Part shown: positions 1 to 64,000 of the stretch, in pieces
Layout of the letters: each line of letters starts with the position of its first letter
How positions within the stretch are numbered: the first letter of the stretch is position 1
Assembly: GCA_902475535.1 (NCBI GenBank)
Contig: CABRZR010000006.1
Span: forward strand, 22,720-86,719
Length of the DNA stretch: 64,000 nucleotides
DNA from: an uncultured Coriobacteriia bacterium
GTDB lineage: Bacteria > Actinomycetota > Coriobacteriia > Coriobacteriales > QAMH01
Direction: 5' to 3'
Program-made: the position numbers and the translations under genes
Notes under the pieces: model-generated
Database searches by the model: none
What the model was told of the DNA's origin: nothing
What the model saw: the letters and a program-made list of their open reading frames with translations, nothing else

Positions 1-2
1 GC

Positions 3-173
3 GAACGTCCGGCCGACATGCCTGATGGCCTAAATCCCTCCATCACCATCGGAGCGGCTGCGACCACGCGCTTTCCCGTCACTTTTGACGAGCTCTACCA
101 GATTGCCGACGAGGCACTCTACGTCGCCAAGCGCGCCGGCAAGTCACGCGCCACGCTGCGCAGGCTAGACTGA
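3..173 (+). CDS. C-terminal fragment of a GGDEF-domain diguanylate cyclase (5' part lies outside the window)
   Basis: The frame is open from the window edge to TGA at 171-173. The translation ...SITIGAAATTRFPVTFDELYQIADEALYVAKRAGKSRATLRRLD has the conserved C-terminal end of GGDEF domains (D-x-ALY-x-AK-x-x-GK). It is absent from the ORF track because no start codon lies in the window. Confidence 0.6.
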   Translation, partial: ERPADMPDGLNPSITIGAAATTRFPVTFDELYQIADEALYVAKRAGKSRATLRRLD

Positions 174-199
174 GCACGGCGGCACATAGTGCGCAACGG

Positions 200-1609
200 T
201 TAGCGATCCAGAAGCTCCAGGGGCAAGCGTAGGGTAAAGGTGCTTCCCGCACCCAAAACGCTCTCGACCTCTATGTCCCCACCATGATAGAGGGCGGCAT
301 GCTTCACGATGGCGAGACCAAGCCCCGTGCCCCCCGTCTCCTTCGAGCGGCTCTTCTCGGTACGGTAGAAGCGCTCGAAGATCTTCTCGCGGTCCTGCTC
401 CGAAATGCCAATGCCGTCATCGCTCACGCGCACGGCAATGCATGGCTCCTCGGACATCTCGTCAATTTCGACGCGCACGTTGACCGTGCCCCCATCGTCC
501 GAATAGCGGATGCCGTTTTCCACGAGATTCGAAACAGCTTGCTCGAGAAGCGCCTCATTGCCCATGGCGCGTAAATCGACACCGGAAAACTCGAGGTCGA
601 TGCCATGCTCACGCGCAAGCGGACGCAAGCGCTCGCACGTACGTTGCGCGAGCTCGAGCATGTCGACGGGGACGCGCTCGGCACTCGCAAACGACGACTC
701 GTCGAGACGCGAGAGCGTGAGAACGTCGTTGATGAGCGCTCGAAGGCGCTGCGACTCGAGATAGATACGCCGCCCGAATTCCCCTATGTCATCGGGATCG
801 ACCAATCCACTGGCAATCATTTCAGCCGATCCGGAAATGACCTGCAACGGTGTCTTCATCTCGTGCGAAACGTTCGCGGAAAACTCGCGACGCAAACCAT
901 CCGCTTCCTTCAGTTCCTCGTTCTGTCGCCTGAGCTGCTCCTTTTGCTCGTCGATGCGCAGCAGGAGCGGACGCATCTCCTCGTAGGCATCCCCGGAGAG
1001 CGGATCGTGCACGTCAAGCTCGTCGAGCGGACGCATGATACGCGAGGTGAGGAAACGCGAGAGCATGATGACGAGAATCACGGCGATGACGAGCACGACC
1101 CCGACGGGCAGGGCCATCGAGCCGAGGAAGGCCGGCAAGGAGAGGCGCTCCTCGCTTACGCGCACGAAGTAGCCGTCGGAGAGACGCTCGGCAACATAGA
1201 CGGTATCCCTGTTCAAGGTATCCGAATGGCGCACCAGCACCCCCTCGCCAGCGTGCTCGGCAGCGAGCATCTCCGGACGCTCGAAGTGGTTTTCGAGAGC
1301 GCCGTCCCTGACAGCAGTGTCAAAGATGACGTCACCGGTAGGATCGATGAGCGTGAATCGCTCGGGACCGGCGAACTGTTGCTCGAGCACGCCGACACGT
1401 GCATCGGCGGGATGTTCCTCAAGCACCTGGGCGCACGATCGTGCTTGCTCGACGAGCAGGTCTTCCGAACGCTCCTCCTCGGAAAAGTACGCAACCGTCA
1501 CCAGGGCGATAGCCGTCGCAAGAACGGCGACGAGCGTGAAGACGAGCACCGTCGCCAGGATGCTATGCGAGAGACTACGCACGTGACGTGCGGAAACGGC
1601 GTCGTTCAT
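200..1609 (-). CDS. Sensor histidine kinase (two TM segments, HisKA + HATPase_c; PhoR/ResE-like)
   Basis: 469-aa ORF with H-box SHEMKTPLQVISG and ATPase boxes NGIRYSDDGG, DDGIGI and GTGLGLAIVK. Its start shares a 4-nt ATGA overlap with the stop of the upstream response regulator. Confidence 0.9.
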   Translation of the reverse strand: MNDAVSARHVRSLSHSILATVLVFTLVAVLATAIALVTVAYFSEEERSEDLLVEQARSCAQVLEEHPADARVGVLEQQFAGPERFTLIDPTGDVIFDTAVRDGALENHFERPEMLAAEHAGEGVLVRHSDTLNRDTVYVAERLSDGYFVRVSEERLSLPAFLGSMALPVGVVLVIAVILVIMLSRFLTSRIMRPLDELDVHDPLSGDAYEEMRPLLLRIDEQKEQLRRQNEELKEADGLRREFSANVSHEMKTPLQVISGSAEMIASGLVDPDDIGEFGRRIYLESQRLRALINDVLTLSRLDESSFASAERVPVDMLELAQRTCERLRPLAREHGIDLEFSGVDLRAMGNEALLEQAVSNLVENGIRYSDDGGTVNVRVEIDEMSEEPCIAVRVSDDGIGISEQDREKIFERFYRTEKSRSKETGGTGLGLAIVKHAALYHGGDIEVESVLGAGSTFTLRLPLELLDR

Positions 1610-2331
1610 GCTTCGTCCTCAAGACGCAGACGGTAACCGATACCACGAACGGTCTCGAGCGCGGAACTCGAGCCAGGATCGGCCTGCTCGAGTTTCTGGC
1701 GCAGGGTCTGCATGTGGACGTCTACCGTACGCGTCACGCCGACAAACTCCGAACCCCATACTTCCTCGAAGAGCTGGGCCCGCGAAAGGGCGTGACCCGG
1801 GTTCTCCATGAGCACCCTGAGGAGTTCGAACTCCTTGAACGTGAGGTCAACCGGTCTTCCTCCCACCTCGACCCGTCGGGCGTGGGGGTCAAGCACGATG
1901 GAATCGTAGACGAGATTTCCTCCTCGCACGGTAACGGGCGCACGCCGGGCACGTCGCAAGAGCGCGTTAGCACGCGAGATGAGCTCCATCATCGAGAACG
2001 GTTTCGCGAGGTAGTCGTCGGCCCCGGCGTCAAGTCCGCAAATCGTGTCGAACTCGGTGCCCTTGGCCGTGAGCATGATCACGGGGACGTCGCAAAGTCG
2101 CGTGTCGGCACGCAGGCGAGCGAGTATACCCAGGCCATCGGTGCCCGGCAACATGATGTCAAGAAGCACGAGGGCGGGAACGTCATCAGCGCATGCCGCG
2201 AAAAACGCATCAGCGTCGGGAAAACCCCTTCCCTCGAAGCCGGCCTGCCGGAGCGCATAGAGCGTGAGGTCGCGAATGTTCTCGTCGTCTTCGACGTAGA
2301 AGACGAGCGTGGCGGACTCCCGTGTCGTCAT
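1606..2331 (-). CDS. OmpR/PhoB-family response regulator
   Basis: 241-aa ORF. Receiver domain (LVLLDIMLPGTDG, LTAKG) plus winged-helix output domain (VDLTFKEFELLRVLMENPG...RTVDVHMQTLRQKL). Translationally coupled to the kinase. Confidence 0.92.
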   Translation of the reverse strand: MTTRESATLVFYVEDDENIRDLTLYALRQAGFEGRGFPDADAFFAACADDVPALVLLDIMLPGTDGLGILARLRADTRLCDVPVIMLTAKGTEFDTICGLDAGADDYLAKPFSMMELISRANALLRRARRAPVTVRGGNLVYDSIVLDPHARRVEVGGRPVDLTFKEFELLRVLMENPGHALSRAQLFEEVWGSEFVGVTRTVDVHMQTLRQKLEQADPGSSSALETVRGIGYRLRLEDEA

Positions 2332-2381
2332 GCATGTTCCCTTCGGGTCATCATATACGCGGCAATTCTACCTCAGCATGC

Positions 2382-3428
2382 TCATGCCGCGGAACACTCC
2401 CCGGAACCCAGGGACCCAGACGAGGCGGCGATGTCATGCGGGCGCACCGGACGCTCGGGCAATATCAGCATGACGAGCTTCATCATGAGCGAGACGAGCG
2501 GGAGCCAGATGAGCGTCATCACGACGTTGAAGCAGGTATGCGCGTTGGCAATCTGCCGCGCGATGATCTCGACCCCCTCCCCTGCGGGAGGAATGGCCGC
2601 CACGACAGTCGCAAAGGGGCCGGTCAGACCGACGAAGAGCAGGCAGCCCGACAGGTTGAAGATGCAATGCGCCAAGGCGACGCGCTTGGCATCCCGCGAC
2701 TGGCCGATGGAGGCGAGAAGCGCCGTGACGGTTGTCCCCAGGTTGTCTCCAAGCAGGATGGGGATGGCGCCCTCGAGACCGAGAACGCTCGCTCCATCAG
2801 CACCCGGCTGGGCGGCGAAGTTCTGCAGGACGGCGATGGTTGCGCTCGAGCTCTGCACGACGAGCGTCATCACCGTGCCCACGAGGACTCCGAGAACGGG
2901 CACACCCGCGACCTGGGCGATCATCTCCGTGAAGACGGGGCTCTCGGCCAGGGGCTTCATGACCGACCCCATGGTCTCTATACCGACGAAGAGCAGGCCA
3001 AAGCCGAATATTGCCCGCCCCGACAACTTCACGCGCTCGCCTCTGGCAAGCGTCATGACGAGGAAACCCACCGCGACGAACAACAAGATGTAGTCCGAGA
3101 GCTTGAACGCGATAATCTGCGCCGTGATAGTCGTCCCGATGTTCGCGCCCATGACGATGGGAATCGCCTGCCGAAGGCTCATGATCCTCGCGCTCACGAA
3201 TCCGATGACCATGACCGTCGTAGCGCTCGAACTCTGCAGCACGGCGGTGGCAAGCGCGCCGGCCAGAACACCCATGACCGGATTCTTCGTCACGGCGGCA
3301 AGGATAGAGCGCATCCTCTCGCCTGCCGCTTCCTGCAGGCTACCACTCATCGTGTTCATGCCGTACAGAAAGATTGCCAGACCTCCTGCAAGGCCCAAGA
3401 CGACCTTCATGATTTCGTTGACGTCCAC
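2382..3428 (-). CDS. Na/Pi-cotransporter family membrane protein (short form, no C-terminal PhoU-like domain)
   Basis: 348-aa polytopic ORF. The N-terminus LAGGLAIFLYGMNTMSGSLQEAAGERMRSILAAVTKNPVMGVLAGALATAVLQSSSATTVM and the second repeat VLVGTVMTLVVQSSSATIAVLQ are the duplicated Na_Pi_cotrans signature. It lies first in a co-directional run with the two-component genes. Confidence 0.8.
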   Translation of the reverse strand: MDVNEIMKVVLGLAGGLAIFLYGMNTMSGSLQEAAGERMRSILAAVTKNPVMGVLAGALATAVLQSSSATTVMVIGFVSARIMSLRQAIPIVMGANIGTTITAQIIAFKLSDYILLFVAVGFLVMTLARGERVKLSGRAIFGFGLLFVGIETMGSVMKPLAESPVFTEMIAQVAGVPVLGVLVGTVMTLVVQSSSATIAVLQNFAAQPGADGASVLGLEGAIPILLGDNLGTTVTALLASIGQSRDAKRVALAHCIFNLSGCLLFVGLTGPFATVVAAIPPAGEGVEIIARQIANAHTCFNVVMTLIWLPLVSLMMKLVMLILPERPVRPHDIAASSGSLGSGECSAA

Positions 3429-3681
3429 CTTCGTCCCTCTCCTCCAACATCTACTGCAAGGAGAAGTCTACGGAGGCAATGTACGGGCGGCGTAAGGGGA
3501 AGGTAAAGTCTCTGTAAAGTCATTGCTTCCCATACCGGTAAACAAAATGATGCCCGCGTCGGGCATACCCCCCTGGGTGAAAAGGGCGCTCGCTTACACG
3601 AAAAGCTCTCGACCCTGGCGGCTGGATGAAGGATAATGTCTGGAATGGTACCCCACCACCTGAAAGGCTGGGTCACAGCAT

Positions 3682-6651
3682 ATGAAGAGCATCGACAAGT
3701 CACTTAATATCAGGCGCAACAGAATCCTTGCCGCATGCGCGGCAATCGTCATCGTGATCGCCGCCCTCCTGATGTTCATGAACGTCAACACGGAGCGCAT
3801 CACGCAGCAAAACGCCGACTATCTCGAGGGCACGACCGAGCAGACCTCCCGGCGTGTCAATGACTTGCTCAATAATGGTCTGGCCACGGTCGAAACGGCA
3901 GCCAAGGTATACGGGCAGACCCTGACCAGCCCCAGCGTCGACCCGGACACGGCGGTCCAGATGATTAACTCGACCCAGTTCAACTACACCTTCCTCATCA
4001 CCGCCGATGGCATAGGTCATAACATCGACGGCCGCACCGAAGAAGTGAAGGACAAGGAGTACTACATCAAGGGCATGCAGGGCGAGAGCGGCATCTGCGC
4101 CGTCGAGAACGCCGCCTTCAACGAGCATCGCATCATCGCTTTCTACGCTCCCATCCTCTACCAGGGAACGCCCGTCGCCGTCTTTGCCTGCGTCTACAAC
4201 GAGGCAACGATGGCGCAGTACATGAGCACGAGCTTCTTCGGCGTCGAGACCGCCACCTACCTCTGCGACCGCAACGGCAATGTCCTGGCGAAGTCGAGCG
4301 TGAACGATGAGGTCGACTACTCGGTACTCGACTCGAAGCTCAGCGATTCGCTCAAGGACATCACCCCCGAAGAACTCGCTCAATCCCTTGCCCTGAGCTC
4401 CTCTTTCAACTTCAGCTACAACGCCTCATCCGGCGAGGGTAGCGTGTATGTCGCCCAACTCGCCTCTTCGGATTGGATGATCCTGCGCATCTTCCCCGAA
4501 TCCGTCACGGCAAAGATGGTTTCTTCAGCCAACGCGGCGGGCATCATCCTCGTTGCGGGCGTCGTTGTCGCCTGCTTGCTCTTTATCGTCGTGCTCGTGT
4601 TCCAATCGCGCAAGCAGAAGGATCGCCTGCTGCTTGAGCGTCAGGAGGCAACGCGCATCATCGATGCCTCCACCAACCTGTTCAGCCGCCTGCTCGCCAT
4701 CGACCTCGTAAACGACAGCTACGAGTACCTCAAGCGCGAGGGGCTGGATGACTCCCTCCCCACGGACGGCAAGTTCAGCGATTTGCGCTCGTACTGGAAA
4801 CGCGTGGCAAGCGACAGCGACATCGAGCGCCTCTGCGAGCTGGAAGACATCGAGACGCTGCGAGAACGCCTGCAGCCGGGTGTCCCCTACCTCCAGTGCG
4901 AATACCGTGTCATGCGAGGCGACGAGGAACGTTGGCTGCAGGTCTCCACGCTTTGCATCGCCCGTGACGCTCACGCGCTGCCCACGGACATACTCGTCAC
5001 CATCCAGGACGTCACGGAGCAAAAGGCAGCCGAGCTCGCATCACGTCAGGCCCTCGAGGATGCGTTCCAAGCCGCCGAGCACGCTTCGCAGGCCAAGAGC
5101 GACTTCCTCAACTCCATGAGCCATGACATCCGCACGCCCATGAACTCCATCATGGGCCTCACGGCCATCGCAAGCATGCACGCCGACGACCCCGAGCGCG
5201 TAAGCGAGTGCCTCACCAACATCTCCTCTGCGAGCCATCACCTGCTCGGCCTCATCAACGAGGTCCTCGACATGGCCAAGATCGAATCGGGCTCCATCGG
5301 GCTCACGGACGAGGAGTTCGAACTCTCCGACTCCATCGAGAAACTTCTGGCCATCGTGAACCCCCAGATCGTCGCCAAGAACCTCGACCTGCGCGTCGAC
5401 GTCGTCGACATCAAACACGAGCACGTCATCGGCGACCTCACGCGCCTGCAGCAGGTCTTCGTGAACATCATGGGCAACGCAATCAAGTTCACACCCGAAG
5501 GTGGCAGCATCTACATGCGCATTTCCGAGCTGCCAAGCCGCGTCCACGACAGTGGCTGCTACGAGTTCGTCTTTACGGATACGGGCTGTGGCATGAGCAA
5601 GGAGTTCATGGAGACCATCTTCGAGCCCTTCACGCGCGCCAATGATTCGCGCACCACCGGTATCGAGGGCACGGGTCTGGGCATGGCGATCGTCAAGAGC
5701 GTCGTCAGTCTGATGAACGGCACGGTCGACGTCGACTCCGAGCTTGGGAAGGGCACCACGTTCACCGTGACGGTGCATCTCAAGCTCCGCGATGGCGCGG
5801 CGGTCGATCTCAGCGACCTCAAGGACATCAGAGTGCTCGTGGTCGATGACGACGACATCGCCTGCGAGGGAGCCTGCGCCCTGCTCGAGGATATCGGCAT
5901 GCGCGCAAACTACGAGATGTCCGGCCCGGCGGGCGTGCAGGCCGTGATCGATGCCGACGCATCGGACGATCCCTTCAAGGCCGTCATCCTCGATTGGCGC
6001 ATGCCCGGCATGAGTGGTCTGGAGGTCGCCAAGGCGATTCGCGAGAGGGTCAAGCAGGCGCCCCCCATCATCATTCTCTCCGGCTACGACTGGTCGATGA
6101 TCGAGCAGGAGGCGCGTGAGATAGGCATCGACGCCTTCATTTCCAAACCCCTGTTCCGCTCGCGCCTCATCCAGGTGATGAAGGAGCTCCTCAGTGGCGA
6201 GGTTGCCGAGGGAGTCGATCCCAAGGCAATGCTCGAGGAATGTGCCTTCGACGGATACCGCGTGCTTCTGACCGAGGACAACGTCATGGCGACGGCCATC
6301 GGGCAGGAGATAATCGGTCTCACCGGTGCAGAGGTCGAGCATGCCGAGAACGGCCAGGTGGCGGTCAACATGCTACTCGAGCACGAGCCAGGCTACTACG
6401 ACTTCGTGTTCATGGATATCCAGATGCCGGTCATGAACGGCTACGAGGCGACAACGGCTATCCGCGCGGCGGCGATCGACAGGCCGGACCTTGCGCAAAT
6501 CCCCATCATCGCGCTTTCGGCCGATGCCTTTGCCGAAGATGTCAAGCACGCGCATTCGGTGGGCATGAACGACCATATGGCAAAGCCCATGGAAATCGAG
6601 TCGCTCGTCGCCATCATGCGCAAGTGGATGCCGAAGGGCAACGAGAACTAG
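3682..6651 (+). CDS. Hybrid sensor histidine kinase with extracytoplasmic Cache-like domain, PAS-like segment, HisKA/HATPase_c and two receiver domains
   Basis: 989-aa ORF. N-terminal TM, an approximately 270-aa external region, a second TM (AGIILVAGVVVACLLFIVVLVF), H-box SHDIRTPMNSIMG and GTGLGMAIVK. Receiver 1 is VLVVDDDD...DWRMPGMSG; receiver 2 is VLLTEDNV...MDIQMPVMNG. Confidence 0.9.
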   Translation: MKSIDKSLNIRRNRILAACAAIVIVIAALLMFMNVNTERITQQNADYLEGTTEQTSRRVNDLLNNGLATVETAAKVYGQTLTSPSVDPDTAVQMINSTQFNYTFLITADGIGHNIDGRTEEVKDKEYYIKGMQGESGICAVENAAFNEHRIIAFYAPILYQGTPVAVFACVYNEATMAQYMSTSFFGVETATYLCDRNGNVLAKSSVNDEVDYSVLDSKLSDSLKDITPEELAQSLALSSSFNFSYNASSGEGSVYVAQLASSDWMILRIFPESVTAKMVSSANAAGIILVAGVVVACLLFIVVLVFQSRKQKDRLLLERQEATRIIDASTNLFSRLLAIDLVNDSYEYLKREGLDDSLPTDGKFSDLRSYWKRVASDSDIERLCELEDIETLRERLQPGVPYLQCEYRVMRGDEERWLQVSTLCIARDAHALPTDILVTIQDVTEQKAAELASRQALEDAFQAAEHASQAKSDFLNSMSHDIRTPMNSIMGLTAIASMHADDPERVSECLTNISSASHHLLGLINEVLDMAKIESGSIGLTDEEFELSDSIEKLLAIVNPQIVAKNLDLRVDVVDIKHEHVIGDLTRLQQVFVNIMGNAIKFTPEGGSIYMRISELPSRVHDSGCYEFVFTDTGCGMSKEFMETIFEPFTRANDSRTTGIEGTGLGMAIVKSVVSLMNGTVDVDSELGKGTTFTVTVHLKLRDGAAVDLSDLKDIRVLVVDDDDIACEGACALLEDIGMRANYEMSGPAGVQAVIDADASDDPFKAVILDWRMPGMSGLEVAKAIRERVKQAPPIIILSGYDWSMIEQEAREIGIDAFISKPLFRSRLIQVMKELLSGEVAEGVDPKAMLEECAFDGYRVLLTEDNVMATAIGQEIIGLTGAEVEHAENGQVAVNMLLEHEPGYYDFVFMDIQMPVMNGYEATTAIRAAAIDRPDLAQIPIIALSADAFAEDVKHAHSVGMNDHMAKPMEIESLVAIMRKWMPKGNEN

Positions 6652-6674
6652 AGCCCACATTGGTTTTCAAGACG

Positions 6675-6710
6675 AGGGGTGCCCGTCCGCTTAATCGGAC
6701 GGGCACCCCT
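6675..6710. terminator. Bidirectional stem-loop terminator between convergent genes
   Basis: Perfect 15-bp stem AGGGGTGCCCGTCCG / CGGACGGGCACCCCT with loop CTTAAT. It lies between the stop of the hybrid kinase (6651) and the stop of the minus-strand hydrolase (6731), and is followed by ATATTTA on the plus strand. Confidence 0.7.
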
Positions 6711-6730
6711 ATATTTACGGCGTATCTTCC

Positions 6731-7681
6731 CTAAGCGAAGACGTACAACTCCGAGCCGTCGAGGTCGGCCTTGTCCATAGGATAGGCCTCGATGGCTGGG
6801 TTCTCGTAGGTGTTCATGTAGTACGTCTTTGTCGCCATGGAGATACCGCCGGTATAGACCGTCGTCTCGAATTCGCCGTTTTCCATCTTCGCCTCGCCAT
6901 CGATCATCGCAACACCGGCGAGCGTATGGAACATCCTGGAGACGTTATCTGCCTCGCCGGACTTCTGCGGATAGTGGCTGTTCAGGTAGGCGACCCTTAC
7001 GAAGCGGTCGGGCGAATAGCTCGAACCGGGCAGGCCCACGAGCTGTCCGCCGCTCCCGTAAGGCGCAAGCTTCTGCTTGTCCCACTGAACGTCAGCGACG
7101 TATTCAGGACTCAGGTTCATGTAGCTGCGCAGGTGCTCGACGTGCCAGTCGAAGGTGGGCTGGTTGGTGAGCACGTCGACGTCGTCGTGATGGATGTGCA
7201 TGCCATCGGCCATGTACTCGACCACGATGGAACGGTCCTTGTCACCGATAAGGTAATGGAGAAGCGCGACCGGAAACTGGTCGTTCACGGGCTTGGCGAC
7301 GATGGCAACGTCAGCCAGCGCCTCCTCCACCTCGTCCACCGTCGCGAAGTTGCTGGCTACCCACAGGGGGAACTCGTATGCCGCGAGGTTGGTCTTGCCC
7401 TCGACGGCATCTGCCTCGAACTGGGCGTAGCCAGGGAAGTTGAGCCCGGCGATGGCGAGCCCCTTCTCGTTGGCGCAATCGAAGTAGAGCGGAACGCCCC
7501 CAATCACGATGCACGGGCCGATGACCGCGTAATCCTGCCGGGACTCGACCCCGAAGGCATAGCGGCGCTCGTAGCCGCGGGGAGTCACGGTGACCTTCTG
7601 GCCGTAGCCGCAATTCCAATCGAGATTGCGGGCAAAATACATGTTGCCCTTGTCATCGGTGAACCTGATTCCCGAGCACAT
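6731..7681 (-). CDS. Choloylglycine hydrolase family Ntn-hydrolase (bile salt hydrolase / penicillin V acylase type)
   Basis: The ORF-track start (TTG at 7744) was trimmed to the ATG at 7679-7681, so the protein begins Met-Cys. Cys2, Arg18 and Asp21 (MCSGIRFTDDKGNMYFARNLDW) match the catalytic N-terminal nucleophile set of this family. The length then becomes 316 aa, typical for BSH. Confidence 0.85.
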   Translation of the reverse strand: MCSGIRFTDDKGNMYFARNLDWNCGYGQKVTVTPRGYERRYAFGVESRQDYAVIGPCIVIGGVPLYFDCANEKGLAIAGLNFPGYAQFEADAVEGKTNLAAYEFPLWVASNFATVDEVEEALADVAIVAKPVNDQFPVALLHYLIGDKDRSIVVEYMADGMHIHHDDVDVLTNQPTFDWHVEHLRSYMNLSPEYVADVQWDKQKLAPYGSGGQLVGLPGSSYSPDRFVRVAYLNSHYPQKSGEADNVSRMFHTLAGVAMIDGEAKMENGEFETTVYTGGISMATKTYYMNTYENPAIEAYPMDKADLDGSELYVFA

Positions 7682-7747
7682 GGTTAGCTCCCTCCCACGT
7701 AAAACCGTACGTATCTTTGTTCTTGTAGGAATAGTATATAGCAAAAA

Positions 7748-7855
7748 CTACCGTTCGCTATTTATTTTCTACCGTTCGCCAATAATTTTTGTCACTTTTC
7801 GCTATGAAATCTAGACATTTCGACATTACTTACTCTGATTTGTGCTACCGTACGG
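7748..7855 (+). promoter_or_regulatory. Three copies of a CTACCGT(T/A)CG direct repeat in the divergent hydrolase/trpB2 intergenic region
   Basis: CTACCGTTCGC occurs at 7748-7758 and 7769-7779 (21-bp register), and CTACCGTACGG at 7845-7855. They are embedded in the most AT-rich stretch of the intergenic region. Confidence 0.35.
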
Positions 7856-7998
7856 CGCAACCCGAAAGGACGAATGTGAACTACGTACACGCACATAGCA
7901 TGTTTGCCAACGCGCAGGCGTTTGCCGGTGCTTGGTGGTGGCGTAGTCGAATATCGTAATCGGGTTATCGGACTTCACGCTTCTCATCACATACCTTG

Positions 7999-8032
7999 AA
8001 GGCCCTCGGTAATCCGGGGGCCTTTTTTATTT
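7999..8032 (+). terminator. Strong intrinsic terminator inside the 5' leader of the TrpB2-type gene (candidate attenuator)
   Basis: 11-bp stem AAGGCCCTCGG / CCGGGGGCCTT (one G-U pair) with loop TAAT, followed by TTTTATTT. No plus-strand gene ends upstream. The start codon lies 80 nt downstream at 8112. Confidence 0.65.
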
Positions 8033-8111
8033 CCCAAACCATGAGATGCGTAAGAACGGCTAGCAAGGCAGGAACGTGGACGAGAGTCCGAAGGAAAGAG
8101 AGGAAACGATC

Positions 8112-9518
8112 ATGGCAGACGCAAACAAGAAGCAGAACGAGGAGATTCCCTACAGGCTCTACCTGCGTGAGGACCAGATTCCAACGCAATGGTACAACCT
8201 GCGTGCGGACATGCCCGAGCCGCCCGAGCCCATGCGCCTGCCCAACGGCAAGATCGCCGAGCATGACGACATCGCCCCGGTGTTCTGCGACAAGCTCGTG
8301 GACCAGGAGCTCGACGACGAGACCGCGTACTTCGACATCCCCGAGGGCGTGCAGGAGATGTACAAGGTATACCGCCCCTCCCCGCTATGCCGCGCGTACA
8401 ACCTCGAGCGCTACCTGAACACGCCGGCGAAGATCTACTACAAGTTCGAGGGCAACAACACCTCCGGCTCGCACAAGCTCAACTCGGCGCTCGCCCAGGC
8501 CTACTACGCCCAGGAGCAGGGTCTCGACAAGATCACGACCGAGACCGGCGCCGGTCAGTGGGGCACCGCGCTTTCCGAGGCAGCCGACCACTACGGAGTG
8601 GACCTGGACGTCTTCATGGTGAAGTGCTCCTACGAGCAGAAGCCCTTCCGCCGCTCCATCATGCAGACCTTCAACGCGACCGTCACCCCGTCGCCTTCCG
8701 ACACGACCGAGATCGGCAAGAAGATGCTCGCTGACCATCCCGACTCCACCGGCTCGCTGGGCACGGCGATTTCCGAAGCGGTCGAGCGCGCCCTCAACGT
8801 TCCCGAGAATAAGGGCCGCTATCAGCTCGGCAGCGTGCTCAACCAGGTGGTGCTGCACCAGTCCATCATCGGCTTGGAGAGCTACGAGGCCATGAAGGAG
8901 CTCGGCGAATACCCCGACATCGTCATCGGCTGCGCAGGCGGCGGCTCCAACCTCGGCGGCCTCATCGCACCGTTCATGCGCGACAAGCTGCGCGGTGACA
9001 AGCCGGATACGCGCTTCATCGCCGTCGAGCCCGCAAGCTGCCCGTCGCTCACACGCGGCAAGTACGCCTACGATTTTGCCGACACGGGCCAGACCTGCCC
9101 GCTCGTCAAGATGTACACGCTGGGCAGCGGCTTTCTGCCCTCCCCCGACCATGCCGGCGGCCTGCGCTACCACGGCATGAGCCCCATCGTCTCCAAGCTC
9201 AAGCACGACGGCTACATGGAGGCCGTCGCCGTGAAGCAGACCGACGTCTTCAAGGCGGCCGAGGACTTTGCCCGTCTCGAGACCATTCTGCCGGCACCGG
9301 AAAGCGCTCATGCAATCTTCCAGGCTATGGAGGAGGCGCGTAAGTGCGCCGAGACCGGCGAGGAGAAGACGATCCTCTTCGGCCTCACGGGCACGGGCTA
9401 CTTTGACATGTACGCCTACGAGGCCTATAGCCGCGGCGAGATGACCGACCACATCCCTACCGACGAGGAGCTCGAGGTCGGCTTCGCGACCATCCCCTCC
9501 ATCGAGGGAATTCAATAG
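8112..9518 (+). CDS. TrpB2-type tryptophan synthase beta-like PLP-dependent enzyme (stand-alone)
   Basis: The ORF was trimmed to ATG 8112, which is preceded by GAAAGAGAGGAAA. PLP-lysine motif GSHKLNSA. The long N-terminal extension (IPTQWYNLRADMPEPP) and a length of 468 aa are typical of TrpB2 rather than TrpB1. No trpA or other trp genes lie nearby. Confidence 0.85.
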   Translation: MADANKKQNEEIPYRLYLREDQIPTQWYNLRADMPEPPEPMRLPNGKIAEHDDIAPVFCDKLVDQELDDETAYFDIPEGVQEMYKVYRPSPLCRAYNLERYLNTPAKIYYKFEGNNTSGSHKLNSALAQAYYAQEQGLDKITTETGAGQWGTALSEAADHYGVDLDVFMVKCSYEQKPFRRSIMQTFNATVTPSPSDTTEIGKKMLADHPDSTGSLGTAISEAVERALNVPENKGRYQLGSVLNQVVLHQSIIGLESYEAMKELGEYPDIVIGCAGGGSNLGGLIAPFMRDKLRGDKPDTRFIAVEPASCPSLTRGKYAYDFADTGQTCPLVKMYTLGSGFLPSPDHAGGLRYHGMSPIVSKLKHDGYMEAVAVKQTDVFKAAEDFARLETILPAPESAHAIFQAMEEARKCAETGEEKTILFGLTGTGYFDMYAYEAYSRGEMTDHIPTDEELEVGFATIPSIEGIQ

Positions 9519-9550
9519 CGGAGACTTCGCTTCGTCGCGGGGTCTTGTCC

Positions 9551-9815
9551 CAAAATGCGCTCTGGTGTTCGTCGCGGCGACCACCAGAGCACAGCTCTTG
9601 GCATCGACTCAAGACACCGCCCGGTTTTGTGGTGTGGTGGTCGAGCTCACAGCCACAGGAGCACATTTTGAGGCGAAAATGCCTGGAAATGCTGCGTAGT
9701 GGTCGGGAGCGCAGTCACAGGGGCACAGCTCTTGGCACCGACTCCGGATACCGCCCGGTTTTGTGGTGTGGTGGCCGGGAGCGCAACCGCGAGCACACAT
9801 TTCCTGGCAGCAGTC
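9551..9815 (+). repeat. Two-copy tandem repeat (unit about 125-134 nt) in a 535-bp non-coding region
   Basis: Both units start AAAATGC. They share a highly conserved core, CACAGCTCTTGGCA(T/C)CGACTC..A.ACCGCCCGGTTTTGTGGTGTGGTGG, at 9590-9646 and 9724-9782. The first unit carries a 9-bp hairpin GCTCTGGTG/CACCAGAGC (9558-9590). The second carries a different 5-6 bp hairpin (CTGCG/CGCAG) at the equivalent position. Confidence 0.7.
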
Positions 9816-10052
9816 CGACATTCACGCACGCGCCCCACGACGCACATTATCTAAGCCTCGTTTTGCAAATCGTTTATGTGCCGAAGCCCACCCGTTACCA
9901 GGGGATACTCCACTCAATTGGAGTTGTAGACACCCCTTGAAGGAAAGGTGAGGATACTCTGGTTCGTGCCTCATGAAAGCCACCGCCAGACGCGAGGCTC
10001 GTATACTTCCGTTTGGATATACGCAAACGACATAAGACCAGTCTGGAGATAC

Positions 10053-10910
10053 ATGGGCAAGAACCTCGGCACGCGCGATATGACAAACACGAAGACCAAG
10101 GCCACGTCAGCCAAGCGACAATCGCTCGTCGTCAGGGCGCGTGGTCTTGCCTCGTCATATCTGCGATTGCAGGGCACGGCCATCGCCCACGAGGACACGC
10201 TCGTCATGTCGCCGGTCAAGCTACCCGGTGCCAATCACGCCCGCAAGCTCGACGAGAAGGCATCGTCACTGTGGCGCAAGACCAAGCACTTCTTCTCGCA
10301 GCTTGCGCTCACGAAGGAAGACGAGACCGCCTATTTCGAGCCCCGCACCTGGGCCTTCTGGCGTGGCATCATCATGTACTTCTTCCTCTTCAGCGTCGTC
10401 GGGCACTGGATGGAGATTCCCTACTGCCTTTCGATGGATGCGCTCTTCGGTATCGTCGACGCCGATTACGCCATCTTCCTCGACGAGCTCTATGTCCCCT
10501 ATTGGGTCTACGGCGCCGGCGCCGCGGCGATAACCATATTGCTTTTGCCCCTCAAGATACGGCTCGTTGGTAAGCGCAAGACCATGTGGGGCGCGGCACT
10601 CGAGTTCTTCGTCATGGCGGTCGTGCTATGCGCCGCCCTCGAATGCATCATGGGCTGGATCGTCAACCAGCCAGACGCCCTGGGCGAGTACCCCTATTGG
10701 GACAATTCGCAGCTGCCTCTCAACATCTTCCAGCAGGCCTGGCTCGTCAATGACATCTTCCTGGGCCTCGTCACGCTCGGCTATGTCTGGTTCGCATTTC
10801 CCTTCTGCCAGAAGTTCTGTAAGCTCATCGGCAATAAGGCAGCCGATGGATTGTTCTGGGCTGTCATCGCGGTTTTCGTGATAATCTGCGTTCTCACCTA
10901 CGCCTTGTAG
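10053..10910 (+). CDS. Polytopic membrane protein of unknown function (possibly PF06541-like, the family annotated as putative ABC-transporter type IV)
   Basis: The ORF was trimmed to ATG 10053, just after GGAGA; an in-frame ATG at 10080 is an alternative start. It has several hydrophobic helices and a YPYWDNSQLPLN motif reminiscent of the W-D-Y/N-S motif of that family. The family assignment is from memory only. Confidence 0.55.
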   Translation: MGKNLGTRDMTNTKTKATSAKRQSLVVRARGLASSYLRLQGTAIAHEDTLVMSPVKLPGANHARKLDEKASSLWRKTKHFFSQLALTKEDETAYFEPRTWAFWRGIIMYFFLFSVVGHWMEIPYCLSMDALFGIVDADYAIFLDELYVPYWVYGAGAAAITILLLPLKIRLVGKRKTMWGAALEFFVMAVVLCAALECIMGWIVNQPDALGEYPYWDNSQLPLNIFQQAWLVNDIFLGLVTLGYVWFAFPFCQKFCKLIGNKAADGLFWAVIAVFVIICVLTYAL

Positions 10911-10915
10911 CGGGC

Positions 10916-10954
10916 AAATGAGACAAATCTGCCCAGGGAAGATCTGTCTCATTT
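10916..10954 (+). terminator. Stem-loop downstream of the membrane-protein gene
   Basis: AAATGAGACAAATC / GATCTGTCTCATTT pair at 13 of 14 positions, with an 11-nt loop, 6 nt after the stop codon. There is no clear T-tract, so the terminator call is tentative. Confidence 0.4.
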
Positions 10955-11048
10955 ATCGCAACAACGGGTATCATGCGTCTGTACACTCAACGCGCGGATG
11001 CTTTCGCGCCGACATGAGGCGCGTCAGGCGTCCCGAAGGAGAATGACT

Positions 11049-11744
11049 ATGGAAATCGATCGTAAGGCGTTCCGCTCCCTGAGCAGCGGACTCTACATCA
11101 TCTCGTCTATCGACGCTGATGGCAGGTTGTGCGGATGCGTCGTCAACACACTTCTGCAAGTCGCATCCGATCCCGCCCAGCTGCTCGTGTCCATCAACAA
11201 GCAGAACGCGACGGCAGACGCTGTCGCGACTAGCAAGCGTTTCTGCGCGAGCGTCCTTTCGCAAGACACGACCATGGATCTCATCGGCACGTTCGGTTTC
11301 AAATCCAGCAAGGACATCGACAAGTTCTCCGAGTTCGACCACAGCGTATGCGAATCGGGCCTCCCCCGTCTCACGCACGACACGCTTGCCACGTTCGAGG
11401 TGCGTGTCGATTCCACGGTTGACGTGGGGACCCACCTCGTCTTCATCGGCACCGTCGAGGACGCCGAGGTCGTGGGCGAGGGAACGCCCATCACCTACGA
11501 TTACTACCATCGCGTGCTGCGCGGCAAGACGCCCGCCAAGGCCGCCTCGTACAACGACGGCGACGATCCGGCAAAAGACGAGATCGTCGAGGTCGAGGAG
11601 ACGGCATCCTCGGAGCAGAAGGTCGCGTGGCGCTGCAGGATGTGCGGCTATACCGTCGAGGGCTATCCGGACGGCCTCCCCGAGGATTGGCGCTGCCCCC
11701 TGTGCGGCGCGGGGCGCGACTACTTCGAGAAGGTGCTCATCTAG
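11049..11744 (+). CDS. Flavin reductase-like domain fused to a C-terminal rubredoxin
   Basis: The ORF was trimmed to ATG 11049, 7 nt after GAAGGAG. The N-terminal flavin-reductase-like fold begins FRSLSSGLYIISSIDADGRLCGCVVNT. The C-terminal WRCRMCGYTVEG...DWRCPLCGAGRDYF carries two CxxCG rubredoxin knuckles. Confidence 0.8.
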   Translation: MEIDRKAFRSLSSGLYIISSIDADGRLCGCVVNTLLQVASDPAQLLVSINKQNATADAVATSKRFCASVLSQDTTMDLIGTFGFKSSKDIDKFSEFDHSVCESGLPRLTHDTLATFEVRVDSTVDVGTHLVFIGTVEDAEVVGEGTPITYDYYHRVLRGKTPAKAASYNDGDDPAKDEIVEVEETASSEQKVAWRCRMCGYTVEGYPDGLPEDWRCPLCGAGRDYFEKVLI

Positions 11745-11845
11745 CGAAGCGCATCCCACACGTCGGAATTAACACAGTGGACATATCGGCCCGCTCTATC
11801 ATCACGGTATAATGTGTCAGTTGCTAATCTCGCGAAAGGATAGTC

Positions 11846-12646
11846 ATGGGTTTTCTGGAAGGTAAGACCGCAATCATCACGGGCGGTGGCTTCGCCGCGC
11901 TCAAGAACGGCGAGCCCGGCTCCATCGGCTATGGCATCGCCACGGCATACGCCAAGGAGGGTGCGAACCTCGTCATCACCGGCCGCAACGTGAAGAAGCT
12001 CGAGGACGCCAAGGAGAAACTCGAGGCCGCCTACGGCATCAAGGTGCTCCCCGTTGCCGCCGATGTCTCTGCGGGCTCCGACAACAAGGCGACCGTGCAG
12101 GCGGTCATCGACGCTGCCATCGAGGAGTTCGGCCGCATCGACGTCCTGGTCAACAACGCACAGGCCTCGGCCTCCGGCGTCACGCTCGCTGACCACACGA
12201 CCGACCAGTTCGACCTGGCCATCTACTCGGGCCTGTACGCCACGTTCTACTACATGCAGGCATGCTATCCGTACCTCAAGGAGACGAAGGGATCCGTCAT
12301 CAACTTCGCGTCTGGCGCCGGTCTCTTCGGCAACTACGGCCAGTGCGCCTACGCCGCTGCCAAGGAGGGCATCCGCGGCATGAGCCGCGTTGCCGCCACC
12401 GAGTGGGGTCCCGACGGCATCAACGTCAACGTTGTCTGCCCGCTTGCCTGGACCGCCGCGCTCGAGAACTTCCAGGAGCAGTACCCCGAGGCGTTCGAGG
12501 CCAACGTCCACATGCCGCCGATGGGCCACTACGGCGACGTCGAGAAGGAAATCGGCCGTGTCGTCGTCCAGCTCGCCAACCCGGACTTCAAGTTCATGAG
12601 CGGCGAGACGCTCACACTCGAGGGCGGCATGGGCCAGCGCCCGTAG
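11846..12646 (+). CDS. Short-chain dehydrogenase/reductase (SDR)
   Basis: 266-aa ORF with the glycine-rich motif TAIITGGG, the NNAQ motif and catalytic YAAAK. Confidence 0.85.
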   Translation: MGFLEGKTAIITGGGFAALKNGEPGSIGYGIATAYAKEGANLVITGRNVKKLEDAKEKLEAAYGIKVLPVAADVSAGSDNKATVQAVIDAAIEEFGRIDVLVNNAQASASGVTLADHTTDQFDLAIYSGLYATFYYMQACYPYLKETKGSVINFASGAGLFGNYGQCAYAAAKEGIRGMSRVAATEWGPDGINVNVVCPLAWTAALENFQEQYPEAFEANVHMPPMGHYGDVEKEIGRVVVQLANPDFKFMSGETLTLEGGMGQRP

Positions 12647-12672
12647 GGATTCCCTGCATCATGCGTCACCGC

Positions 12673-12707
12673 GCCCGGTTCGGCACCATGCCGAGCCGGG
12701 CTTTTTT
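12673..12707 (+). terminator. Intrinsic terminator of the SDR gene
   Basis: 12-bp stem GCCCGGTTCGGC / GCCGAGCCGGGC (one G-U pair) with loop ACCAT, followed by TTTTTT. A second palindrome, GTGGGACAGTTGC-CTGA-GCAACTGTCTCAC, follows directly at 12708-12737. Confidence 0.8.
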
Positions 12708-12836
12708 GTGGGACAGTTGCCTGAGCAACTGTCTCACTTACACCTCCGCTTTGCAGCTTGTCTACGCGTATGCGCCCCTCCCCTTCTCTATCTTGCTAGA
12801 ATATAGTTGCAATGATGAGATGACTCCAGGAGACGC

Positions 12837-13847
12837 ATGAAGAAGAAGGACCTCATAACCTTGCTCGCAGGCGTGGCCGTCATCGTCTTTCTCGCGGTTT
12901 TCTTCATGCGTGGTGACCAGTTGCAGCACCTCATCCAGACCATCGAGCGCGGAACTCCCATCCTCCTGCTCGCCGGCCTCCTCTTCCAGCTCGGCAAGTA
13001 CTTCACGCAGGGACTCTCGTTCACCTGGTGTTTCAAGGCGGCGGGCACACGCATGCCCATCGGCGAGAACGTCGTCCTCGTCTTCCAGACCTTCTTCATG
13101 GACACCATCATCCCCTCGTTCAACATTTCGGGAACCTCGGTGGTCATCGAGGCGGCAACCAAGCGAGGCATCGAATCTGGACGCGCCACGGGCGCCGCTC
13201 TGCTGCGGCAGGTCTCGATCAGTGCCGCCTTCGTCATCATCATGATCGTGGGATTTGCCATCCTGCTCGTCATGGGCAAGCTCGAGACGGGTTGGCTCAT
13301 CCTTGGCATCGGCGCCGTCGTGACCGTAGGCGCGATCGTCGCCGCCATGGCGCTCGCCGCGCTGCATCCGCAGCTCCTGCTTAAGATCATCGCGCCTCTC
13401 GAGCACATTATCGACAAGGTGCTCGCGCGCCTGCATCGCCATGACATCGACACCTCGGTCAAGAAGCTCGTGAACACTTACTCCGCTTCCGCCAAGGATA
13501 TGGTCCACAACGTCTCGAGCATCATCATCGAGCTTGCCTGGGCCGTACTCGCCAACGTCTGCGAGATCATCTGCTTCGCCTTCGTAGGACTTGCCTTCGG
13601 CGTGAACGACTTCGCAGCTGTCATCTGCATCTATGTCGTCGTTACGCTCGCGGCAATGGCATCTCCCATTCCCCAGGGCGTGGGCGTCGTCGAGGCAGCC
13701 GCACTCGTCGCGTTCACGATCTTCGGCATACAGCAGGCGACCGGGCTGGCCGTCATCATGGTCTACCGCGTCATCTGCTTCTGGCTTCCCTTCATCCTGG
13801 GAGCCATCCTCATGCGAAAGGTTTCGGACGCGCCAGCAGATAAATAA
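12837..13847 (+). CDS. LPG-synthase-TM / flippase-like (UPF0104) integral membrane protein
   Basis: 336-aa polytopic ORF. The N-terminus MKKKDLITLLAGVAVIVFLAVFF...LLLAGLLFQLGKYF and the overall architecture resemble the lysylphosphatidylglycerol-synthase transmembrane-region family. Confidence 0.65.
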   Translation: MKKKDLITLLAGVAVIVFLAVFFMRGDQLQHLIQTIERGTPILLLAGLLFQLGKYFTQGLSFTWCFKAAGTRMPIGENVVLVFQTFFMDTIIPSFNISGTSVVIEAATKRGIESGRATGAALLRQVSISAAFVIIMIVGFAILLVMGKLETGWLILGIGAVVTVGAIVAAMALAALHPQLLLKIIAPLEHIIDKVLARLHRHDIDTSVKKLVNTYSASAKDMVHNVSSIIIELAWAVLANVCEIICFAFVGLAFGVNDFAAVICIYVVVTLAAMASPIPQGVGVVEAAALVAFTIFGIQQATGLAVIMVYRVICFWLPFILGAILMRKVSDAPADK

Positions 13848-13871
13848 GACAGTTACTTACAGGCGTTATCT

Positions 13872-13949
13872 AGGGGTGGGACAAGGGGACAGGTCATTTG
13901 TCCCACTGGGTTTCGTGGGACAAATGACCTGTCCCCTTGTCCCACCCCT
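13872..13949. repeat. Perfect 35-bp inverted repeat (78-bp palindromic element) between convergent genes
   Basis: The left arm AGGGGTGGGACAAGGGGACAGGTCATTTGTCCCAC (13872-13906), the loop TGGGTTTC, and the right arm (13915-13949) as an exact reverse complement were checked base by base. The right arm ends on the first base (13949) of the stop codon (13949-13951) of the YdbT-like gene. Each arm contains an internal mini-hairpin GGGACA-GGTCATT-TGTCCC. Confidence 0.9.
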
Positions 13950-15793
13950 CATTTTGCGACCCGGGGCTCGAGCCATGTCAGCCAAGTCTCGGCGTCCCCT
14001 TGCGTCACATCGATGAGCGCGTAGGTGGTACCGCCAACACCGGCTGCCGTTCGCGCCTTGATGGTCGCGGTCTGCGCCATGCGCTGCAGCGGATTGGTCT
14101 TGGTGTAGCCATACTGAATCTTCTGACGCGGGAAGGTCACGGTCGATGTCGAAAAGCCACCGTTGGTTACCTGCATAAACCGGCGGTTGAAGGCGAAGCT
14201 CGATGACCGTGCCCATAGAACGGCGCCGATGGCGCTCACGATCGTGATGACGACGGCGAGCACGTAGCAGATCATGCAAATCGAATTGCACAGCCCGTAT
14301 ACATCCATGGTTACGTATCCGCCGGGAACGCGCATGCGCACGATCCCGTCATCGAGCCAAAGCCCCATGGTGAGCTGGAAGACGGCCACGATGACGGCGA
14401 GCCAGAACCCGGCACCCTGCACGATACAGCGGCGCGTGAGGGCGCGGCGCAGCGCAACGGGAGCGACCTTGCGCTGATCGGTCGGAGCGTCTTCGAATTC
14501 GGGGACGAGCCCGGCGAGAATCTGCGGGACCTTGGCGAGCTTCACAAAGGGATGGATGACGACGCCGCGCTTGGCCCGGGCGTTCTTGCCATCATCACCC
14601 TCGACATTCGCATCGACTTTAGCAAGCGACACCTCGCAATAGCCAAAGAGCCTGCGAATGAACGACTGGGTGACCACGACGGCCTGGACGCGCTCGATAT
14701 CGACGCCTTGGAAGGTGTGCTGCAACAGGCCGTACTCGACCTCGATGCGACTCTCGCGACGACGTGCCCTGAACCCACCGTAGCCAATGCACGAACCGAT
14801 GACCGAAAGAATCCAGACAACGAGGATGATGCCGATGACGGTGGCGGCAAGCGCGAACATGCCCGACTGGATGACGTGCATGCCCGTATCCCGCACCATC
14901 GTCGATAGCACATCGACCTCGTCAGCGGGCAAGATGTCAAGAGCCGAGCCGACAAGCTCGACGATACCGATGACGATGCCCATGAGCAGAACAGCGAAGC
15001 TCGTGTTATTGGAAAGCCCCGCCAGGACGAGTTCCTTGTTGGAGAGACCGTATTCGTAACTCACGCGCCCGCCATCATAGGCCTCGCCGGCAAACACGCC
15101 GCCCAGTTCGTCCCATGCTTCCTGGCCTACGTCGAGTATGTTGCGCCCCTCGCGTTCGTCTTGCGGCGGCACGGGAGCATCTGGTTTCTGGGGACGCGTC
15201 GCTTGCGTCTGGGAACGGACGGATTCCTGATAGCTCACTCCGCGAATCGAGGCGTCCTTGCGGGCGAAGAGCTCGCTTCTGAGCCATTCCGCATCGTGTT
15301 TGGTGACGTAGGGAACGACGATGGCCTTGTTGTTGGCACCGCCGGCCGTGTCGATGTAGAGCGTGCGCACGCCGGCGATGCGTTGCAGAAGCGACGCCTT
15401 CTGGTCGACCGACTGCACCTTGTTGTACGGCACGTGCACGCGCTTCTTGGTGATGATGCCGCTATAGAGATTGAACTCGTCGGGGCCTAGGACGTAGTAC
15501 AGGCGCTTGTAGGCCAGCCAGTGAACGAGGAAGACGATACCGGTGAAAACGAGAAACGCGGCAATCGAAATGCCGGCCGTGATCGCGATCACGAAGCCGA
15601 CCTCGGCTCCCCCGCCATGCACCCCCTCGGAAATGGCGCCGATGATGCTCGAGAACATCGAGATGACGACGGCGACGAACACGACGAGGACGACCCGCAA
15701 CGTCCCAAGCCAGATATAGCTATGGTGCACTTGATGCCTGACGGGCTCCGAAGCCGCCGTGGTGTCTTGGCTCTGCATATCTTGCTCGCCCAT
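13949..15793 (-). CDS. YdbT-like membrane protein with repeated bacterial PH (bPH_2) domains
   Basis: 614-aa ORF in which TM hairpins alternate with three cytoplasmic modules of the YdbT type (for example LYYVLGPDEFNLYSGIITKKRVHVPYNKVQSVD). Its start ATG overlaps the TAA stop of the upstream YdbS-like gene by 1 nt (TAATG). Confidence 0.75.
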   Translation of the reverse strand: MGEQDMQSQDTTAASEPVRHQVHHSYIWLGTLRVVLVVFVAVVISMFSSIIGAISEGVHGGGAEVGFVIAITAGISIAAFLVFTGIVFLVHWLAYKRLYYVLGPDEFNLYSGIITKKRVHVPYNKVQSVDQKASLLQRIAGVRTLYIDTAGGANNKAIVVPYVTKHDAEWLRSELFARKDASIRGVSYQESVRSQTQATRPQKPDAPVPPQDEREGRNILDVGQEAWDELGGVFAGEAYDGGRVSYEYGLSNKELVLAGLSNNTSFAVLLMGIVIGIVELVGSALDILPADEVDVLSTMVRDTGMHVIQSGMFALAATVIGIILVVWILSVIGSCIGYGGFRARRRESRIEVEYGLLQHTFQGVDIERVQAVVVTQSFIRRLFGYCEVSLAKVDANVEGDDGKNARAKRGVVIHPFVKLAKVPQILAGLVPEFEDAPTDQRKVAPVALRRALTRRCIVQGAGFWLAVIVAVFQLTMGLWLDDGIVRMRVPGGYVTMDVYGLCNSICMICYVLAVVITIVSAIGAVLWARSSSFAFNRRFMQVTNGGFSTSTVTFPRQKIQYGYTKTNPLQRMAQTATIKARTAAGVGGTTYALIDVTQGDAETWLTWLEPRVAK

Positions 15794-16284
15794 TACACGT
15801 CCTCGCGGGCCAGGCGCGCGAGCTCGGCGGCGCGATCACGCAACGCCTCCGCGCTCTGGGTGTCCAAACCGGGAATCTCGTGCGATCCGGCTGCGGTGGA
15901 AACCGTGACCGAGGCGAGCTTGAAGGCCCGCAAGATGGGCCCTTGGCGCGTGTCGGTGTTCTGCACGCGAATGAACGGGATGATGTAGCGCTTGCGCCAG
16001 ATGATGCCCTTGGCGATGTCGAGGTACTCGTCAGAGAGCTCGTAGCGCCAACGAACGTAGCGGATCGGTGGCAGGATCACGAGGAAGATGACGAGCATGA
16101 CGACGAGTGCGGCGACAAGCGCGATGCACACGGTAGCTACCCACCCTTCGCTGGGATCGACCACGGCGATGATCGCGAATGGGACGAAGCAGCAGACAAA
16201 CGCCAGAACGATCCAGATAGCGTCGTTTATACGCCAAACGTTCTTGATTCTCGGATCCAGCTTCTGTTCTGGCAACGCGCGCAT
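15793..16284 (-). CDS. YdbS-like small membrane protein with one bPH_2 domain
   Basis: The ORF-track start at 16320 lacks a ribosome-binding site. The ATG at 16282-16284 is preceded by AAGAGGTGAG and gives 163 aa. It has two TM helices followed by YELSDEYLDIAKGIIWRKRYIIPFIRVQNTD. Confidence 0.7.
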   Translation of the reverse strand: MRALPEQKLDPRIKNVWRINDAIWIVLAFVCCFVPFAIIAVVDPSEGWVATVCIALVAALVVMLVIFLVILPPIRYVRWRYELSDEYLDIAKGIIWRKRYIIPFIRVQNTDTRQGPILRAFKLASVTVSTAAGSHEIPGLDTQSAEALRDRAAELARLAREDV

Positions 16285-16346
16285 GGACTCACCTCTTTGC
16301 TCGACAACGGGATCGTTCATGAATCGAGAGTATAACAGGAGGGGAC

Positions 16347-16366
16347 TGGGACAAGGGGACAGGTCA
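16347..16366 (+). repeat. Third copy of the TGGGACAAGGGGACAGGTCA element core, upstream of the YdbS/T-like operon
   Basis: This 20-nt stretch is identical to 13877-13896. It is followed by a 9-bp hairpin GTGACAAAA / TTTTGTCAC. Confidence 0.8.
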
Positions 16367-16508
16367 ATGTGACAAAAGTGCTCCGGCGCATTTTGTCACG
16401 TTACAGATTTCAATAACATTCTCATATTATTCCGCGAACGGATACAAATAGCCCATAAACGTGCTATTCTATCTATAGAATATATATGGCGAGAGAAGGA
16501 GGCTCCCC

Positions 16509-17405
16509 ATGAATAAGGAAAGAATGCACGAGCTCGTCGAGGGCATACACATGATAGACGAGATCGACCCCGCGGACTTCAAGACCATCAAGACGGACTT
16601 CGAGTTCGAGGAGCCACCCGCCGTCTCCATCTACATGCCCGTCCAGCACACCGAGCGAGACATGCGCCGCAACAACTGGGATCGCATCGAGTTCAAGGAC
16701 CTGGCAAAGGAGGCCAAGCGCCAGCTGCTCGCCAGCTGGGATGAGCGCGAGGTCAAGCCCATCCTCGAAAAGCTCGACTACATGTCCAAGCGCCAGGATA
16801 TGGAGCTGTGGCTCGAGGCCAAGAAGGGCCTCGCCTTCTTCCTCAACACCAAGACCTGCTACGTCTACAACATGGACATGACGCCCAAGGCCCAGGTCGT
16901 CGTCGGCGACGATTACGACTTCGCCCAGCTCAACGGCGAGATCATCGAGGATACGGCATCACGTTTCAAGCTCCTGCTTCTCAACGCGGATTTCTTCGCC
17001 GTGCTCGACGGCAACGATCAGGGCGTGCACTTCGAGGAGTTCCCGGAAGACGTCAAGCACTACTTCGCCGAGACCTTCCCGGAGTTCGACGGAGAGGTCA
17101 CGGCACTTGACTACTACAGCCTCGAGGACCATCTGCCGCCCTATCACGGCTGGAAGTCTCGCAATGACGTCAAGCAGGAGGAAGCGCGCAAATTCTTCCG
17201 CTATGTCGACAAGGTCATGAACGACGAGATCGTCCGTGACGAGACCGACATCCCCGTCATCCTCGTGACCGCACCTGAGCATCTCCACGATTTCCGCGAA
17301 GTATGCACCTTCAAGGCCCTGTACCCCAAGGCAATCGAGAAGGATCCGCGTGGCCTCACGGGCGGCGAGCTCGTCGCCGACGCGCTCGAGGTGCTCGGTA
17401 ACTAG
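16509..17405 (+). CDS. Hypothetical protein, possibly a bacterial eRF1-like (baeRF3-type) domain protein
   Basis: 298-aa ORF behind a strong RBS (GAAGGAGG) and an AT-rich promoter region. The segment PAVSIYMPVQHTERDMRRNNWDRIEFKDLAKEAKRQL resembles the N-terminal signature I recall for baeRF3-family proteins (...VSIYMPTHR....NPIR.KNLL.EAE..L). The family call is from memory. Confidence 0.5.
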   Translation: MNKERMHELVEGIHMIDEIDPADFKTIKTDFEFEEPPAVSIYMPVQHTERDMRRNNWDRIEFKDLAKEAKRQLLASWDEREVKPILEKLDYMSKRQDMELWLEAKKGLAFFLNTKTCYVYNMDMTPKAQVVVGDDYDFAQLNGEIIEDTASRFKLLLLNADFFAVLDGNDQGVHFEEFPEDVKHYFAETFPEFDGEVTALDYYSLEDHLPPYHGWKSRNDVKQEEARKFFRYVDKVMNDEIVRDETDIPVILVTAPEHLHDFREVCTFKALYPKAIEKDPRGLTGGELVADALEVLGN

Positions 17406-17414
17406 AAAGCTGGA

Positions 17415-18413
17415 ATGCGCATGACGAAGAGCGAGGGCAAGGGCAAAAGGGTCGTGCTATGGGTCGTAGGCATCATAGCCGGCGTGCTTCTCCTTGCCCT
17501 CGTCGTCATTAACGTGTACGTGCGCGTCGCGTACCACACGTACTACTCCGAGGCCCAGCGCGAGTTCAACATTCCCGGCATCCATGACGGCTTCGTGTGC
17601 CAGGACCTCGATTATTACGATGAGGGTAGCTGCTGGTTCTTCAGCGGCTATGATGTAAGCGGTGGCCCCTCGTACATCTATCGTCGCGATGCCGATGGCA
17701 CCGTCGCCCGTCTGCTCGTGATGCTCCCCGACGGCTCGATCTACGATGATCACGGCTCGGCCATAACGACGAACAGCCAATACGCCTTCCTGGCAAGCGA
17801 GGATGGCTACTTCGTCCTCAGTGCGTCAGACCTCGCCTCGGCAAGCGCCGGCAGTGCGGTGCAGACCATCTCCGCAGTCGATCTCGACATCACGCCGGCC
17901 TTCATGAACATCGAAAACGACACGCTCTACGCGGGTACCTTCCACCTCATCCCAAGCTATCCCGCCCCTGCGGAGCATCACCTCATCGCGCCTGACGGCA
18001 GCGAGAATGCTGGGGTCATACTCGCCTATCCGGCAGATGCAAACGGCGCATTTGGCTACGCCACGCAGGCAGCCTATGTCTATTCCATCCCGGATGCCGT
18101 TCAGGGCATGGCAGAGCTTCCCGATGGCAATATCATGCTCTCGAGCTCCTACGGGCTCACGTCCTCGCACCTGCGCACCTACGATGTGCACGATGCGCAG
18201 CAAGGCGCGACCTTCCTCGTCGACGGGCGCGAGGTGCCTCTGTACTTCCTCGATTCGACCAACCTCGTGGCAGACCTCGTTGCCCCGCCCATGAGCGAGG
18301 GCATCGAAAGCCACGACGGGCGCATCTGGATATCGGAGGAGTCCGCAGGCAACAAGTACCTCTTTGGCAAGCTCTTCGGTGCCGGCTCCGTGTACTCGAT
18401 CCTGGCTCAATGA
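17415..18413 (+). CDS. Membrane-anchored hypothetical protein (single N-terminal TM, large extracytoplasmic domain)
   Basis: 332-aa ORF starting 9 nt after the previous stop. TM segment VVLWVVGIIAGVLLLALVVINVYV. The remainder is rich in short beta-strand-like repeats. I recognise no motif. Confidence 0.6.
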   Translation: MRMTKSEGKGKRVVLWVVGIIAGVLLLALVVINVYVRVAYHTYYSEAQREFNIPGIHDGFVCQDLDYYDEGSCWFFSGYDVSGGPSYIYRRDADGTVARLLVMLPDGSIYDDHGSAITTNSQYAFLASEDGYFVLSASDLASASAGSAVQTISAVDLDITPAFMNIENDTLYAGTFHLIPSYPAPAEHHLIAPDGSENAGVILAYPADANGAFGYATQAAYVYSIPDAVQGMAELPDGNIMLSSSYGLTSSHLRTYDVHDAQQGATFLVDGREVPLYFLDSTNLVADLVAPPMSEGIESHDGRIWISEESAGNKYLFGKLFGAGSVYSILAQ

Positions 18414-18415
18414 CC

Positions 18416-19960
18416 CTAATGCCCGGCCTCGTCCTCGTAGAAGGCGTAGCGTCCCTTATCCAAGCGCTTGACCTTGTAGAGCGCTTCATCGGCCTGCGCG
18501 TATAGGTCGGCGAAGCTTACCTTGTCCTCCGATGGATCGTGGACGCGAATGCCCACCGAAACGCTCACCGCCATGTCATCCGCAGGCAAATCGTCGATGC
18601 ATTCGAGACCCTGGTCGATACGCTCGAGAATGGCATGCAAGGTATCCTTGTCAGTCGTCCCGGAGATGGCAATGGCGAACTCGTCACCACCCATACGGCA
18701 GGCAATGTCGGAAGAGCGGATGACCTTGCTGAAGACCTTGGCAACGCTACGCAAGACCTTGTCCCCCACCGCATGACCATAGGTGTCGTTGATACCCTTG
18801 AGATCGTCGAGGTCGATCATGAGCAAGGCGAAGGGCTCCTCGCGCTCGATCATGGCGTTGACCTGCATCGTGAAAGCCTGGCGACGCATGAGATGAGTCA
18901 ACTCGTCAAGATATAGACAGTCTGACCAAAAACGGTTGTAGAGATCTCGCAGGGCGTAGCGGACCTGTTGCACATCACGTACATCCTCGAGCGTAAGCAC
19001 CTGCGCCTCGCAACGCACGTCTTCATCGAGCCTGCTCGGCATGGGCAGCGACTCGGGCATGGACGTCGTGCCCCGCCAGCGTGGCACCGGCAACACGAGC
19101 AGCACGTTATCGGTGAAGGTGCCGCACATGAAGCCGCTGCCCGCATATGCGACCTGCTCGTTGACCGCTTTCATCGCGCGCACGACCTCGGACTCATCAC
19201 CAAAGAAGAGATAGCAGCCAAGTTTGACCTCGTCAGACTCGGCGATGCGTTCCTGAAGCATGGTGCTGCAGGCCAGGAAGTTGTAAAGCCCCGTCTTGGG
19301 CGAGATATAGAGACGCGCATCTTCCATGGTGACCATGAGCCCGATCATGATCATGACAAGACCAGGACTCGTGATGAGGATGTAGGGCCAGATCATCTGC
19401 ACGATGGCGACGGCAATGAGCACGAGGAAGGACGCGAGGAGCACGAGATTGTTGATGTGCCCGAGCACCGCGCGATAGCGCACGAGCAACACGATGAGCA
19501 GGATGATCGTATAAGCCACCATGACGTAGAGCACGTAGGCCTTGGGTCCGAGCGAATACGAGCCTTGTGGCGTATCGACATACTCGATGGGCAGGACAAG
19601 CTGCGCCGCGATGACGAGCACGCAAATCGCGCAGCTGAAGATGATGAGGTTTCGCTGGCTTCCCCCGCCCATGCGCTCGATGAGCATGAGCACGTAGATG
19701 AGCAGCAGGGCACACCACAGCGCGAGCGTGACGAGAAAGACGAGATGCCATCCGTAGTTGAAGGCATCGGGAACGAGCGCGCGATTGTTGACGGTGTACT
19801 CCGTCACCGAGGCGGCGCAGAGATTCGCGATGCTCACATAACCCATGCAGGAAAAGACACGAGATGCCTTCGTGGGCAGGCGGCGCTTGCGCAGGAAGAG
19901 CAGCAGGCAGTAGAGCATGATGACGAGGCACGCCAAAGGCAGGCGAATCTGCATGTACAT
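18416..19960 (-). CDS. Membrane-bound diguanylate cyclase (polytopic N-terminal sensor region + GGDEF domain)
   Basis: 514-aa ORF with about 6-7 N-terminal TM helices. The C-terminal FALLMIDLDDLKGINDTYGHAVGDKVLRSVA...RMGGDEFAIAI...ADEALYKVKRLDKGRY has an intact GGDEF active site. Confidence 0.9.
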   Translation of the reverse strand: MYMQIRLPLACLVIMLYCLLLFLRKRRLPTKASRVFSCMGYVSIANLCAASVTEYTVNNRALVPDAFNYGWHLVFLVTLALWCALLLIYVLMLIERMGGGSQRNLIIFSCAICVLVIAAQLVLPIEYVDTPQGSYSLGPKAYVLYVMVAYTIILLIVLLVRYRAVLGHINNLVLLASFLVLIAVAIVQMIWPYILITSPGLVMIMIGLMVTMEDARLYISPKTGLYNFLACSTMLQERIAESDEVKLGCYLFFGDESEVVRAMKAVNEQVAYAGSGFMCGTFTDNVLLVLPVPRWRGTTSMPESLPMPSRLDEDVRCEAQVLTLEDVRDVQQVRYALRDLYNRFWSDCLYLDELTHLMRRQAFTMQVNAMIEREEPFALLMIDLDDLKGINDTYGHAVGDKVLRSVAKVFSKVIRSSDIACRMGGDEFAIAISGTTDKDTLHAILERIDQGLECIDDLPADDMAVSVSVGIRVHDPSEDKVSFADLYAQADEALYKVKRLDKGRYAFYEDEAGH

Positions 19961-20058
19961 CCCGTGCCCCTCCCCTCGTGAACGCCAAGAGAATCAAGCG
20001 CAGATTATACCATCACAGCCGCTCTACGCGCTTCGAGGGGAACGCCGACACGCTGCCG

Positions 20059-21336
20059 TCATGCGGCGGCGGACTCGACCCTGATGCCCGGTGCCCCGAG
20101 CTTCACGAGCATGCAGGCCCCGATGCCAAGCAGGCTCTCGATGCGCTTCACGAAGGGCTCGACCTTGTCATTGGGCACGACCACCTGGATGGTGCCGCCA
20201 AAGCCGCCGCCATGAATGCGTGCCGAACCGCACAGCGTGCCGTCGACGGGAACGGTGAGCTCCGCGAGCACGCGCTGGCACAGGGCAAGCGTGACCATGG
20301 CGTCCTCGTGATCTCCGGGGAAGCCGACGTTTTGCAGGTGCTCTGCCGACACGATGCTCGAGCGATTGGTCAGGTATACGAAGCTTTGGGCATCATCGCG
20401 ACGCAAGGCCTCGACGCGCCGCTGCACGAGACGAAACTCCTCGAAGAAGGCCAGGCCGCGCAAGGCAACAAGATCGCCGTACTCTGCACGAACGCGGCCG
20501 ATGTCGTTGACGTATTGGTCCATGGAGATGTCACGAAGCTGCGCGACGCCGAAGGCATCGGCCGCATCTTGCATGTCCTGCGCGACGCTCGCGAAGGAAC
20601 TCGTCGCATTCTCGTGTCCGCTTCCACAGTTCACGAGAAGATAGGTGTAGCCATCGCAGGAAGGCGGCAAGATGACCTTGCTTATCGCAGGATTCACGCG
20701 ATTGGCGAAATCCATGAGAATGACGCCGCCAAACGCGCAGGCGATTTGGTCCATGATGCCACAGGGTTTGCCAAAGAAAGCCCGCTCGGCATGCAGGGCC
20801 ATCTGAGATAGATGCAAGGGCGTAAGACGCTTCTCGCGAATGTCGTCCTCGAGTGAGACGCCATCCCTGTGCGCGATGATGCGCCAGCCACCGATGACGG
20901 CAAGTGCGGCACCCACGCAAAGCTCGAAGGCAGCCGAGCTGGAAAGCCCCGCCCCAGAGGGTATGTCCGAGTGGATGTCGAGCGTGCAACCTTGCAACTC
21001 GACGCCCTGCTGCATGAGCTGGGCAGCCATTCCGCGCACGAGCGAGACGGTCGTGTTGCGCTCACTTGCCCGCGAGGTCCAGCAATTGGGATCGGCAAGG
21101 TTGATGGAGCATTCTCCATGCCCGTGGGAACGCACACGAATGCGGCTACCGGCATCCACATATGCATCGCAGACGATACGCCTGTCGACGGCCGAGGCGA
21201 TGACACAGCCACCTTGATGATCTTGGTGGTTTCCTGCAACTTCGGTTCTGCCGGGAACGCTTACGCGACAGTGGTCGATGAATCCAGACGCCTGATGGTG
21301 CTCGGGTGACACAATATCCATGGCCGGCCCTTCCAC
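20059..21336 (-). CDS. GHMP-family sugar kinase (galactokinase-like, divergent signature)
   Basis: 425-aa ORF with the GHMP ATP motif PSGAGLSSSAAFE. Its N-terminal galactokinase-signature equivalent, GRTEVAGNHQDHQGG, differs from the canonical GR.NLIGEHTDY.GG. Confidence 0.75.
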   Translation of the reverse strand: MEGPAMDIVSPEHHQASGFIDHCRVSVPGRTEVAGNHQDHQGGCVIASAVDRRIVCDAYVDAGSRIRVRSHGHGECSINLADPNCWTSRASERNTTVSLVRGMAAQLMQQGVELQGCTLDIHSDIPSGAGLSSSAAFELCVGAALAVIGGWRIIAHRDGVSLEDDIREKRLTPLHLSQMALHAERAFFGKPCGIMDQIACAFGGVILMDFANRVNPAISKVILPPSCDGYTYLLVNCGSGHENATSSFASVAQDMQDAADAFGVAQLRDISMDQYVNDIGRVRAEYGDLVALRGLAFFEEFRLVQRRVEALRRDDAQSFVYLTNRSSIVSAEHLQNVGFPGDHEDAMVTLALCQRVLAELTVPVDGTLCGSARIHGGGFGGTIQVVVPNDKVEPFVKRIESLLGIGACMLVKLGAPGIRVESAAA

Positions 21337-21450
21337 ACGTATTATGATTTTTGAATTGTTCGTCTGGCAAATAATCTATATCGCGTATGATTGTACCACC
21401 AGACGTTCCGAATTACCTGCAGGCGAGATAAAAAGGATGGGGCAGCGAAG

Positions 21451-23295
21451 ATGTTCGATTTCAGACGCGCGCTCAAGAGCGCCCTGCAGACCCATCCCGA
21501 TGACGAGCTCGTGCAGCTCCTCACGCCTTGGGGAGAGGCACTTGACCCCCACGACCTGCTCCAGGAATATCCGCGTCCCCAGATGCGCCGCGAATCATAC
21601 GCGAACCTCAATGGCTGGTGGGAATGCACGATACGCACAGACCAGCAGGAGGGAAACGAAGCCGACCCCGTCTACAGCGGGCGGATACTCGTTCCCTTCT
21701 CCCCTGAATCAGCGCTCTCCGGAGTAGGCCACCAACTGCTTCCCCACGAGACCATCTGGTATCGCCGCAGCGTCTCGATGCTCAAGCGCCCGGGCAAACG
21801 CTATCTCCTGCACTTCGGAGCAGTCGACTTCGCGTGCGAGTGCATCGTCAACGGGCATCCCGTCGGAAGCCATCGCGGTGGCTACACGCCTTTCAGCTTC
21901 GATATCACGGACGCCCTGCAGGCCTTCGGCGACGCAGAATCGGTCGCCACGATCGACCTCGCCGTACGCGACCCGAGCGAGACGGGCACGCAGCCACGCG
22001 GCAAGCAACGCCTCGACCGTGGCAGCATCTGGTACACCGCCCAAAGCGGCATCTGGCAGACCGTCTGGATGGAGGAGGTCAGCGACCCGTATGTCGAGAA
22101 GCTCGACGTACGCACCAACGAGGACATGCTGCAGCTGCGCGTGCACGTGGCGGGCAACATCGGCGATACCGAGCGTGCGCTCTCGGTCGACGTCTTCGAC
22201 GAAGGTGAGCTCGTCGCGTCTGCAAGCGCATCCGCGCAAGGCCCCGGCCCCCACGATATCGAGCTTACGCTCGAGAATCCCCGTCTCTGGAGCCCCGCTG
22301 ATCCGCACCTCTACGACCTTGGCATCTCCTATGGCGAGGATGCCGTGGGCAGCTACTGCGCATTTCGCAACTTCACCATCGAGCGCGTCGAGGGCAAGAG
22401 CATGCCGGTCTTCTGCTGCAATCACGAGCCGCTCTTTCTCAAGGGCGTGCTCGACCAGGGGTATTGGTCCGATGGCCTGCTCACCGCACCAAGTGACGAG
22501 GCCCTGCGCTACGACATCGAGACAGCCCGCAAACTCGGCTTCAACATGCTGCGCAAGCATCTCAAGGTCGAGCCGGCGCGCTGGTATTACCACTGCGACT
22601 GCCTCGGCATGATCGTATGGCAGGACATGGTCAACGGTGGCGCCCAGAGTTACCCCGCGTTTTGGACCAACCAGCTGCCAACGGTCTTTCCCGGCATCGC
22701 ACGTCATGTCGATGACACGAAGAAACTCGCACGCTTCGGTGCCGAAGACGCATCTACGCGTGAGCTCTGGCTCGAGGAGGCGCGTGCAACCATCGAGCAT
22801 CTCCGCTTCTTCCCCTGCATCGCGAGCTGGACCGTCTTCAACGAAGCCTGGGGGCAGTTCGAAGCGAACGAGATGACGAACGCATTGGCGCAGCTTGACG
22901 ATACGCGTCCCTTTGACCAGGCAAGCGGTTGGTACGACCAAGGTGGCGGAGATTGCGTCAGCGAGCACAACTACTTCCGCGATTTGCGTCTGCCCAAGGG
23001 CCATGGACGCGATGACGAACGTGCGCGCGTCATATCGGAGTTCGGCGGCAGCGCGTTCCGCGTCGAAGGACATAGCGCAATCGAGCGATCCTACGGTTAC
23101 GACAATCACGAGGATGCGGAAGAATTCACCGCTGCCGTCAAGCATAGGCTCGACGAGGCCAATGCGCTTGAAGCCGCGGGCCTTTCCGGCTACGTCTACA
23201 CGCAGCTTACGGATGTCGAGGAAGAGGTCAACGGACTCATCACCTATGACCGACGCATCGTGAAGGCAAGGCTCGCATCCGTTGACGAGGCGTAA
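21451..23295 (+). CDS. Glycoside hydrolase family 2 enzyme
   Basis: The ORF was trimmed to ATG 21451. GH2 sugar-binding region LHFGAVDFACECIVNGHPVGSHRGGYTPFSFDIT. The TIM barrel begins NMLRKHLKVEP. Acid/base motif WTVFNEAWG and nucleophile region ISEFGG. Confidence 0.85.
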   Translation: MFDFRRALKSALQTHPDDELVQLLTPWGEALDPHDLLQEYPRPQMRRESYANLNGWWECTIRTDQQEGNEADPVYSGRILVPFSPESALSGVGHQLLPHETIWYRRSVSMLKRPGKRYLLHFGAVDFACECIVNGHPVGSHRGGYTPFSFDITDALQAFGDAESVATIDLAVRDPSETGTQPRGKQRLDRGSIWYTAQSGIWQTVWMEEVSDPYVEKLDVRTNEDMLQLRVHVAGNIGDTERALSVDVFDEGELVASASASAQGPGPHDIELTLENPRLWSPADPHLYDLGISYGEDAVGSYCAFRNFTIERVEGKSMPVFCCNHEPLFLKGVLDQGYWSDGLLTAPSDEALRYDIETARKLGFNMLRKHLKVEPARWYYHCDCLGMIVWQDMVNGGAQSYPAFWTNQLPTVFPGIARHVDDTKKLARFGAEDASTRELWLEEARATIEHLRFFPCIASWTVFNEAWGQFEANEMTNALAQLDDTRPFDQASGWYDQGGGDCVSEHNYFRDLRLPKGHGRDDERARVISEFGGSAFRVEGHSAIERSYGYDNHEDAEEFTAAVKHRLDEANALEAAGLSGYVYTQLTDVEEEVNGLITYDRRIVKARLASVDEA

Positions 23296-23373
23296 CGTTT
23301 CGGACCCGAATCTTGGCTACAATAGGTAGTCACAATCCAATTTAGACGAATAGCAACGAAGGGCTGATGAAGC

Positions 23374-25374
23374 ATGGCACTGGGTGTGAGCAGAAGAGAC
23401 ATGGTAATGATCGGCGTGCTGCTGGCGGGCACGCTGCTGGCGGTTCTTAATCAGACCTTGCTCTCCCCCGCGCTTCCCGCCATCATGGCAAGCCTCTCGG
23501 TCGATGCGACCACCGTGCAGTGGCTCACGAGCGGTTACTCCCTCGTCGAGGCCGTCATCATCCCGCTATCGGCTTTCCTCATCGGACGCTACACGACCCG
23601 TCAGCTCTTCAACACGGGCTTCGTCATCTTCGCCATCGGCAGCCTCGCCGCCGCACTTGCCCCCAACTTCTGGGTGCTACTGCTCGGTCGCGTGCTGCAA
23701 GCCACATGCACGGGCATGGTCATGCCCATGGCGTTCACGGTGATCTTGCTCGTCTTCCCTCGCGAAAAACGCGGCACCGCCATGGGTGCCATCGGGTTGA
23801 TCATCGGCTTTGCCCCGGCCATCGGTCCCTCGGTTGCAGGCTTGCTCGTCGACTCGGTTGGTTGGCGCTGGTTGTTCGGCATCGTCACGATCCTGACCGT
23901 CGTCGTCCTCGTACTCTCGCTCGTGTTGCTACGCAACTACGGCGACTTCAAGCGCACGAGCTTCGATCCGCTCTCCGTCCTGCTCTCCTCCGCGGGTCTT
24001 ATCTGCCTGCTATATGGCCTCTCGACCTTCTCCTCGAGCGATAACCTCCTCGTAACGGGTGCGCTCATCGTCGTCGGCCTCGTGCTCGTGGGTCTCTTCG
24101 TGCGTCGCCAGCTCAAGCTACCCGTCCCGATGCTCAAGGTCGACATCCTCAAGACGCGCAAGTACGCGACGACCGTCATCATCATCGTCATCGTACAGGC
24201 CGCCCTCATGGGCACGGGCGTCATCACGCCGCTCTACATCCAGGGCGTCTGCGGCTACTCGGCCACGATGTCGGGTGTCGCCATGCTGCCCGGCGCGGTC
24301 ATCGGCGCCTTCATGGGACTCGTGAGTGGCCGTCTCTTCGACCGATTCGGTGTGCGCAAGGTCGTCGTGCCCGGTTCCATCGTCGCGCTCTTCGGCGCGT
24401 TTTGCCTCACGCTTCTGGGTATGGATACCGATTTCATCTTCATCATGCTCGCCTACACGATTCTCACCATCGGCCTGCAGTTCACGATGACCCCGCTCAA
24501 CACCTGGGGCGTCAACTCGCTGCCCAACGACGTCATCCAGCATGCGCAGGGCCTGTCCAACACGCTCAACCAGGTTGCCGCCTCGCTCGGCACGGCCGTT
24601 CTCGTGTCCATCTCCGCACTCGCGCCCGTCTTCGCGCCTGATGCCGTGGGCATCGAGCAGATGTTCATCGGCGACCACATGGCGTTTACCACCACGGCGG
24701 CGATCATGGTCATCGCCGTACTCGTCATCCTCTTCTTCGTACGCGACAAGGCAAGGGAGAAAGGTGCCGTGGAAGTCGAGGCACAGGCAGCCGGCGAGGA
24801 GACCGTCGATTACGCGGCCGGCTTTGACGGCGTGACGGTGGATGCCACGGCAAACGAGAACATCGCGGCCGAGGCTGGCAGTGACGCCTCCGGAGAGATG
24901 CAATACCACGTCTCGGATGCCATGAACCGCAATCCCCTCGCCGTCCTCGCCGGTACGACCATGGACGATGTCATCGAGTTCATGGCGGCGCATGACGCGA
25001 GCGGCTTGCCCGTCATCGACGAAAACGGCAAGCTCGTCGGCTTCATTTCCGATGGCGATGTGGCCTCCTACCTTGGCAGCAACGACATCTCGTTGCTCGA
25101 TTCGACGCTCAACATCTACCGTTTCGAGGATGACACCGCGCTCACCTCGCGCTTGGTCGACCTGCTCAACCTCGACGTCATGGACATCGCGACGAAACGC
25201 GTCATCTCCGTGCACGAGGACACGCCGCTCGACAAGGCAGTCCACACGCTCTCCGAAAAGCGCATCAAGAAGATGCCCGTCATAGACGGGGAAGGCAGGC
25301 TCGTGGGAGCCCTGAGCCGCCGCAACGTCATGCACGCCATCGCCGGCGCAATCGGCGAGCTCAAGAGCAAGTAA
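23374..25374 (+). CDS. DHA2-like (about 14-TMS) MFS transporter fused to a C-terminal CBS-domain pair
   Basis: 666-aa ORF. The N-terminal approximately 470 aa are polytopic, with MFS motifs (GRYTTRQLF, LLGRVLQA). The C-terminal approximately 150 aa hold two CBS repeats (VSDAMNRNPLAV...GLPVIDENGKLVGFISDGDV and VMDIATKRVISV...KKMPVIDGEGRLVGALSRRNVM). Confidence 0.85.
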   Translation: MALGVSRRDMVMIGVLLAGTLLAVLNQTLLSPALPAIMASLSVDATTVQWLTSGYSLVEAVIIPLSAFLIGRYTTRQLFNTGFVIFAIGSLAAALAPNFWVLLLGRVLQATCTGMVMPMAFTVILLVFPREKRGTAMGAIGLIIGFAPAIGPSVAGLLVDSVGWRWLFGIVTILTVVVLVLSLVLLRNYGDFKRTSFDPLSVLLSSAGLICLLYGLSTFSSSDNLLVTGALIVVGLVLVGLFVRRQLKLPVPMLKVDILKTRKYATTVIIIVIVQAALMGTGVITPLYIQGVCGYSATMSGVAMLPGAVIGAFMGLVSGRLFDRFGVRKVVVPGSIVALFGAFCLTLLGMDTDFIFIMLAYTILTIGLQFTMTPLNTWGVNSLPNDVIQHAQGLSNTLNQVAASLGTAVLVSISALAPVFAPDAVGIEQMFIGDHMAFTTTAAIMVIAVLVILFFVRDKAREKGAVEVEAQAAGEETVDYAAGFDGVTVDATANENIAAEAGSDASGEMQYHVSDAMNRNPLAVLAGTTMDDVIEFMAAHDASGLPVIDENGKLVGFISDGDVASYLGSNDISLLDSTLNIYRFEDDTALTSRLVDLLNLDVMDIATKRVISVHEDTPLDKAVHTLSEKRIKKMPVIDGEGRLVGALSRRNVMHAIAGAIGELKSK

Positions 25375-25386
25375 GGAATGACAAAG

Positions 25387-25408
25387 GGGGCGGCCTTACG
25401 GCCGCCCC
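25387..25408. terminator. GC-rich stem-loop between convergent MFS-CBS and CopA genes
   Basis: 9-bp stem GGGGCGGCC / GGCCGCCCC with loop TTAC, lying between the stops at 25374 and 25423. Confidence 0.55.
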
Positions 25409-25422
25409 AGTCGAGATGACGC

Positions 25423-27711
25423 CTAGCGGAAGCGTTTGAGCAGCAACGAGTTGCAGACAACGCTTACGCTCGACAGCGCCATGGCCGCACCCGCCAACGC
25501 CGGTGCCAGGATACCCACGGCAGCCAGCGGAATCATGATGCAGTTGTAGATGAGGGCCCAGAAGAGGTTCTGGCGTATCTTGCGCATGGTCGCCTTGGAG
25601 AGACGCAGCGCCACGACCAGATCACTCAGACGATTGCGCATGAGCACGACGCTGCCTGCATCCAAGGCCACGTCCGTGCCCGATGCCATGGCGATGCCCA
25701 CGTCTGCCGCGGCAAGCGCAGGTGCGTCGTTGATGCCGTCGCCGACAAATGCGACGATGTTCTTTGCCTCGGCGTCTTGCGCCTTCTTCGAAGCCGCTTC
25801 GAGCATGCGCACGTCTTCGGCAGATTTCACTTCGAGTACGCGATCGGCCTTTTCAAGCGGCTTGACCCCCGCAAAGACATGGGCATCCGCGATGCCGACT
25901 TCGGAGGCAACAAGCCTCGCGGTCTTCTCGTTGTCACCCGTCACCATATACGAAGCGATGTCGAAATCCTTCATGAGGGCATGTACCGTAGAAGCCGCAT
26001 CCGGTTTCGGCTCGTCTTTGAATTGGATGTATCCCATAGGCTCGTCATCGACGCTGACGAGAACGCCCGACCCAACACCTTCTGGCGCAACGCTCGTACC
26101 GACAAAGACGTCATGCCCGTCGACCTTTCCCCTCACGCCCTCGCCGATGACGGCTTTGAAGCCGGTGACTTCGGGAAGGTCGCCAATACCTCGCATGGCG
26201 GCATAGGAGACAATGGCATGGGCAAGCGGATGCTCGCTTTTCGATTCAACCGCAGCCGCCATGACCAGTGCCTCGTCTGCGACATCGCATGCGACAACAG
26301 TGGGCTCACCCCTGGTAATGGTGCCGGTCTTGTCGAAGACCATGGCCGAGAGCTTCACGAGCATCTCGAGCACGGAGCCGTCCTTGATCAGAATGCCAAG
26401 CTGGGCGCCCTTTCCCATACCCACCATGAGGGCAGTCGGCGTGGCAAGGCCCAGCGCGCAGGGACACGCCACGCAGATGACCGCGATGGCCGGCATCAAC
26501 GCTTGCTGCAGGCGATGGGACGCCACGTCGGGCTCTACGAAGAAGAACCAGATGCAGAAGACGCAAAGCGCGATGATCAAGATGGCCGGCACGAAGATCG
26601 ATGCAATCTTGTCCGCAATGCGCTGGATGGGGGCTTTCGAGCCCTGGGCATCCTCGACCGCACGCACAATGCGTGCCAACGTGGAATCCGCGCCCACGCG
26701 AAGGGCGCGTACGGTGACGGATCCCGTGGTGTTCTGCGAGCCTCCCGTAACCGCGTCTCCCTCGCCCTTGACGACGGGAAGGGCCTCTCCCGTGAGCATG
26801 GATTCGTCGACTTCGGTCGATCCTTCGATCACGACGCCATCGACTGGCATCTTCTCGCCGGGAAAGACGATGACGGTATCGCCTGCGGCAACCTGTGCCA
26901 GGGGAATCTCCTCCTCTTTGCCGCTGCGAATGACTCGAGCGGTGGGTGGGGTGAGGTTCATGAGGGCCTCGATCGCCTGGTTGGTGGCTCCCTTCGCCCT
27001 TCCCTCGAGGATCTTTCCCAACAAGACGAACGTAATGAGCATGGCACAGGTCTCGAAGTACGGCATACCATCGTTTATCTCCATGGCAGCACTTCCAGGT
27101 CCCCAGTCGTTAGTGATGGCCGGCAGAAACGTGATGTAGACGGAAAACGCGAACGCGATGGTGGTACCCAGGGCGACCAGCACGTCCATATTGGCGGAGC
27201 CGCCCCTAAGCGACCCCCATGCGCCTTTGTAGAATCGTGCGCCACAGCAGAACTGCACGGGAATCGTGAGCACCATGAGCAAGAGATTGCAGGCAAACAT
27301 CGATTGGGCATGTGTAGGATCTGCAACGAAGATTCCCGCAAGTGCGTCTCCCACGCCCATGTGCCACCCGGGAAGCATTCCGATGCAAAAGACGACGACG
27401 GTAAAGACGCATGCCGTCACGAAGACCCTCGTGTCCCGTTTCGCACGCGCCATCTCTTTCGCACGGCGCTTCTCGTCCACGAGAGGGGCATCTTCGGGGA
27501 TGATCTCGGCAGTGAACGAGAGGTTGTCGAACACGGCAAGCATGTCGTCTACGCTTGCTTGCGAGGGATCGAACGTGACCTTGCCCGTGTTGTTTGCCAA
27601 ATTGACCGCGACATCAACCACCCCGGGAGTCGCACGATAGTGCTTTTCGATGTTGGCCGCGCAGTTCGCGCAATGCATTCCATCGATAGCCAGGCGTACG
27701 GTGCTTTGCAT
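25423..27711 (-). CDS. copA: Copper-translocating P1B-type ATPase
   Basis: 762-aa ORF. N-terminal HMA domain with GMHCANC, TM CPC motif [11 protein letters not shown], phosphorylation site DKTGTIT, hinge GDGINDAP. Confidence 0.9.
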
Positions 27712-27834
27712 GAACGCCCCCTTTCGCGTCTTTTCTCTATAATCCTGAGCTTAGCATAAAGAATTCGACACATGAAAGAAAACAGGGTGGCTCCCCCATG
27801 GGGAACCACCCTGGAATTGTCGCAGATGCCTGCC

Positions 27835-28449
27835 TTACAGGCTCTTCTTGAAGTCCTCGAACTTCTGCTTGATCTCGGCACGCTTCTTCTCGATGGCTTC
27901 ATGACGATCGGCCTTGCGCTGGGCGCGAATCTTCTCGCGGGCCTGCTTGGCCAAGTCCTCCTGGATTTGCTCGGCCTGATCGACCTCATCGGCGATCTCT
28001 GCGGCATCCCAGTGCATGACCGCGCAGTCCATGCCCTCGAACTGCATGTCGAAATCCGCGGAATCGTCCTCTTGCACGAGCGCGATGAGGGCCGTCTGCC
28101 CCGGAAGCAGCGAACGACTGCTGTAGGCGAGCAGCGAGGTGTTGTCCGCAGCATCGCTCTCGTCGACGAGGCTTCCCGCGAGCAAGCCCACGCCACCGCC
28201 GAGCAGGATGCCGATGGGGCCTCCGAGTATGCCCACGGCTGCTCCGAGCAAGCCGCCCATCCACGTGTCGTCCGTCGTGTCCTGGCCCGAATCGAACCCG
28301 TCCTTGGGAACGACGTTTCCATCGACGTTCTTCACGATAACCATCTGGAGAATCGTGTAGGACGATGTGACCGGCTTGTTCTTGAGGTGGGAAAACGCCT
28401 CGTATGCCTGGCTCTCGACCGGGAAAGTTACCATCGTTACGTATTCCAT
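27835..28449 (-). CDS. Hypothetical protein with central glycine-zipper segment and C-terminal charged coiled-coil
   Basis: 204-aa ORF. Contains WMGGLLGAAVGILGGPIGILLGGGVGLLAGSL and a C-terminal EQIQEDLAKQAREKIRAQRKADRHEAIEKKRAEIKQKFEDFKK. It may be DUF1269-like, but that is from memory. Confidence 0.6.
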   Translation of the reverse strand: MEYVTMVTFPVESQAYEAFSHLKNKPVTSSYTILQMVIVKNVDGNVVPKDGFDSGQDTTDDTWMGGLLGAAVGILGGPIGILLGGGVGLLAGSLVDESDAADNTSLLAYSSRSLLPGQTALIALVQEDDSADFDMQFEGMDCAVMHWDAAEIADEVDQAEQIQEDLAKQAREKIRAQRKADRHEAIEKKRAEIKQKFEDFKKSL

Positions 28450-28574
28450 GGCATAGCTCCTATTCTTTGCTGCACAAATTGCATGTTACTAGTATACACC
28501 GTTAAACAATTAATACATGCCGTTTACCGAAAACTAGTTGTATCAATAAGATACTAAGTAAACCAAACAATCGA

Positions 28575-28603
28575 TTGAACCTGACTTTAGGTCAAGCTAT
28601 CAT
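28575..28603 (+). promoter_or_regulatory. Sigma-70-like promoter with embedded imperfect dyad upstream of the MerR gene
   Basis: -35 element TTGAAC (28575-28580), a 17-nt spacer, and -10 element TATCAT (28598-28603). The spacer contains TTGAACCT...AGGTCAA, an imperfect inverted repeat that may be the MerR operator. Confidence 0.4.
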
Positions 28604-28628
28604 CACGCAAGGCGAAAGGAGAGCCTTC

Positions 28629-29099
28629 ATGCAGTATTCCATCGGCGAGATAGCGGAGATGACGGGACTCTCGCCTTCGACGCTTCGCTTCTACGATAAG
28701 GAAGGCCTGCTTCCCGGCCTCGAACGCCAAGGTGGTAAGCGGGTCTTTGGCGAGGGTCACATCGAGACTCTACGCATCATCGAATGCCTGAAGCGCTCCG
28801 GCCTGGAAATACGAGACATCCGAAAGTTCATGGAGCTCACTACCAAGGGCAGCGCAAGCTATGCACAGCGTCGGGAGCTGATGGAGGAAAGGCGCCAGAA
28901 GACCCTCGAGCAGATCGAGGAGCTGCAAAAGACGCTTGCCGTGCTCGAGTACAAATGCTGGTATTACGATGAGGCTCTCTCGCGGGGCAACGAGGATTTT
29001 GCCCAAGGTGCTCCCGACAGCCTTCCCCAAGAGGCTCGCGAACTCTACGAGCGTGCGTTTCTCCAAAGTGCGGACCATCTGGAAAGGGAATCGGAATGA
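28629..29099 (+). CDS. MerR-family transcriptional regulator
   Basis: The ORF was trimmed to ATG 28629, after AAAGGAGAG. The N-terminal HTH is YSIGEIAEMTGLSPSTLRFYDKEGLLP, followed by a coiled-coil dimerisation helix. There is no C-terminal Cys pair of the CueR type. Confidence 0.85.
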   Translation: MQYSIGEIAEMTGLSPSTLRFYDKEGLLPGLERQGGKRVFGEGHIETLRIIECLKRSGLEIRDIRKFMELTTKGSASYAQRRELMEERRQKTLEQIEELQKTLAVLEYKCWYYDEALSRGNEDFAQGAPDSLPQEARELYERAFLQSADHLERESE

Positions 29100-29791
29100 T
29101 CGGAACCATCGCGAACACTGCGGCCATTGTCCTGGGAAGCTCGATTGGGGCCGTAGCCAAGCGCGGCCTCGGCGAGAAGTACCAGGACGTGCTTTTCCTC
29201 GCCATGGGTCTTGCTGCCGTGGGCATTGGCGTCAATTCCATCGTCAAGGGCATGGGGCAGAGCGTCTATCCGGTTCTCTTCATCGCAAGCCTCGCCATTG
29301 GCGGCGTCATCGGCACGGCGCTTGACATCAACGGCCGCTTCGACCGCTTCGTCGACAAGCGTTCCAAGTCGGAGTCAAACCTCTCCCAAGGGCTCTCCAC
29401 GGCAATCATGATCTTCTGCTTCGGGGCGCTCTCCATCATCGGCCCCATCAACAGCGCCCTCTACGGTGACGAGACCTTCCTGCTCACGAACGCCACCCTA
29501 GACCTCGTGACCTCGATGGTGCTCGCCTCGTCCTTCGGCATCGGCATCGCACTCGCGGCCATCGTGCTCTTCTGCTGGCAAGGCGCGATATTCCTACTCG
29601 CCGCCCAACTCCAGCCCTTCCTCACGGCAGATCTCATGGCAGAGATCACCATCGTGGGCGGCTTTCTCATCCTGGCATCGGGCCTTGGCATACTCAAGGT
29701 CAAGGAAATACCCGTGATGAACCTGCTGCCAGCATTGCTCGTCCCGCCCCTATGGTTCCTCGCCATCCAGTTGCTGGCGCCCTTCCTGTAG
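29096..29791 (+). CDS. DUF554-family membrane protein (YdfK-like)
   Basis: 231-aa ORF whose start overlaps the merR-like stop by 4 nt (ATGA). The N-terminus MIGTIANTAAIVLGSSIGAVAKRGL is typical of DUF554. Confidence 0.7.
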   Translation: MIGTIANTAAIVLGSSIGAVAKRGLGEKYQDVLFLAMGLAAVGIGVNSIVKGMGQSVYPVLFIASLAIGGVIGTALDINGRFDRFVDKRSKSESNLSQGLSTAIMIFCFGALSIIGPINSALYGDETFLLTNATLDLVTSMVLASSFGIGIALAAIVLFCWQGAIFLLAAQLQPFLTADLMAEITIVGGFLILASGLGILKVKEIPVMNLLPALLVPPLWFLAIQLLAPFL

Positions 29792-29809
29792 ACCACCAGC
29801 GTCCTTGCC

Positions 29810-30499
29810 TCATTTCACGACGGTAAAGTCAACGAGAAACGGATTGACGCTGTTCATGAATTCCTTGCGATGGGCCACGGTTGCCTGACCTTCGGGAATA
29901 GTTTTGAAAGCATTGGCAACTTCGGATGCCTCGCTGAAAAACAGCTCGAGTATCCCATCAAACGGGAGCCTGTCATGAGTAACATGACGACCATTTATCA
30001 TACGGTCGATAATGAGATGCTGGTTATACCCGTAGAAAATGTCAGTAGGCATCTTCGCCATGCATCCCGAATGAACGACAAACCATTCGCGAGTGAAGTC
30101 CTCAAATGACACATCCGGCACCGTGCGGCCCAGCAACGTCATCTTCTTCTGGCATCCATCCTCAACGCGCAGGGGAATGGACACGTTTTCAAGGCAGACG
30201 TAGGTCTCTTCGTACATCACCGCGTTTACGCGCTCACACAAAACCGCTGCATATGCATTGGATCTTCTAGCCTCCTCGTATGCGTCGAGATCGACATAGC
30301 GCTCGATGGTAAACGCATCGGCAAGAATCGCTTCAGAAGAGGCGTCACCGCGTTCCTTGGCAGTGACCCGATCGAACTCGAAGGATTCGAGCTCGGGGAT
30401 TTGAAGACACAGGGGTGCATAGACATCGTGCAGAAATGCGTCAAATTCGCTGTCTGAGATAGTCGGATCTTTGCGTAAGAGGTTAATGCAGGAAATCAT
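29810..30499 (-). CDS. Tandem EthD-domain protein (paralog 1 of 3)
   Basis: The ORF was trimmed to the ATG at 30497-30499, giving 229 aa starting MISCINLLRKDPTISDSEFDAFLHDVY. It shares the MIS.(I/M).LL(K/R) start, the Y(N/A)Q(N/H)L(V/I)IDR motif and the LP(V/F)(E/D)G..E(F/L)(W/F)F motif with the proteins at 32862-33563 and 41948-42643. Confidence 0.6.
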   Translation of the reverse strand: MISCINLLRKDPTISDSEFDAFLHDVYAPLCLQIPELESFEFDRVTAKERGDASSEAILADAFTIERYVDLDAYEEARRSNAYAAVLCERVNAVMYEETYVCLENVSIPLRVEDGCQKKMTLLGRTVPDVSFEDFTREWFVVHSGCMAKMPTDIFYGYNQHLIIDRMINGRHVTHDRLPFDGILELFFSEASEVANAFKTIPEGQATVAHRKEFMNSVNPFLVDFTVVK

Positions 30500-30626
30500 A
30501 GCACCTGCCCTTTCTACTCCAAAAACGGTTTTGGGATTAGCGGAAGGCGCGCAGATATGGCGCGCCCTCCACAGGAAAAGGAATGTGGTTCGCCAGCGTG
30601 GCACGAGGGCGACCCACGACAAACAC

Positions 30627-31118
30627 CTACATCATGAAGACCTTATAGGCATTGGCCGTATCCTCGTAGCGCTTCTTTATCTCGGCTTTACCACGTAGGT
30701 ACGTCAGTGACATCTCGGTAAAGTACCAGCGGCCATCGATTTTCACGTAGGCGTTGTCATAGTGGGCACGTCCGACAAACTCGCCGCCGTTCTCCGCATC
30801 GTAGAGATCGTCCTCAAGTGACCAGTGTGATGTTGCCGTATCTGGCCCCGTGATGTCGATCCAATGATGATGCCCCTGATGACTCGAGGTCACGTTGTCG
30901 CCGAACTTACCCTTCATGGTCTCGAGCATGCCATCGCGTCCTTCGTAACGGCCACCTGTCGTATTGTTGATGAAGACGAAGTCCTCGACAAGGCATGCAG
31001 CAAGTCCATCCCAGTCCTTGGCGTCGAGCGTGTCCCAATACGTCGCTTGAAGTCGCTCGATCGCACGCATGTCCTCGAGAGCCTGGATGCGTTTTTCAAG
31101 ATCCTCCATGGTGCTCAT
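30627..31118 (-). CDS. SnoaL_4 / NTF2-fold protein (BaiE-like dehydratase/isomerase fold)
   Basis: 163-aa ORF beginning with an N-terminal helix (LEKRIQALEDMRAIERLQATYWDTLDAKDWDGL). It has Tyr27-x4-Asp32, a His cluster at 80-85 (SSHQGHHHW), and WSLEDDL...YDNAYVKIDGRWYF, characteristic of the SnoaL_4 family. Confidence 0.7.
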   Translation of the reverse strand: MSTMEDLEKRIQALEDMRAIERLQATYWDTLDAKDWDGLAACLVEDFVFINNTTGGRYEGRDGMLETMKGKFGDNVTSSHQGHHHWIDITGPDTATSHWSLEDDLYDAENGGEFVGRAHYDNAYVKIDGRWYFTEMSLTYLRGKAEIKKRYEDTANAYKVFMM

Positions 31119-31130
31119 GGCAATCGCTCC

Positions 31131-31880
31131 TTACAAGAGGCTGAATCCGCCCTCTTCGTAGATGGTCTCGCCAGTGATGAACGAGGCATCATCCGAGGCG
31201 AGGAAGAGGGCGACGCTTACCATCTCCTCGATCTCGCCATAGCGACCAAACGGCATCTTTGCCAGGAAGGCGGCGTTGCGCTCCGGGTCGAACCTCGTGC
31301 CTTCCGTGATGCGAGTCTTCGAGGTGCCCGGGGCAACGGCGTTGACGTGAATGTCGTATTTGGCGAGCTCAAGCGCCATAACCTGCGTGAGCATGCTCAC
31401 GGCTGCCTTGGAAGGGCCGTAGGGCGTGATGCCGCCGATGGTCTTGCGTGCGCTATTGGAGCTCGTGTTGACGATATATCCCTTGATGCCCTTATCGACC
31501 ATCGTACGCGCAACGGCCTGGCCCACGTAAAACACGCCGTTCAGATTCGTGTCCATGACGTCGAGCCAGCCTTCCTGACTGCACTCGAGGAAAGGCTGAC
31601 GATGGGTGATGCCCGCATTGTTCATGAGGACGTCGATATGACCAAACTCCTCGATGACCTTGGCGACGCTCTCCTGCACCTGCCCATAGTCGCGAACATC
31701 ACAGTGCATGCAATACACGCGCTCGTTATCGGCGTAGACCTCTTCCATGGTATCGTCTTCGATATCGAAGACGATGACCTGTGCGCCTTCCCTCACGAGC
31801 TGCTCGGTCATGCCACGACCCAGACCATTGGCACCGCCGGTCACCAGCGCGATTTTGTCGATGAACCTTTGCTTTTCCAT
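31131..31880 (-). CDS. Short-chain dehydrogenase/reductase (classical SDR, 249 aa)
   Basis: Motifs ALVTGGANGLG, NNAG and catalytic YGPSKAA. It lies 12 nt upstream of the SnoaL_4 gene. Confidence 0.88.
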   Translation of the reverse strand: MEKQRFIDKIALVTGGANGLGRGMTEQLVREGAQVIVFDIEDDTMEEVYADNERVYCMHCDVRDYGQVQESVAKVIEEFGHIDVLMNNAGITHRQPFLECSQEGWLDVMDTNLNGVFYVGQAVARTMVDKGIKGYIVNTSSNSARKTIGGITPYGPSKAAVSMLTQVMALELAKYDIHVNAVAPGTSKTRITEGTRFDPERNAAFLAKMPFGRYGEIEEMVSVALFLASDDASFITGETIYEEGGFSLL

Positions 31881-31898
31881 GGATGCTTCCTTTCGGTC

Positions 31899-32795
31899 CT
31901 ATTGCTTGTCAGCCGTCGCCAGGTGTAGATAGGTTGTGGCACCGCCATCGGCCGCGATGGATTCGCCGTTGATGAAGCTCGCGTCATCGGAAGCGAGAAA
32001 CAGCGCGACCGAAGCGATCTCTTCGGGAAGCGCGTAGCGCTTCATCGACGATGCCTCGCTGAGACCCTTGCGGTTCTGTCCCCTGGGCAGCGTCATGTCC
32101 GTAAGGATGAGCCCGGGGTTCACCGCATTGACACGCACCCCGTAGGCCCCCAGGTCGGTAGCTGCGGCACGGGTTGCGCCCAAAGCCGCGGCCTTGGCCA
32201 TCGCGTAGCCGATAAGATTGCCAGGACCAAAGTGATTGCCCTGGTAGGAGCAGGTATTGACGATAGCACCACCACCTGAGTCGATGATGGCCTGGGCACA
32301 GTAGTGCATGCCGTTGTAGACACCCCAGCAATCGACGTCCATCATGCGCTCGAGATCCTGGCGGGATGCCGTGAGAACCGACCCGTTCACGCAAATGCCG
32401 GCATTGTTCACGAGCACGTCGAGATGTCCTTGCTCGTCGAGTATCTTCTCGACGAGCTTCTGCCAGGCGACCTCGTCGACGACGTCCATGGGAAAGACCA
32501 CGGCCTCTCCCCCGTCATCCCTGATCTGCGCTTCCACACGCCTGAGCCCGTCTTCCTTGACGTCGGTCATGTAAACCGTCGCGCCTTGCTGAGCGAACAT
32601 CTTGGCTTCCATCTCGCCTTGGCCGCCAGCGGCACCAGTCACGATGACCACCTGGCCCTCGAACTTCCCGGAGCCCTTCTCGACCCGAGGCCAGCGCTTC
32701 GCCTGCTCCTCGCCATAGACCTTCTCCTCGAACTCCGCCTGACCAGGCCCCGAGAGGATGACGTCATCGAAAAATTCCGCGCGCTTTGACTTCAT
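31899..32795 (-). CDS. SDR with an approximately 50-aa N-terminal extension
   Basis: The ORF was trimmed to the ATG at 32793-32795, preceded by GGAGAG. Motifs VIVTGAAGGQG, NNAG and catalytic YAMAKAA. Confidence 0.85.
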   Translation of the reverse strand: MKSKRAEFFDDVILSGPGQAEFEEKVYGEEQAKRWPRVEKGSGKFEGQVVIVTGAAGGQGEMEAKMFAQQGATVYMTDVKEDGLRRVEAQIRDDGGEAVVFPMDVVDEVAWQKLVEKILDEQGHLDVLVNNAGICVNGSVLTASRQDLERMMDVDCWGVYNGMHYCAQAIIDSGGGAIVNTCSYQGNHFGPGNLIGYAMAKAAALGATRAAATDLGAYGVRVNAVNPGLILTDMTLPRGQNRKGLSEASSMKRYALPEEIASVALFLASDDASFINGESIAADGGATTYLHLATADKQ

Positions 32796-32810
32796 GGTTC
32801 TCTCCATTCA

Positions 32811-32852
32811 GGAAAAAGCGGCCGCATCGAATTCCATATCCGATGCGGCCGC
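32811..32852 (-). terminator. Strong intrinsic terminator between the EthD gene and the SDR genes
   Basis: Perfect 12-bp stem GCGGCCGCATCG / CGATGCGGCCGC with an 11-nt loop. On the minus strand it is followed by TTTTT. It lies 10 nt after the EthD stop and its T-tract ends 15 nt before the SDR start. Confidence 0.75.
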
Positions 32853-32861
32853 ATGAATCGA

Positions 32862-33563
32862 CTAGTCTTCCAGTTCGACGGGAACCGCTTCGACAAAGTA
32901 GGTCGTCACCGTTCCGATGAACTCGGCGGCATGGACGCTTGCGCGCTTCTTGAAGCCCACGCTGCCATAGCATTCGTCGAAGGCTTCCATGTCCTCGAAC
33001 CAGAACTCGACCATACCCTCGACCGGGAGATCCTTATAGTGGACCTCTTCGTCACCGATGCAGCGGTCGATCACCAGGTTCTGGTTGTAGCCGCAGCATC
33101 CTCCCATCAGTTCCACCAGTATGGAGTGGACGTACCACCACTCGAAGTGGAAGGTCATGGCATCGACGCCCTCGGCGCGGTCGCAGAACGAGACGCGCTT
33201 GATGATGTCGCGACCCTTGAGGTACTCGGGGACGAGCTTGTCGAATTTCCTGACCGTGACAAGCGCGGAGATTGGCTTTTCCACGATGGGTTCGAGCACG
33301 TCGCGAAGGGCATCGCCGGCCTGGGTCATGCACTTTGCCATGTCCCCGTAGCTGTCGAAGATCATCTCTATGAAACCGTCGATGTCAATCGCCCCGCGAC
33401 ACAGATGCGAACGCTGCTGCTTATCGGTCACGAAGTTGATCTCGCACTTGCGCAGCAGGGGCATCTTGGCGATTACGTCACGCGCCTCCCCCATCATCAC
33501 CGCGCGGAATTCCTCTTCGGAAATTCCCTCCTTGCACTTGAGTAGATTAATTCTGGAAATCAT
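32862..33563 (-). CDS. Tandem EthD-domain protein (paralog 2 of 3)
   Basis: 233-aa ORF starting MISRINLLKCKEGISEEEFRAVMMGE. Its second half (IIKRVSFCDRAEGVDAMTFHFEWWYVHS...YNQNLVIDR...LPVEGMVEFWFEDMEAFDECY) repeats the EthD pattern. Confidence 0.65.
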   Translation of the reverse strand: MISRINLLKCKEGISEEEFRAVMMGEARDVIAKMPLLRKCEINFVTDKQQRSHLCRGAIDIDGFIEMIFDSYGDMAKCMTQAGDALRDVLEPIVEKPISALVTVRKFDKLVPEYLKGRDIIKRVSFCDRAEGVDAMTFHFEWWYVHSILVELMGGCCGYNQNLVIDRCIGDEEVHYKDLPVEGMVEFWFEDMEAFDECYGSVGFKKRASVHAAEFIGTVTTYFVEAVPVELED

Positions 33564-33588
33564 GACTACTCCCCTTCTTCAAGGTTGT

Positions 33589-34851
33589 TTAGTTCTCGGC
33601 ATTCTTGGCTTCCATCATGGCAGCATCGCGAGCCTTCATCTTGTTGTAGATCGGCAGACCGATTGCAAGCAGGATGATTGCGATGATGCAAAGGACGCCC
33701 AGGATGGGAAACGCCGTGCTATAGCTGCCCGTTGCGGCGAGCGTGTTGGCGGAGAGCATGGGGCCGATGACGGCCGCAAGCGCATAGCCCCAGTACATGA
33801 AGCCATAGTTCTGGCCCATGTTGGCCGGGCCAAAGGCATCGCCAGTAAGCGAAGGCATGATGGCCATGATGCCGCCAAAGCACATGCCCAGCACGATCGA
33901 CTCGATGATGAAGGGCATCGTGGAATCGGTGTTTCCATAGAGGAACAGGTGAATCACCGCGGTGATGCCGATAACGATGAACAGCGTCTGGAATCGTCCG
34001 ATCTTGTCGGAGAGAGTGCCAAAGCCAAAGCGTCCGGCGGCATTGGCAACGGCGAAGATGCTGACCATCATGGCGCCCGTCGCGGCATCCATGCCCGCTT
34101 GCGTCTGGCCGACGAGGGATGCGGTACCGAGCATGAACACGCCCGTGCATGCGGTGAGCGCGAATACGATGACCATGATCCAGAAGAGCGGGGTCTTCAT
34201 CATCTCGGGCGTAGTGTAGCTCCTGCGGTTCTTGGCCTCCTCGTCAACGGGAGGATTCCAACCCTCGGGCTGGTAGTCTGCAGGCGGCAGAACGTAGCAA
34301 AGCCACGAGAAGATGAGGAACATGACGATGCTGAACGCGCCCACGACCATGAACGAGGGCATGGGACCGATTGCCTGCACGATCATGTTTCCGACCGGGG
34401 CAGTCCACAGCGGCCACAAGGCCATCGTGGCGAGCGAGATACCGTTGACGAGGCCCTTCTTGTCCGGGAACCAGCGCGTGGTCAAGGCCAGCGACGTGTT
34501 GTAGATAATGCCATCGGCAAAGCCGACGATGATGCCGAAGGTGATGAGCAGCATGATGGGATTCGTTGAAAAGCCCGTGAGAATCCAGCCGATGCCAAAG
34601 ACGATACCGCTGACGAGCATGATCTTGTGAGCCGCGAACTTGCGCTGGAACCAGCCGCCAACGGGGCCACCCGCAAAGCCAATGACAACGATGGCGAGCG
34701 TGTAGGCGAGTGCCACGATCTGCGGCGACCAGCCAAACTCGGCCATCATGGGTTTCTGAAAAATGCTGTAGCAATTCAATGATGCGGTGATCGCTCCGCA
34801 CATTGCCGCGCCGACGAGAACTACCCAGCGCGATTTAGGCTTCATTGCCAT
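33589..34851 (-). CDS. MFS transporter, oxalate/formate-antiporter (OFA)-like subfamily
   Basis: The ORF was trimmed to the ATG at 34849-34851, 4 nt after GGAGGA, giving 420 aa. It has 12 predicted TMs and a TTRWFPDKKGL motif shared with the partial MFS at the window end. Confidence 0.8.
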   Translation of the reverse strand: MAMKPKSRWVVLVGAAMCGAITASLNCYSIFQKPMMAEFGWSPQIVALAYTLAIVVIGFAGGPVGGWFQRKFAAHKIMLVSGIVFGIGWILTGFSTNPIMLLITFGIIVGFADGIIYNTSLALTTRWFPDKKGLVNGISLATMALWPLWTAPVGNMIVQAIGPMPSFMVVGAFSIVMFLIFSWLCYVLPPADYQPEGWNPPVDEEAKNRRSYTTPEMMKTPLFWIMVIVFALTACTGVFMLGTASLVGQTQAGMDAATGAMMVSIFAVANAAGRFGFGTLSDKIGRFQTLFIVIGITAVIHLFLYGNTDSTMPFIIESIVLGMCFGGIMAIMPSLTGDAFGPANMGQNYGFMYWGYALAAVIGPMLSANTLAATGSYSTAFPILGVLCIIAIILLAIGLPIYNKMKARDAAMMEAKNAEN

Positions 34852-35152
34852 GTGTTCCTCCAATATAGCTTCCGAAAGATTACGTGCATGCGAAAGGCAT
34901 CGCCTTTCCCCCAAACCGAGACCCCTCCTCCTTTCGTTTCGACGTGCAAACCGTTCTATACGCACATGATTCCGATGCTGCGATACGTGCTGATGTGCCG
35001 GAGTCAATTGATGCCGAAACTGGACTAGATCCTCACCGCTGCGTTGCGGTTCATGCCAAGAAGCCAGAGAAAACAATGAGGAAGATGACCCCACTTGCCT
35101 TGAAGGTATCCCTCCTCACGAGATGTATGCTATGAGGGTTTCAAGATGACCT

Positions 35153-35174
35153 CAATAACGCACTTAAAAGTAAG
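35153..35174 (-). promoter_or_regulatory. Cluster motif copy S1 (CAATAACGCACTTAAAAGTAAG on the plus strand)
   Basis: It matches S3 at 22 of 23 positions including the following A. It sits in the 360-bp non-coding region upstream of the OFA-MFS gene. In gene orientation it reads CTTACTTTTAAGTGCGTTATTG. Confidence 0.55.
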
Positions 35175-35211
35175 AAGCTGCCGTATACGTAAGTACGACA
35201 GCCAAATTTGG

Positions 35212-36609
35212 CTACAGAAAGCCAAGTCCTCTCATGAGCATGACGCTGGCGATGAGAAGGGCTGCGGTGATGACCGCATAGGGCCCGTTCCACTTGAGAC
35301 TCGCCTCCATGGGAGATGCCTGCACCATGTCCGCAACGGCGATGACATTTGCCGAGGCGGGGCAGATCGTATTGCCCAACGCCCAGCTCATCGACAGGAC
35401 AAGCGCAAGGTACGCAGCCGATATTCCGCACAGCGCAGGGTCAATGGCACCTCCTATGACGGCCGTTGCCACGATGGGATGAATCCCCGCCGCACAGGTA
35501 AGCAAGACGATGATGACGATGGCCGTCGTCAGAAGCAGCACGCTTTGACCGGTGGTGAGCACGAGGGCTTGCGCGATGACATCCCCGATGCCCGAATATC
35601 CGATGCTCTGGGCGAGCATGCCCGCTCCCGCGAAGAGGACGATCTGGTTCTTGGCACCGGGAAGCTTCTTCTCGAAATACGCGTTCTTGAGCTCCTTGCG
35701 ATATAGGGAAAACCGCCTGATGAAGAGCATCCAGACAAAGGGCCACACCAGCGATGCCATGGCGACGACGATGATGGCCGAAAGGCCGAACAGTTGGGAA
35801 ACCAGGGCGATGAAGACTATGAGGAGCACGGAGAAGACGGCGAGCTCCGCCACCTTTGCCTTGTCGATGCTTCCGGGGGCATCCTTGGATGCACTCGCGC
35901 CATCGTCCATCGCGGAAGCCTTCCCACCCAGCTTGCGCGAGAGCACCGTCATCAGGATGCCGACGCCCTCTGCGACAAGAGCGCAAACGATTGCGCAGGG
36001 GGCAAAGCTCACCCACTCTGCGCTTGTCACCGAAACGACCAGAGCGATGGTCGCCGACGTGGGCGCCCATATCATGCACGTGACGAACCCGCGCGCAAGG
36101 GCCGTCCCCAGGAGCCTCTTGTTGGCTCCCAGACGGCTTTCACGCGACATCTCGAACGTAAGCGGTACGGCGGCGATGCTTATGAGCGCACCGGCTACAG
36201 CCGCCATGCCGCTTACGAGCGAATAGTATCGTCCCTCCGAGTTGGCATATCGCGCAAACAGGCTCCTCAGCGATTCGTTATAGCCCCCATGTTGGACGGG
36301 TATGCCAATAAGCGGAATCAGGATGAACATGACGATGAGGTCGGCGTTCTTGCGAAGCGCACGCACCCATTCCTCGACCGGTGCCTGGGCATACAGCAGC
36401 AACCCGACGCTTATGACAATGAGGACGATGCCGATGAGCCGTGACGATCCCGTCGAGACGAAAATGCTCATCACGAGCACCACGACCATGAGGACAGCGT
36501 TCACGTCATCGAGCAGCGGAGCATGCAGAAAGACGTTGATGATGTAGCACACGGCGAAGCACAGGGTGATGACGCTACGCGTGGTACGTATGGCAACGGG
36601 CTCTTTCAT
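35212..36609 (-). CDS. Polytopic permease of unknown specificity (two-repeat ion-transporter-superfamily-like architecture)
   Basis: 465-aa ORF behind the RBS AAGGGAGAGGG. It has about 12 hydrophobic helices split by a central hydrophilic loop (LGGKASAMDDGASASKDAPGSIDKAK). I recognise no named motif. Confidence 0.6.
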   Translation of the reverse strand: MKEPVAIRTTRSVITLCFAVCYIINVFLHAPLLDDVNAVLMVVVLVMSIFVSTGSSRLIGIVLIVISVGLLLYAQAPVEEWVRALRKNADLIVMFILIPLIGIPVQHGGYNESLRSLFARYANSEGRYYSLVSGMAAVAGALISIAAVPLTFEMSRESRLGANKRLLGTALARGFVTCMIWAPTSATIALVVSVTSAEWVSFAPCAIVCALVAEGVGILMTVLSRKLGGKASAMDDGASASKDAPGSIDKAKVAELAVFSVLLIVFIALVSQLFGLSAIIVVAMASLVWPFVWMLFIRRFSLYRKELKNAYFEKKLPGAKNQIVLFAGAGMLAQSIGYSGIGDVIAQALVLTTGQSVLLLTTAIVIIVLLTCAAGIHPIVATAVIGGAIDPALCGISAAYLALVLSMSWALGNTICPASANVIAVADMVQASPMEASLKWNGPYAVITAALLIASVMLMRGLGFL

Positions 36610-36714
36610 CGGACCCTCTCCCTTTGAAAAGGCAAACGAGAACTGTAAGGGCGCAGGAGGACGTTTCCCCCTGCGCCCATATGACGGCGCGAGACGAACT
36701 AATCTGTGGCAGGG

Positions 36715-38034
36715 CTAGCTATTAACCGGTGTACCGTCCTTGCGGTAGTAGCGTTTCATGAGGAAGATCGCGACGAGAATCGAAACGACGTCAGCGGCGA
36801 TGATGAAGAAGGCAAGGGAGATCGCATTTCCCGTCCCGGCGATAATCGCGGTCGCAATGGCCGGGGCCATGCCGCCAAAAACCGCGGCCGCAAGGTTGTA
36901 GGCGAGACCGACGCCGCTGTTGCGCGTCTCGGTGGGATACACCTCGGATGCCGCCGTGGCCACCGCCACCGCGTTGAGTGACTGGAAGGGCAGCAGACAT
37001 GCCAGGGCGCAGATCATGATCAGCACGGCATGCCCGTTGATGACGGCCCAGAAGACCGGGTAGGCAAGTACGATGAATCCCAGGCACGCGATGATGACAG
37101 ACTTCCTGCGCCCGAACTTGTCCGCGAACATGCCCGCAAACGGGCAGAGGACCAAATATACAGCAACGACGGCGGTATTGACGATAAAGCCCTCGAGCAT
37201 GGTCCCGCCGACGAACTCCTTGATATAGGTAGGCAGGTAGGTCACCAACAGGTAGTAGGAGACGCTGGTGCCGGCAAGCAGGCCGATGTTGGTGATCATG
37301 GCGACCCAATGCTTCTTGAAGAGGACCTTGACGGGCGTGTGATCTTCCTCGGTGGCCTTCTTCTGCTCCTTCATCTTCTCGAACTCGGGAGGCTCGGGCA
37401 CGCTTTTGCGCAGGTAGACGCCATAGATGGCGACGACGATGCCGATGAGGAACGGAATGCGCCAACCCCAGGCGTAAAGATCGGGCTGGGATAGCACCGA
37501 CGTGCAAATCAGACCGGTGATCGATCCGATGAGCATGCCGACGCCGACACTGAACGGCTGCCAGCTGACGAGGAAGGAGGTGTTCTTGCCGTTGTTGAAC
37601 TCAGAGATGAACGTGAGGGCGGAACCGAACTCGCCGCCAGTCGCCAGGCCCTGCAGCAAGCGCAGGACCGTGAGCAGGATGGGTGCCATGATGCCAATCT
37701 GCTCATAGGTCGGCAGACATCCCATGAGCATGGTGCATATGCCTATCGCCATGATGGTGACGGTGAGCGACTTCACGCGCCCGTGCTTATCCGCGTAGGC
37801 TCCCATGATGAGGCCGCCAATGGGGCGCACGACAAAGCCGACGCCAAACACCATGAAACTCATGAGAATGCCGACAACGGGATCTTCGGACGTGAAGAAC
37901 TCCGCGGAAATGACAACCGCAAAGTAACCGTATAGGCCATAGTCGTACCATTCCAGGACGTTACCCAGGCATCCAGAGAGTATCGACTTGAAAAGCGATG
38001 CGTTCTTCTGGGCGGGTTGAACTTCTTTTGCCAT
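36715..38034 (-). CDS. MFS transporter, metabolite:H+ symporter (MHS)-like
   Basis: The ORF was trimmed to the ATG at 38032-38034, after AAAGGGGAG, giving 439 aa. LEWYDYGLYGYFAVVIS resembles the EW(Y/F)DF..YG motif of MHS carriers (ProP/KgtP/ShiA type). Confidence 0.75.
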   Translation of the reverse strand: MAKEVQPAQKNASLFKSILSGCLGNVLEWYDYGLYGYFAVVISAEFFTSEDPVVGILMSFMVFGVGFVVRPIGGLIMGAYADKHGRVKSLTVTIMAIGICTMLMGCLPTYEQIGIMAPILLTVLRLLQGLATGGEFGSALTFISEFNNGKNTSFLVSWQPFSVGVGMLIGSITGLICTSVLSQPDLYAWGWRIPFLIGIVVAIYGVYLRKSVPEPPEFEKMKEQKKATEEDHTPVKVLFKKHWVAMITNIGLLAGTSVSYYLLVTYLPTYIKEFVGGTMLEGFIVNTAVVAVYLVLCPFAGMFADKFGRRKSVIIACLGFIVLAYPVFWAVINGHAVLIMICALACLLPFQSLNAVAVATAASEVYPTETRNSGVGLAYNLAAAVFGGMAPAIATAIIAGTGNAISLAFFIIAADVVSILVAIFLMKRYYRKDGTPVNS

Positions 38035-38227
38035 GCGTGCTCCCCTTTCGTAAAGACCTCCATGCGCCCCAAAACAAACTGCTCCATGTGCGGGAGTCCG
38101 ATATCGCGAGGCGCCTTCCCATCTGCATCTACGCCCGTGCAAAGCATTGCGATCGACACGATCGGGTTACGGGAAGATGCATGTATCCCATCTAAGGGAA
38201 ATGGTATGGCCGGCAGGAAACGGCGCT

Positions 38228-38249
38228 CAATAACGCACAAATAAGTTAG
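38228..38249 (-). promoter_or_regulatory. Cluster motif copy S2 (CAATAACGCACAAATAAGTTAG) with adjacent perfect palindrome CTTACCAAAAGGTAAG (38252-38267)
   Basis: It shares CAATAACGCAC with S1. In gene orientation it reads CTAACTTATTTGTGCGTTATTG, with a TAAC-N10-GTTA dyad. It lies between the ene-reductase stop (38333) and the MHS start (38034). Confidence 0.5.
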
Positions 38250-38332
38250 TCCTTACCAAAAGGTAAGATATGGAGGGGAAAGGCTCCCCGCCTCGAGCAA
38301 GACGAGAAGTCCTCGAGCAGTGGATCAAGCGA

Positions 38333-40393
38333 CTAAATCCGGCATGCAGCCTCTCTGCCATCGATGATGGCGTGCTTGACGAACGCGTTATCGCCTCCCA
38401 GCGTGGAGCCAATCTCCACGACCTCGACACCCGCGTTCCTGAGCTCATCGCAAAACGCGGCATCGCGCTTCTCGGGAAGCATGACGAGAACGCTGTCGCA
38501 GCCAAAGGTGCGCTCCCTGCCATCCACCTCCGCAATGACGAGACCCTTGCGGATCTCCTTGCATGTGGCATTGCGCACGACCTCGACGCCGTTTTCCTCG
38601 AACCAGGGCTCCAAGCGCACCTTGTAGGGCACGGGAACCAATCCGCCGATGTCATCGTCTTCCGAGAGCAGCGTGACGTCCTTTCCGCAGTGGGCCATGA
38701 ACGTTGCGCACTGCGCGCCCTCGGCACCGGCACCCAAAACGACTATCTTCTTGCCCACGGGCATGAAATGCCTGCTCGCCTTGTGTATGAACTCGGGACT
38801 GAAGAGCTTGAGCGGGAGTTTCGCGAGCTTCGAAAGCCCGGGGATGGTGTACACGTTGCTGCCGTCGATACCGGGAATGTCGGGAATCAGATATGGCGAG
38901 CTGTTGGCGAGCATGACCACATCGGGTTTTTCTCGCCTGACGAGCTCTGCCGAGACCTCCTCGTTGAGATGCACCCGCACGTCGTACTTGCCCACCATGG
39001 TGGTGAGGTAATCGTAGATGGGCATGATGTCCTCGACCTTGTTGCCCTTGATCATCGATGCCAGCTTGAGCCTGCCACCCAGCTCGCCGGACCTCTCGTA
39101 CAAGTCCACGTCATGACCGCGAGCCGCCGCGTCAATGGCCGCCTGCATGCCAGCAGGACCTCCGCCGATGACCATTACCTTCTTCCTTGTCTCAGCGGGC
39201 TTGAGCTCGAGCTCCTTCTCGCGCCCGAGCGCGGGATTCACGCGGCAGATACGCGGTGAGACGAGCGGGTCCTGACACGACCCGCAGCGATTGCACCGGC
39301 GAATCTCGTCGATGCGTTCCTCCTTCACCTTGTTGGGAAACTCGGGGTCTGCCCATAGATAGCGGCCAAAGCCGATGATATCGGCATAGCCTTCCTCGAG
39401 CGCGCGCTCGCCCTTGACCTCGTCCATACGACCGACGCACACGACAGGCACCTTGACGGCATCGTGGATGTACTTTGCCGCCGGAAGCAGCAGTCCCATG
39501 TCCTCGTAGTCCTTCATGTAAGGACGCATGTGGGGCTCGGGGTCGGGATACGGAAAGTAATCCGGAATGAAGCGGAACGGAAGCTCGCCATAACCATATC
39601 CGGTCACGCTGATGTATTGGTATCCAATCATCTCGAGCGCTATGGCGGTGTCGCGCGCCATGTCGGGCGTGATACCGTTATTTCCCGTCAAGGGCGAGAA
39701 CTCGATGCCGTTGATGCGCGTGCCGATGAGAAAGTCGGGACCGCATGCCTGCCGAATCATCTGGTAGAGCTCTGCCATGACACGCGTGCGATTGGCCACG
39801 TTCTCGAAGGCATACTCGTCATCGCGCTTGTTCCATATGGGGCTGAGGAAGCTGTTGAGCAGGTATCCATGTGCGGCATGCACCTCGACACCGTCAAATC
39901 CGGCCTTCTTCATGCGCACGGCGCCCTCGACGATGAGCTTCTCCTTCTCGTGAATCTCCTCGACCGAGAGCCCGCGTGTCGCGCGCCCCTCGGGTTCGGG
40001 AATGGGAAGGTCCTCGGTCTCAATTGTCGACGAGCTGAAGGGTCGCCCTTCGCCGAGCACGGCCGCGGAAGGCCCACCATGGTGGAGCTGGCCTATGATA
40101 TAGCTGTCATGGCGATGCACGGCCTCCGCGAGCTCGGTCAAGCCCGGGATGAACTTGTCATCCCAGACGTTGCAGTAGCGCCCGGGCATGTCATCCCACA
40201 TAACGCCGCCGATGACCACGGCCGCCGCGCCGCCTGCGGCGATGCTCTCGTACAAACCGATTGCCGCGCTTCCATCGGCGGTGCCGTCATCGTTCCAGCG
40301 AAACGTTGACTGGCCCGTCTTCATGATGCGGTTCTTGAAGATAATCTTCGGCGTGATCTCCAGCGGAGACATAAGTTTTTCGAAGCCACCCAT
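38333..40393 (-). CDS. FadH/OYE-type Fe-S flavoenzyme (NADH:flavin oxidoreductase / enoate-reductase family), paralog A
   Basis: 686-aa ORF. The OYE TIM-barrel signature is HAAHGYLLNSFLSPIWNKRDDEY. The Cys cluster is CNRCGSCQDPLVSPRIC. Two dinucleotide folds are present (VMVIGGGPAGMQAA and VVLGAGAEGAQCA). Confidence 0.88.
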   Translation of the reverse strand: MGGFEKLMSPLEITPKIIFKNRIMKTGQSTFRWNDDGTADGSAAIGLYESIAAGGAAAVVIGGVMWDDMPGRYCNVWDDKFIPGLTELAEAVHRHDSYIIGQLHHGGPSAAVLGEGRPFSSSTIETEDLPIPEPEGRATRGLSVEEIHEKEKLIVEGAVRMKKAGFDGVEVHAAHGYLLNSFLSPIWNKRDDEYAFENVANRTRVMAELYQMIRQACGPDFLIGTRINGIEFSPLTGNNGITPDMARDTAIALEMIGYQYISVTGYGYGELPFRFIPDYFPYPDPEPHMRPYMKDYEDMGLLLPAAKYIHDAVKVPVVCVGRMDEVKGERALEEGYADIIGFGRYLWADPEFPNKVKEERIDEIRRCNRCGSCQDPLVSPRICRVNPALGREKELELKPAETRKKVMVIGGGPAGMQAAIDAAARGHDVDLYERSGELGGRLKLASMIKGNKVEDIMPIYDYLTTMVGKYDVRVHLNEEVSAELVRREKPDVVMLANSSPYLIPDIPGIDGSNVYTIPGLSKLAKLPLKLFSPEFIHKASRHFMPVGKKIVVLGAGAEGAQCATFMAHCGKDVTLLSEDDDIGGLVPVPYKVRLEPWFEENGVEVVRNATCKEIRKGLVIAEVDGRERTFGCDSVLVMLPEKRDAAFCDELRNAGVEVVEIGSTLGGDNAFVKHAIIDGREAACRI

Positions 40394-40413
40394 GGATTGA
40401 TTCCTCCAATGTC

Positions 40414-41160
40414 CTAGAACAGCGTGAAGCCGCCATCCTCAACCAAGGTCTCGCCGGTAACGTAGGAAGCGTCGTCACTTGCCAGGAACAGCGCGACGTT
40501 TGCGGCCTCCTCGGGAGCGCCATAGCGGCCCATGGGAATGTTGGCGAGAAACTGCGCGTTGCGCTCGGGGTCATTCCTCGTGCCCTCGGTAATGCGCGTC
40601 ATGCTCGTGCCCGGCCCGAAGGCATTGACGCGGATTCCATGTTCGGCAAGCTCCAAGGCGAGCCATTTGGTCAGCTGGGACACACCCGCCTTGCTGGCGG
40701 CGTACGCGCCGGTGTTCTTGGAGACCGTGCGCGACGTGCATGAGCTCGTGTTGACGATGGCACCCTTGATTCCGCGTTCGATCATCGACTTCGCCACGGC
40801 CTGGTCCATCCAAAAGCATCCATTGAGGTTGATGTCGATGACGCGCCGCCATTCCTCCTCGGTCGTGCTCTGCACGCTCCCGCGTTTGATGATGCCCGCG
40901 TTGCTGAAAAGGATGTCGATATGCCCGTATGCCTCGAGCACCTCGTCTACCACCTTGTTGCACATGGCGTAATCGGCAACGTCGAGGGGATAGATCGTGA
41001 TGTTCTCGTTGCCCTCGAATTCGCGTACCAACGTGTCACCCTCGATATCGAGCGCCGCAACCTTGGCACCCTCTTCGAGAAGGCGGCAGACAATGCAATG
41101 GCCAATGCCGTTTGCCGCGCCCGTCACCACGGCCACTTTATCCTCGAACCTCTTGCCCAT
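40414..41160 (-). CDS. Short-chain dehydrogenase/reductase (248 aa)
   Basis: Motifs AVVTGAANGIG, SNAG and catalytic YAASKAG. It lies 20 nt upstream of ene-reductase A and 24 nt downstream of the HxlR gene. Confidence 0.88.
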   Translation of the reverse strand: MGKRFEDKVAVVTGAANGIGHCIVCRLLEEGAKVAALDIEGDTLVREFEGNENITIYPLDVADYAMCNKVVDEVLEAYGHIDILFSNAGIIKRGSVQSTTEEEWRRVIDINLNGCFWMDQAVAKSMIERGIKGAIVNTSSCTSRTVSKNTGAYAASKAGVSQLTKWLALELAEHGIRVNAFGPGTSMTRITEGTRNDPERNAQFLANIPMGRYGAPEEAANVALFLASDDASYVTGETLVEDGGFTLF

Positions 41161-41184
41161 CGTTTCTCCTTACCTTTAGCTGGT

Positions 41185-41676
41185 CTATTCTTCTGCCTCG
41201 TCCTCGTCACACGCGGTGTCGAAGTACCAGACAATGTGCTCGCGCGTCTTATCGATCTTGCCGTCCTCACCCCCGGTGCCGTATTCGAGCTTCCCATCGT
41301 TGAGGGAGCCCTTCGTTTGCTTGAGTGCCTCAACCGAGAAGTTGCGGTGCACGACGCCCCAATCGCGAATGAGATACAGGAGGTTTGCCATGCTGATGCC
41401 GTCTGGCGTGAGGAGATAGTCGACCCACAGGGGCTTGTCTTCGACCACGACACGTTCGAGCATGCCCGTCTCCTCGAGCTCGTTGAGATGCTGCGAGAAC
41501 ATCTTGTCCGATATCTTGTACGGGATGATTTTCTTGAGCTCGCCGTAGCGCGCACGTTGATGAGGTTGCAAGCTCAGGTACCAGATGATGAACGGCTTCC
41601 ACTTGCCACCCAAGATCTTTGTGAGGACCTGCGTAAGCATGCATGAGGTTAACCTGTCGATACTGTTAGGATCCAT
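41185..41676 (-). CDS. HxlR-family winged-helix transcriptional regulator with an approximately 60-aa C-terminal extension
   Basis: The ORF was trimmed to the ATG at 41674-41676, 8 nt after GGGAGG. The HxlR signature is LGGKWKPFIIWYL...RYGELKKIIPYKISDKMFSQHLNELEETGMLERV. It is the first gene of the HxlR-SDR-ene-reductase run. Confidence 0.85.
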   Translation of the reverse strand: MDPNSIDRLTSCMLTQVLTKILGGKWKPFIIWYLSLQPHQRARYGELKKIIPYKISDKMFSQHLNELEETGMLERVVVEDKPLWVDYLLTPDGISMANLLYLIRDWGVVHRNFSVEALKQTKGSLNDGKLEYGTGGEDGKIDKTREHIVWYFDTACDEDEAEE

Positions 41677-41947
41677 CACAATCGCCTCCCGAGCCACGCC
41701 ATTACCTCGACCGGCCTCTGGTCAAAGACACTCACGGAATCCCTGCGCAATAGAGATGCAAGGAGATTATTATTGCCCCCCCCTGAAAGCAATCACAGAG
41801 CCAGGGGGTTTGTGGTAGATACAGGACCGAAGATATGTCCTCATCGACGCCTGCCCTTCCCCGTCTATAACGACATGGGGCCGGACTCGTCGAGCCCGGC
41901 CCAAACCACCACACTTCAAGCTAGGTTCGCTATCTGGCAATGGCAAG

Positions 41948-42643
41948 CTAGAGTATGTCGTGTACCTCGGTAAGATACGTGTTAATCGCACCGATGAACT
42001 CGCTGCCGTGCTGCGACGTCCTCTTGAACTCGGGAGAGTCGTAGCATTCGTTGAAGGCATCCATGTTCTCGAACCAGAACTCGACGACGCCCTCGACAGG
42101 AAGCTCGTCATAATGGACGGAAACGCCGTTGACGATGCGATCGATCACGAGATTCTGCGCATAGCCAACGTAACCCGGCATGGTGTGCACCATTTCGGTG
42201 TGAACGTCCCACCACTGGTACATCCACTCCTCGGCGCTCACGCCCTCGGCTCGACCCATGAACGACACGCGCTTGATAAGCGGCTTGTCGCCATTCAACA
42301 AGTATTTGGGAGTGTGTTTCACGAACTTCTTCACGCAAACGAGAATGGGATTATGCGGGTCGGCGAACTTCGGAACGTCATCGGCACCCTTGCCGTCTAA
42401 CGACATGACGCCCTCGACCATGTCGCCATAGCTATCAAACTGCAGCTCGGAATAGCCATCGATGATGATGGGACCCTGGCCCAAGGGATGACGATGCTCG
42501 TTGTCGCATACCGCGTGCTGAGAGTAATGGCGCAGGTTCTTCATCTCCGCGGCGATGGGACCATGGACGTTGAGCCAGTAATCCTTGAATTCTTCCTGCG
42601 TCGTGCCCTCTTTGCGCTTCAAGAGACCCATTCTGCTAATCAT
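41948..42643 (-). CDS. Tandem EthD-domain protein (paralog 3 of 3)
   Basis: 231-aa ORF. The N-terminus MISRMGLLKRKEGTTQEEFKDYWLNVHGPIAAEMKNLRHYSQHAV closely follows the EthD-family consensus as I recall it. A second EthD-like half follows. It is divergent from ene-reductase B. Confidence 0.7.
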   Translation of the reverse strand: MISRMGLLKRKEGTTQEEFKDYWLNVHGPIAAEMKNLRHYSQHAVCDNEHRHPLGQGPIIIDGYSELQFDSYGDMVEGVMSLDGKGADDVPKFADPHNPILVCVKKFVKHTPKYLLNGDKPLIKRVSFMGRAEGVSAEEWMYQWWDVHTEMVHTMPGYVGYAQNLVIDRIVNGVSVHYDELPVEGVVEFWFENMDAFNECYDSPEFKRTSQHGSEFIGAINTYLTEVHDIL

Positions 42644-42719
42644 GTGTGACCACTCTCCTTAGACACCTTCATGTAGTCCTGCCTTCTTCCAAGATTCTAG
42701 AAACGGGATTACGCCGAAA

Positions 42720-42741
42720 CAATTACGCACTTAAAAGTAAG
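42720..42741 (-). promoter_or_regulatory. Cluster motif copy S3 (CAATTACGCACTTAAAAGTAAG)
   Basis: It lies about 80 nt upstream of the EthD paralog-3 start. In gene orientation it reads CTTACTTTTAAGTGCGTAATTG, with a TTAC-N10-GTAA dyad. Confidence 0.55.
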
Positions 42742-42791
42742 AGGAGACATGGGAAGTCCCCCGTCATCTCATCGAAGGCTGCGTAGAAGCG

Positions 42792-42813
42792 CTAACAATA
42801 AAGTGCGTACTTG
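42792..42813 (+). promoter_or_regulatory. Cluster motif copy S4 (CTAACAATAAAGTGCGTACTTG), oriented toward ene-reductase B
   Basis: It is inverted relative to S3, 50 bp away, and about 75 nt upstream of ATG 42888. Its orientation relative to the downstream gene is the same as for S1-S3. Confidence 0.5.
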
Positions 42814-42887
42814 GAATGCCCCTATCACGCTCCCTATGATGACAGCCGCACGAACGCATAGTCCCGTGTTGGCCGTCGAAAGAGGAT

Positions 42888-44954
42888 ATGATGCAAGAAT
42901 TCGAACATCTCATGTCACCCATCGAAATCGCCCCGAGCTTCAAGATGAAGAACAGGATCATGAAGGCGCCTCAGTCAACATGGAGGTGGAATCTCGATGG
43001 TACCGCCGATGGCAGCGCGGGCATTGACCTATACGAGAGCATGGCCAAGGGCGGTGTCGGTGCCATCGACATAGCCGGCATCAACTGGGAGCCGCCGGTA
43101 GGTGGCGGCATCTACCTCTGCGCCTACGATGACAGGTTCATCTCGGGCCTCACCGAGCTTGCCGAGCGTCTGCACAAGTACGATTGCCGCGTGATCGGCC
43201 AGCTCCATCATGGCGGTCCGCTCGCTCCCGTGCAAGGCGGCGGCAGGCCCATCTGCGCCTCGACGCTCGAAATAGAGGACCTTCCCACCCCTCCTCCCGA
43301 GGGACTCGCGACCCATGGTCTCACGCACGACGAGCTCATCGAGAAACGCCAGCTCATCGTCGATGCAGCCGTACGCTTATGGAAGGCCGGTTTTGATGGC
43401 GTGGAAATCCACGCGGCCCACGGTTACTTCCTCAACAGCTTCCTCAGCCCCATTTGGAACCACCGCGATGACGAGTACGGCCCCCAGACGGCCGAGAGCC
43501 GCACGCGCATCATGAAGGAGATTCATGACATGGTACGCGACGCATGCGGGCCGGACTTCGTCATAGGCACGCGCATCAACGGCCAGGAATGGTCTCCGCT
43601 CGTCTCGGGCGGCATCACGCCCGAGCTCGCCGTCAAGAATGCCAAGGCCCTCGAATCCTATGGTTACCAGTACATAAGCGTATCGGGATATGGATACGGC
43701 AAGCTCCCGTTCCGCTACTGTCCCGACTACTTCCCCTACCCCGATCCGGAATCCTTCATGGAACCCTATATGGAGGATTTCAACGATCTTGGCATCCTCA
43801 TGCCGGGAATCCGAGCCGTCAAGGAAGCCGTTAACGTTCCGGTCATCGGCGTCGGCCGCATGGACGAGGTCAAGGGCGAGCGCGTGCTGCGAGAGGGATA
43901 TGCCGATATCATCGCCTACGGGCGCTACCTCTGGGCCGATCCCGAGTTCGCCAACAAGGTCAAGGAGGGTCGTACCGACGAGATTCGCCGGTGCAATCGC
44001 TGCGCGAGCTGCGAGGATCCCGTCACGTCCCCTCGCATCTGCCGCGTGAACCCCGCGCTCGGACGCGAACGCGAACTCGAGCTCAAACCCGTCGAGACAA
44101 GCAAGAAGGTCATGGTGATCGGCGGTGGCACGGCGGGAATGCAATGTGCGCTCGATGCCGCCGAACGTGGATTCGACGTGACGATATACGAGAAGAAGGG
44201 CGAACTCGGTGGCCGCATCAAGCTCGCCTCCATGATAAAGGGCGACAAGGACGAAGACGTCATGCCGCTTTTCGATTACCTCACCACCATGATCGAGAAG
44301 TCCAACGTCACCGTCAAGCTCAAGACCGAAGTGACATTGGACCTCGTGAAACGCGAGAAACCGGACATCGTCGCGCTCGCAGACAGCTCTCCCTACTTCA
44401 TTCCCGACATCGAGGGCATCGACCGAAAGAACGTCTTCACGATACCGGCAATGACCAAGCTTGCCTCCATCCCCATGAAGATGTTCGGTCCCAGAAAGCT
44501 CGCGACCATGAGCGAAAAGGTCTTTCCCGTCGGCAAGAAGATCGTGATTCTGGGTGCCGGCGCCGAGGGAGCCCAATGCGCGACGTTTTTGGCTCATCGC
44601 GGGAAGGAAGTCGTCCTCCTTGCCGAGACCGAAGACGTTGGCGGCCTCGTGCCCCAAAAGTACAAGGTACGCCTCGTTCCGTGGTTCGAGGAGCATGGCG
44701 TGCGCATCGTCTATAACTCGCAACTGCTGCGCATCGAGAAGAAGTCGGTGACTGTCGAAGTCGATGGGAAAGCCGAGGAAATTGCCTGCGATAGCGTGAT
44801 GGTCATGCTTCCGGAACAACATGACCCCAGCTTCTACGAACAACTCGTGCAGATCGTGCCCGAGGTCTACGAAATCGGCTCGACACTCGGAGGCGACAAC
44901 GCCTTCCTGAAACATGCGATGCTCGACGGACGCTTGGCGGCCGTGAAGATGTAA
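42888..44954 (+). CDS. FadH/OYE-type Fe-S flavoenzyme, paralog B
   Basis: 688-aa ORF. By eye, 41 of the first 66 aligned residues are identical to paralog A. It has the same Cys cluster spacing (CNRCASCEDPVTSPRIC) and the same dinucleotide folds (VMVIGGGTAGMQCA, VILGAGAEGAQCA). Confidence 0.88.
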   Translation: MMQEFEHLMSPIEIAPSFKMKNRIMKAPQSTWRWNLDGTADGSAGIDLYESMAKGGVGAIDIAGINWEPPVGGGIYLCAYDDRFISGLTELAERLHKYDCRVIGQLHHGGPLAPVQGGGRPICASTLEIEDLPTPPPEGLATHGLTHDELIEKRQLIVDAAVRLWKAGFDGVEIHAAHGYFLNSFLSPIWNHRDDEYGPQTAESRTRIMKEIHDMVRDACGPDFVIGTRINGQEWSPLVSGGITPELAVKNAKALESYGYQYISVSGYGYGKLPFRYCPDYFPYPDPESFMEPYMEDFNDLGILMPGIRAVKEAVNVPVIGVGRMDEVKGERVLREGYADIIAYGRYLWADPEFANKVKEGRTDEIRRCNRCASCEDPVTSPRICRVNPALGRERELELKPVETSKKVMVIGGGTAGMQCALDAAERGFDVTIYEKKGELGGRIKLASMIKGDKDEDVMPLFDYLTTMIEKSNVTVKLKTEVTLDLVKREKPDIVALADSSPYFIPDIEGIDRKNVFTIPAMTKLASIPMKMFGPRKLATMSEKVFPVGKKIVILGAGAEGAQCATFLAHRGKEVVLLAETEDVGGLVPQKYKVRLVPWFEEHGVRIVYNSQLLRIEKKSVTVEVDGKAEEIACDSVMVMLPEQHDPSFYEQLVQIVPEVYEIGSTLGGDNAFLKHAMLDGRLAAVKM

Positions 44955-45041
44955 GTGCGCTCGGTCTGGGGCATATAAGAGCGCAGCGTCCCAAGAGCAT
45001 AGGCGCCACAGGTGTTGGCCTGCCAGCCAGCACGTCACTCC

Positions 45042-45087
45042 GGGCGGGTGAGGGTCCCTCCTCCTCACTCGCCCCCTCCTTTTTTTA
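45042..45087 (+). terminator. Probable intrinsic terminator of ene-reductase B
   Basis: The stem GGGCGGGTGAGG / CCTCACTCGCCC pairs at 11 of 12 positions. It is followed by CCTCC and then a T7 run (45080-45086). Confidence 0.5.
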
Positions 45088-45089
45088 CG

Positions 45090-45488
45090 TTACCAACCTA
45101 CCGTGCGCTTGGAGCCATCTGCCAGAGACTCGAAGGTCGCCGTCGCGTTCTTGAAGTACAGAACGATGGTGTTGTCGTCGTTCTCGTCGTACATGCCACG
45201 CAGCGCGGGATAGTTGTCGAGCATGTGCTTCTTGGCCTCGACACTGTCATCGGGTACGAGCTCGCCGGAAAGACGCAGCCACTCAGGGCCGACACAGGCA
45301 CATATCTCGACCTGCGGATGATCCACAATCTGCCGGTAGACCTTCTTGGACTTGCCCGTCTGGATATACAGCTTGCCGTCGTACAGGTCGACGGTGCCGA
45401 AGGGACGCACACGCGGCTCGCCGTTCTCGACCGTTGCCAGGTAATACGTGGGTGCCTTTTCCTTGAGAAACTCGTAGACCTCGTCCAT
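45090..45488 (-). CDS. Pyridoxamine-5'-phosphate-oxidase-like FMN-binding split-barrel protein
   Basis: The ORF was trimmed to the ATG at 45486-45488, 6 nt after AAGGAG, giving 132 aa. The sequence begins MDEVYEFLKEKAPTYYLATVENGEPRVRPFGTVDLYDGKLYIQTGKSKKVYRQI, typical of the small PNPOx-like family. Confidence 0.7.
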   Translation of the reverse strand: MDEVYEFLKEKAPTYYLATVENGEPRVRPFGTVDLYDGKLYIQTGKSKKVYRQIVDHPQVEICACVGPEWLRLSGELVPDDSVEAKKHMLDNYPALRGMYDENDDNTIVLYFKNATATFESLADGSKRTVGW

Positions 45489-45569
45489 GGAACGCTCCTT
45501 CTTGTGTTTGCTCACTGCAATCATGCCGCCAAAAGGACGACGTGCAGATGCAGTATAGGACAATCCGCC

Positions 45570-46328
45570 CTACAAGAGCGCACCAAACAAATCACTTGCG
45601 AGCTTGATGGCAAAGAGCACGATGACCACGAGCATGATGGGACGCGTGATTGACGAGCCCTTCTTGTGGAAGAGCGTCGCGCCAATCCAGTTGCCCGCGA
45701 TGTTGAAGAGACCCGCTACGAGACCGAGGACGACGATGGCGTTTCCACTCGCCAGAAAGACCACGAGCGCGGCGAGGTTGGTCGAGAGGTTAATCGCCTT
45801 GGTTGTTCCCTGCGCCTGCTCGAGCGGAAGATGCGCAAGCGTGGTAAGCAGCAGAATAAGGAACGTACCCGTCCCGGGCCCGTAAAAGCCATCGTAGATG
45901 CCAATCGCGAATGCTATCAATCCCGTAAGCGCGAAGGTCCTCGTCCGCGAAAGCGGGCTTTCGGCGAACCCATCCAGATCGCGCGTTCGGAGCACGATAT
46001 AGGCAATCAGGGGTAGCGACACGAGCATGAAGACCATGAGCACCACGCTGTCGGCCACGAGGGCGAGGTTTGAACCCAGGAACGAGCCGACCAGACCGCA
46101 GGCGACGCCGAGTATGACGAGCCACTTCACCATGTAGCCGTATATCACGTAGCGAATGGTGGCAACGGTGGTGCCCATCGTGCTCGAGAGCTTGTTGGTG
46201 GCAATCGCGTTGTGGACGGGAAGGCCGGCAAAGAAATAGGCAGGGAGGGAAATCAGGCCCCCTCCGCCGGCTATGGCATCGACCAGGCCCGCCAAGAAGA
46301 CGAGCGGGCAGACGACGAGATACTCCAT
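45570..46328 (-). CDS. TauE/SafE-family anion exporter-like membrane protein
   Basis: The ORF was trimmed to the ATG at 46326-46328, which removes the overlap with the upstream gene. The product is 252 aa with MEYLVVCPLVFLAGLVDAIAGGGGLISLPAYF and a second GxGxF-type repeat (IYDGFYGPGTGTFL). Confidence 0.75.
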   Translation of the reverse strand: MEYLVVCPLVFLAGLVDAIAGGGGLISLPAYFFAGLPVHNAIATNKLSSTMGTTVATIRYVIYGYMVKWLVILGVACGLVGSFLGSNLALVADSVVLMVFMLVSLPLIAYIVLRTRDLDGFAESPLSRTRTFALTGLIAFAIGIYDGFYGPGTGTFLILLLTTLAHLPLEQAQGTTKAINLSTNLAALVVFLASGNAIVVLGLVAGLFNIAGNWIGATLFHKKGSSITRPIMLVVIVLFAIKLASDLFGALL

Positions 46329-46353
46329 GACGCCTTGACGACCCCAGGCTCTG

Positions 46354-46842
46354 CTAGGCCAGACGGCTCTTCTTGGTGACAGGGCAGGTGATGCTCTTGC
46401 CTTGCCTGATGAAGTGGACGAGGAAGCCGACACCCGCGAGAGCGAGTGCGATGCCGAGGCCCGTATAGAAGAACGCGACGAACCAGGTTGGGACGATGCC
46501 GAAGCTCCTGAGCGAAATGCCGCCACCCATCATGACGGCCATGATGATGTACCCCTTCACGTCGAAGAAGCGGAGCACGTGCATACGGTTTTCGCCGTAT
46601 CCCCTGATGCGATCGGCATGCTTGCCGACGAGTTTGCTGAACATCATGTGAAAGAGGACCCAAATGACCGGGATTCCGACGACGAGCATCCAAAGGGGCG
46701 TCGTTCCCTCCTCGATCGCAAGCACGCCGAGACGGGCGATGTTCACACCAGCGATGAACCAGACGGCAGCGGCAATGAGCAGCAAGTACTTCGAACGAAC
46801 CTTGAACACGAGCGAACCTCCCAGATGCGCACGAGAACGCAA
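46354..46842 (-). CDS. Small membrane protein of unknown function (4 TM)
   Basis: 162-aa ORF with four hydrophobic helices. It lies 25 nt upstream of the TauE-like gene. I recognise no motif. Confidence 0.5.
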   Translation of the reverse strand: MRSRAHLGGSLVFKVRSKYLLLIAAAVWFIAGVNIARLGVLAIEEGTTPLWMLVVGIPVIWVLFHMMFSKLVGKHADRIRGYGENRMHVLRFFDVKGYIIMAVMMGGGISLRSFGIVPTWFVAFFYTGLGIALALAGVGFLVHFIRQGKSITCPVTKKSRLA

Positions 46843-46970
46843 TGATACGTCCTGTGATTCTACACCCCATGGGCATGCGCGACGACCCAGAGAGTCAAGT
46901 TGTCACATGGCAGGACTGAGACAGTGAGACATTAGGCGTGGCCCCCTGCTTCACTGCCTCGGTCCTGCCT

Positions 46971-47010
46971 CAAAGAAAAGGAGGGAACGCGGACAAGCCG
47001 CGCTCCCTCC
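46971..47010 (-). terminator. Intrinsic terminator of the transporter/molybdoenzyme operon
   Basis: The stem GGAGGGAACGCGG / CCGCGCTCCCTCC pairs at 12 of 13 positions, with a 5-nt loop ACAAG. On the minus strand it is followed by TTTTCTTTG. It lies 37 nt after the LctP-like stop. Confidence 0.65.
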
Positions 47011-47046
47011 ACGCATCCCTCCAGATGCGATTCCCGGTTAAAAAAC

Positions 47047-48675
47047 CTAGGCGGGAATCGTGATGGCGAATATCTGGGACATGATTACCGAGATGGTCAC
47101 CAACACAAGGGCATAGGGAAGCACCTTGCGCAGAACCTGACTTTCGGCACCGACCTCGTCAAGCGAAGCAGCAGACTGCTGGAGCTTCACCGGCGTGATG
47201 ACGGATGCAAGGCCGGCGGCAATGCCACCGGACGCGATGACCGCCAGCGGATTCAAGCCGAGATCCTGTGCGGAAATCAGGTTGTAATTCGCGAACAGCG
47301 CGATCGTCGAGGTCTCCGAACCAGTCACGAAGCCGGCGAGCAGACCGAGGAAGCCGTTGGCAACCGGATACCACCAGCCAAATGCCGCAGCGGCGGAATG
47401 CGCCCACAGCGCGATGATGTTGGTGTCCTGATTCGCGGGATCGAGGAACCACGTCTCGACACCAGCGGCATTGACGCCAAACTTGTAGCCCGAGTACATC
47501 ATGACGTAAGCGATCATGAAGTAGACGATGGAGCTGATGGTGGGCGGAGCCCAGCGCTTGTTCCACTTCTTGAGGATGGTTCCCCAACTCGAACCATTAC
47601 GCGGCTTGAGCCAGATGGCGGAGATGAGGGTCGAGATGAGCACCCAGAAGTAGGCGTTCCAGATCACGCGCATGGGCTGACCGGCATCGCCAGGCCACAG
47701 GATGACGCGCATCTCGAGCGGACCAGAGTACAGGATGTCCTTGAGCGGACCAACGAAGTTGGTGATCACGCAGAAGAAGATAAGAAGACCCCAGGGAAGC
47801 AGAGCTTTCCAGAGCGGGATTTCCTTCTCGAGCTCCTTGTCCTCTTCGGTCAAACCCGACCTGTCGAAGAACTGGATGCCACGTATCTTCATGTAGAGCA
47901 GCATCACGACCAGCGAGCACGCGCCACAGAGAACGCCCATGAGAACGATGGACTGCGGAACGAGATGGCTGAACATGAACGCGAAGCCACCCATGCACAG
48001 ACCAGTGATCAACGCAGGCAGCCAACCTTGCTTGAGCAGCTTGGCACCACCTGCCATGAAGAGCATGGCGAGGCAGATGCACGGCGTGATGACAGGCAGG
48101 TAATTGGTGAAGTACTGCGCAACAACTTGCAACGTCGGAGCCGTACCGTCTATCATCGTGAAGCCGGCGCCAGTCAGGATGTCCGTAAGCGTGACGACGG
48201 TCGCGCCCAACATGGCAAACGTGCAAAGCGAATCGTAGCCGATGCAAGGCAGTGCAACGGCGATGACGGTCGTGTAGCCCAAGGCGAACATGATCGGCGG
48301 CAAGATGATTGCGGGGGTCGCACCCACGCAAACGAGCATCGAGCCGAGGATGACGTTGATGACCATGATCTGGCAGGGCTTGTCGCCATGCGAGAACGTC
48401 TTGATCCAGACAACGACACGTTGCAAGGCGCCGGTTTCCTGCATGAAGGTGATCTGCAGGAGCGCGAAGAATCCCATACCGGTGATCGCCATCGATGCGA
48501 GCAGGCCCTTGAGCGAGGCGAGCAAGCTGAAGACGAAATCGGTATTGAAGAAGAACACCGCGACGGCAATGGTGAGTATCCAGCCCACCGTACCGGTGAT
48601 GTCACCGCGCACCTTGAAGCCGACGATCATCACGATCATGACGATAATCGGTATAAAAGAAATCAGAAGATTCAT
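47047..48675 (-). CDS. LctP-family (L-lactate/glycolate permease family) carboxylate transporter, divergent member
   Basis: 542-aa polytopic ORF. The C-terminal region GFVTGSETSTIALFANYNLISAQDLGLNPLAVIASGGIAAG aligns by eye to the conserved TGSDTSSNALFA...GG.TGK region of E. coli LldP. Confidence 0.7.
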   Translation of the reverse strand: MNLLISFIPIIVMIVMIVGFKVRGDITGTVGWILTIAVAVFFFNTDFVFSLLASLKGLLASMAITGMGFFALLQITFMQETGALQRVVVWIKTFSHGDKPCQIMVINVILGSMLVCVGATPAIILPPIMFALGYTTVIAVALPCIGYDSLCTFAMLGATVVTLTDILTGAGFTMIDGTAPTLQVVAQYFTNYLPVITPCICLAMLFMAGGAKLLKQGWLPALITGLCMGGFAFMFSHLVPQSIVLMGVLCGACSLVVMLLYMKIRGIQFFDRSGLTEEDKELEKEIPLWKALLPWGLLIFFCVITNFVGPLKDILYSGPLEMRVILWPGDAGQPMRVIWNAYFWVLISTLISAIWLKPRNGSSWGTILKKWNKRWAPPTISSIVYFMIAYVMMYSGYKFGVNAAGVETWFLDPANQDTNIIALWAHSAAAAFGWWYPVANGFLGLLAGFVTGSETSTIALFANYNLISAQDLGLNPLAVIASGGIAAGLASVITPVKLQQSAASLDEVGAESQVLRKVLPYALVLVTISVIMSQIFAITIPA

Positions 48676-48863
48676 TACTCATTCCCTCCTATTCAGAATG
48701 AGCGGGTCGTTCGTCGAGCTGCCATTGAGGCCCGCCTTTCCCCATACACGGACCAGACAGCACGCGAATCATCAAGTTTCTAGAACGTAAAACGAAACCA
48801 ATAGCAAGAAGCTGGAGGCTCCCTCCATACCGAAACCTCCAGCTTCGCCAAGCGTAAGACCGC

Positions 48864-49073
48864 TTACTTGAACTTCCTGTCCTGGTTGCGACGCTCCGAC
48901 TCGTCAATGGGCTTATAGGTAGCACCAGCGATGTCGTCGGTAATCACCTTGTCGGCACCACACTTCTTGCAAGTCGGCGCCTCCGCAGCGTTGAACGTTC
49001 CGCACTCAGGGCACTTCCAAAGGATGTTCCCGATTGGGGGCGGCCTAAAACCGCCTTTCATCTGTTGAGACAT
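48864..49073 (-). CDS. Zinc-ribbon mini-protein (69 aa), paralog 1
   Basis: The RBS GGGAGG lies 5 nt upstream. The sequence contains FRPPPIGNILWKCPECGTFNAAEAPTCKKCGA, with two CxxC knuckles. By eye, 17 of 32 aligned residues are identical to the ORF at 52037-52240. Confidence 0.7.
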   Translation of the reverse strand: MSQQMKGGFRPPPIGNILWKCPECGTFNAAEAPTCKKCGADKVITDDIAGATYKPIDESERRNQDRKFK

Positions 49074-49114
49074 AACAACCTCCCAAGCTAGTCAATACTT
49101 ATGCTTGCCTTCGA

Positions 49115-49537
49115 CTATTTGTCCTGGTCCAGCGTGAAAAGGACCATCTTCGGCTTCTCGGCGGCCTTCTTTGCCAGCTCTTCGATCGGGCCATAGAACA
49201 TGACGCCGGACTGGCAATGATGCACGCACATGGGAAGTCGTCCCTCGGCGACGCGGTCCGCGCAGCCATCGCACAGGTCGGTGGGCATCGGAACATACGT
49301 CCACTCCCAGTCGCCCTTGACGTTCTTGGTGGGACCGTACTCGAGGGTCTTGATTCCCCACTGCTCAGCGTCCAGGCCAAGGTGCATCTGGCACGCAATC
49401 TCGCAGGAGTGGCAATCAGTGCAGAACTCGTAGTCAATGAGCAGACCATTCTGGACGGGCTTCGCATTGTAATCCTTGAACTCGGCCCAGTACTTGAATG
49501 CGTCAAAACCACGGTTCATCTCTTCTGCTGTAGGCAT
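49115..49537 (-). CDS. Small 2x[4Fe-4S] ferredoxin-type electron-transfer subunit
   Basis: The ORF was trimmed to the ATG at 49535-49537, 9 nt after GAGGGGG, giving 140 aa. Cys clusters are CTDCHSCEIAC and CDGCADRVAEGRLPMCVHHC. Its start lies 4 nt after the stop of the molybdoenzyme gene. Confidence 0.8.
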   Translation of the reverse strand: MPTAEEMNRGFDAFKYWAEFKDYNAKPVQNGLLIDYEFCTDCHSCEIACQMHLGLDAEQWGIKTLEYGPTKNVKGDWEWTYVPMPTDLCDGCADRVAEGRLPMCVHHCQSGVMFYGPIEELAKKAAEKPKMVLFTLDQDK

Positions 49538-49541
49538 TCTC

Positions 49542-51905
49542 TTACACCCCCTCAAAGCGCGTGAAGTGGAAGCCGGTAAGGGGCTCGGTCGTGATGAGCT
49601 CGGTCTCGCTATGGTCGTTCTCCGGCGTCACCTTGTAGCACTTGCACAGGGTCGACTTGTAGGGAGCACCATAGTGAGTCGGGCCATAGACGCCCATGGT
49701 GGTGAGGTTGTTGGCGTTGCAGTCGAACACGCCATACAGATGCGGCTCGGCCGCCTCCTCCTCGGGGAACCACCAGCCGTGACGGGCACGGACCAGGTTG
49801 GGCATCAGGCCAGGAGCGATGTGAGCCTGCTGCTTGCACCTACCGCGGGGGTTCTCGAACCAGACCCACTCGCCCTCGACGACGCCAAGCTCCTCGGCGA
49901 GCTCGGGCGAGATGTCGCAGATGGCCGTCGGATGAATCTGACGCATGTGCGGCAACTGACGATGCTCGGAGTGGAACAGGCCGATGTGGCGGTGTCCGGA
50001 CGTGTAGATGAGCGGATACTCCTTGAAGAGCTCCGGAGTGCGATACGGCGACTCGTAGGGCTCCATGTGATGCGGCAGCGGATCGAAGCCCCAGACGTCG
50101 AACAGCGGCGAGTAGATCTCGAAGAGACCGGTCGCGGTAACGAAGCCGGGATTGCCATCCTCGCGGAGCAGACCCTTCTCGTACTTGCGATACGTCTCGT
50201 TCCAATCCCACCAGTCGTACACCTTCTCCTTGAGGTCCTGGAAGGTGTAGTCGACGCCGTTGCCCTCGTCCTGGATCATCCAGGTGAGGAAGTCCTCGGT
50301 CGTCTCGAACTGGCCGTAGAACTCGGGGTTGAAGCGCTTGCCCATCGTGACAACGAGCTCTTCGTCAGACTTGCACTCGTAGTAACGACCGGCGGACGCG
50401 GTGATGGTGCGCAGCGGCTGCCACCAAGAACGATAGGAATCGCGCTCGATGGACATTGCCATCGGAAGGACGCAGTCGGCAAATGCGACGGCAGTCGGGG
50501 TCAAGTAGTAATCGGCAACGATCGTGTACTTGATGTTCTTCCATGCCTTGTAGACGCGCGGAGCATCGCCGGCCATGTTGGCAATCGGGTTGGTCTGCTC
50601 GACCCAGATGAGCTGCGGGCGATAGGGGACGCCAGTCTCCATGGCCTCGAGCAGCAGATCGGGCGGGATGAACGGCGTGTAGCCCGCCTTGTGGATCGGG
50701 GACTGCGTCGTGCCAATGCGGCGGTCGAGCATCTCGGGAGAGATGAACTCGAGGCCGGCGCCATACTTCTTGGAGGAGTTGTAGGCGTAGCGAACCAGCA
50801 CGTTGCCGCCAGGAACGTCGAGATTACCGCAAATGGCGACCATGTCGTCAATGGCGTTGGACGCCTCCATGGCGGAAATCTGCATGTCGATGGCAAGGCC
50901 CCACTGAATGCCAGCGGGCTTGGCCTGGGCGTACATGCGGGCGGCATCGATGATGTCCTGCTCCTCGACCCAGCAGATCTCGGCGACCTTGTCGGTCGGA
51001 TACTCCTGGACACGCTCGACGAGCGACTCGAAACCGTAGGCCCACTTCTCGGTCCAGTCATGATCGTACAGATCCTCGTTGATGATGACGTTGAGCATGC
51101 CAAGGGCAAGCGCGCAGTCAGTACCAGGACGAATCTGCAGCCAGATGTCAGCCTTGGAAGCAAGCCAGGTCAGCGCGGGATCGACGACGACGAACTTCGT
51201 GCCCATGCGCATGAGGTCGATGAGCCAGTGGCCCATGAAACCGTCCGGGTTGGATGCGAGCGGCTGGTTGGCCCATACGATGACGACCTCGGGCTTGACC
51301 CACTCCGCATTGTTATAACGGTCGGGGTGCAGCTGGGCGTTATCGAGAATCCAGCAGTCACCTTCCTGCAGCAGGTTCGCGGTCATGCGCGGCTGATAGC
51401 AGGAGTCTGCCGAAAGGAAGCCAAAGGACATGTTCGGCGAACCGAAAGCGGTACGCAGAACCATGGCGCCCTGCCACATGGCGTTACGGCCAGTACCCGA
51501 AAGGGCGACGACGCCCTCGGGGCCGATTCCGCCAAACTCATCACGAATGATGCGGCAGCAATCCTGGAAGGCCTCTTCGATGAAATCGAGAGCCTCGTCC
51601 CAGGTTACGCGCTTCCACTTGTTCGAACCCTTTTCTCCGTCCAGGAGCAGCGGCCATTTCATGCGATCATGGTTGTAGATCTGCTCAACCATGTTGAGAC
51701 AGCGTAGGCAAAGACGACCCTGGTTGTATGCGAAATTGGGATCGCCCTCAACGCGCTCGAGCTTGCCATCCTTTGCGTAGGCGAGAACGCCGCAGCCATT
51801 GTGACAGCCAGGACCAGTCCAAACAGAAGTACGCGTTACCTCGTATCCATCTTCGAACCAACGCCAATCTGTCTTGTACAAGTCTTTGTTCAGCTCATTG
51901 ATCAT
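49542..51905 (-). CDS. Molybdopterin (bis-MGD) oxidoreductase catalytic subunit, no Tat signal (predicted cytoplasmic)
   Basis: 787-aa ORF. The N-terminal Fe-S region is GPGCHNGCGVLAYAKDGKLERVEGDPNFAYNQGRLCLRC. The body has the typical DMSO-reductase-superfamily layout. The N-terminus MINELNKDLYKTDWRWFEDG has no RR motif or hydrophobic signal. Confidence 0.85.
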   Translation of the reverse strand: MINELNKDLYKTDWRWFEDGYEVTRTSVWTGPGCHNGCGVLAYAKDGKLERVEGDPNFAYNQGRLCLRCLNMVEQIYNHDRMKWPLLLDGEKGSNKWKRVTWDEALDFIEEAFQDCCRIIRDEFGGIGPEGVVALSGTGRNAMWQGAMVLRTAFGSPNMSFGFLSADSCYQPRMTANLLQEGDCWILDNAQLHPDRYNNAEWVKPEVVIVWANQPLASNPDGFMGHWLIDLMRMGTKFVVVDPALTWLASKADIWLQIRPGTDCALALGMLNVIINEDLYDHDWTEKWAYGFESLVERVQEYPTDKVAEICWVEEQDIIDAARMYAQAKPAGIQWGLAIDMQISAMEASNAIDDMVAICGNLDVPGGNVLVRYAYNSSKKYGAGLEFISPEMLDRRIGTTQSPIHKAGYTPFIPPDLLLEAMETGVPYRPQLIWVEQTNPIANMAGDAPRVYKAWKNIKYTIVADYYLTPTAVAFADCVLPMAMSIERDSYRSWWQPLRTITASAGRYYECKSDEELVVTMGKRFNPEFYGQFETTEDFLTWMIQDEGNGVDYTFQDLKEKVYDWWDWNETYRKYEKGLLREDGNPGFVTATGLFEIYSPLFDVWGFDPLPHHMEPYESPYRTPELFKEYPLIYTSGHRHIGLFHSEHRQLPHMRQIHPTAICDISPELAEELGVVEGEWVWFENPRGRCKQQAHIAPGLMPNLVRARHGWWFPEEEAAEPHLYGVFDCNANNLTTMGVYGPTHYGAPYKSTLCKCYKVTPENDHSETELITTEPLTGFHFTRFEGV

Positions 51906-52036
51906 GAATGTACCCCCCTTTCATTTCTAACTCTTACTCTTCTCTTACTCTCCACTTGATGGTGCATCTGGCCTGACCTTGATAACCACCTCCCAATAAC
52001 ACGTCCTACCTAGAGCTAGTGCTCGTGAAATCAGTG

Positions 52037-52240
52037 TTAGGCGCCGGGCGCCTTGGGAGCCGCGCCGGGTGCCTTGGGAGCCGCACCGGGAGCGGTGGGA
52101 GCACCAGTGGGTGCAGCCGCATCGGGCTCGGCAAGAGGTGCGCCGCACTTCTTGCAATTCGTCGCCTCAGGCGGATTGAAGGACCCACACTTCTCGCAGG
52201 TCTTCATCATGTCGTCGAACGATGGTGGTCTAAAACACAT
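52037..52240 (-). CDS. Zinc-ribbon mini-protein (67 aa), paralog 2, with Pro/Ala/Lys repeat tail
   Basis: The sequence begins MCFRPPSFDDMMKTCEKCGSFNPPEATNCKKCGA and continues with AAPTGAPTAPGAAPKAPGAAPKAPGA. The tail is encoded by a 21-nt tandem DNA repeat at about 52041-52082. The RBS-like GGGAAGGGG lies upstream. Confidence 0.65.
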   Translation of the reverse strand: MCFRPPSFDDMMKTCEKCGSFNPPEATNCKKCGAPLAEPDAAAPTGAPTAPGAAPKAPGAAPKAPGA

Positions 52241-52276
52241 TTGCTAATGCCCCTTCCCTTTTCGAAAGAATTAAGC

Positions 52277-52324
52277 GTTCGCGCATCGATCACATGTGGA
52301 GGGTGGGATAAGCGATGCGCGAAC
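52277..52324 (-). promoter_or_regulatory. 12-bp perfect inverted repeat (leader hairpin or terminator) upstream of the molybdoenzyme operon
   Basis: GTTCGCGCATCG (52277-52288) pairs with CGATGCGCGAAC (52313-52324) across a 24-nt loop. On the minus strand it is followed by GCTTAATTCTTTCG. It ends 36 nt before the zinc-ribbon start codon. Confidence 0.45.
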
Positions 52325-52370
52325 AGTGCGAAAGGTAACATCTGGGTAACGTCTCAAACATCGCTCAGGG

Positions 52371-52439
52371 CATACTAAAGACCAGGTCTGTGGCGTTTTA
52401 GTATGTCTGGTACTAGGGTGCTTTCGGCAAAGACCAGAC
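52371..52439. promoter_or_regulatory. Cluster of dyads/repeats (CATACTAAA/TTTAGTATG; TCTGGTACTA; AAAGACCAG x2) upstream of the molybdoenzyme operon
   Basis: 9-bp inverted repeat at 52371-52379 / 52397-52405. TCTGGTACTA at 52406-52415. AAAGACCAG at 52377-52385 and 52429-52437. GTCTGGT/ACCAGAC inverted repeat at 52405-52411 / 52433-52439. Confidence 0.4.
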
Positions 52440-52500
52440 GGCTTTGCGGCCTATAGTGCTCAGAGATATAGACGAGGGTTTGAGATACCGGGCAGACTGC

Positions 52501-52848
52501 TTATTTGCCCTTGACGAAGGCGCGCGCCTTGGGATGAGATGCGAGCCACTCCTCGCTCGGAGGCGTGTTCCTCTCGCACGGCATATCGCCATGATCGTGG
52601 CGGGGCGATTTGGAATTGCCGCACGGGTAGGCGCAGATGTATCCAGAGTAATTGCATTTGACGGGCTTGGGACGAACCGTATCGGTCAAGTCCTCCCCGC
52701 ATCCCTTGCAAACGAGGGGGTCTTTGGAGAGAACGCGTTCCCTTTCGAAGATATTGAGCGTGCCGCATGCCGGGCACGTCGCGGACTTGAGAGGTGCCGG
52801 CTGGCACTTTCCACACATCGGATTGCAGATCCAACATCCACCAGGCAT
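52501..52848 (-). CDS. Cys-rich protein with zinc-ribbon module (third member of the local zinc-ribbon family)
   Basis: The ORF was trimmed to the ATG at 52846-52848, 5 nt after AAGGGAG, giving 115 aa. The sequence begins MPGGCWICNPMCGKCQPAPLKSATCPACGTLN...VCKGCGEDL...CNYSGYICAYPCG. The CPACGTLN...CKGCG module resembles CPECGTFN...CKKCG of the mini-proteins. Confidence 0.6.
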   Translation of the reverse strand: MPGGCWICNPMCGKCQPAPLKSATCPACGTLNIFERERVLSKDPLVCKGCGEDLTDTVRPKPVKCNYSGYICAYPCGNSKSPRHDHGDMPCERNTPPSEEWLASHPKARAFVKGK

Positions 52849-52922
52849 GGACACTCCCTTCTTCATGCAGTCCGGGCAGGGGACCCGTCCCCTGCCCGGA
52901 CCACCGCGCAATTGCCGTTTTC

Positions 52923-53132
52923 CTACTTCGTCTTTCCGTCTGCTATGGATGCCTCTTCGATGTGCTCTTCGGCAGCCTCCACGAAGTTTTCCTCGCTGGC
53001 CGTCCATGCAGAGGGATCCTTGGATTGCTCGGGCTGGGCCTTTGCCCCGCTATCGAGGCCATCGGCAATCGCCGCCTCCTCGATATGCTCGACGGCGGAA
53101 TCGCGCACCTGCTTCTCGTCTTCTGGATACAT
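52923..53132 (-). CDS. Acidic 69-aa mini-protein with internal repeat
   Basis: The sequence is MYPEDEKQVRDSAVEHIEEAAIADGLDSG...FVEAAEEHIEEASIADGKTK. The EHIEEA(A/S)IADG motif occurs twice. It is co-directional with flanking genes and has a weak RBS (AAAGGAAAA). Confidence 0.45.
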   Translation of the reverse strand: MYPEDEKQVRDSAVEHIEEAAIADGLDSGAKAQPEQSKDPSAWTASEENFVEAAEEHIEEASIADGKTK

Positions 53133-53225
53133 GGCTTTTCCTTTCTACGCACCTGACGTTTCTATAGGCAAGGGGAGATGCCTCTCCCCTGCGCTACCGA
53201 CATCATTTACGGGACAAGCATCCTC

Positions 53226-54032
53226 TCATTGCTTCGAGTGGCTTTTCCTCGACGCCTTTTCGGCGGCCTTGATCTTCTGGTCCAGGTCACGCTCCCATTC
53301 CTTGCGCAGCGGTTTCATCTTCACGCGATCGAGAACCGTCGCGATCACGAGAATGGCAAGCGAGACCATGATCATGAGGACGGGAACCGTGACATCGGAC
53401 ATGTTGCGCTGGGCGATGAGGGCGGCGATGATGGTGATGACCGTCGCCGCGGCGATGAGTCCCATCCAAACACGGCGAATCCGTCTAAACTCGGGAGTCG
53501 GAGGCACGTGCTTGTTGCGGGCACGCGAGAGAAAAATCTTGTCGATGTCCGCCTTCGTCGCCCCGTGCTTTCCATGGGACTGCTCGAGGGCCATGGCGTT
53601 GATTCGGTGCCAGGCGTTAATGTCCTCGCGAATCGGACGCGCGCGCCCGAAGGCGATAACCATGCCCGCCACTATCACGATGTTTGCCATGAGCAGGATG
53701 TTGTTTTGGGTATCGCCATCGATGTATCCGTTACTGTACAGATACATCGCGACGAGCATCATGCCAAAGCCAATGACGATGATGACGACCACCAGGATAC
53801 GGTAGAGCTTGAAATCCTTGAAGAGCTGCATGAGGCGCGGGTCGATCTCCATGCCTTGCTTTGCGTTGCGCATGGCGGCATCGACGGCGTTCTTGGTCTG
53901 TTTGGCGTCGCTGTCATCGTCGCGCAATATCTCATCAATACCAACGGCTTGCGCATCCTTGGCGGCAGGCGCACTCGCGGCCTCGCCCGCCTCGCGTCGT
54001 TCGGCCGCTCTCTTTCGCTTCGTGGCACTCAT
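53226..54032 (-). CDS. Four-TM membrane protein of unknown function (tandem paralog B)
   Basis: 268-aa ORF whose start overlaps the stop of paralog A by 4 nt (ATGA). It shares with paralog A the motifs PEFRRIRRVWMGL versus PEYKRLRRIWLAL, and DRVKMKPLRKEWERD versus DRTKMRPMRVEWARG. Confidence 0.7.
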   Translation of the reverse strand: MSATKRKRAAERREAGEAASAPAAKDAQAVGIDEILRDDDSDAKQTKNAVDAAMRNAKQGMEIDPRLMQLFKDFKLYRILVVVIIVIGFGMMLVAMYLYSNGYIDGDTQNNILLMANIVIVAGMVIAFGRARPIREDINAWHRINAMALEQSHGKHGATKADIDKIFLSRARNKHVPPTPEFRRIRRVWMGLIAAATVITIIAALIAQRNMSDVTVPVLMIMVSLAILVIATVLDRVKMKPLRKEWERDLDQKIKAAEKASRKSHSKQ

Positions 54033-54826
54033 TTTTGACCCGCCTTAATCTCGCGCATGTTATCGCGTAACTGCATCTCCGTCATTCCATAGCCACGCGC
54101 CCATTCGACGCGCATGGGCCTCATCTTCGTCCGGTCCATGTAGAACGCCACGATCACCAGGGCAAAGGCAACGAGAAGTAGCAAGGTTGCAGGAATGTTC
54201 AGGGCCGGGTACAGGTAATAGAGCACAAGAGCGGTTACACCGACCACAAGCGCCGCGGCATACAGGGCAAGCCAGATGCGCCTGAGCCGCTTGTATTCCG
54301 GGAGGTCGGGAATGACCTCGGTACGCACATCCCGCTCAAGAATCTTGTAGAGATCGTCCATGTCCCTGAACTGGGCCATGCTGTCGATTTTCACGCCGTC
54401 GGGCGCATTGTCGTCACGAATCTCGGAGAGCGGTTTTCCCTCAAGTTGCTTGATCCTCTTCCTGCACGGACGCGTGCGCGTGAAGATCGTGATGGCCATG
54501 AGGAGAATGAAGAGGTAGGCGACCGACATCGCGATGTTGTAGATCTTCACGGGCATGATACCGTTGAGATTCAGACCGACGGCAATCATCAGAAGCGCAA
54601 AACCGCATGCGCCCAAGACCCAGGCGAGCATGCGGTATCGTCGCAATTCTCCCGTCAAATAGGCGTGAAAACGATCGGCCTCCTCGCCCTCGGCGGTTTT
54701 TCGCGTTACGACGTCATCTTGTCGAGCGTGTGCCTCGTCTTTGCGTGCGGCATCGCCCGTATCGGATGCGGACACACCATCCGTAACGCGCTCGTCTTCT
54801 TCCAGCATGTTTCCTCCCGATGACAT
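54029..54826 (-). CDS. Four-TM membrane protein of unknown function (tandem paralog A)
   Basis: The ORF was trimmed to the ATG at 54824-54826; the ATG at 54806-54808, after GGGAGGA, is an alternative. This removes the overlap with the upstream gene, whose stop lies 2 nt away. The product is about 265 aa. Confidence 0.65.
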   Translation of the reverse strand: MSSGGNMLEEDERVTDGVSASDTGDAARKDEAHARQDDVVTRKTAEGEEADRFHAYLTGELRRYRMLAWVLGACGFALLMIAVGLNLNGIMPVKIYNIAMSVAYLFILLMAITIFTRTRPCRKRIKQLEGKPLSEIRDDNAPDGVKIDSMAQFRDMDDLYKILERDVRTEVIPDLPEYKRLRRIWLALYAAALVVGVTALVLYYLYPALNIPATLLLLVAFALVIVAFYMDRTKMRPMRVEWARGYGMTEMQLRDNMREIKAGQK

Positions 54827-54828
54827 GT

Positions 54829-56136
54829 CTACAGCTCCATCGCCATCTCGAGACCGTTCTCGAGTGGATTTGCGTAATAGGATTCCAAGGTGCCGATATT
54901 GCGAAAACCCAGGGCCTTGTAGAAGGCGATAGCCCCCGCGTTGCTCTCGCGCACGGTCAAGCGCAGCACGTGCGCTCCGCGCGCACGGCTCATCTGCCCG
55001 GCCCTGATGACGAGCAACCTTCCCAGGCCTTGTCGTCGCGCCGTTTGCGCAACGGCAATTTGGCATATGTAGGATTCGTCACCCCGCACCCACACGCCGA
55101 CATAGCCCAACACCGCCCCCGCACGGTCCACGATCACCTCGTAGCGTGCATCGTGGTTGTAGCGCAGCTCGCTTACATAGGCGAGGGGGCTCCACGGGTC
55201 TGGGAATGACGTCGTTTCGATTGCCATGACCTGCCCCAGATGAGACTCGCGCATGGGCAGTGCGGAGATGCCGCCACCGAGCTCTATCGGCAAGATGCCC
55301 ATGGCTTGCTCCGATTCCAGGGCATCGCCCTCATGATCTCCGCCCGGTTTACGAGCCGTGATGACGAAGGTCGGGGTATCGAACAGGTAGTCTTCGTCCT
55401 CGAACATCGACTCCCACTGCGCGAGAAGATCGTCTATCTCTTGCGAGATGTCTTGTTCGAGCCCCCGTGGCTTGGCGCGTCTGAAATACGTCATGCGCTC
55501 GAACAGGCCACGTCTTTGCTCGACGGACATACCCGCCGTATTCGCATGCACGATATCGAGGGCGATGTGCACGAACCCGGCATCGCGCAGAAGAGCGGGG
55601 CATTTCGCCCCGAAGTTCCTATCGGTATGCGCCGTGTGCGCAACCCGGGGCAGCACATGCCCTTCGTACAGACGAAACAAGCGACGCATGACATCGGTAT
55701 CGTCTGGGTGAGAAAGCTTTGCGGAATCATCAACCGCTTTGATGACAATGCTACCGCCAGGATTGAGCAGGGCATATGCCTTCTGGATAGCGGCCTTCTT
55801 GTCATCCAGGTGTTGCAGGACGTGCGAGAAGTAGACAACGTCGAAGGAATCATCCGGGACGTAATCCTGCAGGCTCGCGCACTCCCAGGAGAACCTCGCG
55901 TCCGTCGTGGCATCTTTCGCATCATCTATCGCATCTTGAAGCGGATCTATGCCGACGACCTTCGACAAGCCCGCGTATGGAGCAAACTTGAGCACCGTGT
56001 TGAAGCCGTCGAAACAGCCGACGTCGAGCACGCGGGCGGCATTCATGCCATCAAGCCCGATGCGCTCGAATGCCCGGTAGTCGGCATCGGCGCCCAGGCG
56101 CGCGACGGCATCAATATGTTCCTTGCTCCAAGACAC
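54829..56136 (-). CDS. Fusion protein: class I SAM-dependent methyltransferase (N-terminal) + RimI-like GNAT N-acetyltransferase (C-terminal)
   Basis: 435-aa ORF. The methyltransferase motif I is VLDVGCFDGFNT, with post-I and motif II LNPGGSIVIK. The C-terminal segment, PWSPLAYVSEL...YICQIAVAQTARRQGLGRLLV...LRLTVRESNAGAIAFYKALGF...YYANPLENGLEM, resembles ribosomal-protein-alanine acetyltransferase. Confidence 0.8.
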   Translation of the reverse strand: MSWSKEHIDAVARLGADADYRAFERIGLDGMNAARVLDVGCFDGFNTVLKFAPYAGLSKVVGIDPLQDAIDDAKDATTDARFSWECASLQDYVPDDSFDVVYFSHVLQHLDDKKAAIQKAYALLNPGGSIVIKAVDDSAKLSHPDDTDVMRRLFRLYEGHVLPRVAHTAHTDRNFGAKCPALLRDAGFVHIALDIVHANTAGMSVEQRRGLFERMTYFRRAKPRGLEQDISQEIDDLLAQWESMFEDEDYLFDTPTFVITARKPGGDHEGDALESEQAMGILPIELGGGISALPMRESHLGQVMAIETTSFPDPWSPLAYVSELRYNHDARYEVIVDRAGAVLGYVGVWVRGDESYICQIAVAQTARRQGLGRLLVIRAGQMSRARGAHVLRLTVRESNAGAIAFYKALGFRNIGTLESYYANPLENGLEMAMEL

Positions 56137-56207
56137 CGATACGACACCCCTCGCCTTCTGTCCCTGCCCTCACGATGGAGATCCCGTTCGGGGCAGGCCC
56201 CATATCC

Positions 56208-57080
56208 CTAACTGCGACGACCGCAAGCACCCCTTTGGGCACGCGCAGCTTCCTTCAACATCTCCATTTCGGAATCGGAGAGCACCGCATCGTCCGCGAA
56301 CACGGCAATATCGGATTCGATCTGCTCTACCGAATGAACGTTGCATGACACGCTGCGCACGTTTTCGAGGGATTTCACGAACATGAGCCCCCATTCGACA
56401 CTCGACCTGTGCGCGCCACCCTGGCGAAGCACTGCCAGGGCATCCTCTTTCAGAAGACTTGCGGGGCCCACGCGCAGAGCCCCATGGGCGAGAATGGGCA
56501 CACCGGCCTCGCTGGCGATTTCGTAGGCTTCGCGTGTCCTGCCTTCGAACCAGTCGAAGAAGTTGATCCTCATGCGCACGAAATCCCATGGATAGCGCTT
56601 CAGGAACTTTGCCAGCTCATCAGGGGACAGCTCGGAGTTGAAGCCAATCTGTGCGATCTGACCGGCCTCCTTGCGCTCAAAGAAGTAGTCAATCGCGCCG
56701 GATTCGACGTTGACCTCCTTGTTGATGTCGGTCACGCCCTCAATTGCGTAGAAGTCGATGCACTCCTTGCCAAGCTTCTTGAGCTGCTTCTGAAACACGT
56801 ACTCGTAACGAGGGTCGACCATCTCGAAAAAGCTCGTGCACACATGCAGCGGCTTGGTGACCTTTGCGAATTCATCGCCGAGGAAACTCTCCGCCTCGCC
56901 CTTGTGATTCGAATATGAGGTGTCGAAGAAATCGACTCCCCCGTCAATCGCCGCCTGGAATATCGCCGAAGCCGTCTTTACGTCGAGATGGACGACACGA
57001 GAGCTGTCCTCGGTCGGAAAGCGCTTTGTCCCGAGTCCGAGACGCGATATCTTGCATCCGTTGACCGTGCCGTACTGCAT
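56208..57080 (-). CDS. Aldo/keto reductase family oxidoreductase
   Basis: 290-aa ORF. The N-terminus ISRLGLGTKRF...AIDGGVDFFDTSYSNHKGEAESFLG has the AKR pattern, including the D-x4-Y region. Confidence 0.75.
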   Translation of the reverse strand: MQYGTVNGCKISRLGLGTKRFPTEDSSRVVHLDVKTASAIFQAAIDGGVDFFDTSYSNHKGEAESFLGDEFAKVTKPLHVCTSFFEMVDPRYEYVFQKQLKKLGKECIDFYAIEGVTDINKEVNVESGAIDYFFERKEAGQIAQIGFNSELSPDELAKFLKRYPWDFVRMRINFFDWFEGRTREAYEIASEAGVPILAHGALRVGPASLLKEDALAVLRQGGAHRSSVEWGLMFVKSLENVRSVSCNVHSVEQIESDIAVFADDAVLSDSEMEMLKEAARAQRGACGRRS

Positions 57081-57115
57081 GGGTCCGTACCTCCCTTAAG
57101 CTGACATGCCGTGCG

Positions 57116-59047
57116 CTACTCCTGCATCAACGCGTATACGGCGTTCGAATACCGTGTGAAATCGGGAATGTCGAGCCCCTCGGCGAGCATCGACTGTCCA
57201 TAGAGGATGAAGGCATAGCGCTCGACGAGCTCGTTGTCATGTGCCTCGAACGCCTTGCGCATGACATCGAAGATGCCGTGCTCGGGATTGAGCTCGAGGG
57301 CATGACGTATCTGGGGTAGCGCCGTCGAACGCTCCTGCATGGACGCAAAGTATCTCTCGAGGCCCAGACTCACCTGTCCGATGGACGTGATGCACGCCGG
57401 CTCCCTGTCAAGATGCAGCGTGGAGCGCACCTCCACGACATCGGCCGGCAGGCAATCGCGCACATACGTGAAAAACGCGGAGTTTTCCTCGTCGATCGCG
57501 CGTTTGCGCATGAGGCTTTCGGCATCATCGAGAACGAGGTCATCTGCCGAGACGTTCTTGATGGGAAGGCCATCATATTCTCGCAGGGTCATCAGGCTAA
57601 ACTCGTCGATGCCCTCGGAGCACAGGATGACGTCCCATCCCCTTTCGGTCACGGCCTTCACGGATGTCGTGGATTCGAGCTTGCGTGCCTCGTCGCCGGA
57701 CGCAAACAAGATGCACGGCTGGTCACTTGGCATGGCGTCACGGTATTCGCGCAGGGTCATGGGGTCATCCGATTGGGCGGTAAAGAAAAGCAACAGGTCC
57801 TCGAGCTTCTCATTGAGCGCCCCCAAGGTCGCGTAGATGGCGAACTTGAAGGTGCGTCCGAAGCCCGAGAAGAAATCGACATAGGTCTCGCGCTCCTCAT
57901 CGCGCATGACGGCGAACTCGTGGCAGAGGCGCTTGTCGATTTGCGCGGCGATGTCCTGCAAGAACGGATCTTCCTGGATGCCTTCGCGCGACAGGCTGAT
58001 GCTTATGTCGGGACTATCGACAACGCCACGGACGAAGCCAAAATACTCAGGAACCAAGTCGGCGTAGAGCTCGTCGATCATGACGCCCGAGCTATAGAGC
58101 TTGAGGCCCTTCTTGTAGTCCCTGCTGTAGAAGTCGCCCGAGGGCTCGGACGGCACGAATAGAAGCACGTCGCAATTGTGCAGACCACGTGCATGCATCG
58201 TGATGATACGTAACGGCGGATGGGGATCGCCGAACTCCTCTTGGTAGAACGCCGCGTATTCCTCGTCGCTCACCTCGCTGCGGGGCTTTGCCCAGATGGG
58301 AACCATGGAATTGAGGACGCGACGCTCGACGTATTCCTCGAACTCGGGCTCGGCGTCAATGGCTCCATCTTCGGGAACGACCTGACGCACGCCGCTCGTC
58401 TCGAGGTAGATCGGATAGCGGATATAGTTGCTGTGACGCTTCACGAGCTCCTCGAGCGCGGGATACGACAGGAACTTGGTGTAATCGTTGGCCGCGTCAT
58501 TGGGACGAAGGTGCAAGATGACGTCCGTGCCCGCATGGTCCCTTTCGGCACGGTCGATGGTGAAGCCCTCGATGCCGTCGCTTTCCCAGACAAACGCCTC
58601 GTCCGACCCCTGCGCGCGCGAGATGACGCTCACGTGATCGGCCACCATGAAGCTGGAATAGAAACCCACGCCAAACTGCCCGATGATATCCGCATCGCCT
58701 TCGCCATCGGTCATCTCGGCGAGTTTTGCCTCCTGGCTTGACGAATGGGCAATCGTTCCCAGTTCGCGCTCGAGGGCGACATCGTTCATGCCGATGCCGT
58801 TATCGCTCACGGTGATGGTGCCAGCATCGACATCGAAGGCGAGCTCGATGGCGGGCTCCCAGCCATCCTCGACGAGCTGGGATTCGCCATCCGCATGGTC
58901 GGCAGCCTGGGACCGCATAATCATGACCTTGTCGATCGAATCCGAGGCATTCGATATCAGCTCGCGCAGGAAGACTTCCTTGGTCGAGTAGATGGAGTTG
59001 ATGACAATATCCAGAATCTTCTTGCTCTCGGTCTTAAACTCGTGCAT
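57116..59047 (-). CDS. htpG: Hsp90-family molecular chaperone HtpG
   Basis: 643-aa ORF. The N-terminus FKTESKKILDIVINSIYSTKEVFLRELISNASDSIDK and the motifs GQFGVGFYS and NLSRE-like SLSRE are HtpG hallmarks. Confidence 0.92.
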   Translation of the reverse strand: MHEFKTESKKILDIVINSIYSTKEVFLRELISNASDSIDKVMIMRSQAADHADGESQLVEDGWEPAIELAFDVDAGTITVSDNGIGMNDVALERELGTIAHSSSQEAKLAEMTDGEGDADIIGQFGVGFYSSFMVADHVSVISRAQGSDEAFVWESDGIEGFTIDRAERDHAGTDVILHLRPNDAANDYTKFLSYPALEELVKRHSNYIRYPIYLETSGVRQVVPEDGAIDAEPEFEEYVERRVLNSMVPIWAKPRSEVSDEEYAAFYQEEFGDPHPPLRIITMHARGLHNCDVLLFVPSEPSGDFYSRDYKKGLKLYSSGVMIDELYADLVPEYFGFVRGVVDSPDISISLSREGIQEDPFLQDIAAQIDKRLCHEFAVMRDEERETYVDFFSGFGRTFKFAIYATLGALNEKLEDLLLFFTAQSDDPMTLREYRDAMPSDQPCILFASGDEARKLESTTSVKAVTERGWDVILCSEGIDEFSLMTLREYDGLPIKNVSADDLVLDDAESLMRKRAIDEENSAFFTYVRDCLPADVVEVRSTLHLDREPACITSIGQVSLGLERYFASMQERSTALPQIRHALELNPEHGIFDVMRKAFEAHDNELVERYAFILYGQSMLAEGLDIPDFTRYSNAVYALMQE

Positions 59048-59139
59048 TGAAACCCTCCATCAACTCGTGCCCGAAACTCCTGTCCTGACCAGATACGTCG
59101 ATGCGATGACGACTCGCAACCAAACAAACCCTCACGTTG

Positions 59140-60462
59140 CTAGGAAGCGGCACCGATGCGCGTGATATCCGCCTCCTCGACGGCCCGCTTGGCCGCCTTG
59201 AGCCTGAGGGCCGCACAACGTGCGGCATAGATTCTGCCGTCCCTGTTGAAGTCGGCATGCGCGATATTCGCGTTTCCGGGCGCAATGGATTCGAAGAACG
59301 CGTTGAGGTCATCCTCTTCCACGACAAGCCCCTTGTGCTTCGCGTACGCATTCATCGCAAATTGCCTGTTGAGCTGCGTTCTCACCTGGAGCATGAGGGC
59401 GTTGGAGAGCTCTTCCTGCGTCATGCCCTGGGCTGCAAGGAACTCGTCGAGCGTCTGGTTCTCCGATTGAAGCTTCCAGTTGAGGTTCTCGCGCGCCTCC
59501 TTCATCGCGACGCCGTAGATGAGATCGGGGATATCGCCCACGATGCGCTTGGCGAGCTCGTTGCCCGCGAGCATTTGCGCGCTTCTCTGGAAGTCGTCTT
59601 CGTGTTGGGAGCGAATCTTCTCCTCAACCTCGGCCCTGAGTTGCTCGAGGCTCTCGATGCCCGGTTTCGTGCTTCGCGCCCAGGCATCATCCGGCTCGGG
59701 TGCGACCGACTTGATGATGCGTTTGACGGTCACCGTCGTCTCGTAGCTATCCATTTTCACGTTGCCATCGGCATCCGGAACGATATCGGGGCCCTCGAAG
59801 CCGAAGGTCTTGGTCTCGCCCACCTTCATGCCGATGATGGCCTCGTCAAAATCATCGGGCATGGCAAATGCGCCGGTCGTATACTCGCGACCATCGGTGC
59901 ACAGCGTCTTGACGGGAGCGCCGTCCATGGTGGTCTGCATGGCAAGCTCGACCTTATCGCCTTTCATGACCTCGTCGTGACTCGTGTCGGTCATGCCCGT
60001 GGCGGCAAACTGCACCATGCGATCTATCTCTGCGTCGATCTCCTCCGTCTTGACCTCGTACGAGGGAACGGAGATGGAGACCGGATCGTAGCTCTCGAGC
60101 TCGTACTCGGGAACGGGTACGCAAACGAGCTGGTACTTGAATGGCTTTCCGATTTGAGCATGCTCCGAGCAGCGGTACACGGGCGCGCCGATGGTGTCCA
60201 CGCGCTCGGCCGTCAAGGCAAAGGGCGCGCGCCTGCGCATGATGCCCTCATCTATGAGAAACGATGCCTCGGAAGCCCCCACCAGGTTTGCCAGAAACTC
60301 CGACGGGGTCACCCCGGATGCCTTGAGGTCATCTTGGCCAGCGCCCCTCTTGGCAATCTCGTTTCCGGCCGCACGTTGCATTTCCTCGGCTGTCTCGGCA
60401 GGCGAAAGCTCCACCAGCAACTCGAGTTTGCCGTCCTTTTCCCTGACCTTCTCTACCTTCAT
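59140..60462 (-). CDS. Trigger-factor-like chaperone (N domain + FKBP-type PPIase + C-terminal arm domain), lacking the canonical ribosome-docking signature
   Basis: 440-aa ORF. A TF-like order of domains can be seen, including an FKBP-like segment (GDKVELAMQTTMDGAP...FDEAIIGMKVGETKTF). I could not find the TF signature G-F-R-x-G-x-x-P in the N-terminal domain. Confidence 0.65.
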   Translation of the reverse strand: MKVEKVREKDGKLELLVELSPAETAEEMQRAAGNEIAKRGAGQDDLKASGVTPSEFLANLVGASEASFLIDEGIMRRRAPFALTAERVDTIGAPVYRCSEHAQIGKPFKYQLVCVPVPEYELESYDPVSISVPSYEVKTEEIDAEIDRMVQFAATGMTDTSHDEVMKGDKVELAMQTTMDGAPVKTLCTDGREYTTGAFAMPDDFDEAIIGMKVGETKTFGFEGPDIVPDADGNVKMDSYETTVTVKRIIKSVAPEPDDAWARSTKPGIESLEQLRAEVEEKIRSQHEDDFQRSAQMLAGNELAKRIVGDIPDLIYGVAMKEARENLNWKLQSENQTLDEFLAAQGMTQEELSNALMLQVRTQLNRQFAMNAYAKHKGLVVEEDDLNAFFESIAPGNANIAHADFNRDGRIYAARCAALRLKAAKRAVEEADITRIGAAS

Positions 60463-60464
60463 GC

Positions 60465-61226
60465 CTACCTCCCCATGACGAAGCCGAAGTCGTCTGATTG
60501 CTCTGCACCGGGAAGGACGCCGTTGACAATCGCGGTATCGACGATGCGTCTCATGACCTTGATGCGAACGGCGGCCCTACGGGCGTTTTCGACCTGGTCC
60601 TTCTCGCGTATTTCAGCAAGGAAGGCTTCCGGATCGGGAGCCGAGAGATACTCCGTCAGCTCGTGGTTGCCCACCTGCGTGCCCAGCACGTTGGCCATGA
60701 GATCGAGGGCGACGTTGAGCTTGAGCTGGTAGATCGCCTCGTCGCGGAGCTTGGCCTCATATTGGTCGGCGGTCATGTGCTCTTCGCGCAAGAACTGCTC
60801 GAAGCTCATGTGCATGCCGTCCAGAAGGCGCTGGTTGTTCTCGCGCATGAAATCGACGTTGTTCTGGATGATGTCCTCGGGGACCTCGCCCTCCAGCCTG
60901 TCGATGAGCGCCTCGCAGCAGTTCTGGAGCTTTACATCATTGAGCTGGTACTCCATCTCCTTGTCATATTGGTCTTTGATGGACTGGCGAACGTCTTGCA
61001 CCGTCTCGAGACCGTCGAAGTTATCGCGCACCCATGCATCGTCCAAATCGGCGATGCTCTGGATTTGCTTGCCTCCGCTTATCACGTATTCGAACAGCTG
61101 TGCATCGATGTCCTCTTCCGTTATGGAAGGAGGCTCGGGCATCTCGATGCGTATGTTGTCGTAGTCGTTGAGCTTGAAGTCCGCCATATCAAGGTTCTTC
61201 AGTTCGGCAGAATCGGACATGGTCAC
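60465..61226 (-). CDS. Trigger-factor C-terminal-domain-like protein (no PPIase domain)
   Basis: 253-aa ORF whose stop lies 2 nt before the next start; the RBS GGGGAGG for the downstream gene lies inside its 3' end. It is a helical, acidic protein. Segments such as EEDIDAQLFEYV... and LNVALDLMANVLG resemble the TF linker/C-terminal arm region. Confidence 0.5.
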   Translation of the reverse strand: MTMSDSAELKNLDMADFKLNDYDNIRIEMPEPPSITEEDIDAQLFEYVISGGKQIQSIADLDDAWVRDNFDGLETVQDVRQSIKDQYDKEMEYQLNDVKLQNCCEALIDRLEGEVPEDIIQNNVDFMRENNQRLLDGMHMSFEQFLREEHMTADQYEAKLRDEAIYQLKLNVALDLMANVLGTQVGNHELTEYLSAPDPEAFLAEIREKDQVENARRAAVRIKVMRRIVDTAIVNGVLPGAEQSDDFGFVMGR

Positions 61227-61333
61227 CCTCCCCCATATTCGGCCTCCCGGAATGCGAGCATCCGAAAAGCCACCATTGCATCTTCACTACGCATGGTTAT
61301 ACAAAAGCCTTGAACCATAGTCGTGACCATGCG

Positions 61334-61373
61334 GGTACTAAATCTGGTACTAAGCCAGTACGCATTTAGTACC
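61334..61373. promoter_or_regulatory. 40-bp dyad region in the divergent promoter between the TF-like operon and the LuxR gene
   Basis: GGTACTAAAT (61334-61343) pairs with ATTTAGTACC (61364-61373) as a perfect 10-bp inverted repeat. TCTGGTACTA at 61343-61352 is identical to 52406-52415. Confidence 0.45.
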
Positions 61374-61475
61374 AAGAGCTATAGGCGTCTGGCATTGTTC
61401 GTAGTACATCCAAGGTGAGGAGAGCGCCTATCATATGGGTGTGCTAGTTCGAAAAGCAAGCGAGCGGGGGGACGC

Positions 61476-63113
61476 ATGGCTACTTCAGAACACGAGCAGC
61501 AAGACTCAAGCACCGTCAGGATTATCCTTATCAGCATTGGCTTTAGCTTGATGTTGGCATGGCATTACCTCATCCTGTTCTCTCCGGTATTCGGAGACAT
61601 CGGAGCTTTGGGAGAGGTCGACGGGGATTATCTGTTTGCCCGGCAGCTCACACTCTACATCATGATTGCGTTGGCCTTCGGCACCCTGTTGCTGCATGGC
61701 AGATGGCGCATGGCGCATCCAAAGCCTGATAGCCGTCGGACGGCATACATCTACATCATCGGCATGTTCTCGCTTGCCGTCGGAACCCTCTATGTTCTGG
61801 GGCCGCATCTGGAGCTTCCGTTCCCCGTGCGACTGGCTCTCATCGGCATACTTGGAGTATTGCAGGCAATCATGATGGTCCTCTGGATGCGATGCCTGAT
61901 GAAGCAGCATGATGGGCACGTGCTTTCCTCATTTGGCATCTACATGATTTCCGGAGGGACGATCGCCGTAATCGTTTGCTACTTCCAGTGGCCCATATCG
62001 CTTATCGCGGCAGTCATCCTTCCCTTTGCCTCCTCCCTCATCCTCGCATACATCAAGACGATGAACGTGCGCAGCGAAGAGAGAGGCGAATATGAGAAGG
62101 ACGGCAACGACGAGAACGGTCTCGGAGATGCCAATCATGAGGAGAACGGAAAATCTTCCATCCAGGAAGACAAGATCACGAAGGCAAGAAACGTCCGCCT
62201 CATTTTGTTCTCGGGCGTCTTTGCCTTTTCCTTTGGATTGCTCCAGGGATCGTTCATCATCGTGAACATCCCCATCCTCATCGTCACGAACGCCGCCGTG
62301 CTTCTTGGCCTCGTCTGCGCGGGCCTCATCATTCACCTGCTTCCTAAAAGCACCAGTGCGATTCTTGCCGTCGACCTCATGCATCGCTATTCCGTAATCC
62401 TCTTCATTACGGGCACAGCCGTGATCATGTGGTACAACATGGGCCGCTTCCCCATGGTCGTGTCGCAAATCGCCCTGCTCGCTGGTTTCAACCTCTTCGA
62501 TTTTGGCCTTTTCGTCTTTGGCGTCGAGGGAAACTGGAACATGAAGAACCAAGCTCCCGGTTGTGACCTCGCGCGTCCCGTCGTGTACCTCTCCATGTCG
62601 TTGGGTCTGCTCATCGGGTACCTTATCCTCAGGCTCACGCCAGGTTCCTCGATGTTCCAGTCTTTGCTTGTCATCTGCGGAGTCTGCATCATCATGATTG
62701 TCGCCACCACGCTCTTTCCCCTGCTCAGGCACAGTGGCAACAAGACCTCGAACACGGAGGAAGACGGCGAGGGAGCGCGTCTGGAGGGCTCTGTGACCAG
62801 TCCTGCGGTGATGAGCCTCTCCGCATTTCCCACATCGACGAGCACTCTGGAAGAACTCGAGTCCCGTCCGGTGTCGCCCTGGAAGAACGCTTGCCGCGAG
62901 ATTTCGGAACAATACAGGCTCTCCCCACGAGAGACCGAGATCTTCTTCCTCATCGCACGCGGTCGAAATGCGGATTACATACAGAAGGAGCTCGTCATCT
63001 CTCCGCACACCGCCAAGACCCATATCGCGAACATCTACCACAAGCTCGACGTCCACTCCGCGCAGGAGCTGCTCGATCTTGTCGAGGAATGCAAGTACGC
63101 GCGACGTGCCTAG
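61476..63113 (+). CDS. Polytopic-membrane LuxR-family transcriptional regulator
   Basis: 545-aa ORF with about 10-12 TM helices. The C-terminal LuxR-type HTH is LSPRETEIFFLIARGRNADYIQKELVISPHTAKTHIANIYHKLDV. Confidence 0.88.
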   Translation: MATSEHEQQDSSTVRIILISIGFSLMLAWHYLILFSPVFGDIGALGEVDGDYLFARQLTLYIMIALAFGTLLLHGRWRMAHPKPDSRRTAYIYIIGMFSLAVGTLYVLGPHLELPFPVRLALIGILGVLQAIMMVLWMRCLMKQHDGHVLSSFGIYMISGGTIAVIVCYFQWPISLIAAVILPFASSLILAYIKTMNVRSEERGEYEKDGNDENGLGDANHEENGKSSIQEDKITKARNVRLILFSGVFAFSFGLLQGSFIIVNIPILIVTNAAVLLGLVCAGLIIHLLPKSTSAILAVDLMHRYSVILFITGTAVIMWYNMGRFPMVVSQIALLAGFNLFDFGLFVFGVEGNWNMKNQAPGCDLARPVVYLSMSLGLLIGYLILRLTPGSSMFQSLLVICGVCIIMIVATTLFPLLRHSGNKTSNTEEDGEGARLEGSVTSPAVMSLSAFPTSTSTLEELESRPVSPWKNACREISEQYRLSPRETEIFFLIARGRNADYIQKELVISPHTAKTHIANIYHKLDVHSAQELLDLVEECKYARRA

Positions 63114-63319
63114 GGCAAGAGCACCCCTGACCGTGGCATCTAGTACCACGGGTGGTAAGGTGTCTTCTCTTTTTCATGACTATTTACCCCGTGCGGCTAT
63201 AAGGCCCGCGCGTGCATCCGTTCATAATCGACACCGCACGATTCGATTCGATTCCACAACAAGCAGCCGGCTGGACATGAGGAGATTCCCGTCGCGCGCG
63301 TGGAGGGAGGAAAGCACGC

Positions 63320-64000
63320 ATGGAAGAAATGACGGCATCCCAGATCAAGGGACGCAGGGCCCTGTACCTGACGTTATCGACGATAACGCTCCTGTTTCTA
63401 GGACTCATCTACGCATTTTCGATGTTTGCGGCGCCAATGTGCCAGGCATTTGGTCTAGAACGGGCGCAGATAGGCCTGACGTTCAACATCATGATGATAT
63501 TGTTCTGCATCGGAGCGGTCGTCGGCTCCCAGATCGAGAAGGCCCTTGGCGTCAAGGTGACGATCATAATCGGCGCCGTGCTCTTTGCCGCCGGATTCAT
63601 CGGGACCGCGTTGCTCGCACAGGGCAATATAACGATCGTCTACGTCTTCTACGGCGTCCTTGCCGGCACGGGCGTGGGCATCGGCTACAACTCCATCATC
63701 GCGACCACGAACGTCTGGTTTCCGGATAAGGTCGGCTTCTCGTCCGGTGTGCTCATGATGGGCTTTGGCCTTGGCTCGCTGATTCTGGGAACGCTTTCCG
63801 TGAACCTGTACAAGTCCGGCGTCGACCTGACGACGGTATTTCTGGGAATCGGCGTAGCCGGTGGTGTCGTGGCCGTCATCGCCGGCATCCTCCTGCGCAG
63901 GCCGCCCGCGAACATCGTCGAGCTCATGGCTCCCGAAAAGGCCGGCGAAGGTGGCTACGACCCCGCCGAGGATGACAAGGCCCTCAAGACGCCCCTGTTC
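63320..64000 (+). CDS. MFS transporter, OFA-like subfamily (5' part; continues beyond the window)
   Basis: I translated this by hand. ATG 63320 lies 9 nt after GGAGGGAGG, and the frame stays open to the window end (227 codons). The sequence runs MEEMTASQIKGRRALYLTLSTITLLFLGLIYAFSMFAAP...TTNVWFPDKVGF.... It is absent from the ORF track, which reports a shadow ORF in another frame (62968-63729). Confidence 0.8.
   Translation, partial: MEEMTASQIKGRRALYLTLSTITLLFLGLIYAFSMFAAPMCQAFGLERAQIGLTFNIMMILFCIGAVVGSQIEKALGVKVTIIIGAVLFAAGFIGTALLAQGNITIVYVFYGVLAGTGVGIGYNSIIATTNVWFPDKVGFSSGVLMMGFGLGSLILGTLSVNLYKSGVDLTTVFLGIGVAGGVVAVIAGILLRRPPANIVELMAPEKAGEGGYDPAEDDKALKTPLF

Follow-up and report, generated by a model that had tools for sequence, protein, structure and literature searches.

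What does a 16-kb cluster of reductases, short-chain dehydrogenases (SDRs), tandem-EthD proteins and transporters do in an uncultured gut Eggerthellaceae bacterium? The cluster lies in a window of 64 kb, the whole stretch of DNA that was analysed, and the original prediction had described it as an island of one functional theme, a candidate for an uncharacterised polyphenol or steroid/bile-acid pathway. We found that the island is real and conserved and that its units are apparently co-regulated, and we see an even chance that it encodes an inducible, CoA-independent pathway for the reductive dehydroxylation of a hydroxylated six-membered-ring carboxylic acid. Scans with Pfam and NCBIfam models confirmed the families of all fourteen predicted genes, and the layout also held, with 12 co-directional genes on the minus strand and reductase B divergent from them:

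29810-30508, minus strand: EthD3, divergent tandem-EthD protein, putative ring dehydratase/isomerase, about 232 aa (Pfam EthD, 9.2e-11)
30627-31118, minus strand: BaiE-like SnoaL_4 protein, putative dehydratase, 163 aa (Pfam SnoaL_4, 5.4e-24)
31131-31880, minus strand: SDR1, classical short-chain dehydrogenase, 249 aa (Pfam adh_short_C2, 1.2e-63)
31899-32795, minus strand: SDR2, 298 aa, with an N-terminal extension (Pfam, 3.7e-57)
32862-33563, minus strand: EthD2, tandem-EthD protein, 233 aa (Pfam EthD)
33589-34851, minus strand: OFA-family MFS, putative monocarboxylate transporter, about 420 aa (NCBIfam SfMCT)
35158-35175, no strand: box A, ACGCACTTAAAAGTAAGA, operator-like, upstream of the MFS-EthD2-SDR2-SDR1-SnoaL4-EthD3 unit
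35212-36609, minus strand: DcuC-like permease, 465 aa (NCBIfam DcuC, 7.5e-7)
36715-38142, minus strand: MHS-family MFS metabolite/H+ symporter (TIGR00883, 371.6 bits)
38233-38267, no strand: box C, degenerate ACGCACAAATAAGTTAGT followed by the palindrome CTTACCAAAAGGTAAG, upstream of the MHS gene
38333-40393, minus strand: reductase A, FadH/OYE-type Fe-S flavoenzyme, putative enone (C=C) reductase, 686 aa (Pfam Oxidored_FMN and Pyr_redox_2)
40414-41160, minus strand: SDR3, 248 aa (Pfam, 5.6e-66)
41185-41697, minus strand: HxlR-family winged-helix regulator, 163-170 aa (Pfam HxlR, 5.2e-17)
41948-42643, minus strand: EthD1, tandem-EthD protein, 231 aa (Pfam EthD, 4.4e-24 in two stretches, and MmlI)
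42725-42742, no strand: box B, ACGCACTTAAAAGTAAGA, in the divergent EthD1/reductase B promoter region
42888-44954, plus strand: reductase B, FadH/OYE-type Fe-S flavoenzyme, 688 aa (Pfam Oxidored_FMN and Pyr_redox_2)
45090-45563, minus strand: PNPOx-like FMN-binding protein (Pfam PNPOx_N, 2.3e-10)

As a correction to the earlier gene calls, the EthD3 reading frame starts at an internal ATG at 30508. The MFS gene most likely starts at 34851, its N-terminus having been trimmed from the ORF end at 35094 by comparison with relatives of 411-422 aa. The PNPOx gene accompanies the island in close relatives only (seen with locus L013) and is peripheral, outside the conserved core.

The gene set recurs as one block in Eggerthella sp. 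YY7918, where the same genes form one co-directional array, and in E. sinensis, Gordonibacter An230, Rubneribacter and Ellagibacter. Because the same set is syntenic in at least five Eggerthellaceae genera and in Oscillospiraceae, the island is not a chance assembly, and the compact Oscillospiraceae version, with 72-77% protein identity, shows that it crosses phyla. SDR1 is the most conserved gene (85% identity to the YY7918 copy, 74-77% to the Oscillospiraceae copies); the SnoaL_4 protein shares 72-76% identity with its Oscillospiraceae copies, reductase B 61-75% with copies in other genera, and EthD2 75% with YY7918 P0105. Gene order is shuffled among genomes, and each island carries four or five dehydratase-like genes, three SDRs and two reductases. 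In another gut variant, the partner of the EthD gene encodes a FAD_binding_2 flavoprotein.

The gene for the HxlR protein, which has an N-terminal Cys ahead of a GGKWK motif, travels with the island in most versions and is the only regulator conserved with it. A box, ACGCACTT-NN-AAGT, precedes three transcription units of the island and is absent from the rest of the 64 kb. Boxes A and B share an exact 18-mer, and the 19-mer AACGCACTTAAAAGTAAGA, which adds one 5' base, has only two matches at up to three mismatches in the window, against zero expected. Box C shares the exact 13-mer CTCAATAACGCAC with box A and carries its palindrome at 38252; its variant also precedes MHS/MFS genes in loci L013, L031 and L001. 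In five other genera, the box also precedes homologs of these genes; shuffled controls of 515 kb gave 0-5 matches. The units of the island are thus probably co-regulated, and the box is probably the operator of the HxlR protein, a predicted pairing; it could instead be a shared promoter element.

The two Fe-S flavoenzymes, predicted to be paralogs of about 687 aa, proved to be 65% identical, with CxxCxxCx10C in both. Reductase A contains CNRCGSCQDPLVSPRIC and two dinucleotide-binding motifs, its closest solved relatives are NCR and FadH, and it scored 290 bits against the BaiCD model (cut-off 825) and 303 against BilR (cut-off 750). The closest solved relatives of SDR1 are generic (2-deoxy-D-gluconate 3-dehydrogenase and FabG), and SDR3 is 53% identical to SDR1; the top solved match of SDR2 is butanediol dehydrogenase, with BaiA 3α-HSDH in 13th place, followed by 7α-HSDHs. 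Against the BaiCD, BilR, BaiA and HSDH models, the reductases and SDRs scored no better than against generic family members.

By contrast, the SnoaL_4 protein pointed to a specific relative. BaiE is by far its closest solved homolog (E 1.6e-16 versus 1.9e-5 for the next; 64 versus 28 bits), with 36% identity, and the full BaiE active site of six residues is retained (Y27/D32/H80/D103/Y120/R142, corresponding to Y30/D35/H83/D106/Y126/R146 of BaiE), making the original analogy to BaiE stronger than had been realised. The protein is a candidate cofactor-free dehydratase.

The tandem-EthD family is rare, with 28 cluster representatives at E≤1e-30 among 1.84 billion. EthD2 and EthD1 are 48% identical, while EthD3 shares 26% with EthD1 and 29% with EthD2 and retains the family motifs W..H, GYNQ and LP.DG..E. 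The AlphaFold model of EthD1 (pLDDT 94) consists of two ferredoxin-like lobes forming a two-lobed α+β barrel, and its invariant polar residues are D62, D70, H148, Q163, D168, R169, E188 and H212. Foldseek searches with EthD1 retrieved tandem α+β barrels, the best solved single-domain match being MmlI, which aligned with the C-terminal lobe (24% identity, TM 0.8). MmlI, a 4-methylmuconolactone methylisomerase and, like muconolactone isomerase, an α+β barrel enzyme of one domain, resembles the proposed enzymes in being cofactor-free and acting on a carboxylated ring compound; it differs in being a single-domain homodimer that isomerises its substrate in aerobic aromatic catabolism, and to our knowledge it has no linkage to a reductase. 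That the nearest solved single-domain EthD relative is an isomerase counts against a dehydratase role.

The only characterised two-lobed EthD enzyme is Hsh3, a purified 7β-hydroxysteroid dehydratase from Sphingobium sp. Chol11; the study describing it detected no homologs in metagenomes from the human gut (PMC12175502). Like the island proteins, Hsh3 matches Pfam EthD, adopts a two-lobed pseudo-dimeric α/β barrel of about 230-240 aa and is encoded beside SDR genes (PMC12175502). In the Hsh3-like sequence that we recovered, the Pfam EthD match falls in the C-terminal half, and inspection of the alignment by eye revealed a common C-terminal-lobe motif, W..H...Y.QN...VE..F. However, Hsh3 acts in aerobic steroid degradation, and the island proteins are only 10-21% identical to it (BLASTP E 0.077, hhalign probability 7%), which places them in a different subfamily and makes a dehydratase role one assigned by analogy. 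With Hsh3 as precedent, the EthD proteins are better read as putative dehydratases or isomerases feeding ene-reductases.

Linkage of the tandem-EthD family to C=C reductase genes extends to aerobic Proteobacteria, whose FAD_binding_2-SDR-ABC-MBL-EamA-OYE-EthD clusters (Variovorax, Microvirga, Comamonas) encode members with 31-38% identity directly beside an ene-reductase, an SDR and a cyclic-ketone desaturase-like flavoprotein. Among 48 such loci, 26 have an OYE gene on the same strand no more than 3 kb away, 33 include a KstD/ChcC2-like flavoprotein and 34 an SDR. These clusters differ from the island in having a single-domain OYE rather than a Fe-S FadH-type enzyme, no SnoaL_4 or HxlR gene, an IclR regulator in 17 of the 48 loci and an ABC uptake system in annotated loci; our literature search found no characterisation of them.

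Transporters in every version of the island belong, by sequence, to small-anion/carboxylate families (MHS, OFA/SfMCT, DcuC-like, DASS and GntP). Here, the OFA-type MFS passes the SfMCT L-lactate model of NCBIfam (353 bits, cut-off 320) and scores 215 bits against OFA TIGR00890, and the MHS symporter matches TcuC (302 bits), ProP (284) and ShiA (239), each below its cut-off. The 465-aa permease has no Pfam match and a weak DcuC match over residues 178-459; its gene adjoins the MHS gene in the Eggerthellaceae versions. Given these transporters in all versions, a hydrophilic ring acid is at least as likely a substrate as steroids.

Comparison with databases and literature identified no characterised pathway that matches the island, as originally proposed. 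A close counterpart is the bai operon of Clostridium scindens (Hylemon-Björkhem bile-acid 7α-dehydroxylation), with which it shares an oxidise-dehydrate-reduce logic, a pair of paralogous FadH-type Fe-S flavoenzymes, a SnoaL_4 protein with the catalytic residues of BaiE, SDRs and an MFS transporter. By contrast, the island has three or four extra tandem-EthD genes, small-anion transporters and an HxlR regulator, its reductases fall far below the BaiCD cut-off, and its hosts are Eggerthellaceae and Oscillospiraceae. The predicted lack of a CoA ligase (BaiB) or CoA transferase (BaiF/BaiK) was borne out in every version examined, none of which has an AMP-binding, CoA-ligase or CoA-transferase gene.

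Clues to the substrate conflict: the BaiE homology points to a steroid nucleus, and a small polyhydroxylated acid is suggested by the transporter families and by how many dehydratase paralogs there are. One possible, if tentative, reading from this context is a gut pathway for reducing hydroaromatic acids from plants (quinate and shikimate, including their esters or lactones) step by step to products of the cyclohexanecarboxylate type, in which four dehydratase-like proteins would serve up to four ring hydroxyls. Gut and rumen microbes have been reported since the 1970s to form cyclohexanecarboxylate from quinate and shikimate, and our literature search found no paper assigning genes to this conversion. 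Besides the number of dehydratase, SDR and reductase genes and the small hydrophilic anions carried by all transporter families, with MHS being the family of the shikimate carrier ShiA, this reading is favoured by the feruloyl-esterase-type hydrolases in variant locus L005, a lactonase-like MBL protein in the Eggerthella CAG:298 variant, a proteobacterial partner flavoprotein nearer to ChcC2 (4-oxocyclohexenecarboxylate dehydrogenase, 585 bits) than to KstD (522 bits), and tandem-EthD genes adjoining linC (cyclohexadienediol dehydrogenase) in Sphingobium. However, none of the island proteins has a homolog among characterised enzymes of quinate or shikimate, SDR scores against the ChcB1/ChcB2 models are far below the cut-offs, and the only specific homology, that to BaiE, favours steroids.

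That homology, with its intact active site, argues for a second, somewhat less likely reading. Under it, Eggerthellaceae and Oscillospiraceae would dehydroxylate bile acids or steroid hormones at 7α/7β or another ring position by a bai-like but CoA-free route, with the SnoaL_4 protein acting as BaiE, the EthD proteins as Hsh3, reductases A and B as BaiCD/BaiH and the SDRs as hydroxysteroid dehydrogenases. Eggerthellaceae are known transformers of bile acids and steroids, the paired Fe-S flavoenzymes recall bai, dehydration of Δ4-3-keto-7β-hydroxy steroids is within reach of an EthD protein, as Hsh3 demonstrates, and the BSH-type gene predicted 22 kb upstream is indeed a choloylglycine-hydrolase-family gene (CBAH, 6731-7744, E 2e-95). 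Against this stand the low BaiCD score, the marginal similarity to Hsh3, a bile-salt MFS score of only 52.8 bits (cut-off 400) and four or five dehydratases, more than 7-dehydroxylation needs. Moreover, among the top SDR1 homologs listed, none is named HSDH and none comes from Eggerthella CAG:298, from which three HSDHs have been characterised. We know of no role in bile-acid transport for the DASS, GntP and DcuC-like families. The remaining probability falls to a substrate that is neither a quinate/shikimate-type hydroaromatic acid nor a bile acid or steroid.

The coherent reductive island and the BaiE likeness of the original prediction were thus upheld, and its polyphenol option gained no specific support. 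A flavonoid, isoflavone or stilbene pathway, with the EthD proteins as chalcone-isomerase-like ring openers and the Fe-S flavoenzymes as DZNR/ERED-like reductases, is unlikely. DZNR and ERED belong to the FadH type, YY7918 produces equol, and the equol cluster (DZNR, DHDR, THDR, DDRC) and E. ramulus CHI/ERED share with the island a FadH-type reductase, an SDR and a gut-anaerobe host; yet the island lacks a THDR-like gene and a racemase and instead has a BaiE-like dehydratase and anion transporters, which would be unexpected for polyphenol aglycones. The proposed likeness to E. ramulus chalcone isomerase, which also has two ferredoxin-like lobes and appeared among the EthD1 Foldseek matches (E about 1e-6), reduced to a generic fold match (TM 0.45-0.50, 12% identity) that an anthrone oxidase-like protein, sulfur oxygenase reductase and MmlI equalled or beat. 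In addition, the island was undetected in species representatives of Adlercreutzia, Slackia and E. lenta, the classical equol and polyphenol converters, and the resveratrol reductase of E. lenta belongs to a different enzyme class. Similarly improbable is that the island holds no single pathway but a collection of HxlR-controlled genes that detoxify electrophiles such as enones and quinones (OYE-type reductases, SDRs and efflux carriers, with EthD as binding or stress proteins): quinone and enone reductases are commonly under regulators of the HxlR/YodB type, the N-terminal Cys is typical of thiol-sensing members and gene order is shuffled, but the same six or seven families stay together over two phyla at very high identity, the invariant polar residues of EthD are typical of a catalytic site, and a BaiE-type dehydratase with an intact active site would have no role.

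In the reductive dehydroxylation pathway that we propose, the acid would enter through the anion transporters, and an SDR would oxidise a ring hydroxyl to a ketone. A cofactor-free dehydratase, for which the BaiE-like SnoaL_4 protein and the three tandem-EthD proteins are candidates, would then remove an adjacent or vinylogous hydroxyl, yielding an enone whose C=C bond would be saturated by one of the two Fe-S flavin reductases before an SDR reduces the ketone back. The dehydratase and SDR paralogs would permit several rounds or several stereochemistries, and the HxlR protein would bind the ACGCACTT-NN-AAGT boxes and may sense electrophilic enone intermediates. For the bacteria that carry it, the pathway would probably be an electron sink.

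Open reading frame listing together with Pfam and NCBIfam scans confirmed every gene that the original prediction had placed in the island, as follows.

29810-30508, minus strand: tandem-EthD protein EthD3 (Pfam EthD)
30627-31118, minus strand: SnoaL_4 protein
31131-31880, minus strand: classical short-chain dehydrogenase SDR1
31899-32795, minus strand: classical short-chain dehydrogenase SDR2
32862-33563, minus strand: tandem-EthD protein EthD2 (Pfam EthD)
38333-40393, minus strand: reductase A, Oxidored_FMN and Pyr_redox_2 domains, 686 aa
40414-41160, minus strand: classical short-chain dehydrogenase SDR3
41948-42643, minus strand: tandem-EthD protein EthD1 (Pfam EthD)
42888-44954, divergent from the rest: reductase B, Oxidored_FMN and Pyr_redox_2 domains, 688 aa
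within the island, minus strand: OFA-type MFS transporter (above the SfMCT monocarboxylate-transporter cut-off); MHS-type MFS transporter; 465-aa permease (weak DcuC match); HxlR regulator
within the island: PNPOx-like protein

Twelve island genes are co-directional on the minus strand, with reductase B divergent. The flanks are unrelated, consisting of CopA, MerR and DUF554 genes upstream and TauE, lactate permease and molybdopterin oxidoreductase genes downstream. PNPOx, TauE, lactate permease, CopA/MerR and DUF554 were rejected as island members, their co-travel being limited to close relatives. The interval 49115-51905 holds a molybdopterin oxidoreductase gene (787 aa; Fe4S4, Molybdopterin and Molydop_binding domains) and, downstream of it, a small ORF of 146 aa; Eggerthellaceae use such oxidoreductases for catechol dehydroxylation and other respiratory reductions. 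The BSH-type gene predicted 22 kb upstream proved to be real (6731-7744, choloylglycine-hydrolase family, Pfam CBAH E 2e-95), and a flavin reductase-rubredoxin fusion (10998-11744) and a further SDR (11846-12646) lie a few kb from it. Elsewhere in the window we observed a 666-aa MFS transporter fused to two C-terminal CBS domains (23374-25374), adjoining GH2 glycosidase-like (21391-23295) and galactokinase-like (20059-21336) genes, and a 298-aa protein (16509-17405) matching bacterial/archaeo-eukaryotic release-factor-like (baeRF) families, domains that are frequent in conflict or defence systems.

The island recurs well beyond this contig. The window itself belongs to an uncultured Coriobacteriia/Eggerthellaceae species of the gut, and MAG contigs match it at 98-100% identity. 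When its proteins were compared by tblastn with all fetched loci, the island families recurred together in Eggerthellaceae genera and in Oscillospiraceae. In Eggerthella sp. YY7918 they form a single co-directional array (MHS, permease, EthD, two FadH-type genes, MFS, EthD, three SDRs, SnoaL_4, EthD), and E. sinensis DSM 16107, Gordonibacter sp. An230 and Rubneribacter badeniensis have this same array with HxlR and a fourth EthD gene in front. Ellagibacter, Eggerthella sp. CAG:298 and several MAGs have the island in partial or rearranged form. In Oscillospiraceae, among them Candidatus Limivicinus, it takes a compact form in which HxlR and a FadH-type gene form one arm, divergent from a second arm of DUF169, SDR, EthD, a 422-aa membrane protein, DASS, SnoaL_4, SDR, a GntP-type transporter and SDR; an SDR of this version is listed in 153 collection blocks of the index. 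In one such Oscillospiraceae locus (L089), the DUF169 protein lies at 9213-9968 and the 422-aa protein, which had no Pfam or NCBIfam match, at 11521-12789. Between the two phyla SDR1 is 74-77% and SnoaL_4 72-76% identical, which implies recent horizontal transfer. In species representatives of E. lenta, Gordonibacter pamelaeae, Adlercreutzia and Slackia, a genome scan built on two peptide patterns and retaining matches down to 31% identity did not detect the island.

Several variants differ in accessory genes. On the CAG:298 scaffold FR895137.1 (locus L020) the order is reductase-SDR-lactonase-EthD-SDR-MFS, and the three adjacent SDRs are absent (compare the characterised CAG:298 HSDHs CDD59473-5); neither a CAG:298 nor an HSDH name appears among the best 120 SDR1 homologs. 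The lactonase-like MBL-fold protein of this variant (L020:3720-4523; AhlS/AiiA/4-pyridoxolactonase-like, below cut-offs), encoded between an SDR gene and an EthD gene, hints at a substrate in lactone form. A further variant with two HxlR genes (L005, metagenome contig NODE_9_length_270421) has two Abhydrolase_3/BD-FAE esterase genes at its flanks (441-1421 and 18236-19186), together with 4HBT thioesterase, LysR and Crp-type regulator genes.

Among solved structures, the SnoaL_4 protein is closest to the three BaiE bile-acid 7α-dehydratases (60-64 bits, E 1.6e-16 to 3.2e-15), and the next match is at 1.9e-5. Identity is 36% overall, and the HMMER alignment is free of gaps across 103 columns. 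In the bai operon of Clostridium scindens the 7α-dehydratase is BaiE, a SnoaL_4 protein whose catalytic residues include Y30, D35 and H83, and the island has a matching protein: all six BaiE residues Y30/D35/H83/D106/Y126/R146 are identical in SnoaL_4 (Y27/D32/H80/D103/Y120/R142). A recent review (PMC12065433) assigns to them the roles of catalytic acid, of base with its partner residue, and of substrate contacts. Because of this relationship and the conserved active site, the SnoaL_4 protein is very probably a dehydratase, which would remove a hydroxyl group placed β to a ring ketone or in vinylogous position to it. The likeness to BaiE is nevertheless no proof of a steroid substrate, since similar residues serve in other dehydratases of the NTF2 fold, scytalone dehydratase among them.

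The tandem-EthD proteins belong to a rare family, with 790 matches at E≤1e-3, 147 at ≤1e-10 and 28 at ≤1e-30 among 1.84 billion cluster representatives. EthD1 and EthD2 are 48% identical and EthD3 is 26-29% identical to those two; D62, D70, H148, Q163, D168, R169, E188 and H212 are the invariant polar residues of the family. The AlphaFold model of EthD1 (pLDDT 94) has two ferredoxin-like lobes of βαββαβ type, and Foldseek returned generic tandem α+β barrel proteins, MmlI being the best single-domain match. Other tandem α+β barrel proteins ranked above the Eubacterium ramulus chalcone isomerase (Foldseek E ~1e-6, TM 0.45-0.50, rmsd >7 Å, 12% identity), and phmmer found no chalcone isomerase match.

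The Hsh3 enzyme of Sphingobium sp. Chol11 offers a precedent for dehydratase chemistry. This 7β-hydroxysteroid dehydratase, which has been purified, contains an EthD domain in a mirror-symmetric two-lobed α/β barrel, and the authors who described it found no gut homologs (PMC12175502). As a comparison sequence we retrieved a metagenome contig (LLBY010016176.1, locus L087) through an exact match to the published hsh3 primer. The C-terminus of its 239-aa ORF (L087:1710-2429) differs in a single residue from that encoded by the published reverse primer, and the protein is either Hsh3 from an environmental source or very closely homologous to it. Pfam EthD lies in the C-terminal half of this protein, and the ORF is preceded by two SDR-like ORFs, of which Pfam confirmed the nearer. 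The window proteins share with Hsh3 the EthD domain (Pfam, three of three), the two-lobed α/β barrel (EthD1 model) and a length of ~230-240 aa. No significant similarity of the window EthD proteins to the Hsh3-like sequence was detected (BLASTP E 0.077 over 58 residues; hhalign probability 7%). Because identity in a MAFFT alignment was just 10-21%, Hsh3 is a precedent for tandem-EthD chemistry, not an ortholog. More distant tandem-EthD genes lie downstream of linC and another SDR gene on Sphingobium plasmids. On plasmid pMI1 of Sphingobium sp. MI1205 (168604-180957, locus L086), an SDR gene stands immediately before each of two tandem-EthD genes (228 aa); one of these SDR genes is linC, which encodes the 2,5-dichloro-2,5-cyclohexadiene-1,4-diol dehydrogenase of lindane degradation. 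IS6100 copies lie between the two SDR-EthD pairs and elsewhere along the stretch.

Full-length EthD homologs with 31-38% identity were found in Variovorax, Microvirga, Bradyrhizobium, Comamonas and other Proteobacteria. An OYE gene lay within 3 kb on the same strand, often <100 bp away, in 26 of 48 proteobacterial EthD loci; anywhere in the fetched locus, MBL-fold genes were present in 31, KstD/ChcC2-like FAD_binding_2 genes in 33 and SDR genes in 34 of the 48. These assignments were confirmed by Pfam and NCBIfam in Microvirga, Aquabacterium and Variovorax. In the gut island variant L001, an EthD gene and three transporters adjoin a FAD_binding_2 flavoprotein in place of a FadH-type enzyme. 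What stays constant beside EthD is a partner enzyme that forms or saturates a C=C bond in a ring, which fits EthD as a dehydratase or isomerase feeding that partner. Across loci L038-L085 (for example L083:17-10693 and L049:8179-15830) we also observed a conserved cluster in Variovorax, Microvirga, Comamonas and other Proteobacteria, composed of FAD_binding_2 (KstD/ChcC2-like), SDR, LIV-type ABC transporter, MBL hydrolase, EamA, OYE and tandem EthD genes. No characterisation of this FAD_binding_2/OYE/EthD cluster was found; it resembles an aerobic equivalent of the island seen in gut bacteria.

A look-up for entries identical to reductase B gave no match. Reductases A and B are 65% identical, and both carry CxxCxxCx10C and two dinucleotide-binding motifs within the FadH architecture (OYE, 4Fe-4S and FAD/NAD(P)H domains; FadH 1ps9 E 6.4e-41). 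They share domain architecture and Fe-S motif with BaiCD/BaiH, but their scores against the NCBIfam BaiCD model (290 and 287 bits, cut-off 825) fall short of an ortholog-level match, and those against BilR are ~300 (cut-off 750). These are generic family scores, BaiCD being no better than BilR or mycofactocin OYE. Housekeeping 2,4-dienoyl-CoA reductases would be expected beside β-oxidation or other CoA-pathway genes, and no CoA-pathway neighbour occurred in any genome examined. Likewise, the predicted lack of a bai-type CoA ligase or transferase holds in every island version: no AMP-binding or CoA-transferase domain, as expected for BaiB or BaiF/BaiK, was found in the window island or any related locus. 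The best solved relatives of the SDRs are generic overall; SDR1 matched generic sugar-acid and FabG types, and for SDR2 the BaiA 3α-hydroxysteroid dehydrogenase ranks 13th (122 bits vs 162 for the top match). Transporters vary among island versions, always within families for small organic anions (MHS, OFA/SfMCT, DcuC-like, DASS and GntP).

A shared DNA element links the transcription units. Two copies of the 18-mer ACGCACTTAAAAGTAAGA are present, one at 35158, upstream of the MFS-EthD2-SDR2-SDR1-SnoaL4-EthD3 unit, and one at 42725, in the divergent EthD1/reductase B region. Upstream of the MHS gene, at 38233-38267, a degenerate copy stands just before the palindrome CTTACCAAAAGGTAAG. The 19-mer AACGCACTTAAAAGTAAGA, extended by one base at the 5' end, had no further match with ≤3 mismatches in the 64-kb window, where none is expected by chance. 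Related sites, in gene orientation nnTnACTTTnAAGTGCGT and in the same orientation in all but one, were found upstream of HxlR, MHS, EthD or SnoaL_4 in YY7918, E. sinensis, Gordonibacter, Rubneribacter, Ellagibacter, CAG:298 and Oscillospiraceae; the Ellagibacter site is the near-perfect palindrome GCGCACTTTCAAGTGCGT. A shuffled control of 515 kb gave 0-5 box matches. Because no other regulator travels with the island, we infer that HxlR is the likely binder of the box, and we propose HxlR and box as a regulator-operator pair.

Collectively, the best-supported mechanism is a CoA-independent cycle acting on a hydroxylated alicyclic carboxylate, probably under HxlR control. First, a ring hydroxyl would be oxidised by an SDR, giving a ketone; elimination of a nearby hydroxyl by SnoaL_4 or by one of the EthD proteins would follow, an Fe-S flavoenzyme would saturate the resulting C=C bond, and an SDR would reduce the ketone back. 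As substrate, a small ring acid with several hydroxyls, for instance quinate or shikimate, is a tentative candidate, consistent with the transporter families, the four or five dehydratase-like genes per island, the variants with esterase or lactonase genes and the ChcC2-like flavoprotein partner in Proteobacteria. A steroid or bile acid, one of the two substrate classes originally predicted, is a slightly less likely, equally tentative candidate; it is favoured by the homology of SnoaL_4 to BaiE, the Hsh3 precedent, the presence of two Fe-S flavoenzymes as in bai and the BSH-family gene in the genome. The other, a polyphenol, found no specific support; the chalcone isomerase match is weak, and neither a THDR-like flavoprotein nor a dihydrodaidzein racemase was present in 29810-45563, judged by the domain families of its 14 listed genes.

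No paper describing the island cluster was found, and the expectation that its gene set would fit no described pathway was borne out, since no characterised pathway with the combination was found. Searches for EthD in Eggerthella returned no literature, and for SnoaL in Eggerthella bai reviews alone. A survey of Fe-S flavoenzymes notes YY7918 merely as having nine such enzymes, the resveratrol reductase of E. lenta belongs to another enzyme class, a paper on gut steroid 5β- and Δ6-reductases shows no Eggerthellaceae cluster, and a 2026 steroid preprint concerns 11β-HSDH. The island brings known enzyme families and chemistry into a new combination, namely a BaiE-like dehydratase, rare tandem-EthD proteins, no CoA handling and an HxlR regulon, in two phyla. 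It is conceivable, though we advance this with reserve, that tandem-EthD proteins are an unrecognised class of cofactor-free ring dehydratases that act in concert with ene-reductases from gut anaerobes to soil Proteobacteria, and that the island encodes either a gut quinate/shikimate-to-cyclohexanecarboxylate pathway or, as an alternative to the known route, a second way of forming secondary bile acids that needs no CoA and lies outside Clostridia.

The gut reduction of quinate and shikimate to cyclohexanecarboxylate has long been sought as a proposed microbial source of urinary hippurate. To our knowledge it has been reported since the 1970s with its genes never assigned, and we found no paper assigning genes to the quinate reaction. 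If quinate or shikimate is the substrate, the island would supply genes and cultured organisms for a reduction that shapes hippurate excretion. If the substrate is a bile acid, predictions of secondary-bile-acid producers from baiB/baiCD/baiE-based metagenomics would miss many Eggerthellaceae and Oscillospiraceae. With either substrate, a rare EthD family gains a testable role, and three cultured carrier strains, YY7918, E. sinensis DSM 16107 and Rubneribacter badeniensis, make the prediction directly testable.

Follow-up and report, generated by a model that had tools for sequence, protein, structure and literature searches.

A Coriobacteriia gene island encodes three tandem-EthD paralogues beside ene-reductases, with a possible role in cofactor-free dehydration or double-bond isomerization

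The window, the whole 64-kb stretch of uncultured Coriobacteriia DNA analyzed here, contains a 15-kb island encoding three EthD proteins, three short-chain dehydrogenases (SDRs), one BaiE-like SnoaL protein, two Fe-S/FMN/FAD ene-reductases, three transporters and an HxlR regulator. The EthD genes are real minus-strand open reading frames located where they had been predicted: EthD1 (29810-30499, 229 aa), EthD2 (32862-33563, 233 aa) and EthD3 (41948-42643, 231 aa). The EthD1 frame can be extended upstream to a TTG at 30622, and its start was taken as the ATG at 30499 because this yields the MIS beginning common to the whole family. All three are tandem-EthD proteins, and their family assignment is borne out by Pfam PF07110, which matches two stretches in each protein at 44, 32.9 and 85.9 bits, respectively, above its gathering cut-off of 22 bits; the second model proposed for them, TIGR02118, which carries the generic NCBI name "EthD family reductase", exceeds its cut-off for EthD3 alone (65 bits). 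Direct reading of the translations recovers the three expected motifs in each of the three proteins: an N-terminal MISCINLLR, MISRINLLK or MISRMGLLK, a central YNQHLIIDR, YNQNLVIDR or YAQNLVIDR, and a third element reading LPFDGILELFF, LPVEGMVEFWF or LPVEGVVEFWF. Pairwise comparisons establish their paralogy, with EthD2 and EthD3 sharing 48% identity (E 7e-68) and EthD1, the most divergent of the three, sharing 26-28% with the other two (E 1e-16 to 1e-22). A fourth EthD copy was searched for within the 64-kb window and none was found. The exact EthD3 sequence occurs on 273 public contigs and in 492 index blocks, and the source of the identical proteins is metagenome-assembled genomes (MAGs) of uncultured gut Coriobacteriia/Eggerthellaceae, so the host was rightly taken to be an anaerobe.

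EthD1 abuts a DUF554 membrane protein and follows the SnoaL/NTF2-like protein (30627-31118, minus strand, 163 aa; Pfam SnoaL_4, E 5e-24), whose best PDB sequences are those of the bile-acid 7α-dehydratase BaiE (4l8o, 4l8p and 4leh; E 1.6e-16 over the full length), with the Y-x4-D and S-x-H-x-G-H positions kept in the alignment. Two SDR genes lie beyond it on the same strand: the classical SDR_a (31131-31880, 249 aa; Pfam adh_short_C2, E 1e-63) and SDR_b (31899-32807, 302-aa frame; adh_short_C2, E 4e-57), the latter with nonspecific PDB matches that include BaiA2 and 7α-hydroxysteroid dehydrogenases (7α-HSDHs). A terminator-like minus-strand hairpin (32818-32852), consisting of a 15-bp stem followed by TTTTT, stands immediately past the EthD2 stop codon. 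EthD2 is flanked by an SDR gene on one side and by a transporter gene on the other, MFS_1 (33589-35094, minus strand; Pfam MFS_1), which encodes a monocarboxylate-type transporter scoring above the NCBIfam cut-off for the L-lactate transporter SfMCT (353 versus 320 bits); its frame opens at a GTG at 35094, and the true start is probably near 34851, as orthologues are called at 420 aa. Further along the minus strand are a polytopic membrane protein of 465 aa (35212-36609), which had no match in Pfam or NCBIfam and is conserved in the operon, with orthologues in E. sinensis, Rubneribacter, Gordonibacter and YY7918, and MFS_2 (36715-38142; Pfam MFS_1 and Sugar_tr), a TcuC/ProP/ShiA-like member of the metabolite/H+ symporter family that scores 372 bits against TIGR00883, under the cut-off of that model.

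The first ene-reductase, OYE_1 (38333-40393, minus strand, 686 aa), joins an FMN-binding old yellow enzyme (OYE) module to an FAD/NAD(P) module (Pfam Oxidored_FMN and Pyr_redox_2) and carries a four-cysteine Fe-S motif, C367xxC370xxC373x9C383. In the PDB it best matches 2-naphthoyl-CoA reductase and 2,4-dienoyl-CoA reductase, and its matches to the BaiCD and bilirubin reductase models are sub-threshold. SDR_c (40414-41160, minus strand, 248 aa; adh_short_C2, E 6e-66), which is 53% identical to SDR_a, and the HxlR-family regulator (41185-41697, minus strand; Pfam HxlR, E 5e-17) separate it from EthD3. EthD3 is divergent from the second Fe-S flavin ene-reductase, OYE_2 (42888-44954, plus strand, 688 aa; assigned by Pfam), with the HxlR gene coming downstream of EthD3; OYE_2 is 65% identical to OYE_1, has its Fe-S motif at C369-C385 and is followed by a terminator-like hairpin at 45042-45074. 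The original prediction that each EthD gene lies next to a reductase or transporter holds for EthD2 and EthD3, while the reductase nearest to EthD1 is two genes away. That the triplication might reflect sequential steps fits these distinct partners, EthD3 with an OYE, EthD2 with an MFS transporter and SDR_b, and EthD1 with SnoaL.

Internal duplication is evident from comparison of the N-half and C-half profiles (hhalign probability 99.9%, E 6e-35), and the AF2 models (pLDDT 95 for EthD3 and 87.5 for EthD1) display the anticipated ferredoxin-like β-α-β-β-α-β fold twice per chain, with strand 1 beginning right at the N-terminus. The EthD1 and EthD3 models retrieve the same Foldseek matches. Each chain alone would form a complete two-lobed α/β barrel. 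The polar residues under strong conservation are concentrated in the C-half (W144, H148, Y161, Q163, E188 and H212), where the putative catalytic residues, in EthD3 numbering, are His148, Tyr161, Gln163, Asn/His164, Asp168, Arg169, Glu188 and His212. According to column statistics, EthD3 keeps the conserved motif intact in each half; in EthD1 it is intact in the C-half and degenerate in the N-half. No cofactor motif is present in the EthD proteins, and their few cysteines are not conserved across the three paralogues.

Searching the PDB with the tandem-EthD family profile retrieved a single enzyme, 4-methylmuconolactone methylisomerase (MmlI), matched to the C-half (E 2.5e-14), the other matches being two uncharacterized EthD-like proteins only. 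By sequence, MmlI (PF09448; PDB 3hds, 3hf5 and 3hfk) is thus the closest solved enzyme, with 24-25% identity and a TM score of 0.8 over one half, and it is likewise an acid-base enzyme that needs no cofactor and has the EthD-type, ferredoxin-like fold. Two of its residues reported as catalytic in the 2009 structure paper, His26 and Tyr39, align with His148 and Tyr161, whereas its His52 is replaced by Val174. MmlI moreover has just one domain, about 105 aa long, and pairs into homodimers, in contrast to the two fused domains of the island proteins, which reach 35 of the 180 bits needed for the MmlI NCBIfam equivalog; its context is an aerobic methylaromatic pathway, theirs a set of SDR and OYE genes in an anaerobe. 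One of the fold relatives named originally, the bacterial chalcone isomerase of Eubacterium ramulus (PDB 3zph/4c9s), is a gut-anaerobe enzyme that also has two ferredoxin-like domains per chain, requires no cofactor and acts upstream of an enoate reductase. The comparison stands at the fold level and falls at the sequence level (TMq 0.45-0.54, 10-14% identity, rmsd about 7 Å), and this enzyme went undetected in the family profile search of the PDB.

Hsh3 is, to our knowledge, the only characterized tandem-type EthD enzyme. This protein of Sphingobium sp. Chol11 has been purified and is a 7β-hydroxysteroid dehydratase that yields a 3-oxo-Δ4,6 dienone and has a predicted barrel of eight helices and nine strands (PMC12175502). 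It resembles the island proteins in building a dimeric α/β-barrel out of a single chain about 240-250 aa long and in making a conjugated dienone, the type of compound used by ene-reductases; its homologue in N. aromaticivorans has SDR flanks and an NTF2 protein nearby, as in the island. The two families align by hhalign with a probability of 92.8% (E 4e-7) and share the C-half elements W..H, YxQN and VE..F, at an identity of no more than about 16%. It is the C-half of Hsh3 that produces the match (equally well, at 94.5% and 93%, to the two halves of the island family), the N-halves giving a probability of 11% and no match, so the two tandem architectures may be independent. In the Hsh3 homologue, Pfam sees EthD in the C-half only, and the narrow island-EthD family HMM scores 7.4 bits. 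The relationship is thus a weak link at the level of the EthD domain only, and the profile match need not imply a shared function; Hsh3 also differs in coming from aerobic steroid catabolism and in lacking an OYE partner in the region examined.

The expected functional link between EthD proteins and ene-reductases is supported by conserved synteny, as tandem-EthD genes of Eggerthellaceae, Clostridia and Proteobacteria have genes for OYE-type reductases and SDRs as neighbors. Eggerthella sp. YY7918, E. sinensis, Rubneribacter and Gordonibacter carry this gene set as a single operon read in one direction, and a reduced version occurs in Oscillospiraceae MAGs; the HxlR gene accompanies the cluster in both Eggerthellaceae and Clostridia, and genomes other than this one also place EthD2 between the MFS and SDR_b genes. 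In counts that take in overlapping loci and contigs with cut ends, an OYE gene lies within 5 kb of 29 of 39 Eggerthellaceae tandem-EthD frames (SDR gene, 27/39) and within 1 kb of 5/9 in Clostridia. Counting against a strict pairing, it is immediately adjacent in only 12/39 Eggerthellaceae and 2/8 proteobacterial cases. The combination of tandem EthD with neighboring OYE and SDR genes reappears among aerobic Proteobacteria: the OYE gene overlaps the EthD gene by 11 nt in Halomonas with an SDR adjacent, the two genes are paired in Marinobacterium, an "alkene reductase" gene follows EthD on a Rhizobium plasmid, and the order in Roseomonas is SDR-EthD-FAD oxidoreductase. The minimal module conserved in aerobes is OYE plus EthD (plus SDR). 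The Clostridia clusters carry TRAP transporters with a TakP/lactate-type binding protein and DASS transporters.

Much of the island parallels the bai operon of Clostridium scindens, whose SDR (BaiA), NTF2 dehydratase (BaiE), Fe-S flavin ene-reductases (BaiCD/BaiH class) and MFS transporter (BaiG) all have counterparts; the island OYEs belong to the BaiCD/2,4-dienoyl-CoA reductase class and carry an Fe-S motif. EthD proteins are absent from the bai operon, whereas island-type clusters hold three or four EthD paralogues, and unlike it the island contains no CoA ligase or transferase and has transporters suggestive of small acids. No island protein reaches a Bai equivalog threshold (BaiCD, 291 versus 825 bits). 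The EthD proteins most likely make or reposition double bonds that the ene-reductases then saturate. Among the chemistries compatible with this role we commit, tentatively and at rather less than even confidence, to cofactor-free acid-base dehydration within a bai-like pathway that would reductively dehydroxylate a hydroxylated carboxylic acid independently of CoA, with a double-bond isomerase as a close second. The BaiE homologue with its Tyr/Asp/His positions and the BaiCD-class OYEs argue for a dehydroxylation theme. The known chemistry of EthD relatives, cofactor-free and acting on carbonyls and enolates, favors acid-base catalysis; the isomerase activity of MmlI counts against dehydration.

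Fold, family membership, paralogy, synteny and residue conservation are what the comparisons show directly; we infer all the chemical steps, and the nature of the substrate, as follows. A hydroxylated, probably alicyclic, carboxylic acid would be imported, and an SDR would oxidize a hydroxyl of the ring or chain, giving a ketone. One EthD paralogue, acting in the cytoplasm by cofactor-independent acid-base chemistry (with the BaiE-like SnoaL protein serving instead at one step), would take an α or γ proton, and the β or vinylogous hydroxyl would leave as water to give a conjugated enone. One of the two Fe-S/FMN/FAD ene-reductases would saturate the C=C bond, after which an SDR would re-reduce the ketone or the cycle would proceed to the next hydroxyl. 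The three EthD paralogues may serve separate positions or stereochemistries of a single pathway whose overall logic would be that of bile-acid 7-dehydroxylation without CoA thioesters. The transporters point to α-hydroxy/keto monocarboxylates as the substrate class, and the lactate-type MFS and TakP/lactate-type TRAP binding protein could equally indicate lactate or pyruvate as a co-substrate.

Isomerization of a β,γ C=C bond into conjugation, or fixation of the keto tautomer of a phenolic acid, would also enable the ene-reductases without loss of water, and we regard this as possible although on the doubtful side. This is in essence the idea of the original prediction. The isomerase nature of MmlI, the dearomatizing 2-naphthoyl-CoA reductase as top PDB match of OYE_1, and the OYE-EthD(-SDR) modules of aerobes, recalling fatty-acid saturation or terpenoid ketone pathways, are consistent with it, but the MmlI His52 is replaced in the alignment by Val174, a BaiE-type dehydratase and three SDRs in one operon fit hydroxyl removal, and the sole characterized tandem-type EthD enzyme known to us is a dehydratase. 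That the paralogues are hydroxysteroid or bile-acid dehydratases (for instance 7β-specific, as Hsh3) within a bai-like route that Eggerthellaceae and Oscillospiraceae would run without CoA would agree with the retained BaiE catalytic positions, the BaiCD-class reductases, SDR matches to BaiA2 and 7α-HSDH among others, and the literature on steroid transformation by the host family; it appears unlikely, given the lack of a specific relationship to Hsh3, the unmet Bai thresholds, the missing CoA ligase/transferase, the small-acid transporters (lactate-type MFS and MHS family here, TRAP/TakP-like and DASS in Clostridia) and the generic nature of those SDR matches. The Hsh3 precedent, which favors the steroid reading too, makes a dehydratase at least as likely as an isomerase or tautomerase (PMC12175502).

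Rhodococcus provides the model for an accessory role. The R. ruber EthD of ethABCD belongs to the same Pfam family (by tblastn, the N-half matches the R. ruber plasmid gene at 34% identity), yet it has a single domain and serves a P450 of an aerobic host as an accessory; the EthABC P450 system depends on it, and we know of no reaction of its own. By analogy, the island proteins may possibly be non-catalytic reductase partners, that is, substrate carriers, chaperones or specificity factors, as the tight and recurring OYE linkage (down to the overlap in Halomonas), the generic "EthD family reductase" name and the lack of a cofactor motif would allow, but this seems quite improbable when the C-half polar cluster is typical of an active site and includes two MmlI catalytic positions, and when EthD1 and EthD2 adjoin SnoaL, SDR and MFS genes rather than an OYE. 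EthD-domain decarboxylases, MdpH and ClaH, are known from fungi (PMC10890192), and the carboxylic acid suggested by the transporters could supply SDR-derived β-keto acids to cofactor-free enzymes of this kind; such a role would leave the ene-reductase pairing conserved in three phyla unexplained and is very unlikely.

Among the functional expectations held at the outset, oxygenase chemistry was correctly judged unlikely in an anaerobic host, and flavanone or isoflavanone substrates find no support beside carboxylate-type transporters; that earlier interpretation is thus supported in part, its EthD identity, duplication, fold and ene-reductase link being retained, with MmlI as the closest solved enzyme and Hsh3 as a published precedent now added. 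The island appears to be so far uncharacterized and offers a testable lead.

The three paralogous tandem-EthD proteins are a real, non-artefactual feature of the window (G+C ~58-61%), in which the GC3-guided gene map places minus-strand ORFs of 229-233 aa at 29810-30499 (EthD1), 32862-33563 (EthD2) and 41948-42643 (EthD3). Their translations contain all three motifs quoted in the original prediction, and the EthD assignment proposed there is borne out by PF07110 matches of 44, 32.9 and 85.9 bits for EthD1, EthD2 and EthD3, respectively, against a gathering score of 22, with two PF07110 stretches in each protein. Weaker Pfam matches in the same proteins correspond to the family of MmlI (4-methylmuconolactone methylisomerase), while TIGR02118 ("EthD family reductase", cut-off 30.5 bits) scores 65 in EthD3, 29.9 in EthD1 and 22.8 in EthD2. 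The internal duplication is clear at the family level, since the N-half and C-half family profiles match each other with an hhalign probability of 99.9% (E 6e-35). The expected tandem ferredoxin-like fold is seen in the AF2 models of EthD1 (pLDDT 87.5) and EthD3 (pLDDT 95, pTM 0.90), both of which repeat a beta-alpha-beta-beta-alpha-beta unit twice and match tandem ferredoxin-like proteins with a Foldseek probability of 1.00. The proteins are also paralogues as claimed, EthD2 and EthD3 sharing 48% identity and EthD1 being 26-28% identical to either; no fourth EthD copy was found within the window. The EthD-domain annotation of these proteins and their fold were already known.

EthD is a large family to which, to our knowledge, almost no chemistry has been assigned, and its tandem branch is modest in size, with 415 matches at E<=1e-10 and 74 at E<=1e-30 among 1.84 billion representatives. 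Sequences identical to EthD3 are found on a 2.18-Mb contig of GCA_025992705.1 and in numerous assemblies of human-gut metagenomes (492 index blocks; 273 public contigs). Public records of Coriobacteriia/Coriobacteriaceae MAGs name these proteins "EthD domain-containing protein" or "ethyl tert-butyl ether degradation protein EthD". A scan of species representatives places the locus in uncultured Coriobacteriia/Eggerthellaceae, and the host belongs to a strict-anaerobe lineage. Outside the island, the window is ordinary chromosome, encoding two-component systems, GGDEF proteins, HtpG and LuxR-type regulators. Downstream of the island, at 49115-51905, lie a molybdopterin oxidoreductase (787 aa) and a 4Fe-4S ferredoxin-like partner, a pair kept beside the island in some strains and replaced or separated by other genes in others.

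In a broad alignment of the family, W144, G160, Q163, G185 and E188 (EthD3 numbering) are at least 90% conserved; H148, Y161, R169 and H212 are each kept in 48 to 59 of the 68 sequences, and N164 in 48, with histidine at that position in a further nine. This C-half set, from W144 to H212, is retained in all three window paralogues, EthD1 having His in place of Asn164. The N-half carries a mirror motif (W23, H27, Q42, N43, D62, E66), which EthD3 keeps intact apart from a histidine at position 43; in EthD1 (L, Y, F, I) and EthD2 (M, A, I) it is degenerate. This asymmetric decay, confined to the N-half site and to two paralogues out of three, is a new observation. A PDB search with a profile of 68 diverse family members matched only MmlI (E 2.5e-14, C-half), an uncharacterised MmlI-like protein and BH0200, and each half superposes on MmlI with a Foldseek TM of 0.8. 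H148 and Y161 align with MmlI His26 and Tyr39, and Val174 stands opposite MmlI His52 (numbering offset taken from the H52A entry 3hfk); we take these three MmlI residues to be catalytic. MmlI equivalog status is rejected, the best NF053569 score being 35 against a cut-off of 180 and His52 not being kept.

From position 42643 downwards, the minus strand of the island encodes EthD3, an HxlR regulator, the short-chain dehydrogenase SDR_c, the ene-reductase OYE_1, the transporter MFS_2, a 465-aa membrane protein, MFS_1, EthD2, SDR_b, SDR_a, a SnoaL protein and EthD1, with the second ene-reductase, OYE_2, divergent from EthD3 across a 244-bp region. OYE_1 and OYE_2 (65% identical, 686-688 aa) combine an FMN (OYE) domain with FAD/NAD(P) domains and share a CxxCxxCx9C motif; among solved structures they come closest to 2-naphthoyl-CoA reductase and 2,4-dienoyl-CoA reductase, and they score about equally with the models for BaiCD, long bilirubin reductase and mycofactocin OYE, in all cases far under the cut-off. 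The three SDRs are generic by PDB search, and no substrate could be read from the SDRs or OYEs, whose PDB and NCBIfam matches are either generic or far under equivalog cut-offs and do not discriminate. The SnoaL protein (30627-31118) is a clear homologue of the bile-acid 7alpha-dehydratase BaiE, three BaiE structures being its best matches over the full length (E 1.6e-16); the alignment keeps a Y-x4-D pair and the histidines of S-x-H-x-G-H, presumably the BaiE catalytic Tyr, Asp and His. We know of no 7-dehydroxylation in the host lineage. The 90%-identity cluster of OYE_1 (38333-40393) also holds many 248-aa members named SDR, probably a clustering artefact of gene calls that fuse SDR_c with OYE_1, 20 bp away.

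Among the transporters, MFS_1 scores above the NCBIfam cut-off for the SfMCT-type L-lactate transporter and MFS_2 is a member of the metabolite/H+ symporter family; the window also encodes a separate lactate permease at 47047-48675. The MFS_1 ORF (33589-35094) has a GTG start and 501 aa, while its orthologues are called at 420 aa, and its first ~80 codons are probably not translated. The polytopic 465-aa membrane protein (35212-36609), conserved in the operons of Eggerthella, Rubneribacter and Gordonibacter, has no Pfam or NCBIfam family match and no detectable kinship to the DASS transporter found at a comparable position in Clostridia; it probably represents a new family of transporters. Terminator-like hairpins at 32818-32852 (after EthD2, 15-bp stem), 35176-35203 (after the 465-aa gene) and 45042-45074 (after OYE_2) suggest that the island is probably divided into several transcription units here, in contrast to the single compact operon of cultured relatives. 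A further GC-rich hairpin, lacking a T-tract, separates the stop codon of SnoaL from the start of EthD1 (30542-30570; GGAAGGCGCGC / GCGCGCCCTCC, 11-nt arms, 7-nt loop).

Homologues of the tandem-EthD proteins occur at 45-100% identity in Eggerthellaceae and in Oscillospiraceae/Clostridia MAGs, and at 36-43% in aerobic Proteobacteria; the genome scan detected no close homologue in E. lenta. A single co-directional operon unites these parts in Eggerthella sp. YY7918 (AP012211.1, 2,539,677-2,560,375), E. sinensis (DSM 16107), Gordonibacter sp. An230 and Rubneribacter badeniensis, in the order (HxlR-EthD-)MFS-membrane protein-EthD-OYE-OYE-MFS-EthD-SDR-SDR-SDR-SnoaL(-EthD), and each paralogue type keeps its own neighbours: EthD3-type genes lie with OYE, EthD2-type genes between MFS and SDR_b, and EthD1-type genes after SnoaL. 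Within 5 kb of the 39 Eggerthellaceae tandem-EthD ORFs, an OYE is found for 29 and an SDR for 27; among nine clostridial ORFs, five have an immediately adjacent OYE and six an HxlR gene nearby, all of these counts being rough because some loci overlap and some contigs are truncated. Clostridial clusters carry TRAP (DctPQM) and DASS transporters in place of MFS, and the TRAP binding protein is most closely related, among solved structures, to TakP and to binders of ketoacids (alpha-keto acids) and lactate. The core is found again in the Proteobacteria: in Halomonas organivorans an OYE gene and a tandem-EthD gene share an 11-nt overlap and the SDR is divergent, Marinobacterium carries the pair OYE-EthD, an "alkene reductase" gene comes after EthD on a Rhizobium plasmid, and the order on a Roseomonas plasmid is SDR-EthD-FAD oxidoreductase. 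The conserved partnership of the tandem subfamily with ene-reductases and SDRs, as judged from gene order, is new, as is the place of these proteins in an operon of 12-13 genes that is widespread in gut anaerobes and uncharacterised; in the searchable literature we found no description of the gene cluster and no paper treating EthD together with Eggerthella or an ene-reductase.

The gene content of the island varies between species, since sister-species loci carry genes that the window lacks, namely an additional SDR placed between EthD3 and HxlR (L011 10777-14310; L012/L013) and an additional divergent OYE of ~637 aa (L010 and L011). In two clostridial clusters, L027 (1913-2668, 3332-7983) and L038 (13154-16160), a DUF169 protein follows SnoaL. 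A contig of the same species as the window (L036, 4504-5384, compared with window 29795-30624) has flanks that are 98-99% identical, between which the EthD1 gene and its 125-bp leader are replaced by an allele ~75% identical in DNA and opposite in orientation, with breakpoints exactly at the DUF554 and SnoaL stop codons. EthD1 has the window's orientation in related species, and no convincing boundary repeats were found at the inverted cassette, only one 10-nt pair at chance level.

A precedent for dehydratase chemistry is Hsh3 of Sphingobium sp. Chol11, a purified 7beta-hydroxysteroid dehydratase described as an EthD/dimeric alpha-beta-barrel protein with nine strands and eight helices; in human gut metagenomes its authors detected no homologue, and they list N. 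aromaticivorans as carrying one (PMC12175502). We located this homologue as Saro_3662 (WP_011906908.1, 252 aa, L008:12009-12767), flanked by SDRs and with an NTF2 gene nearby. Specific, full-length membership of the tandem-EthD proteins in the Hsh3 family is rejected: Saro_3662 scores 7.4 bits against the narrow family HMM, and narrow profiles of the two families match with an hhalign probability of 29-35%. A tblastn search of plasmids with EthD3 did not pick up the Hsh3 homologue of pNL2 among the 77 of 87 matching records listed. Against a broad tandem-EthD profile the Hsh3 family reaches 92.8% (E 4e-7, 205 collinear columns), a match carried by the Hsh3 C-half only. When the halves were separated as a control, the Hsh3 C-half matched both tandem-EthD halves alike (94.5% and 93%) and the N-halves did not match each other (11%); profile comparison detected no similarity between the two Hsh3 halves, and Pfam EthD is found only in the C-half of the homologue. 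Because the narrow scores are low and only the C-half matches, Hsh3 serves as a same-superfamily precedent and not as a close relative, and the gut relatives of Hsh3 reported here are distant and domain-level only. The W..H, YxQN and VE..F elements of the tandem-EthD family are also invariant in the Hsh3 family, and the domain-level link that ties the tandem-EthD family to the sole tandem-type EthD dehydratase characterised so far is new.

The known chemistries of the family, namely isomerase, dehydratase and decarboxylase, are all cofactor-free acid-base reactions beside a carbonyl. From these chemistries, and from a context of SDRs that would make a carbonyl, OYEs that would consume a C=C and a BaiE-type dehydratase, we infer that the EthDs may be eliminating enzymes, and the most economical reading of the island is a stepwise reductive dehydroxylation. 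In such a pathway the SDRs would oxidise a hydroxyl to the carbonyl, the EthD paralogues would eliminate at different positions or stereochemistries (double-bond shifts being less likely), the BaiE-type SnoaL protein would act as a second dehydratase, the OYEs would reduce the conjugated C=C and the C=O would be reduced last. The idea that the EthDs supply the ene-reductases finds partial support, their proposed chemistry shifting towards dehydratase and away from the isomerase, tautomerase or ring-opening role first favoured. The same logic operates in bile-acid 7-dehydroxylation (bai), and a BaiE homologue is present; nonetheless, the island works like bai yet is not a bai operon, since no Bai equivalog threshold is reached (BaiCD model scores of the two OYEs are 291 and 287 against a cut-off of 825) and no CoA ligase or CoA transferase (BaiB, BaiF) was found among the island genes.

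The transporters of two independent lineages indicate that the substrate is probably a small carboxylic acid of the alpha-hydroxy or alpha-keto type, which would still allow hydroxylated alicyclic acids such as quinate or shikimate. In its fullest form, the proposal is that the EthDs, the BaiE-like protein, three SDRs and two OYEs carry out a CoA-independent reductive dehydroxylation of a poly-hydroxylated cyclic acid as an electron sink in gut Eggerthellaceae and Oscillospiraceae, perhaps the basis of an orphan gut transformation; we advance it as a tentative and rather unlikely whole. Quinate, an alpha-hydroxy acid with four hydroxyls, is one speculative candidate, given four dehydratase-like island proteins and transporters of the alpha-hydroxy-acid type. 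The conversion of quinate or shikimate to cyclohexanecarboxylate by the gut flora is an old observation without assigned genes, attributed to Brewster et al. in PMC7558350. Another candidate could be the dehydroxylation of bile acids or steroids, at 7beta or elsewhere, by a route independent of bai.

Several other roles for the EthDs have to be weighed against elimination. That they are isomerases or tautomerases is possible though doubtful; MmlI, an isomerase, is the closest solved enzyme by sequence. Bacterial chalcone isomerase, named in the original prediction as having a related fold, was absent from the PDB profile matches and reached TMq 0.45-0.54 at 10-14% identity. Chalcone isomerase, coproheme decarboxylase, chlorite-dismutase-like proteins, DyP and sulfur oxygenase reductase are rejected as fold-level matches (TM 0.4-0.69, 6-14% identity), with neither a sequence signal nor a heme or metal motif linking them to the EthDs. 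The Foldseek matches to tandem ferredoxin-like proteins, which also include an anthrone-oxidase-like protein, are all at fold level only, with TM 0.45-0.69 and 8-16% identity; the "putative monooxygenases" among them have TM 0.53-0.65 at 8-16% identity. Membership in the ABM/ActVA-Orf6 type finds no Pfam ABM match at E<=1, which, with a strictly anaerobic host, speaks against cofactor-free oxygenases; as homologues in aerobes adjoin luciferase-like monooxygenases, this reading is set aside in this host and not for the whole family.

A steroid-specific dehydratase role would follow the Hsh3 precedent, but the transporter types weaken any bile-acid or steroid reading by pointing to a small carboxylic acid, and we consider it unlikely. 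That the EthDs are non-catalytic partners of the reductases beside which they are encoded seems a little less likely again, and decarboxylation, the activity of the fungal EthD proteins MdpH and ClaH (PMC10890192), is highly improbable.

Returning to elimination followed by reduction, the synteny in three phyla gives the tandem-EthD subfamily a concrete candidate role, the provision of enones for reduction, and if this is true, the pairing of tandem EthD with OYE would amount to a dehydratase-reductase partnership that is general among bacteria and has gone unrecognised. Gut Coriobacteriia of humans, mice and chickens commonly carry the operon, and it is present in cultured strains. It could account for an orphan conversion of hydroxy-acids or steroids from the diet or the host, and once its substrate is identified, the known metabolism of gut microbes would gain a new reductive pathway.

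Follow-up and report, generated by a model that had tools for sequence, protein, structure and literature searches.

An Eggerthellaceae gene system that combines three short-chain dehydrogenases (SDRs), two Fe-S flavoenzymes and three or four tandem-EthD proteins, and that has no CoA genes, includes as a conserved part a gene for a SnoaL_4 protein whose nearest characterised relative is BaiE. We lean towards a model in which this protein would act as a cytoplasmic, cofactor-independent dehydratase, within a dehydroxylation route that would oxidise, dehydrate and then reduce its substrate without recourse to CoA. On sequence comparison it appears to be a lineage separate from BaiE and BaiI and an orthologue of neither, and nothing in our analysis marks a bile acid or a steroid as its substrate.

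The SnoaL_4 gene and its product

The window is the whole stretch of DNA analysed here, 64,000 nucleotides from an uncultured Coriobacteriia bacterium; its relevant features are collected in Table 1. The initial annotation had pointed to a 163-residue SnoaL_4 protein and left its strand unstated. The marked interval is exactly one ORF of that length, running from ATG to stop on the minus strand, and its product contains every motif that had been singled out (ATYWDTLDAKDW, SSHQGHHHWIDI, WSLEDDL and YVKIDGRWYF) as well as Tyr27, Asp32, His80 and His83-85. It matches Pfam SnoaL_4 (PF13577, NTF2-like superfamily) over profile positions 1-125 of 126 with 85 bits against a cut-off of 24 (E = 5e-24), and misses the cut-off of NCBIfam TIGR02246 (SgcJ/EcaC; 31.1 versus 33.95 bits). 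The AF2 monomer model (pLDDT 87.6, pTM 0.85) is a cone-shaped alpha+beta barrel with a long helix at the N-terminus and a curved sheet of six strands, and the top Foldseek matches are all NTF2-like.

That the gene is real follows from 108 homologues, nearly all of 163 residues, from a dN/dS of 0.03-0.08 (in pairs without dS saturation) and from synteny that is kept in 14 of 18 genome loci; it is under strong purifying selection. Databases name the homologues only "nuclear transport factor 2 family protein", without a function. Tyr27, Asp32, His80 and Tyr120 are invariant across the family, and His83, Asp103 and Arg142 are conserved in at least 90% of it. We propose Tyr27, the Asp32-His80 dyad, His83, Asp103, Tyr120 and Arg142 as the candidate catalytic set. 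The motif HQGHHHW is specific to this family. A plus-strand ORF (30864-31928, 354 aa) overlaps the gene; it lies opposite two genes with strong Pfam matches and is probably a high-GC antisense artefact.

Relationship to BaiE

BaiE, the homotrimeric bile-acid 7alpha-dehydratase of 7alpha-hydroxy-3-oxo-delta4-cholenoic acids, is the nearest solved or characterised relative of the protein (phmmer E = 1e-16; family profile 1e-28), at 30-35% identity. The profile search places it 17 orders of magnitude ahead of the other solved relatives (LdpA, 5e-11; a scytalone-dehydratase-like protein, 2e-10), and it is also the top Foldseek match, with a TM of 0.76-0.79 and an rmsd of 2.2-4.5 A (2.2-2.6 A in three of the four BaiE entries). 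The structural neighbours that come next (scytalone-dehydratase-like, LinA and LdpA) are all elimination enzymes, a putative scytalone dehydratase (3EF8) and LinA (3S5C) being the fifth and sixth best structural matches at 17-27% identity.

Residues 4-106 align with BaiE residues 7-109 without a gap. The literature assigns catalysis in BaiE to Tyr30, Asp35 and His83, the triad that the initial annotation had named, and substrate contact to Asp106, Tyr126 and Arg146; the Asp-His distance in BaiE is 2.8 A. Tyr27, Asp32 and His80 fall on that triad, His83 and Asp103 on His86 and Asp106, Tyr120 on Tyr126 and, in a short C-terminal alignment to 4L8O only, Arg142 on Arg146; the equivalence of these active-site residues is one of sequence alignment and global structural fit. 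The initial annotation had staked its reading on such an alignment and on the nature of the closest homologues. It survives on both counts, because the Tyr/Asp/His residues coincide with the catalytic residues of BaiE and the nearest characterised relatives carry out elimination, not polyketide cyclisation.

The description "BaiE-like" is sound for the closest characterised homologue and for the aligned triad and contact residues, but it does not extend to orthology, to the pocket loop or to Tyr115. When 114 other sequences (representatives of clusters, members of the family and BaiE fragments) are ordered by their distance from the SnoaL_4 protein, BaiE comes about 100th (99th-110th), and its cluster is not among the best 150 of 1504 hits. 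In a neighbour-joining (NJ) tree the two proteins sit in separate clades, and their common ancestor spans the whole tree. There is essentially no identity between the extended-pocket loop of BaiE, residues 48-63 (SPNIVTSYSNGKLVFH), and residues 45-60 of the protein (EDFVFINNTTGGRYEG). The CoA-adenine-stacking Tyr115 of BaiE is absent as well; a Gly occupies the equivalent position, in a loop that is 3-4 residues shorter.

Nor is the Tyr-x4-Asp plus His arrangement distinctive: about 90% of the 115 sequences in the comparison have it. Because about 90% of relatives share the catalytic residues, the motif marks an elimination-type subgroup and not bile-acid specificity and, carried as it is by about 90% of related SnoaL_4 clusters, it is on its own unfit for calling bile-acid dehydratases in metagenomes. 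The catalytic constellation is generic for the subgroup and supports acid-base elimination in general and no one reaction; some relatives that share the fold are lyases (LdpA), dehydrochlorinases (LinA) and possibly isomerases.

The surrounding gene cluster

Table 1. Positions of the SnoaL_4 gene and of neighbouring features in the window.
Feature	Position	Strand	Description	Evidence and remarks
EthD_A	29810..30499	(-)	Tandem EthD-domain protein, 229 aa	Likely ATG start; ORF extends to TTG at 30622
SnoaL_4	30627..31118	(-)	SnoaL_4 protein, predicted cofactor-free hydro-lyase	Pfam, BaiE homology, model, residue conservation, dN/dS
SDR1	31131..31880	(-)	Classical short-chain dehydrogenase, NAD-type, 249 aa	adh_short_C2, E 1e-63
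SDR2	31899..32807	(-)	Short-chain dehydrogenase, NAD-type, 302 aa	N-terminal extension of ~50 aa
Hairpin	32818..32852	(-)	Terminator-like, 15-bp G+C-rich stem then T-run	Between EthD_B and SDR2
EthD_B	32862..33563	(-)	Tandem EthD / MmlI-like protein, 233 aa	Conserved core partner
MFS1	33589..35094	(-)	Oxalate/formate-family MFS, SfMCT monocarboxylate (L-lactate) type	NF049980, 353 bits vs 320
Membrane protein	35212..36609	(-)	Polytopic, 465 aa, putative carboxylate transporter	No Pfam match
MFS2	36715..38142	(-)	Metabolite/H+ symporter (MHS) type	TIGR00883, 372 bits vs cut-off 443
OYE1	38333..40393	(-)	Fe-S flavoenzyme, 686 aa, predicted ene-reductase/desaturase	
SDR3	40414..41160	(-)	Short-chain dehydrogenase, NAD-type, 248 aa	
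Regulator	41185..41697	(-)	HxlR-family transcriptional regulator, 170 aa	PF01638, E 5e-17
EthD_C	41948..42643	(-)	Tandem EthD / MmlI-like protein, 231 aa	EthD, E 4e-24; MmlI, 2.5e-07
OYE2	42888..44954	(+)	Fe-S flavoenzyme, 688 aa	Divergent from EthD_C; Cys369/372/375/385

The immediate neighbourhood is as first described, with two SDR genes directly upstream and an EthD gene adjoining; all lie on the same strand, and the EthD gene is directly downstream. The SDR1 gene stops 12 bp short of the SnoaL_4 start. SDR1 carries the motifs TGxxxGxG and YGPSK, with FDIED after beta2; its PDB matches are generic SDRs only. Those of SDR2 are generic too, with BaiA (4is2, E = 3.5e-34) and 7alpha-HSDHs found among many and not at the top. 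The catalytic motifs of the cluster SDRs are intact, and their signatures are NAD-type. SDR2, SDR1 and SnoaL_4 are parted from the upstream genes by a hairpin that may mark the limit of an operon or serve as an attenuator; it is a pattern match only, and shuffled sequence yields at least as many such sites as the region does.

The FadH-like ene-reductases that had been noted nearby correspond to two Oxidored_FMN plus Pyr_redox_2 genes, 7-12 kb from the SnoaL_4 gene. Both products have the OYE TIM barrel, four-Cys motif (CxxCxxC-x9-C; Cys367/370/373/383 in OYE1) and FAD/NAD(P) domain of the class to which FadH, BaiCD, BaiH and BilR belong. Neither reaches the cut-offs of the named equivalogs BaiCD (287-291 versus 825 bits, OYE1 scoring 291), BilR (303 versus 750 for OYE1) or mycofactocin OYE. 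No curated functional family in NCBIfam was matched by the SDRs or the OYEs, and the database name of the flavoenzymes is only "FAD-dependent oxidoreductase".

The N-terminus of EthD_A (MISCINLL) parallels those of EthD_B and EthD_C. What stands at the EthD_A position varies between strains; in one that is 99% identical, the place is taken by an EthD that is diverged and inverted. EthD_B, with 149 homologues named only "EthD", gives a model with a pLDDT of 92.4. Domain by domain it comes closest to 4-methylmuconolactone methylisomerase (TM 0.8 at 21-25% identity), and over the whole protein the leading structural matches are labelled "putative monooxygenases" (10-12% identity); we predict a cofactor-free isomerase-type protein. 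A possible identity with bacterial chalcone isomerase, which would have been a pointer to flavonoids, was dropped (TM 0.45-0.5, 12% identity).

All three transporters are predicted to be carboxylate types. MFS1 probably begins close to residue 82 of the ORF as listed. The polytopic membrane protein has a weak DcuC-like match (E = 7.5e-07, far below the cut-off) and a 57-59% orthologue in the array of the E. lenta type described below. MFS2 stays below threshold for the TcuC, ProP and ShiA families.

Among the large window ORFs scanned, none has an AMP-ligase, CoA-transferase or acyl-CoA dehydrogenase domain. The lack of CoA-activation genes, which had been remarked, weighs less than the initial annotation implied, because BaiE itself takes a CoA-free substrate (literature) and therefore provides a precedent for CoA-independent chemistry. 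Of the bai operon set (baiB, baiF, baiCD, baiH, baiA, baiG), the window holds class-level analogues only. The dehydroxylation logic that had been proposed stands to that extent, with SDR, Fe-S flavoenzyme and MFS genes mirroring BaiA, BaiCD/BaiH and BaiG at class level; nothing here ties it to bile acids or steroids. Farther away, a curated-threshold bile salt hydrolase is encoded 23 kb from the cluster with many unrelated genes between, and one Mo-oxidoreductase is encoded about 5 kb beyond the cluster.

Conservation across genomes

The SnoaL_4 lineage is mostly Eggerthellaceae. SDR1 adjoins SnoaL_4 in 14 of 18 genome loci, and MFS1 lies upstream of EthD_B in several. The parts that recur at several loci are three SDRs, two Fe-S flavoenzymes, tandem-EthD proteins, two MFS transporters and the DcuC-like protein, and at loci L027-L029 they are colinear in one array, in which the EthD protein carries the NCBI label Eggerthella lenta (E. 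lenta); the SnoaL_4 copy at L027 is 82% identical to the one described here. OYE2 orthologues at 62% sit inside the colinear array in other genomes. The EthD partner with the E. lenta label is found in 503 blocks of the genome collection, and the array appears to be common in apparent E. lenta genomes. A suggestion that E. lenta has a truncated copy only (P0088, 130 aa) was rejected, since a contig end cuts that gene and intact copies of 163 residues exist. Of the outside lineages whose gene context could be read, the three closest again pair SnoaL_4 with SDR and/or OYE/FadH and MFS genes. The family is present in human, mouse and chicken gut genomes, and the cluster extends to related genera from these hosts. 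Our literature search found no paper on the cluster and none that pairs EthD or NTF2/SnoaL proteins with E. lenta; an E. lenta proteomics paper contained nothing relevant to it.

Discussion

Gut bacteria that dehydroxylate bile acids and steroids thereby alter host signalling, and the only such pathway that is understood genetically, the bai operon, is limited to a few rare Clostridia. The Eggerthellaceae cluster described here has the bai enzyme classes and a BaiE-type active site, lacks the CoA chemistry and adds EthD proteins. From the fold, the homology and the conservation of residues and gene content, we infer a reaction type, an order of steps, roles for the partner proteins and a class of substrate.

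By homology with BaiE, scytalone dehydratase and LinA, we propose the following mechanism. An NAD-dependent SDR would oxidise the substrate at a ring hydroxyl, which becomes a ketone, after which one of the Fe-S flavoenzymes may add a conjugated double bond. In the SnoaL_4 pocket, the carbonyl would be polarised or protonated by Tyr27, with Tyr120 as backing; the Asp32-His80 dyad would take the acidified alpha (or vinylogous gamma) proton and protonate the leaving beta (or delta) hydroxyl, giving water and an enone or dienone. The C=C bond(s) so formed would be reduced by OYE1 and OYE2 and the ketone would be reduced again by an SDR, so that the net outcome would be the reductive removal of one hydroxyl. 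The tandem-EthD proteins, we would guess, probably relocate double bonds or act as epimerases on intermediates. A hydroxy compound with a carboxylate and an alicyclic or polycyclic skeleton is the probable substrate, and it would be imported by the three transporters (monocarboxylate, MHS and DcuC-like); bile acids or steroid acids make one plausible candidate. Points against this model are the generic catalytic constellation, the hairpin upstream of SDR2, the 7-12 kb to the flavoenzyme genes in this window and the failure of the SDRs and OYEs to match a curated functional family.

A more specific reading, doubtful but tenable, is that the array is a CoA-independent counterpart of the Hylemon-Bjorkhem pathway and removes a bile-acid or steroid hydroxyl at a position without known genes; candidates are the 16alpha position (orphan dehydratase), 12alpha- or 6-dehydroxylation and a 7beta route. 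If this were true, Eggerthellaceae would be a second, mechanistically distinct lineage that dehydroxylates the steroid nucleus, and any role in host steroid or bile-acid dehydroxylation would supply genes for an orphan activity in a genetically tractable organism. Should the substrate be dietary, the cluster would still represent a new and widespread "SDR - SnoaL_4 dehydratase - Fe-S ene-reductase" module.

A dietary plant compound (for example a flavonoid, lignan, stilbenoid or hydroaromatic acid such as quinate or shikimate), with the SnoaL_4 protein as a dehydratase or LdpA-like lyase acting on a benzylic or alicyclic alcohol, is in our judgement an unlikely answer. Polyphenol transformations are what Eggerthellaceae are best known for, and the literature has Fe-S flavoenzymes of the OYE1/OYE2 class reducing flavonoids as well. 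The family of MFS2 includes shikimate and aromatic-acid transporters, the occurrence of SnoaL_4 in the guts of three hosts fits a dietary substrate, and LdpA, with its stilbene-bound structure, is the second-best solved family. LdpA is, however, far more distant than BaiE (5e-11 versus 1e-28) and has an additional domain, and polyphenol-specific families, of which the Mo-dependent catechol dehydroxylases are an example, are missing from the cluster. There is a distant resemblance between the tandem ferredoxin-like fold of the EthD proteins and bacterial chalcone isomerase, but the match is as poor as reported above.

We consider it improbable that the SnoaL_4 protein is a functional equivalent of BaiE or BaiI, that is, a 7alpha- or 7beta-dehydratase of 3-oxo-delta4-7-hydroxy bile acids in a cluster for CoA-independent bile-acid 7-dehydroxylation. 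Six catalytic or contact residues are conserved with BaiE, the nearest characterised homologue, the cluster has class-level counterparts of BaiA, BaiCD/BaiH and BaiG, and BaiE accepts a CoA-free substrate. Bile acids are monocarboxylates, and one MFS transporter of the cluster is of the monocarboxylate type; Eggerthella is also known as a bile-acid oxidiser. Against these points stand the low identity (33-35%), the distance rank of BaiE, its place in a separate clade, the unrelated pocket loop and the scores of OYE1 and OYE2, about 290 bits against a BaiCD cut-off of 825. A bile salt hydrolase gene is present, but many unrelated genes separate it from the cluster. The array is, moreover, common in apparent E. 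lenta genomes, yet cultures of E. lenta, which do oxidise and epimerise bile acids, are not known to form DCA or LCA.

The protein is very unlikely to be something other than a dehydratase, whether a double-bond isomerase or epimerase akin to ketosteroid isomerase or an NTF2 protein that binds a ligand or serves as a scaffold and has no catalytic role. The NTF2-like fold does serve many activities and non-catalytic roles, fold alone cannot give the reaction type, and ketosteroid-isomerase-like structures occur lower in the Foldseek list. However, the invariant Asp-His dyad and Tyr pair are the signature of BaiE, scytalone dehydratase and LinA; ketosteroid isomerase has a Tyr/Asp/Asp set. Strongly conserved polar pocket residues argue against a purely structural role, and the cluster already holds three or four EthD/MmlI-like proteins as isomerase candidates.

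We give least credence to dehydration of a neutral steroid hormone, either 16alpha-hydroxyprogesterone (with a delta16 ene-reductase) or another steroid with a ring or side-chain hydroxyl beta to a ketone: the CoA-free dehydratase and ene-reductase logic fits the 16alpha-dehydroxylation that Glass and Bokkenheuser reportedly described in an intestinal Eubacterium in the 1980s, and to our knowledge EC 4.2.1.98 still has no assigned gene, but three carboxylate-type transporters are unexpected for neutral, membrane-permeant steroids, and three SDRs and two flavoenzymes exceed the need of a one-step beta-elimination plus reduction. The NTF2-type dehydratases BaiE and Comamonas SteC do work on steroid rings, and the literature has Eggerthellaceae transforming corticoids and progestins; we found none that ties the organism to 16alpha-dehydroxylation.

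Our preferred reading, a dehydratase within an oxidise-dehydrate-reduce sequence, can be set against several known systems. Scytalone dehydratase and LinA share the fold and the Asp-His dyad plus Tyr, and perform syn or anti elimination of water or HCl beside an activating group, but they act on small aromatic or alicyclic compounds, and their genes are without SDR and flavoenzyme partners. LdpA of Novosphingobium/Sphingobium, a lignin-dimer lyase (PDB 8ABT-8ABW), shares the SnoaL_4 core and a catalytic His; it differs in its ~80-aa extra domain (about 250 aa in total), in an identity of about 20% and in its reaction, deformylation plus dehydroxylation of diarylpropane diols. SteC of Comamonas testosteroni, a C12beta-hydroxyl dehydratase in steroid degradation with a reported BaiE-like structure (~28% identity), is by description alike as a SnoaL/NTF2 dehydratase of a steroid-ring hydroxyl, whereas its pathway is aerobic, CoA-ester-based degradation. 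BaiI, the SnoaL_4 paralogue of the bai operon and a putative 7beta-dehydratase whose function is itself unproven in the literature, is also likened by description, through its Pfam family and presumed dehydratase role; at the P0109 locus, which represents the nearest outside lineage, two SnoaL_4 genes stand in tandem, as baiE and baiI form a pair.

BaiE and its operon offer the closest parallel. The two proteins share the SnoaL_4 family, the alpha+beta barrel and about the same length, and both genes adjoin NAD-dependent SDRs and lie near Fe-S flavoenzymes and MFS transporters. The bai system has the CoA genes baiB and baiF, which have no counterpart here, whereas tandem-EthD proteins are added here, and BaiE comes from Clostridium whereas the SnoaL_4 protein belongs to an actinobacterium (Eggerthellaceae). 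The proposed sequence of steps would follow the same logic as bile-acid 7-dehydroxylation by the Hylemon-Bjorkhem pathway, with CoA thioesters in that pathway and none in this one.

A conserved SnoaL_4 gene related to BaiE

The SnoaL_4 gene is real, as its many homologues of uniform length and its low dN/dS show. Its product scored 85 bits against the Pfam SnoaL_4 model (gathering score 24), and a word-indexed search of 5.8 billion proteins returned 108 homologues at 57-93% identity, almost all exactly 163 aa long. Against orthologues, dN/dS was 0.03-0.08 wherever synonymous sites were not saturated. The motifs quoted in the initial annotation are all present in the minus-strand translation, with Tyr27, Asp32, His80 and His83-85 at the positions it gave. 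The neighbours are also those it described: two short-chain dehydrogenases (SDRs) directly upstream, an EthD gene downstream and FadH-like flavoenzymes nearby.

Features of the window discussed in the text
Feature	Position	Strand	Remarks
Choloylglycine (bile salt) hydrolase	6731-7744	-	NCBIfam 397 bits vs 350; unrelated genes between it and SnoaL_4 gene
Flavin reductase and fourth SDR	10998-12646	+	reductase with rubredoxin-like tail adjoins SDR (266 aa); outside main cluster
baeRF family 8 protein	16509-18413	+	bacterial archaeo-eukaryotic release-factor-like domain; then 332-aa protein without Pfam match
EthD_A	29810-30499	-	tandem EthD-domain protein
EthD_A segment	29795-30624		differs from L001:4504-5384
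SnoaL_4 gene	30627-31118	-	ATG-initiated ORF, 163 codons
SHQGHHH	30864-30884	-	residues 79-85
SDR1	31131-31880	-
SDR2	31899-32807	-
Hairpin	32818-32852	-	15 bp, G+C-rich, then T-run; between EthD_B and SDR2
EthD_B	32862-33563	-	tandem EthD-domain protein
MFS1	33589-35094	-	listed ORF from GTG/TTG well upstream; family homology from ~residue 89
MFS2	36715-38142	-	listed ORF from GTG/TTG well upstream; family homology from ~residue 47
OYE1	38333-40393	-	Fe-S flavoenzyme
SDR3	40414-41160	-
EthD_C	41948-42643	-	tandem EthD-domain protein
OYE2	42888-44954	+	Fe-S flavoenzyme
TauE/SafE-type exporter, LctP-family permease, molybdopterin oxidoreductase (787 aa)	45570-51905	-	just beyond cluster
LuxR/GerE-type regulator	61476-63113	+	further beyond cluster

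Among solved structures, BaiE, the bile-acid 7alpha-dehydratase of the bai operon, was the best sequence match (E 1e-16 with the single sequence, 1e-28 with a family profile), followed by LdpA (5e-11) and a putative scytalone dehydratase (2e-10). A confident AlphaFold model (pLDDT 87.6) placed four BaiE entries on top in Foldseek (TM 0.76-0.79), ahead of a putative scytalone dehydratase, LinA, Rv3472 and LdpA; the closest matches of the predicted fold are mostly elimination enzymes rather than polyketide cyclases.

Two reviews summarising Bhowmik et al. 2016 describe BaiE Tyr30 as the general acid, assisted by Tyr126, and His83 as a base/acid, with Asp35 tuning it. They give Asp106 and Arg146 as ligand contacts and Tyr115 as the residue stacked against the adenine of CoA, and they describe an extended pocket made by loop 48-63. 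Window residues 4-106 align without gaps to BaiE 7-109, in a numbering validated by all six named BaiE residues landing on the expected amino acids. By this alignment, Tyr27, Asp32, His80, Asp103 and Tyr120 correspond to BaiE Tyr30, Asp35, His83, Asp106 and Tyr126, and, from the 4L8O alignment, Arg142 to Arg146. Within the family, Tyr27, Asp32, His80 and Tyr120 do not vary, and conservation is 90% or more at His83, Asp103 and Arg142. The histidine run SHQGHHH is specific to this family; across a wider set of 115 sequences, position 85 (His here) is Pro in 80 and position 84 is variable. By analogy with BaiE, whose trimers are connected through ion-His coordination, the run may bind a metal or take part in oligomer contacts.

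A lineage separate from BaiE

The same residues do not single out a bile-acid enzyme. Searched exhaustively with HMMER, 1.84 billion cluster representatives yielded 1,504 relatives at E <= 1e-3, of which 208 reached E <= 1e-10 and only ten E <= 1e-30; the BaiE cluster fell outside the top 150. The 115-sequence alignment comprised the window protein, 106 single-domain representatives, five family members and three BaiE fragments. Asp32 and His80 are each present in 114 of these sequences, Tyr120 in 113, Tyr27 in 106, His83 in 100 and Asp103 in 92. The constellation is near-universal and is therefore a signature of this SnoaL_4 subgroup, not a mark of bile-acid specificity.

In a simple neighbour-joining tree (132 columns), BaiE came 99th-110th of 114 in closeness to the window protein, and the two met only at the root. 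BaiE loop 48-63 shares essentially no identity with window residues 45-60, and the Tyr115 loop is three residues shorter in the window protein, with Gly at the Tyr115 position. On sequence grounds, the window protein is not a BaiE orthologue; it represents a new branch of an enzyme type already known. The initial annotation is partly supported: it was right about BaiE homology and about Tyr27, Asp32 and His80 falling on the BaiE catalytic residues, and neither of the outcomes it named as fatal to its hypothesis was seen, but its Tyr-x4-Asp plus His arrangement is not distinctive. Several of the closest relatives (P0110, P0113, P0122, P0124-P0126 and others) are 430-530 aa long with three SnoaL_4 domains in tandem; because BaiE is a trimer, these may be covalently fused trimers.

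Genomic context and partner enzymes

Genomic context is the strongest functional evidence for the gene. The window is from Eggerthellaceae (Coriobacteriia; G+C ~59%), with a 99%-identical match in a Coriobacteriia MAG contig, and orthologues occur in Eggerthella sinensis, Rubneribacter badeniensis, Gordonibacter sp. An230, Ellagibacter and many human, mouse and chicken gut MAGs. Copies 75-76% identical, in other gene contexts, lie in MAGs labelled Oscillospiraceae or 'Candidatus Limivicinus' (L010, L017, L018); they may have spread by horizontal transfer, or the contigs may be mis-binned Eggerthellaceae DNA.

Gaps of 12 and 18 bp separate the SnoaL_4 gene and the two classical SDRs upstream, and Oxidored_FMN+Pyr_redox_2 proteins of 686 and 688 aa lie 7 and 12 kb away. 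An SDR1 orthologue directly precedes the SnoaL_4 gene in 14 of 18 genome loci, 13 of which also have SDR2 and EthD_B upstream. Several carry an inserted extra SDR, and in several, genes for an MFS1-type transporter and for flavoenzymes of the OYE type follow further upstream in the same orientation. On metagenome scaffolds L027-L029, whose EthD protein NCBI labels E. lenta, the whole set forms one colinear array: EthD - MHS-type MFS - DcuC-like membrane protein - EthD - flavoenzyme - flavoenzyme - MFS - EthD - SDR - SDR - SDR - SnoaL_4 (intact, 82% identical) - EthD, then a divergent FAD_binding_2 flavoprotein and a LuxR/GerE regulator. The window has the same parts in rearranged order, with an HxlR regulator.

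Outside this family, too, the module reappears. P0109, the closest of the outside relatives (47% identity), belongs to a compact operon (L019:4530-9768 and L020; G+C 54%) ordered TetR <> Fe-S flavoenzyme - SDR - SnoaL_4 (182 aa) - SnoaL_4 (163 aa) - MFS, whose tandem SnoaL_4 pair recalls baiE plus baiI. P0111 adjoins LysR - flavoenzyme - MFS, and P0118 two SDRs.

Within the window, no other site in the region resembles a terminator as strongly as the hairpin, so SDR2-SDR1-SnoaL_4 may be transcribed apart from the upstream transporter and EthD genes. On both sides of EthD_A, a MAG contig (L001) is 98-99% identical to the window, and only the EthD_A segment itself differs: there the contig has ~880 bp without DNA similarity, with an EthD protein of 74% identity encoded on the other strand, as if a cassette had been swapped or inverted locally between strains.

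Judged from intact motifs, the partner enzymes look functional: SDR1-3 have TGxxxGxG and YxxxK with an acidic residue after beta2 (NAD(H) type), and OYE1 and OYE2 each have a CxxCxxC-x9-C iron-sulfur motif. The OYEs belong to the FadH/BaiCD/BaiH/BilR class, yet score far below every curated equivalog threshold. The true MFS1 and MFS2 starts are probably internal ATGs (MAMKPKSRW... and MAKEVQPAQ...). The molybdopterin oxidoreductase beyond the cluster belongs to a class that carries out catechol dehydroxylation and comparable reductions in Eggerthellaceae.

Discussion

Our results lean modestly towards a substrate-agnostic model in which the SnoaL_4 protein is a cofactor-free hydro-lyase acting between NAD-dependent SDRs and Fe-S flavin ene-reductases. 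MFS1 scores above the curated cut-off for SfMCT, a monocarboxylate transporter, MFS2 belongs to the metabolite/H+ symporter type and a 465-aa membrane protein is weakly DcuC-like; these types point to a carboxylate substrate. Bile acids or steroid acids are attractive candidates on circumstantial evidence: they are monocarboxylates, the closest characterised homologue acts on them, Eggerthella is noted for its bile-acid chemistry and a bile salt hydrolase above curated threshold is encoded 23 kb away.

A plant-compound pathway is unlikely. The EthD_B model (pLDDT 92.4), a fused pair of ferredoxin-like domains, matches bacterial chalcone isomerase poorly; domain by domain, the best match backed by real sequence identity is 4-methylmuconolactone methylisomerase. 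Strict equivalence to BaiE, for which the bile-acid evidence would speak, we rate low: apparent E. lenta genomes commonly carry the array, yet E. lenta in culture oxidises and epimerises bile acids and is not known to form deoxycholate or lithocholate. A role other than dehydration is slightly less probable again, and a neutral-steroid dehydratase (for example, of 16alpha-hydroxyprogesterone) is the least probable of these readings. A literature search found no paper mentioning these gene products in Eggerthellaceae, and the dehydratase hypothesis can be tested directly in a gut bacterium that is both tractable and widespread.

From the fold, homology, residue conservation and conserved gene content observed here, we infer the reaction type, step order and partner roles of the hydro-lyase model. 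An SDR would make a ketone, and a flavoenzyme may extend the conjugation; Tyr27 and Tyr120 would polarise the carbonyl, and the Asp32-His80 dyad would take the acidified proton and protonate the departing hydroxyl. OYE1 and OYE2 would reduce the resulting enone or dienone, the ketone then being re-reduced; for the EthD proteins, double-bond isomerisation or epimerisation is plausible. The proposed logic is that of the bai pathway, but without thioesters: as the initial annotation noted of CoA activation, no CoA-ligase, CoA-transferase or acyl-CoA dehydrogenase domain was found among the large ORFs scanned in the window. Such thioester-free logic is chemically reasonable because BaiE turns over a CoA-free substrate and its CoA points into solvent. 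We regard the cluster as a novel form of the dehydroxylation scheme 'oxidise, dehydrate, reduce'.
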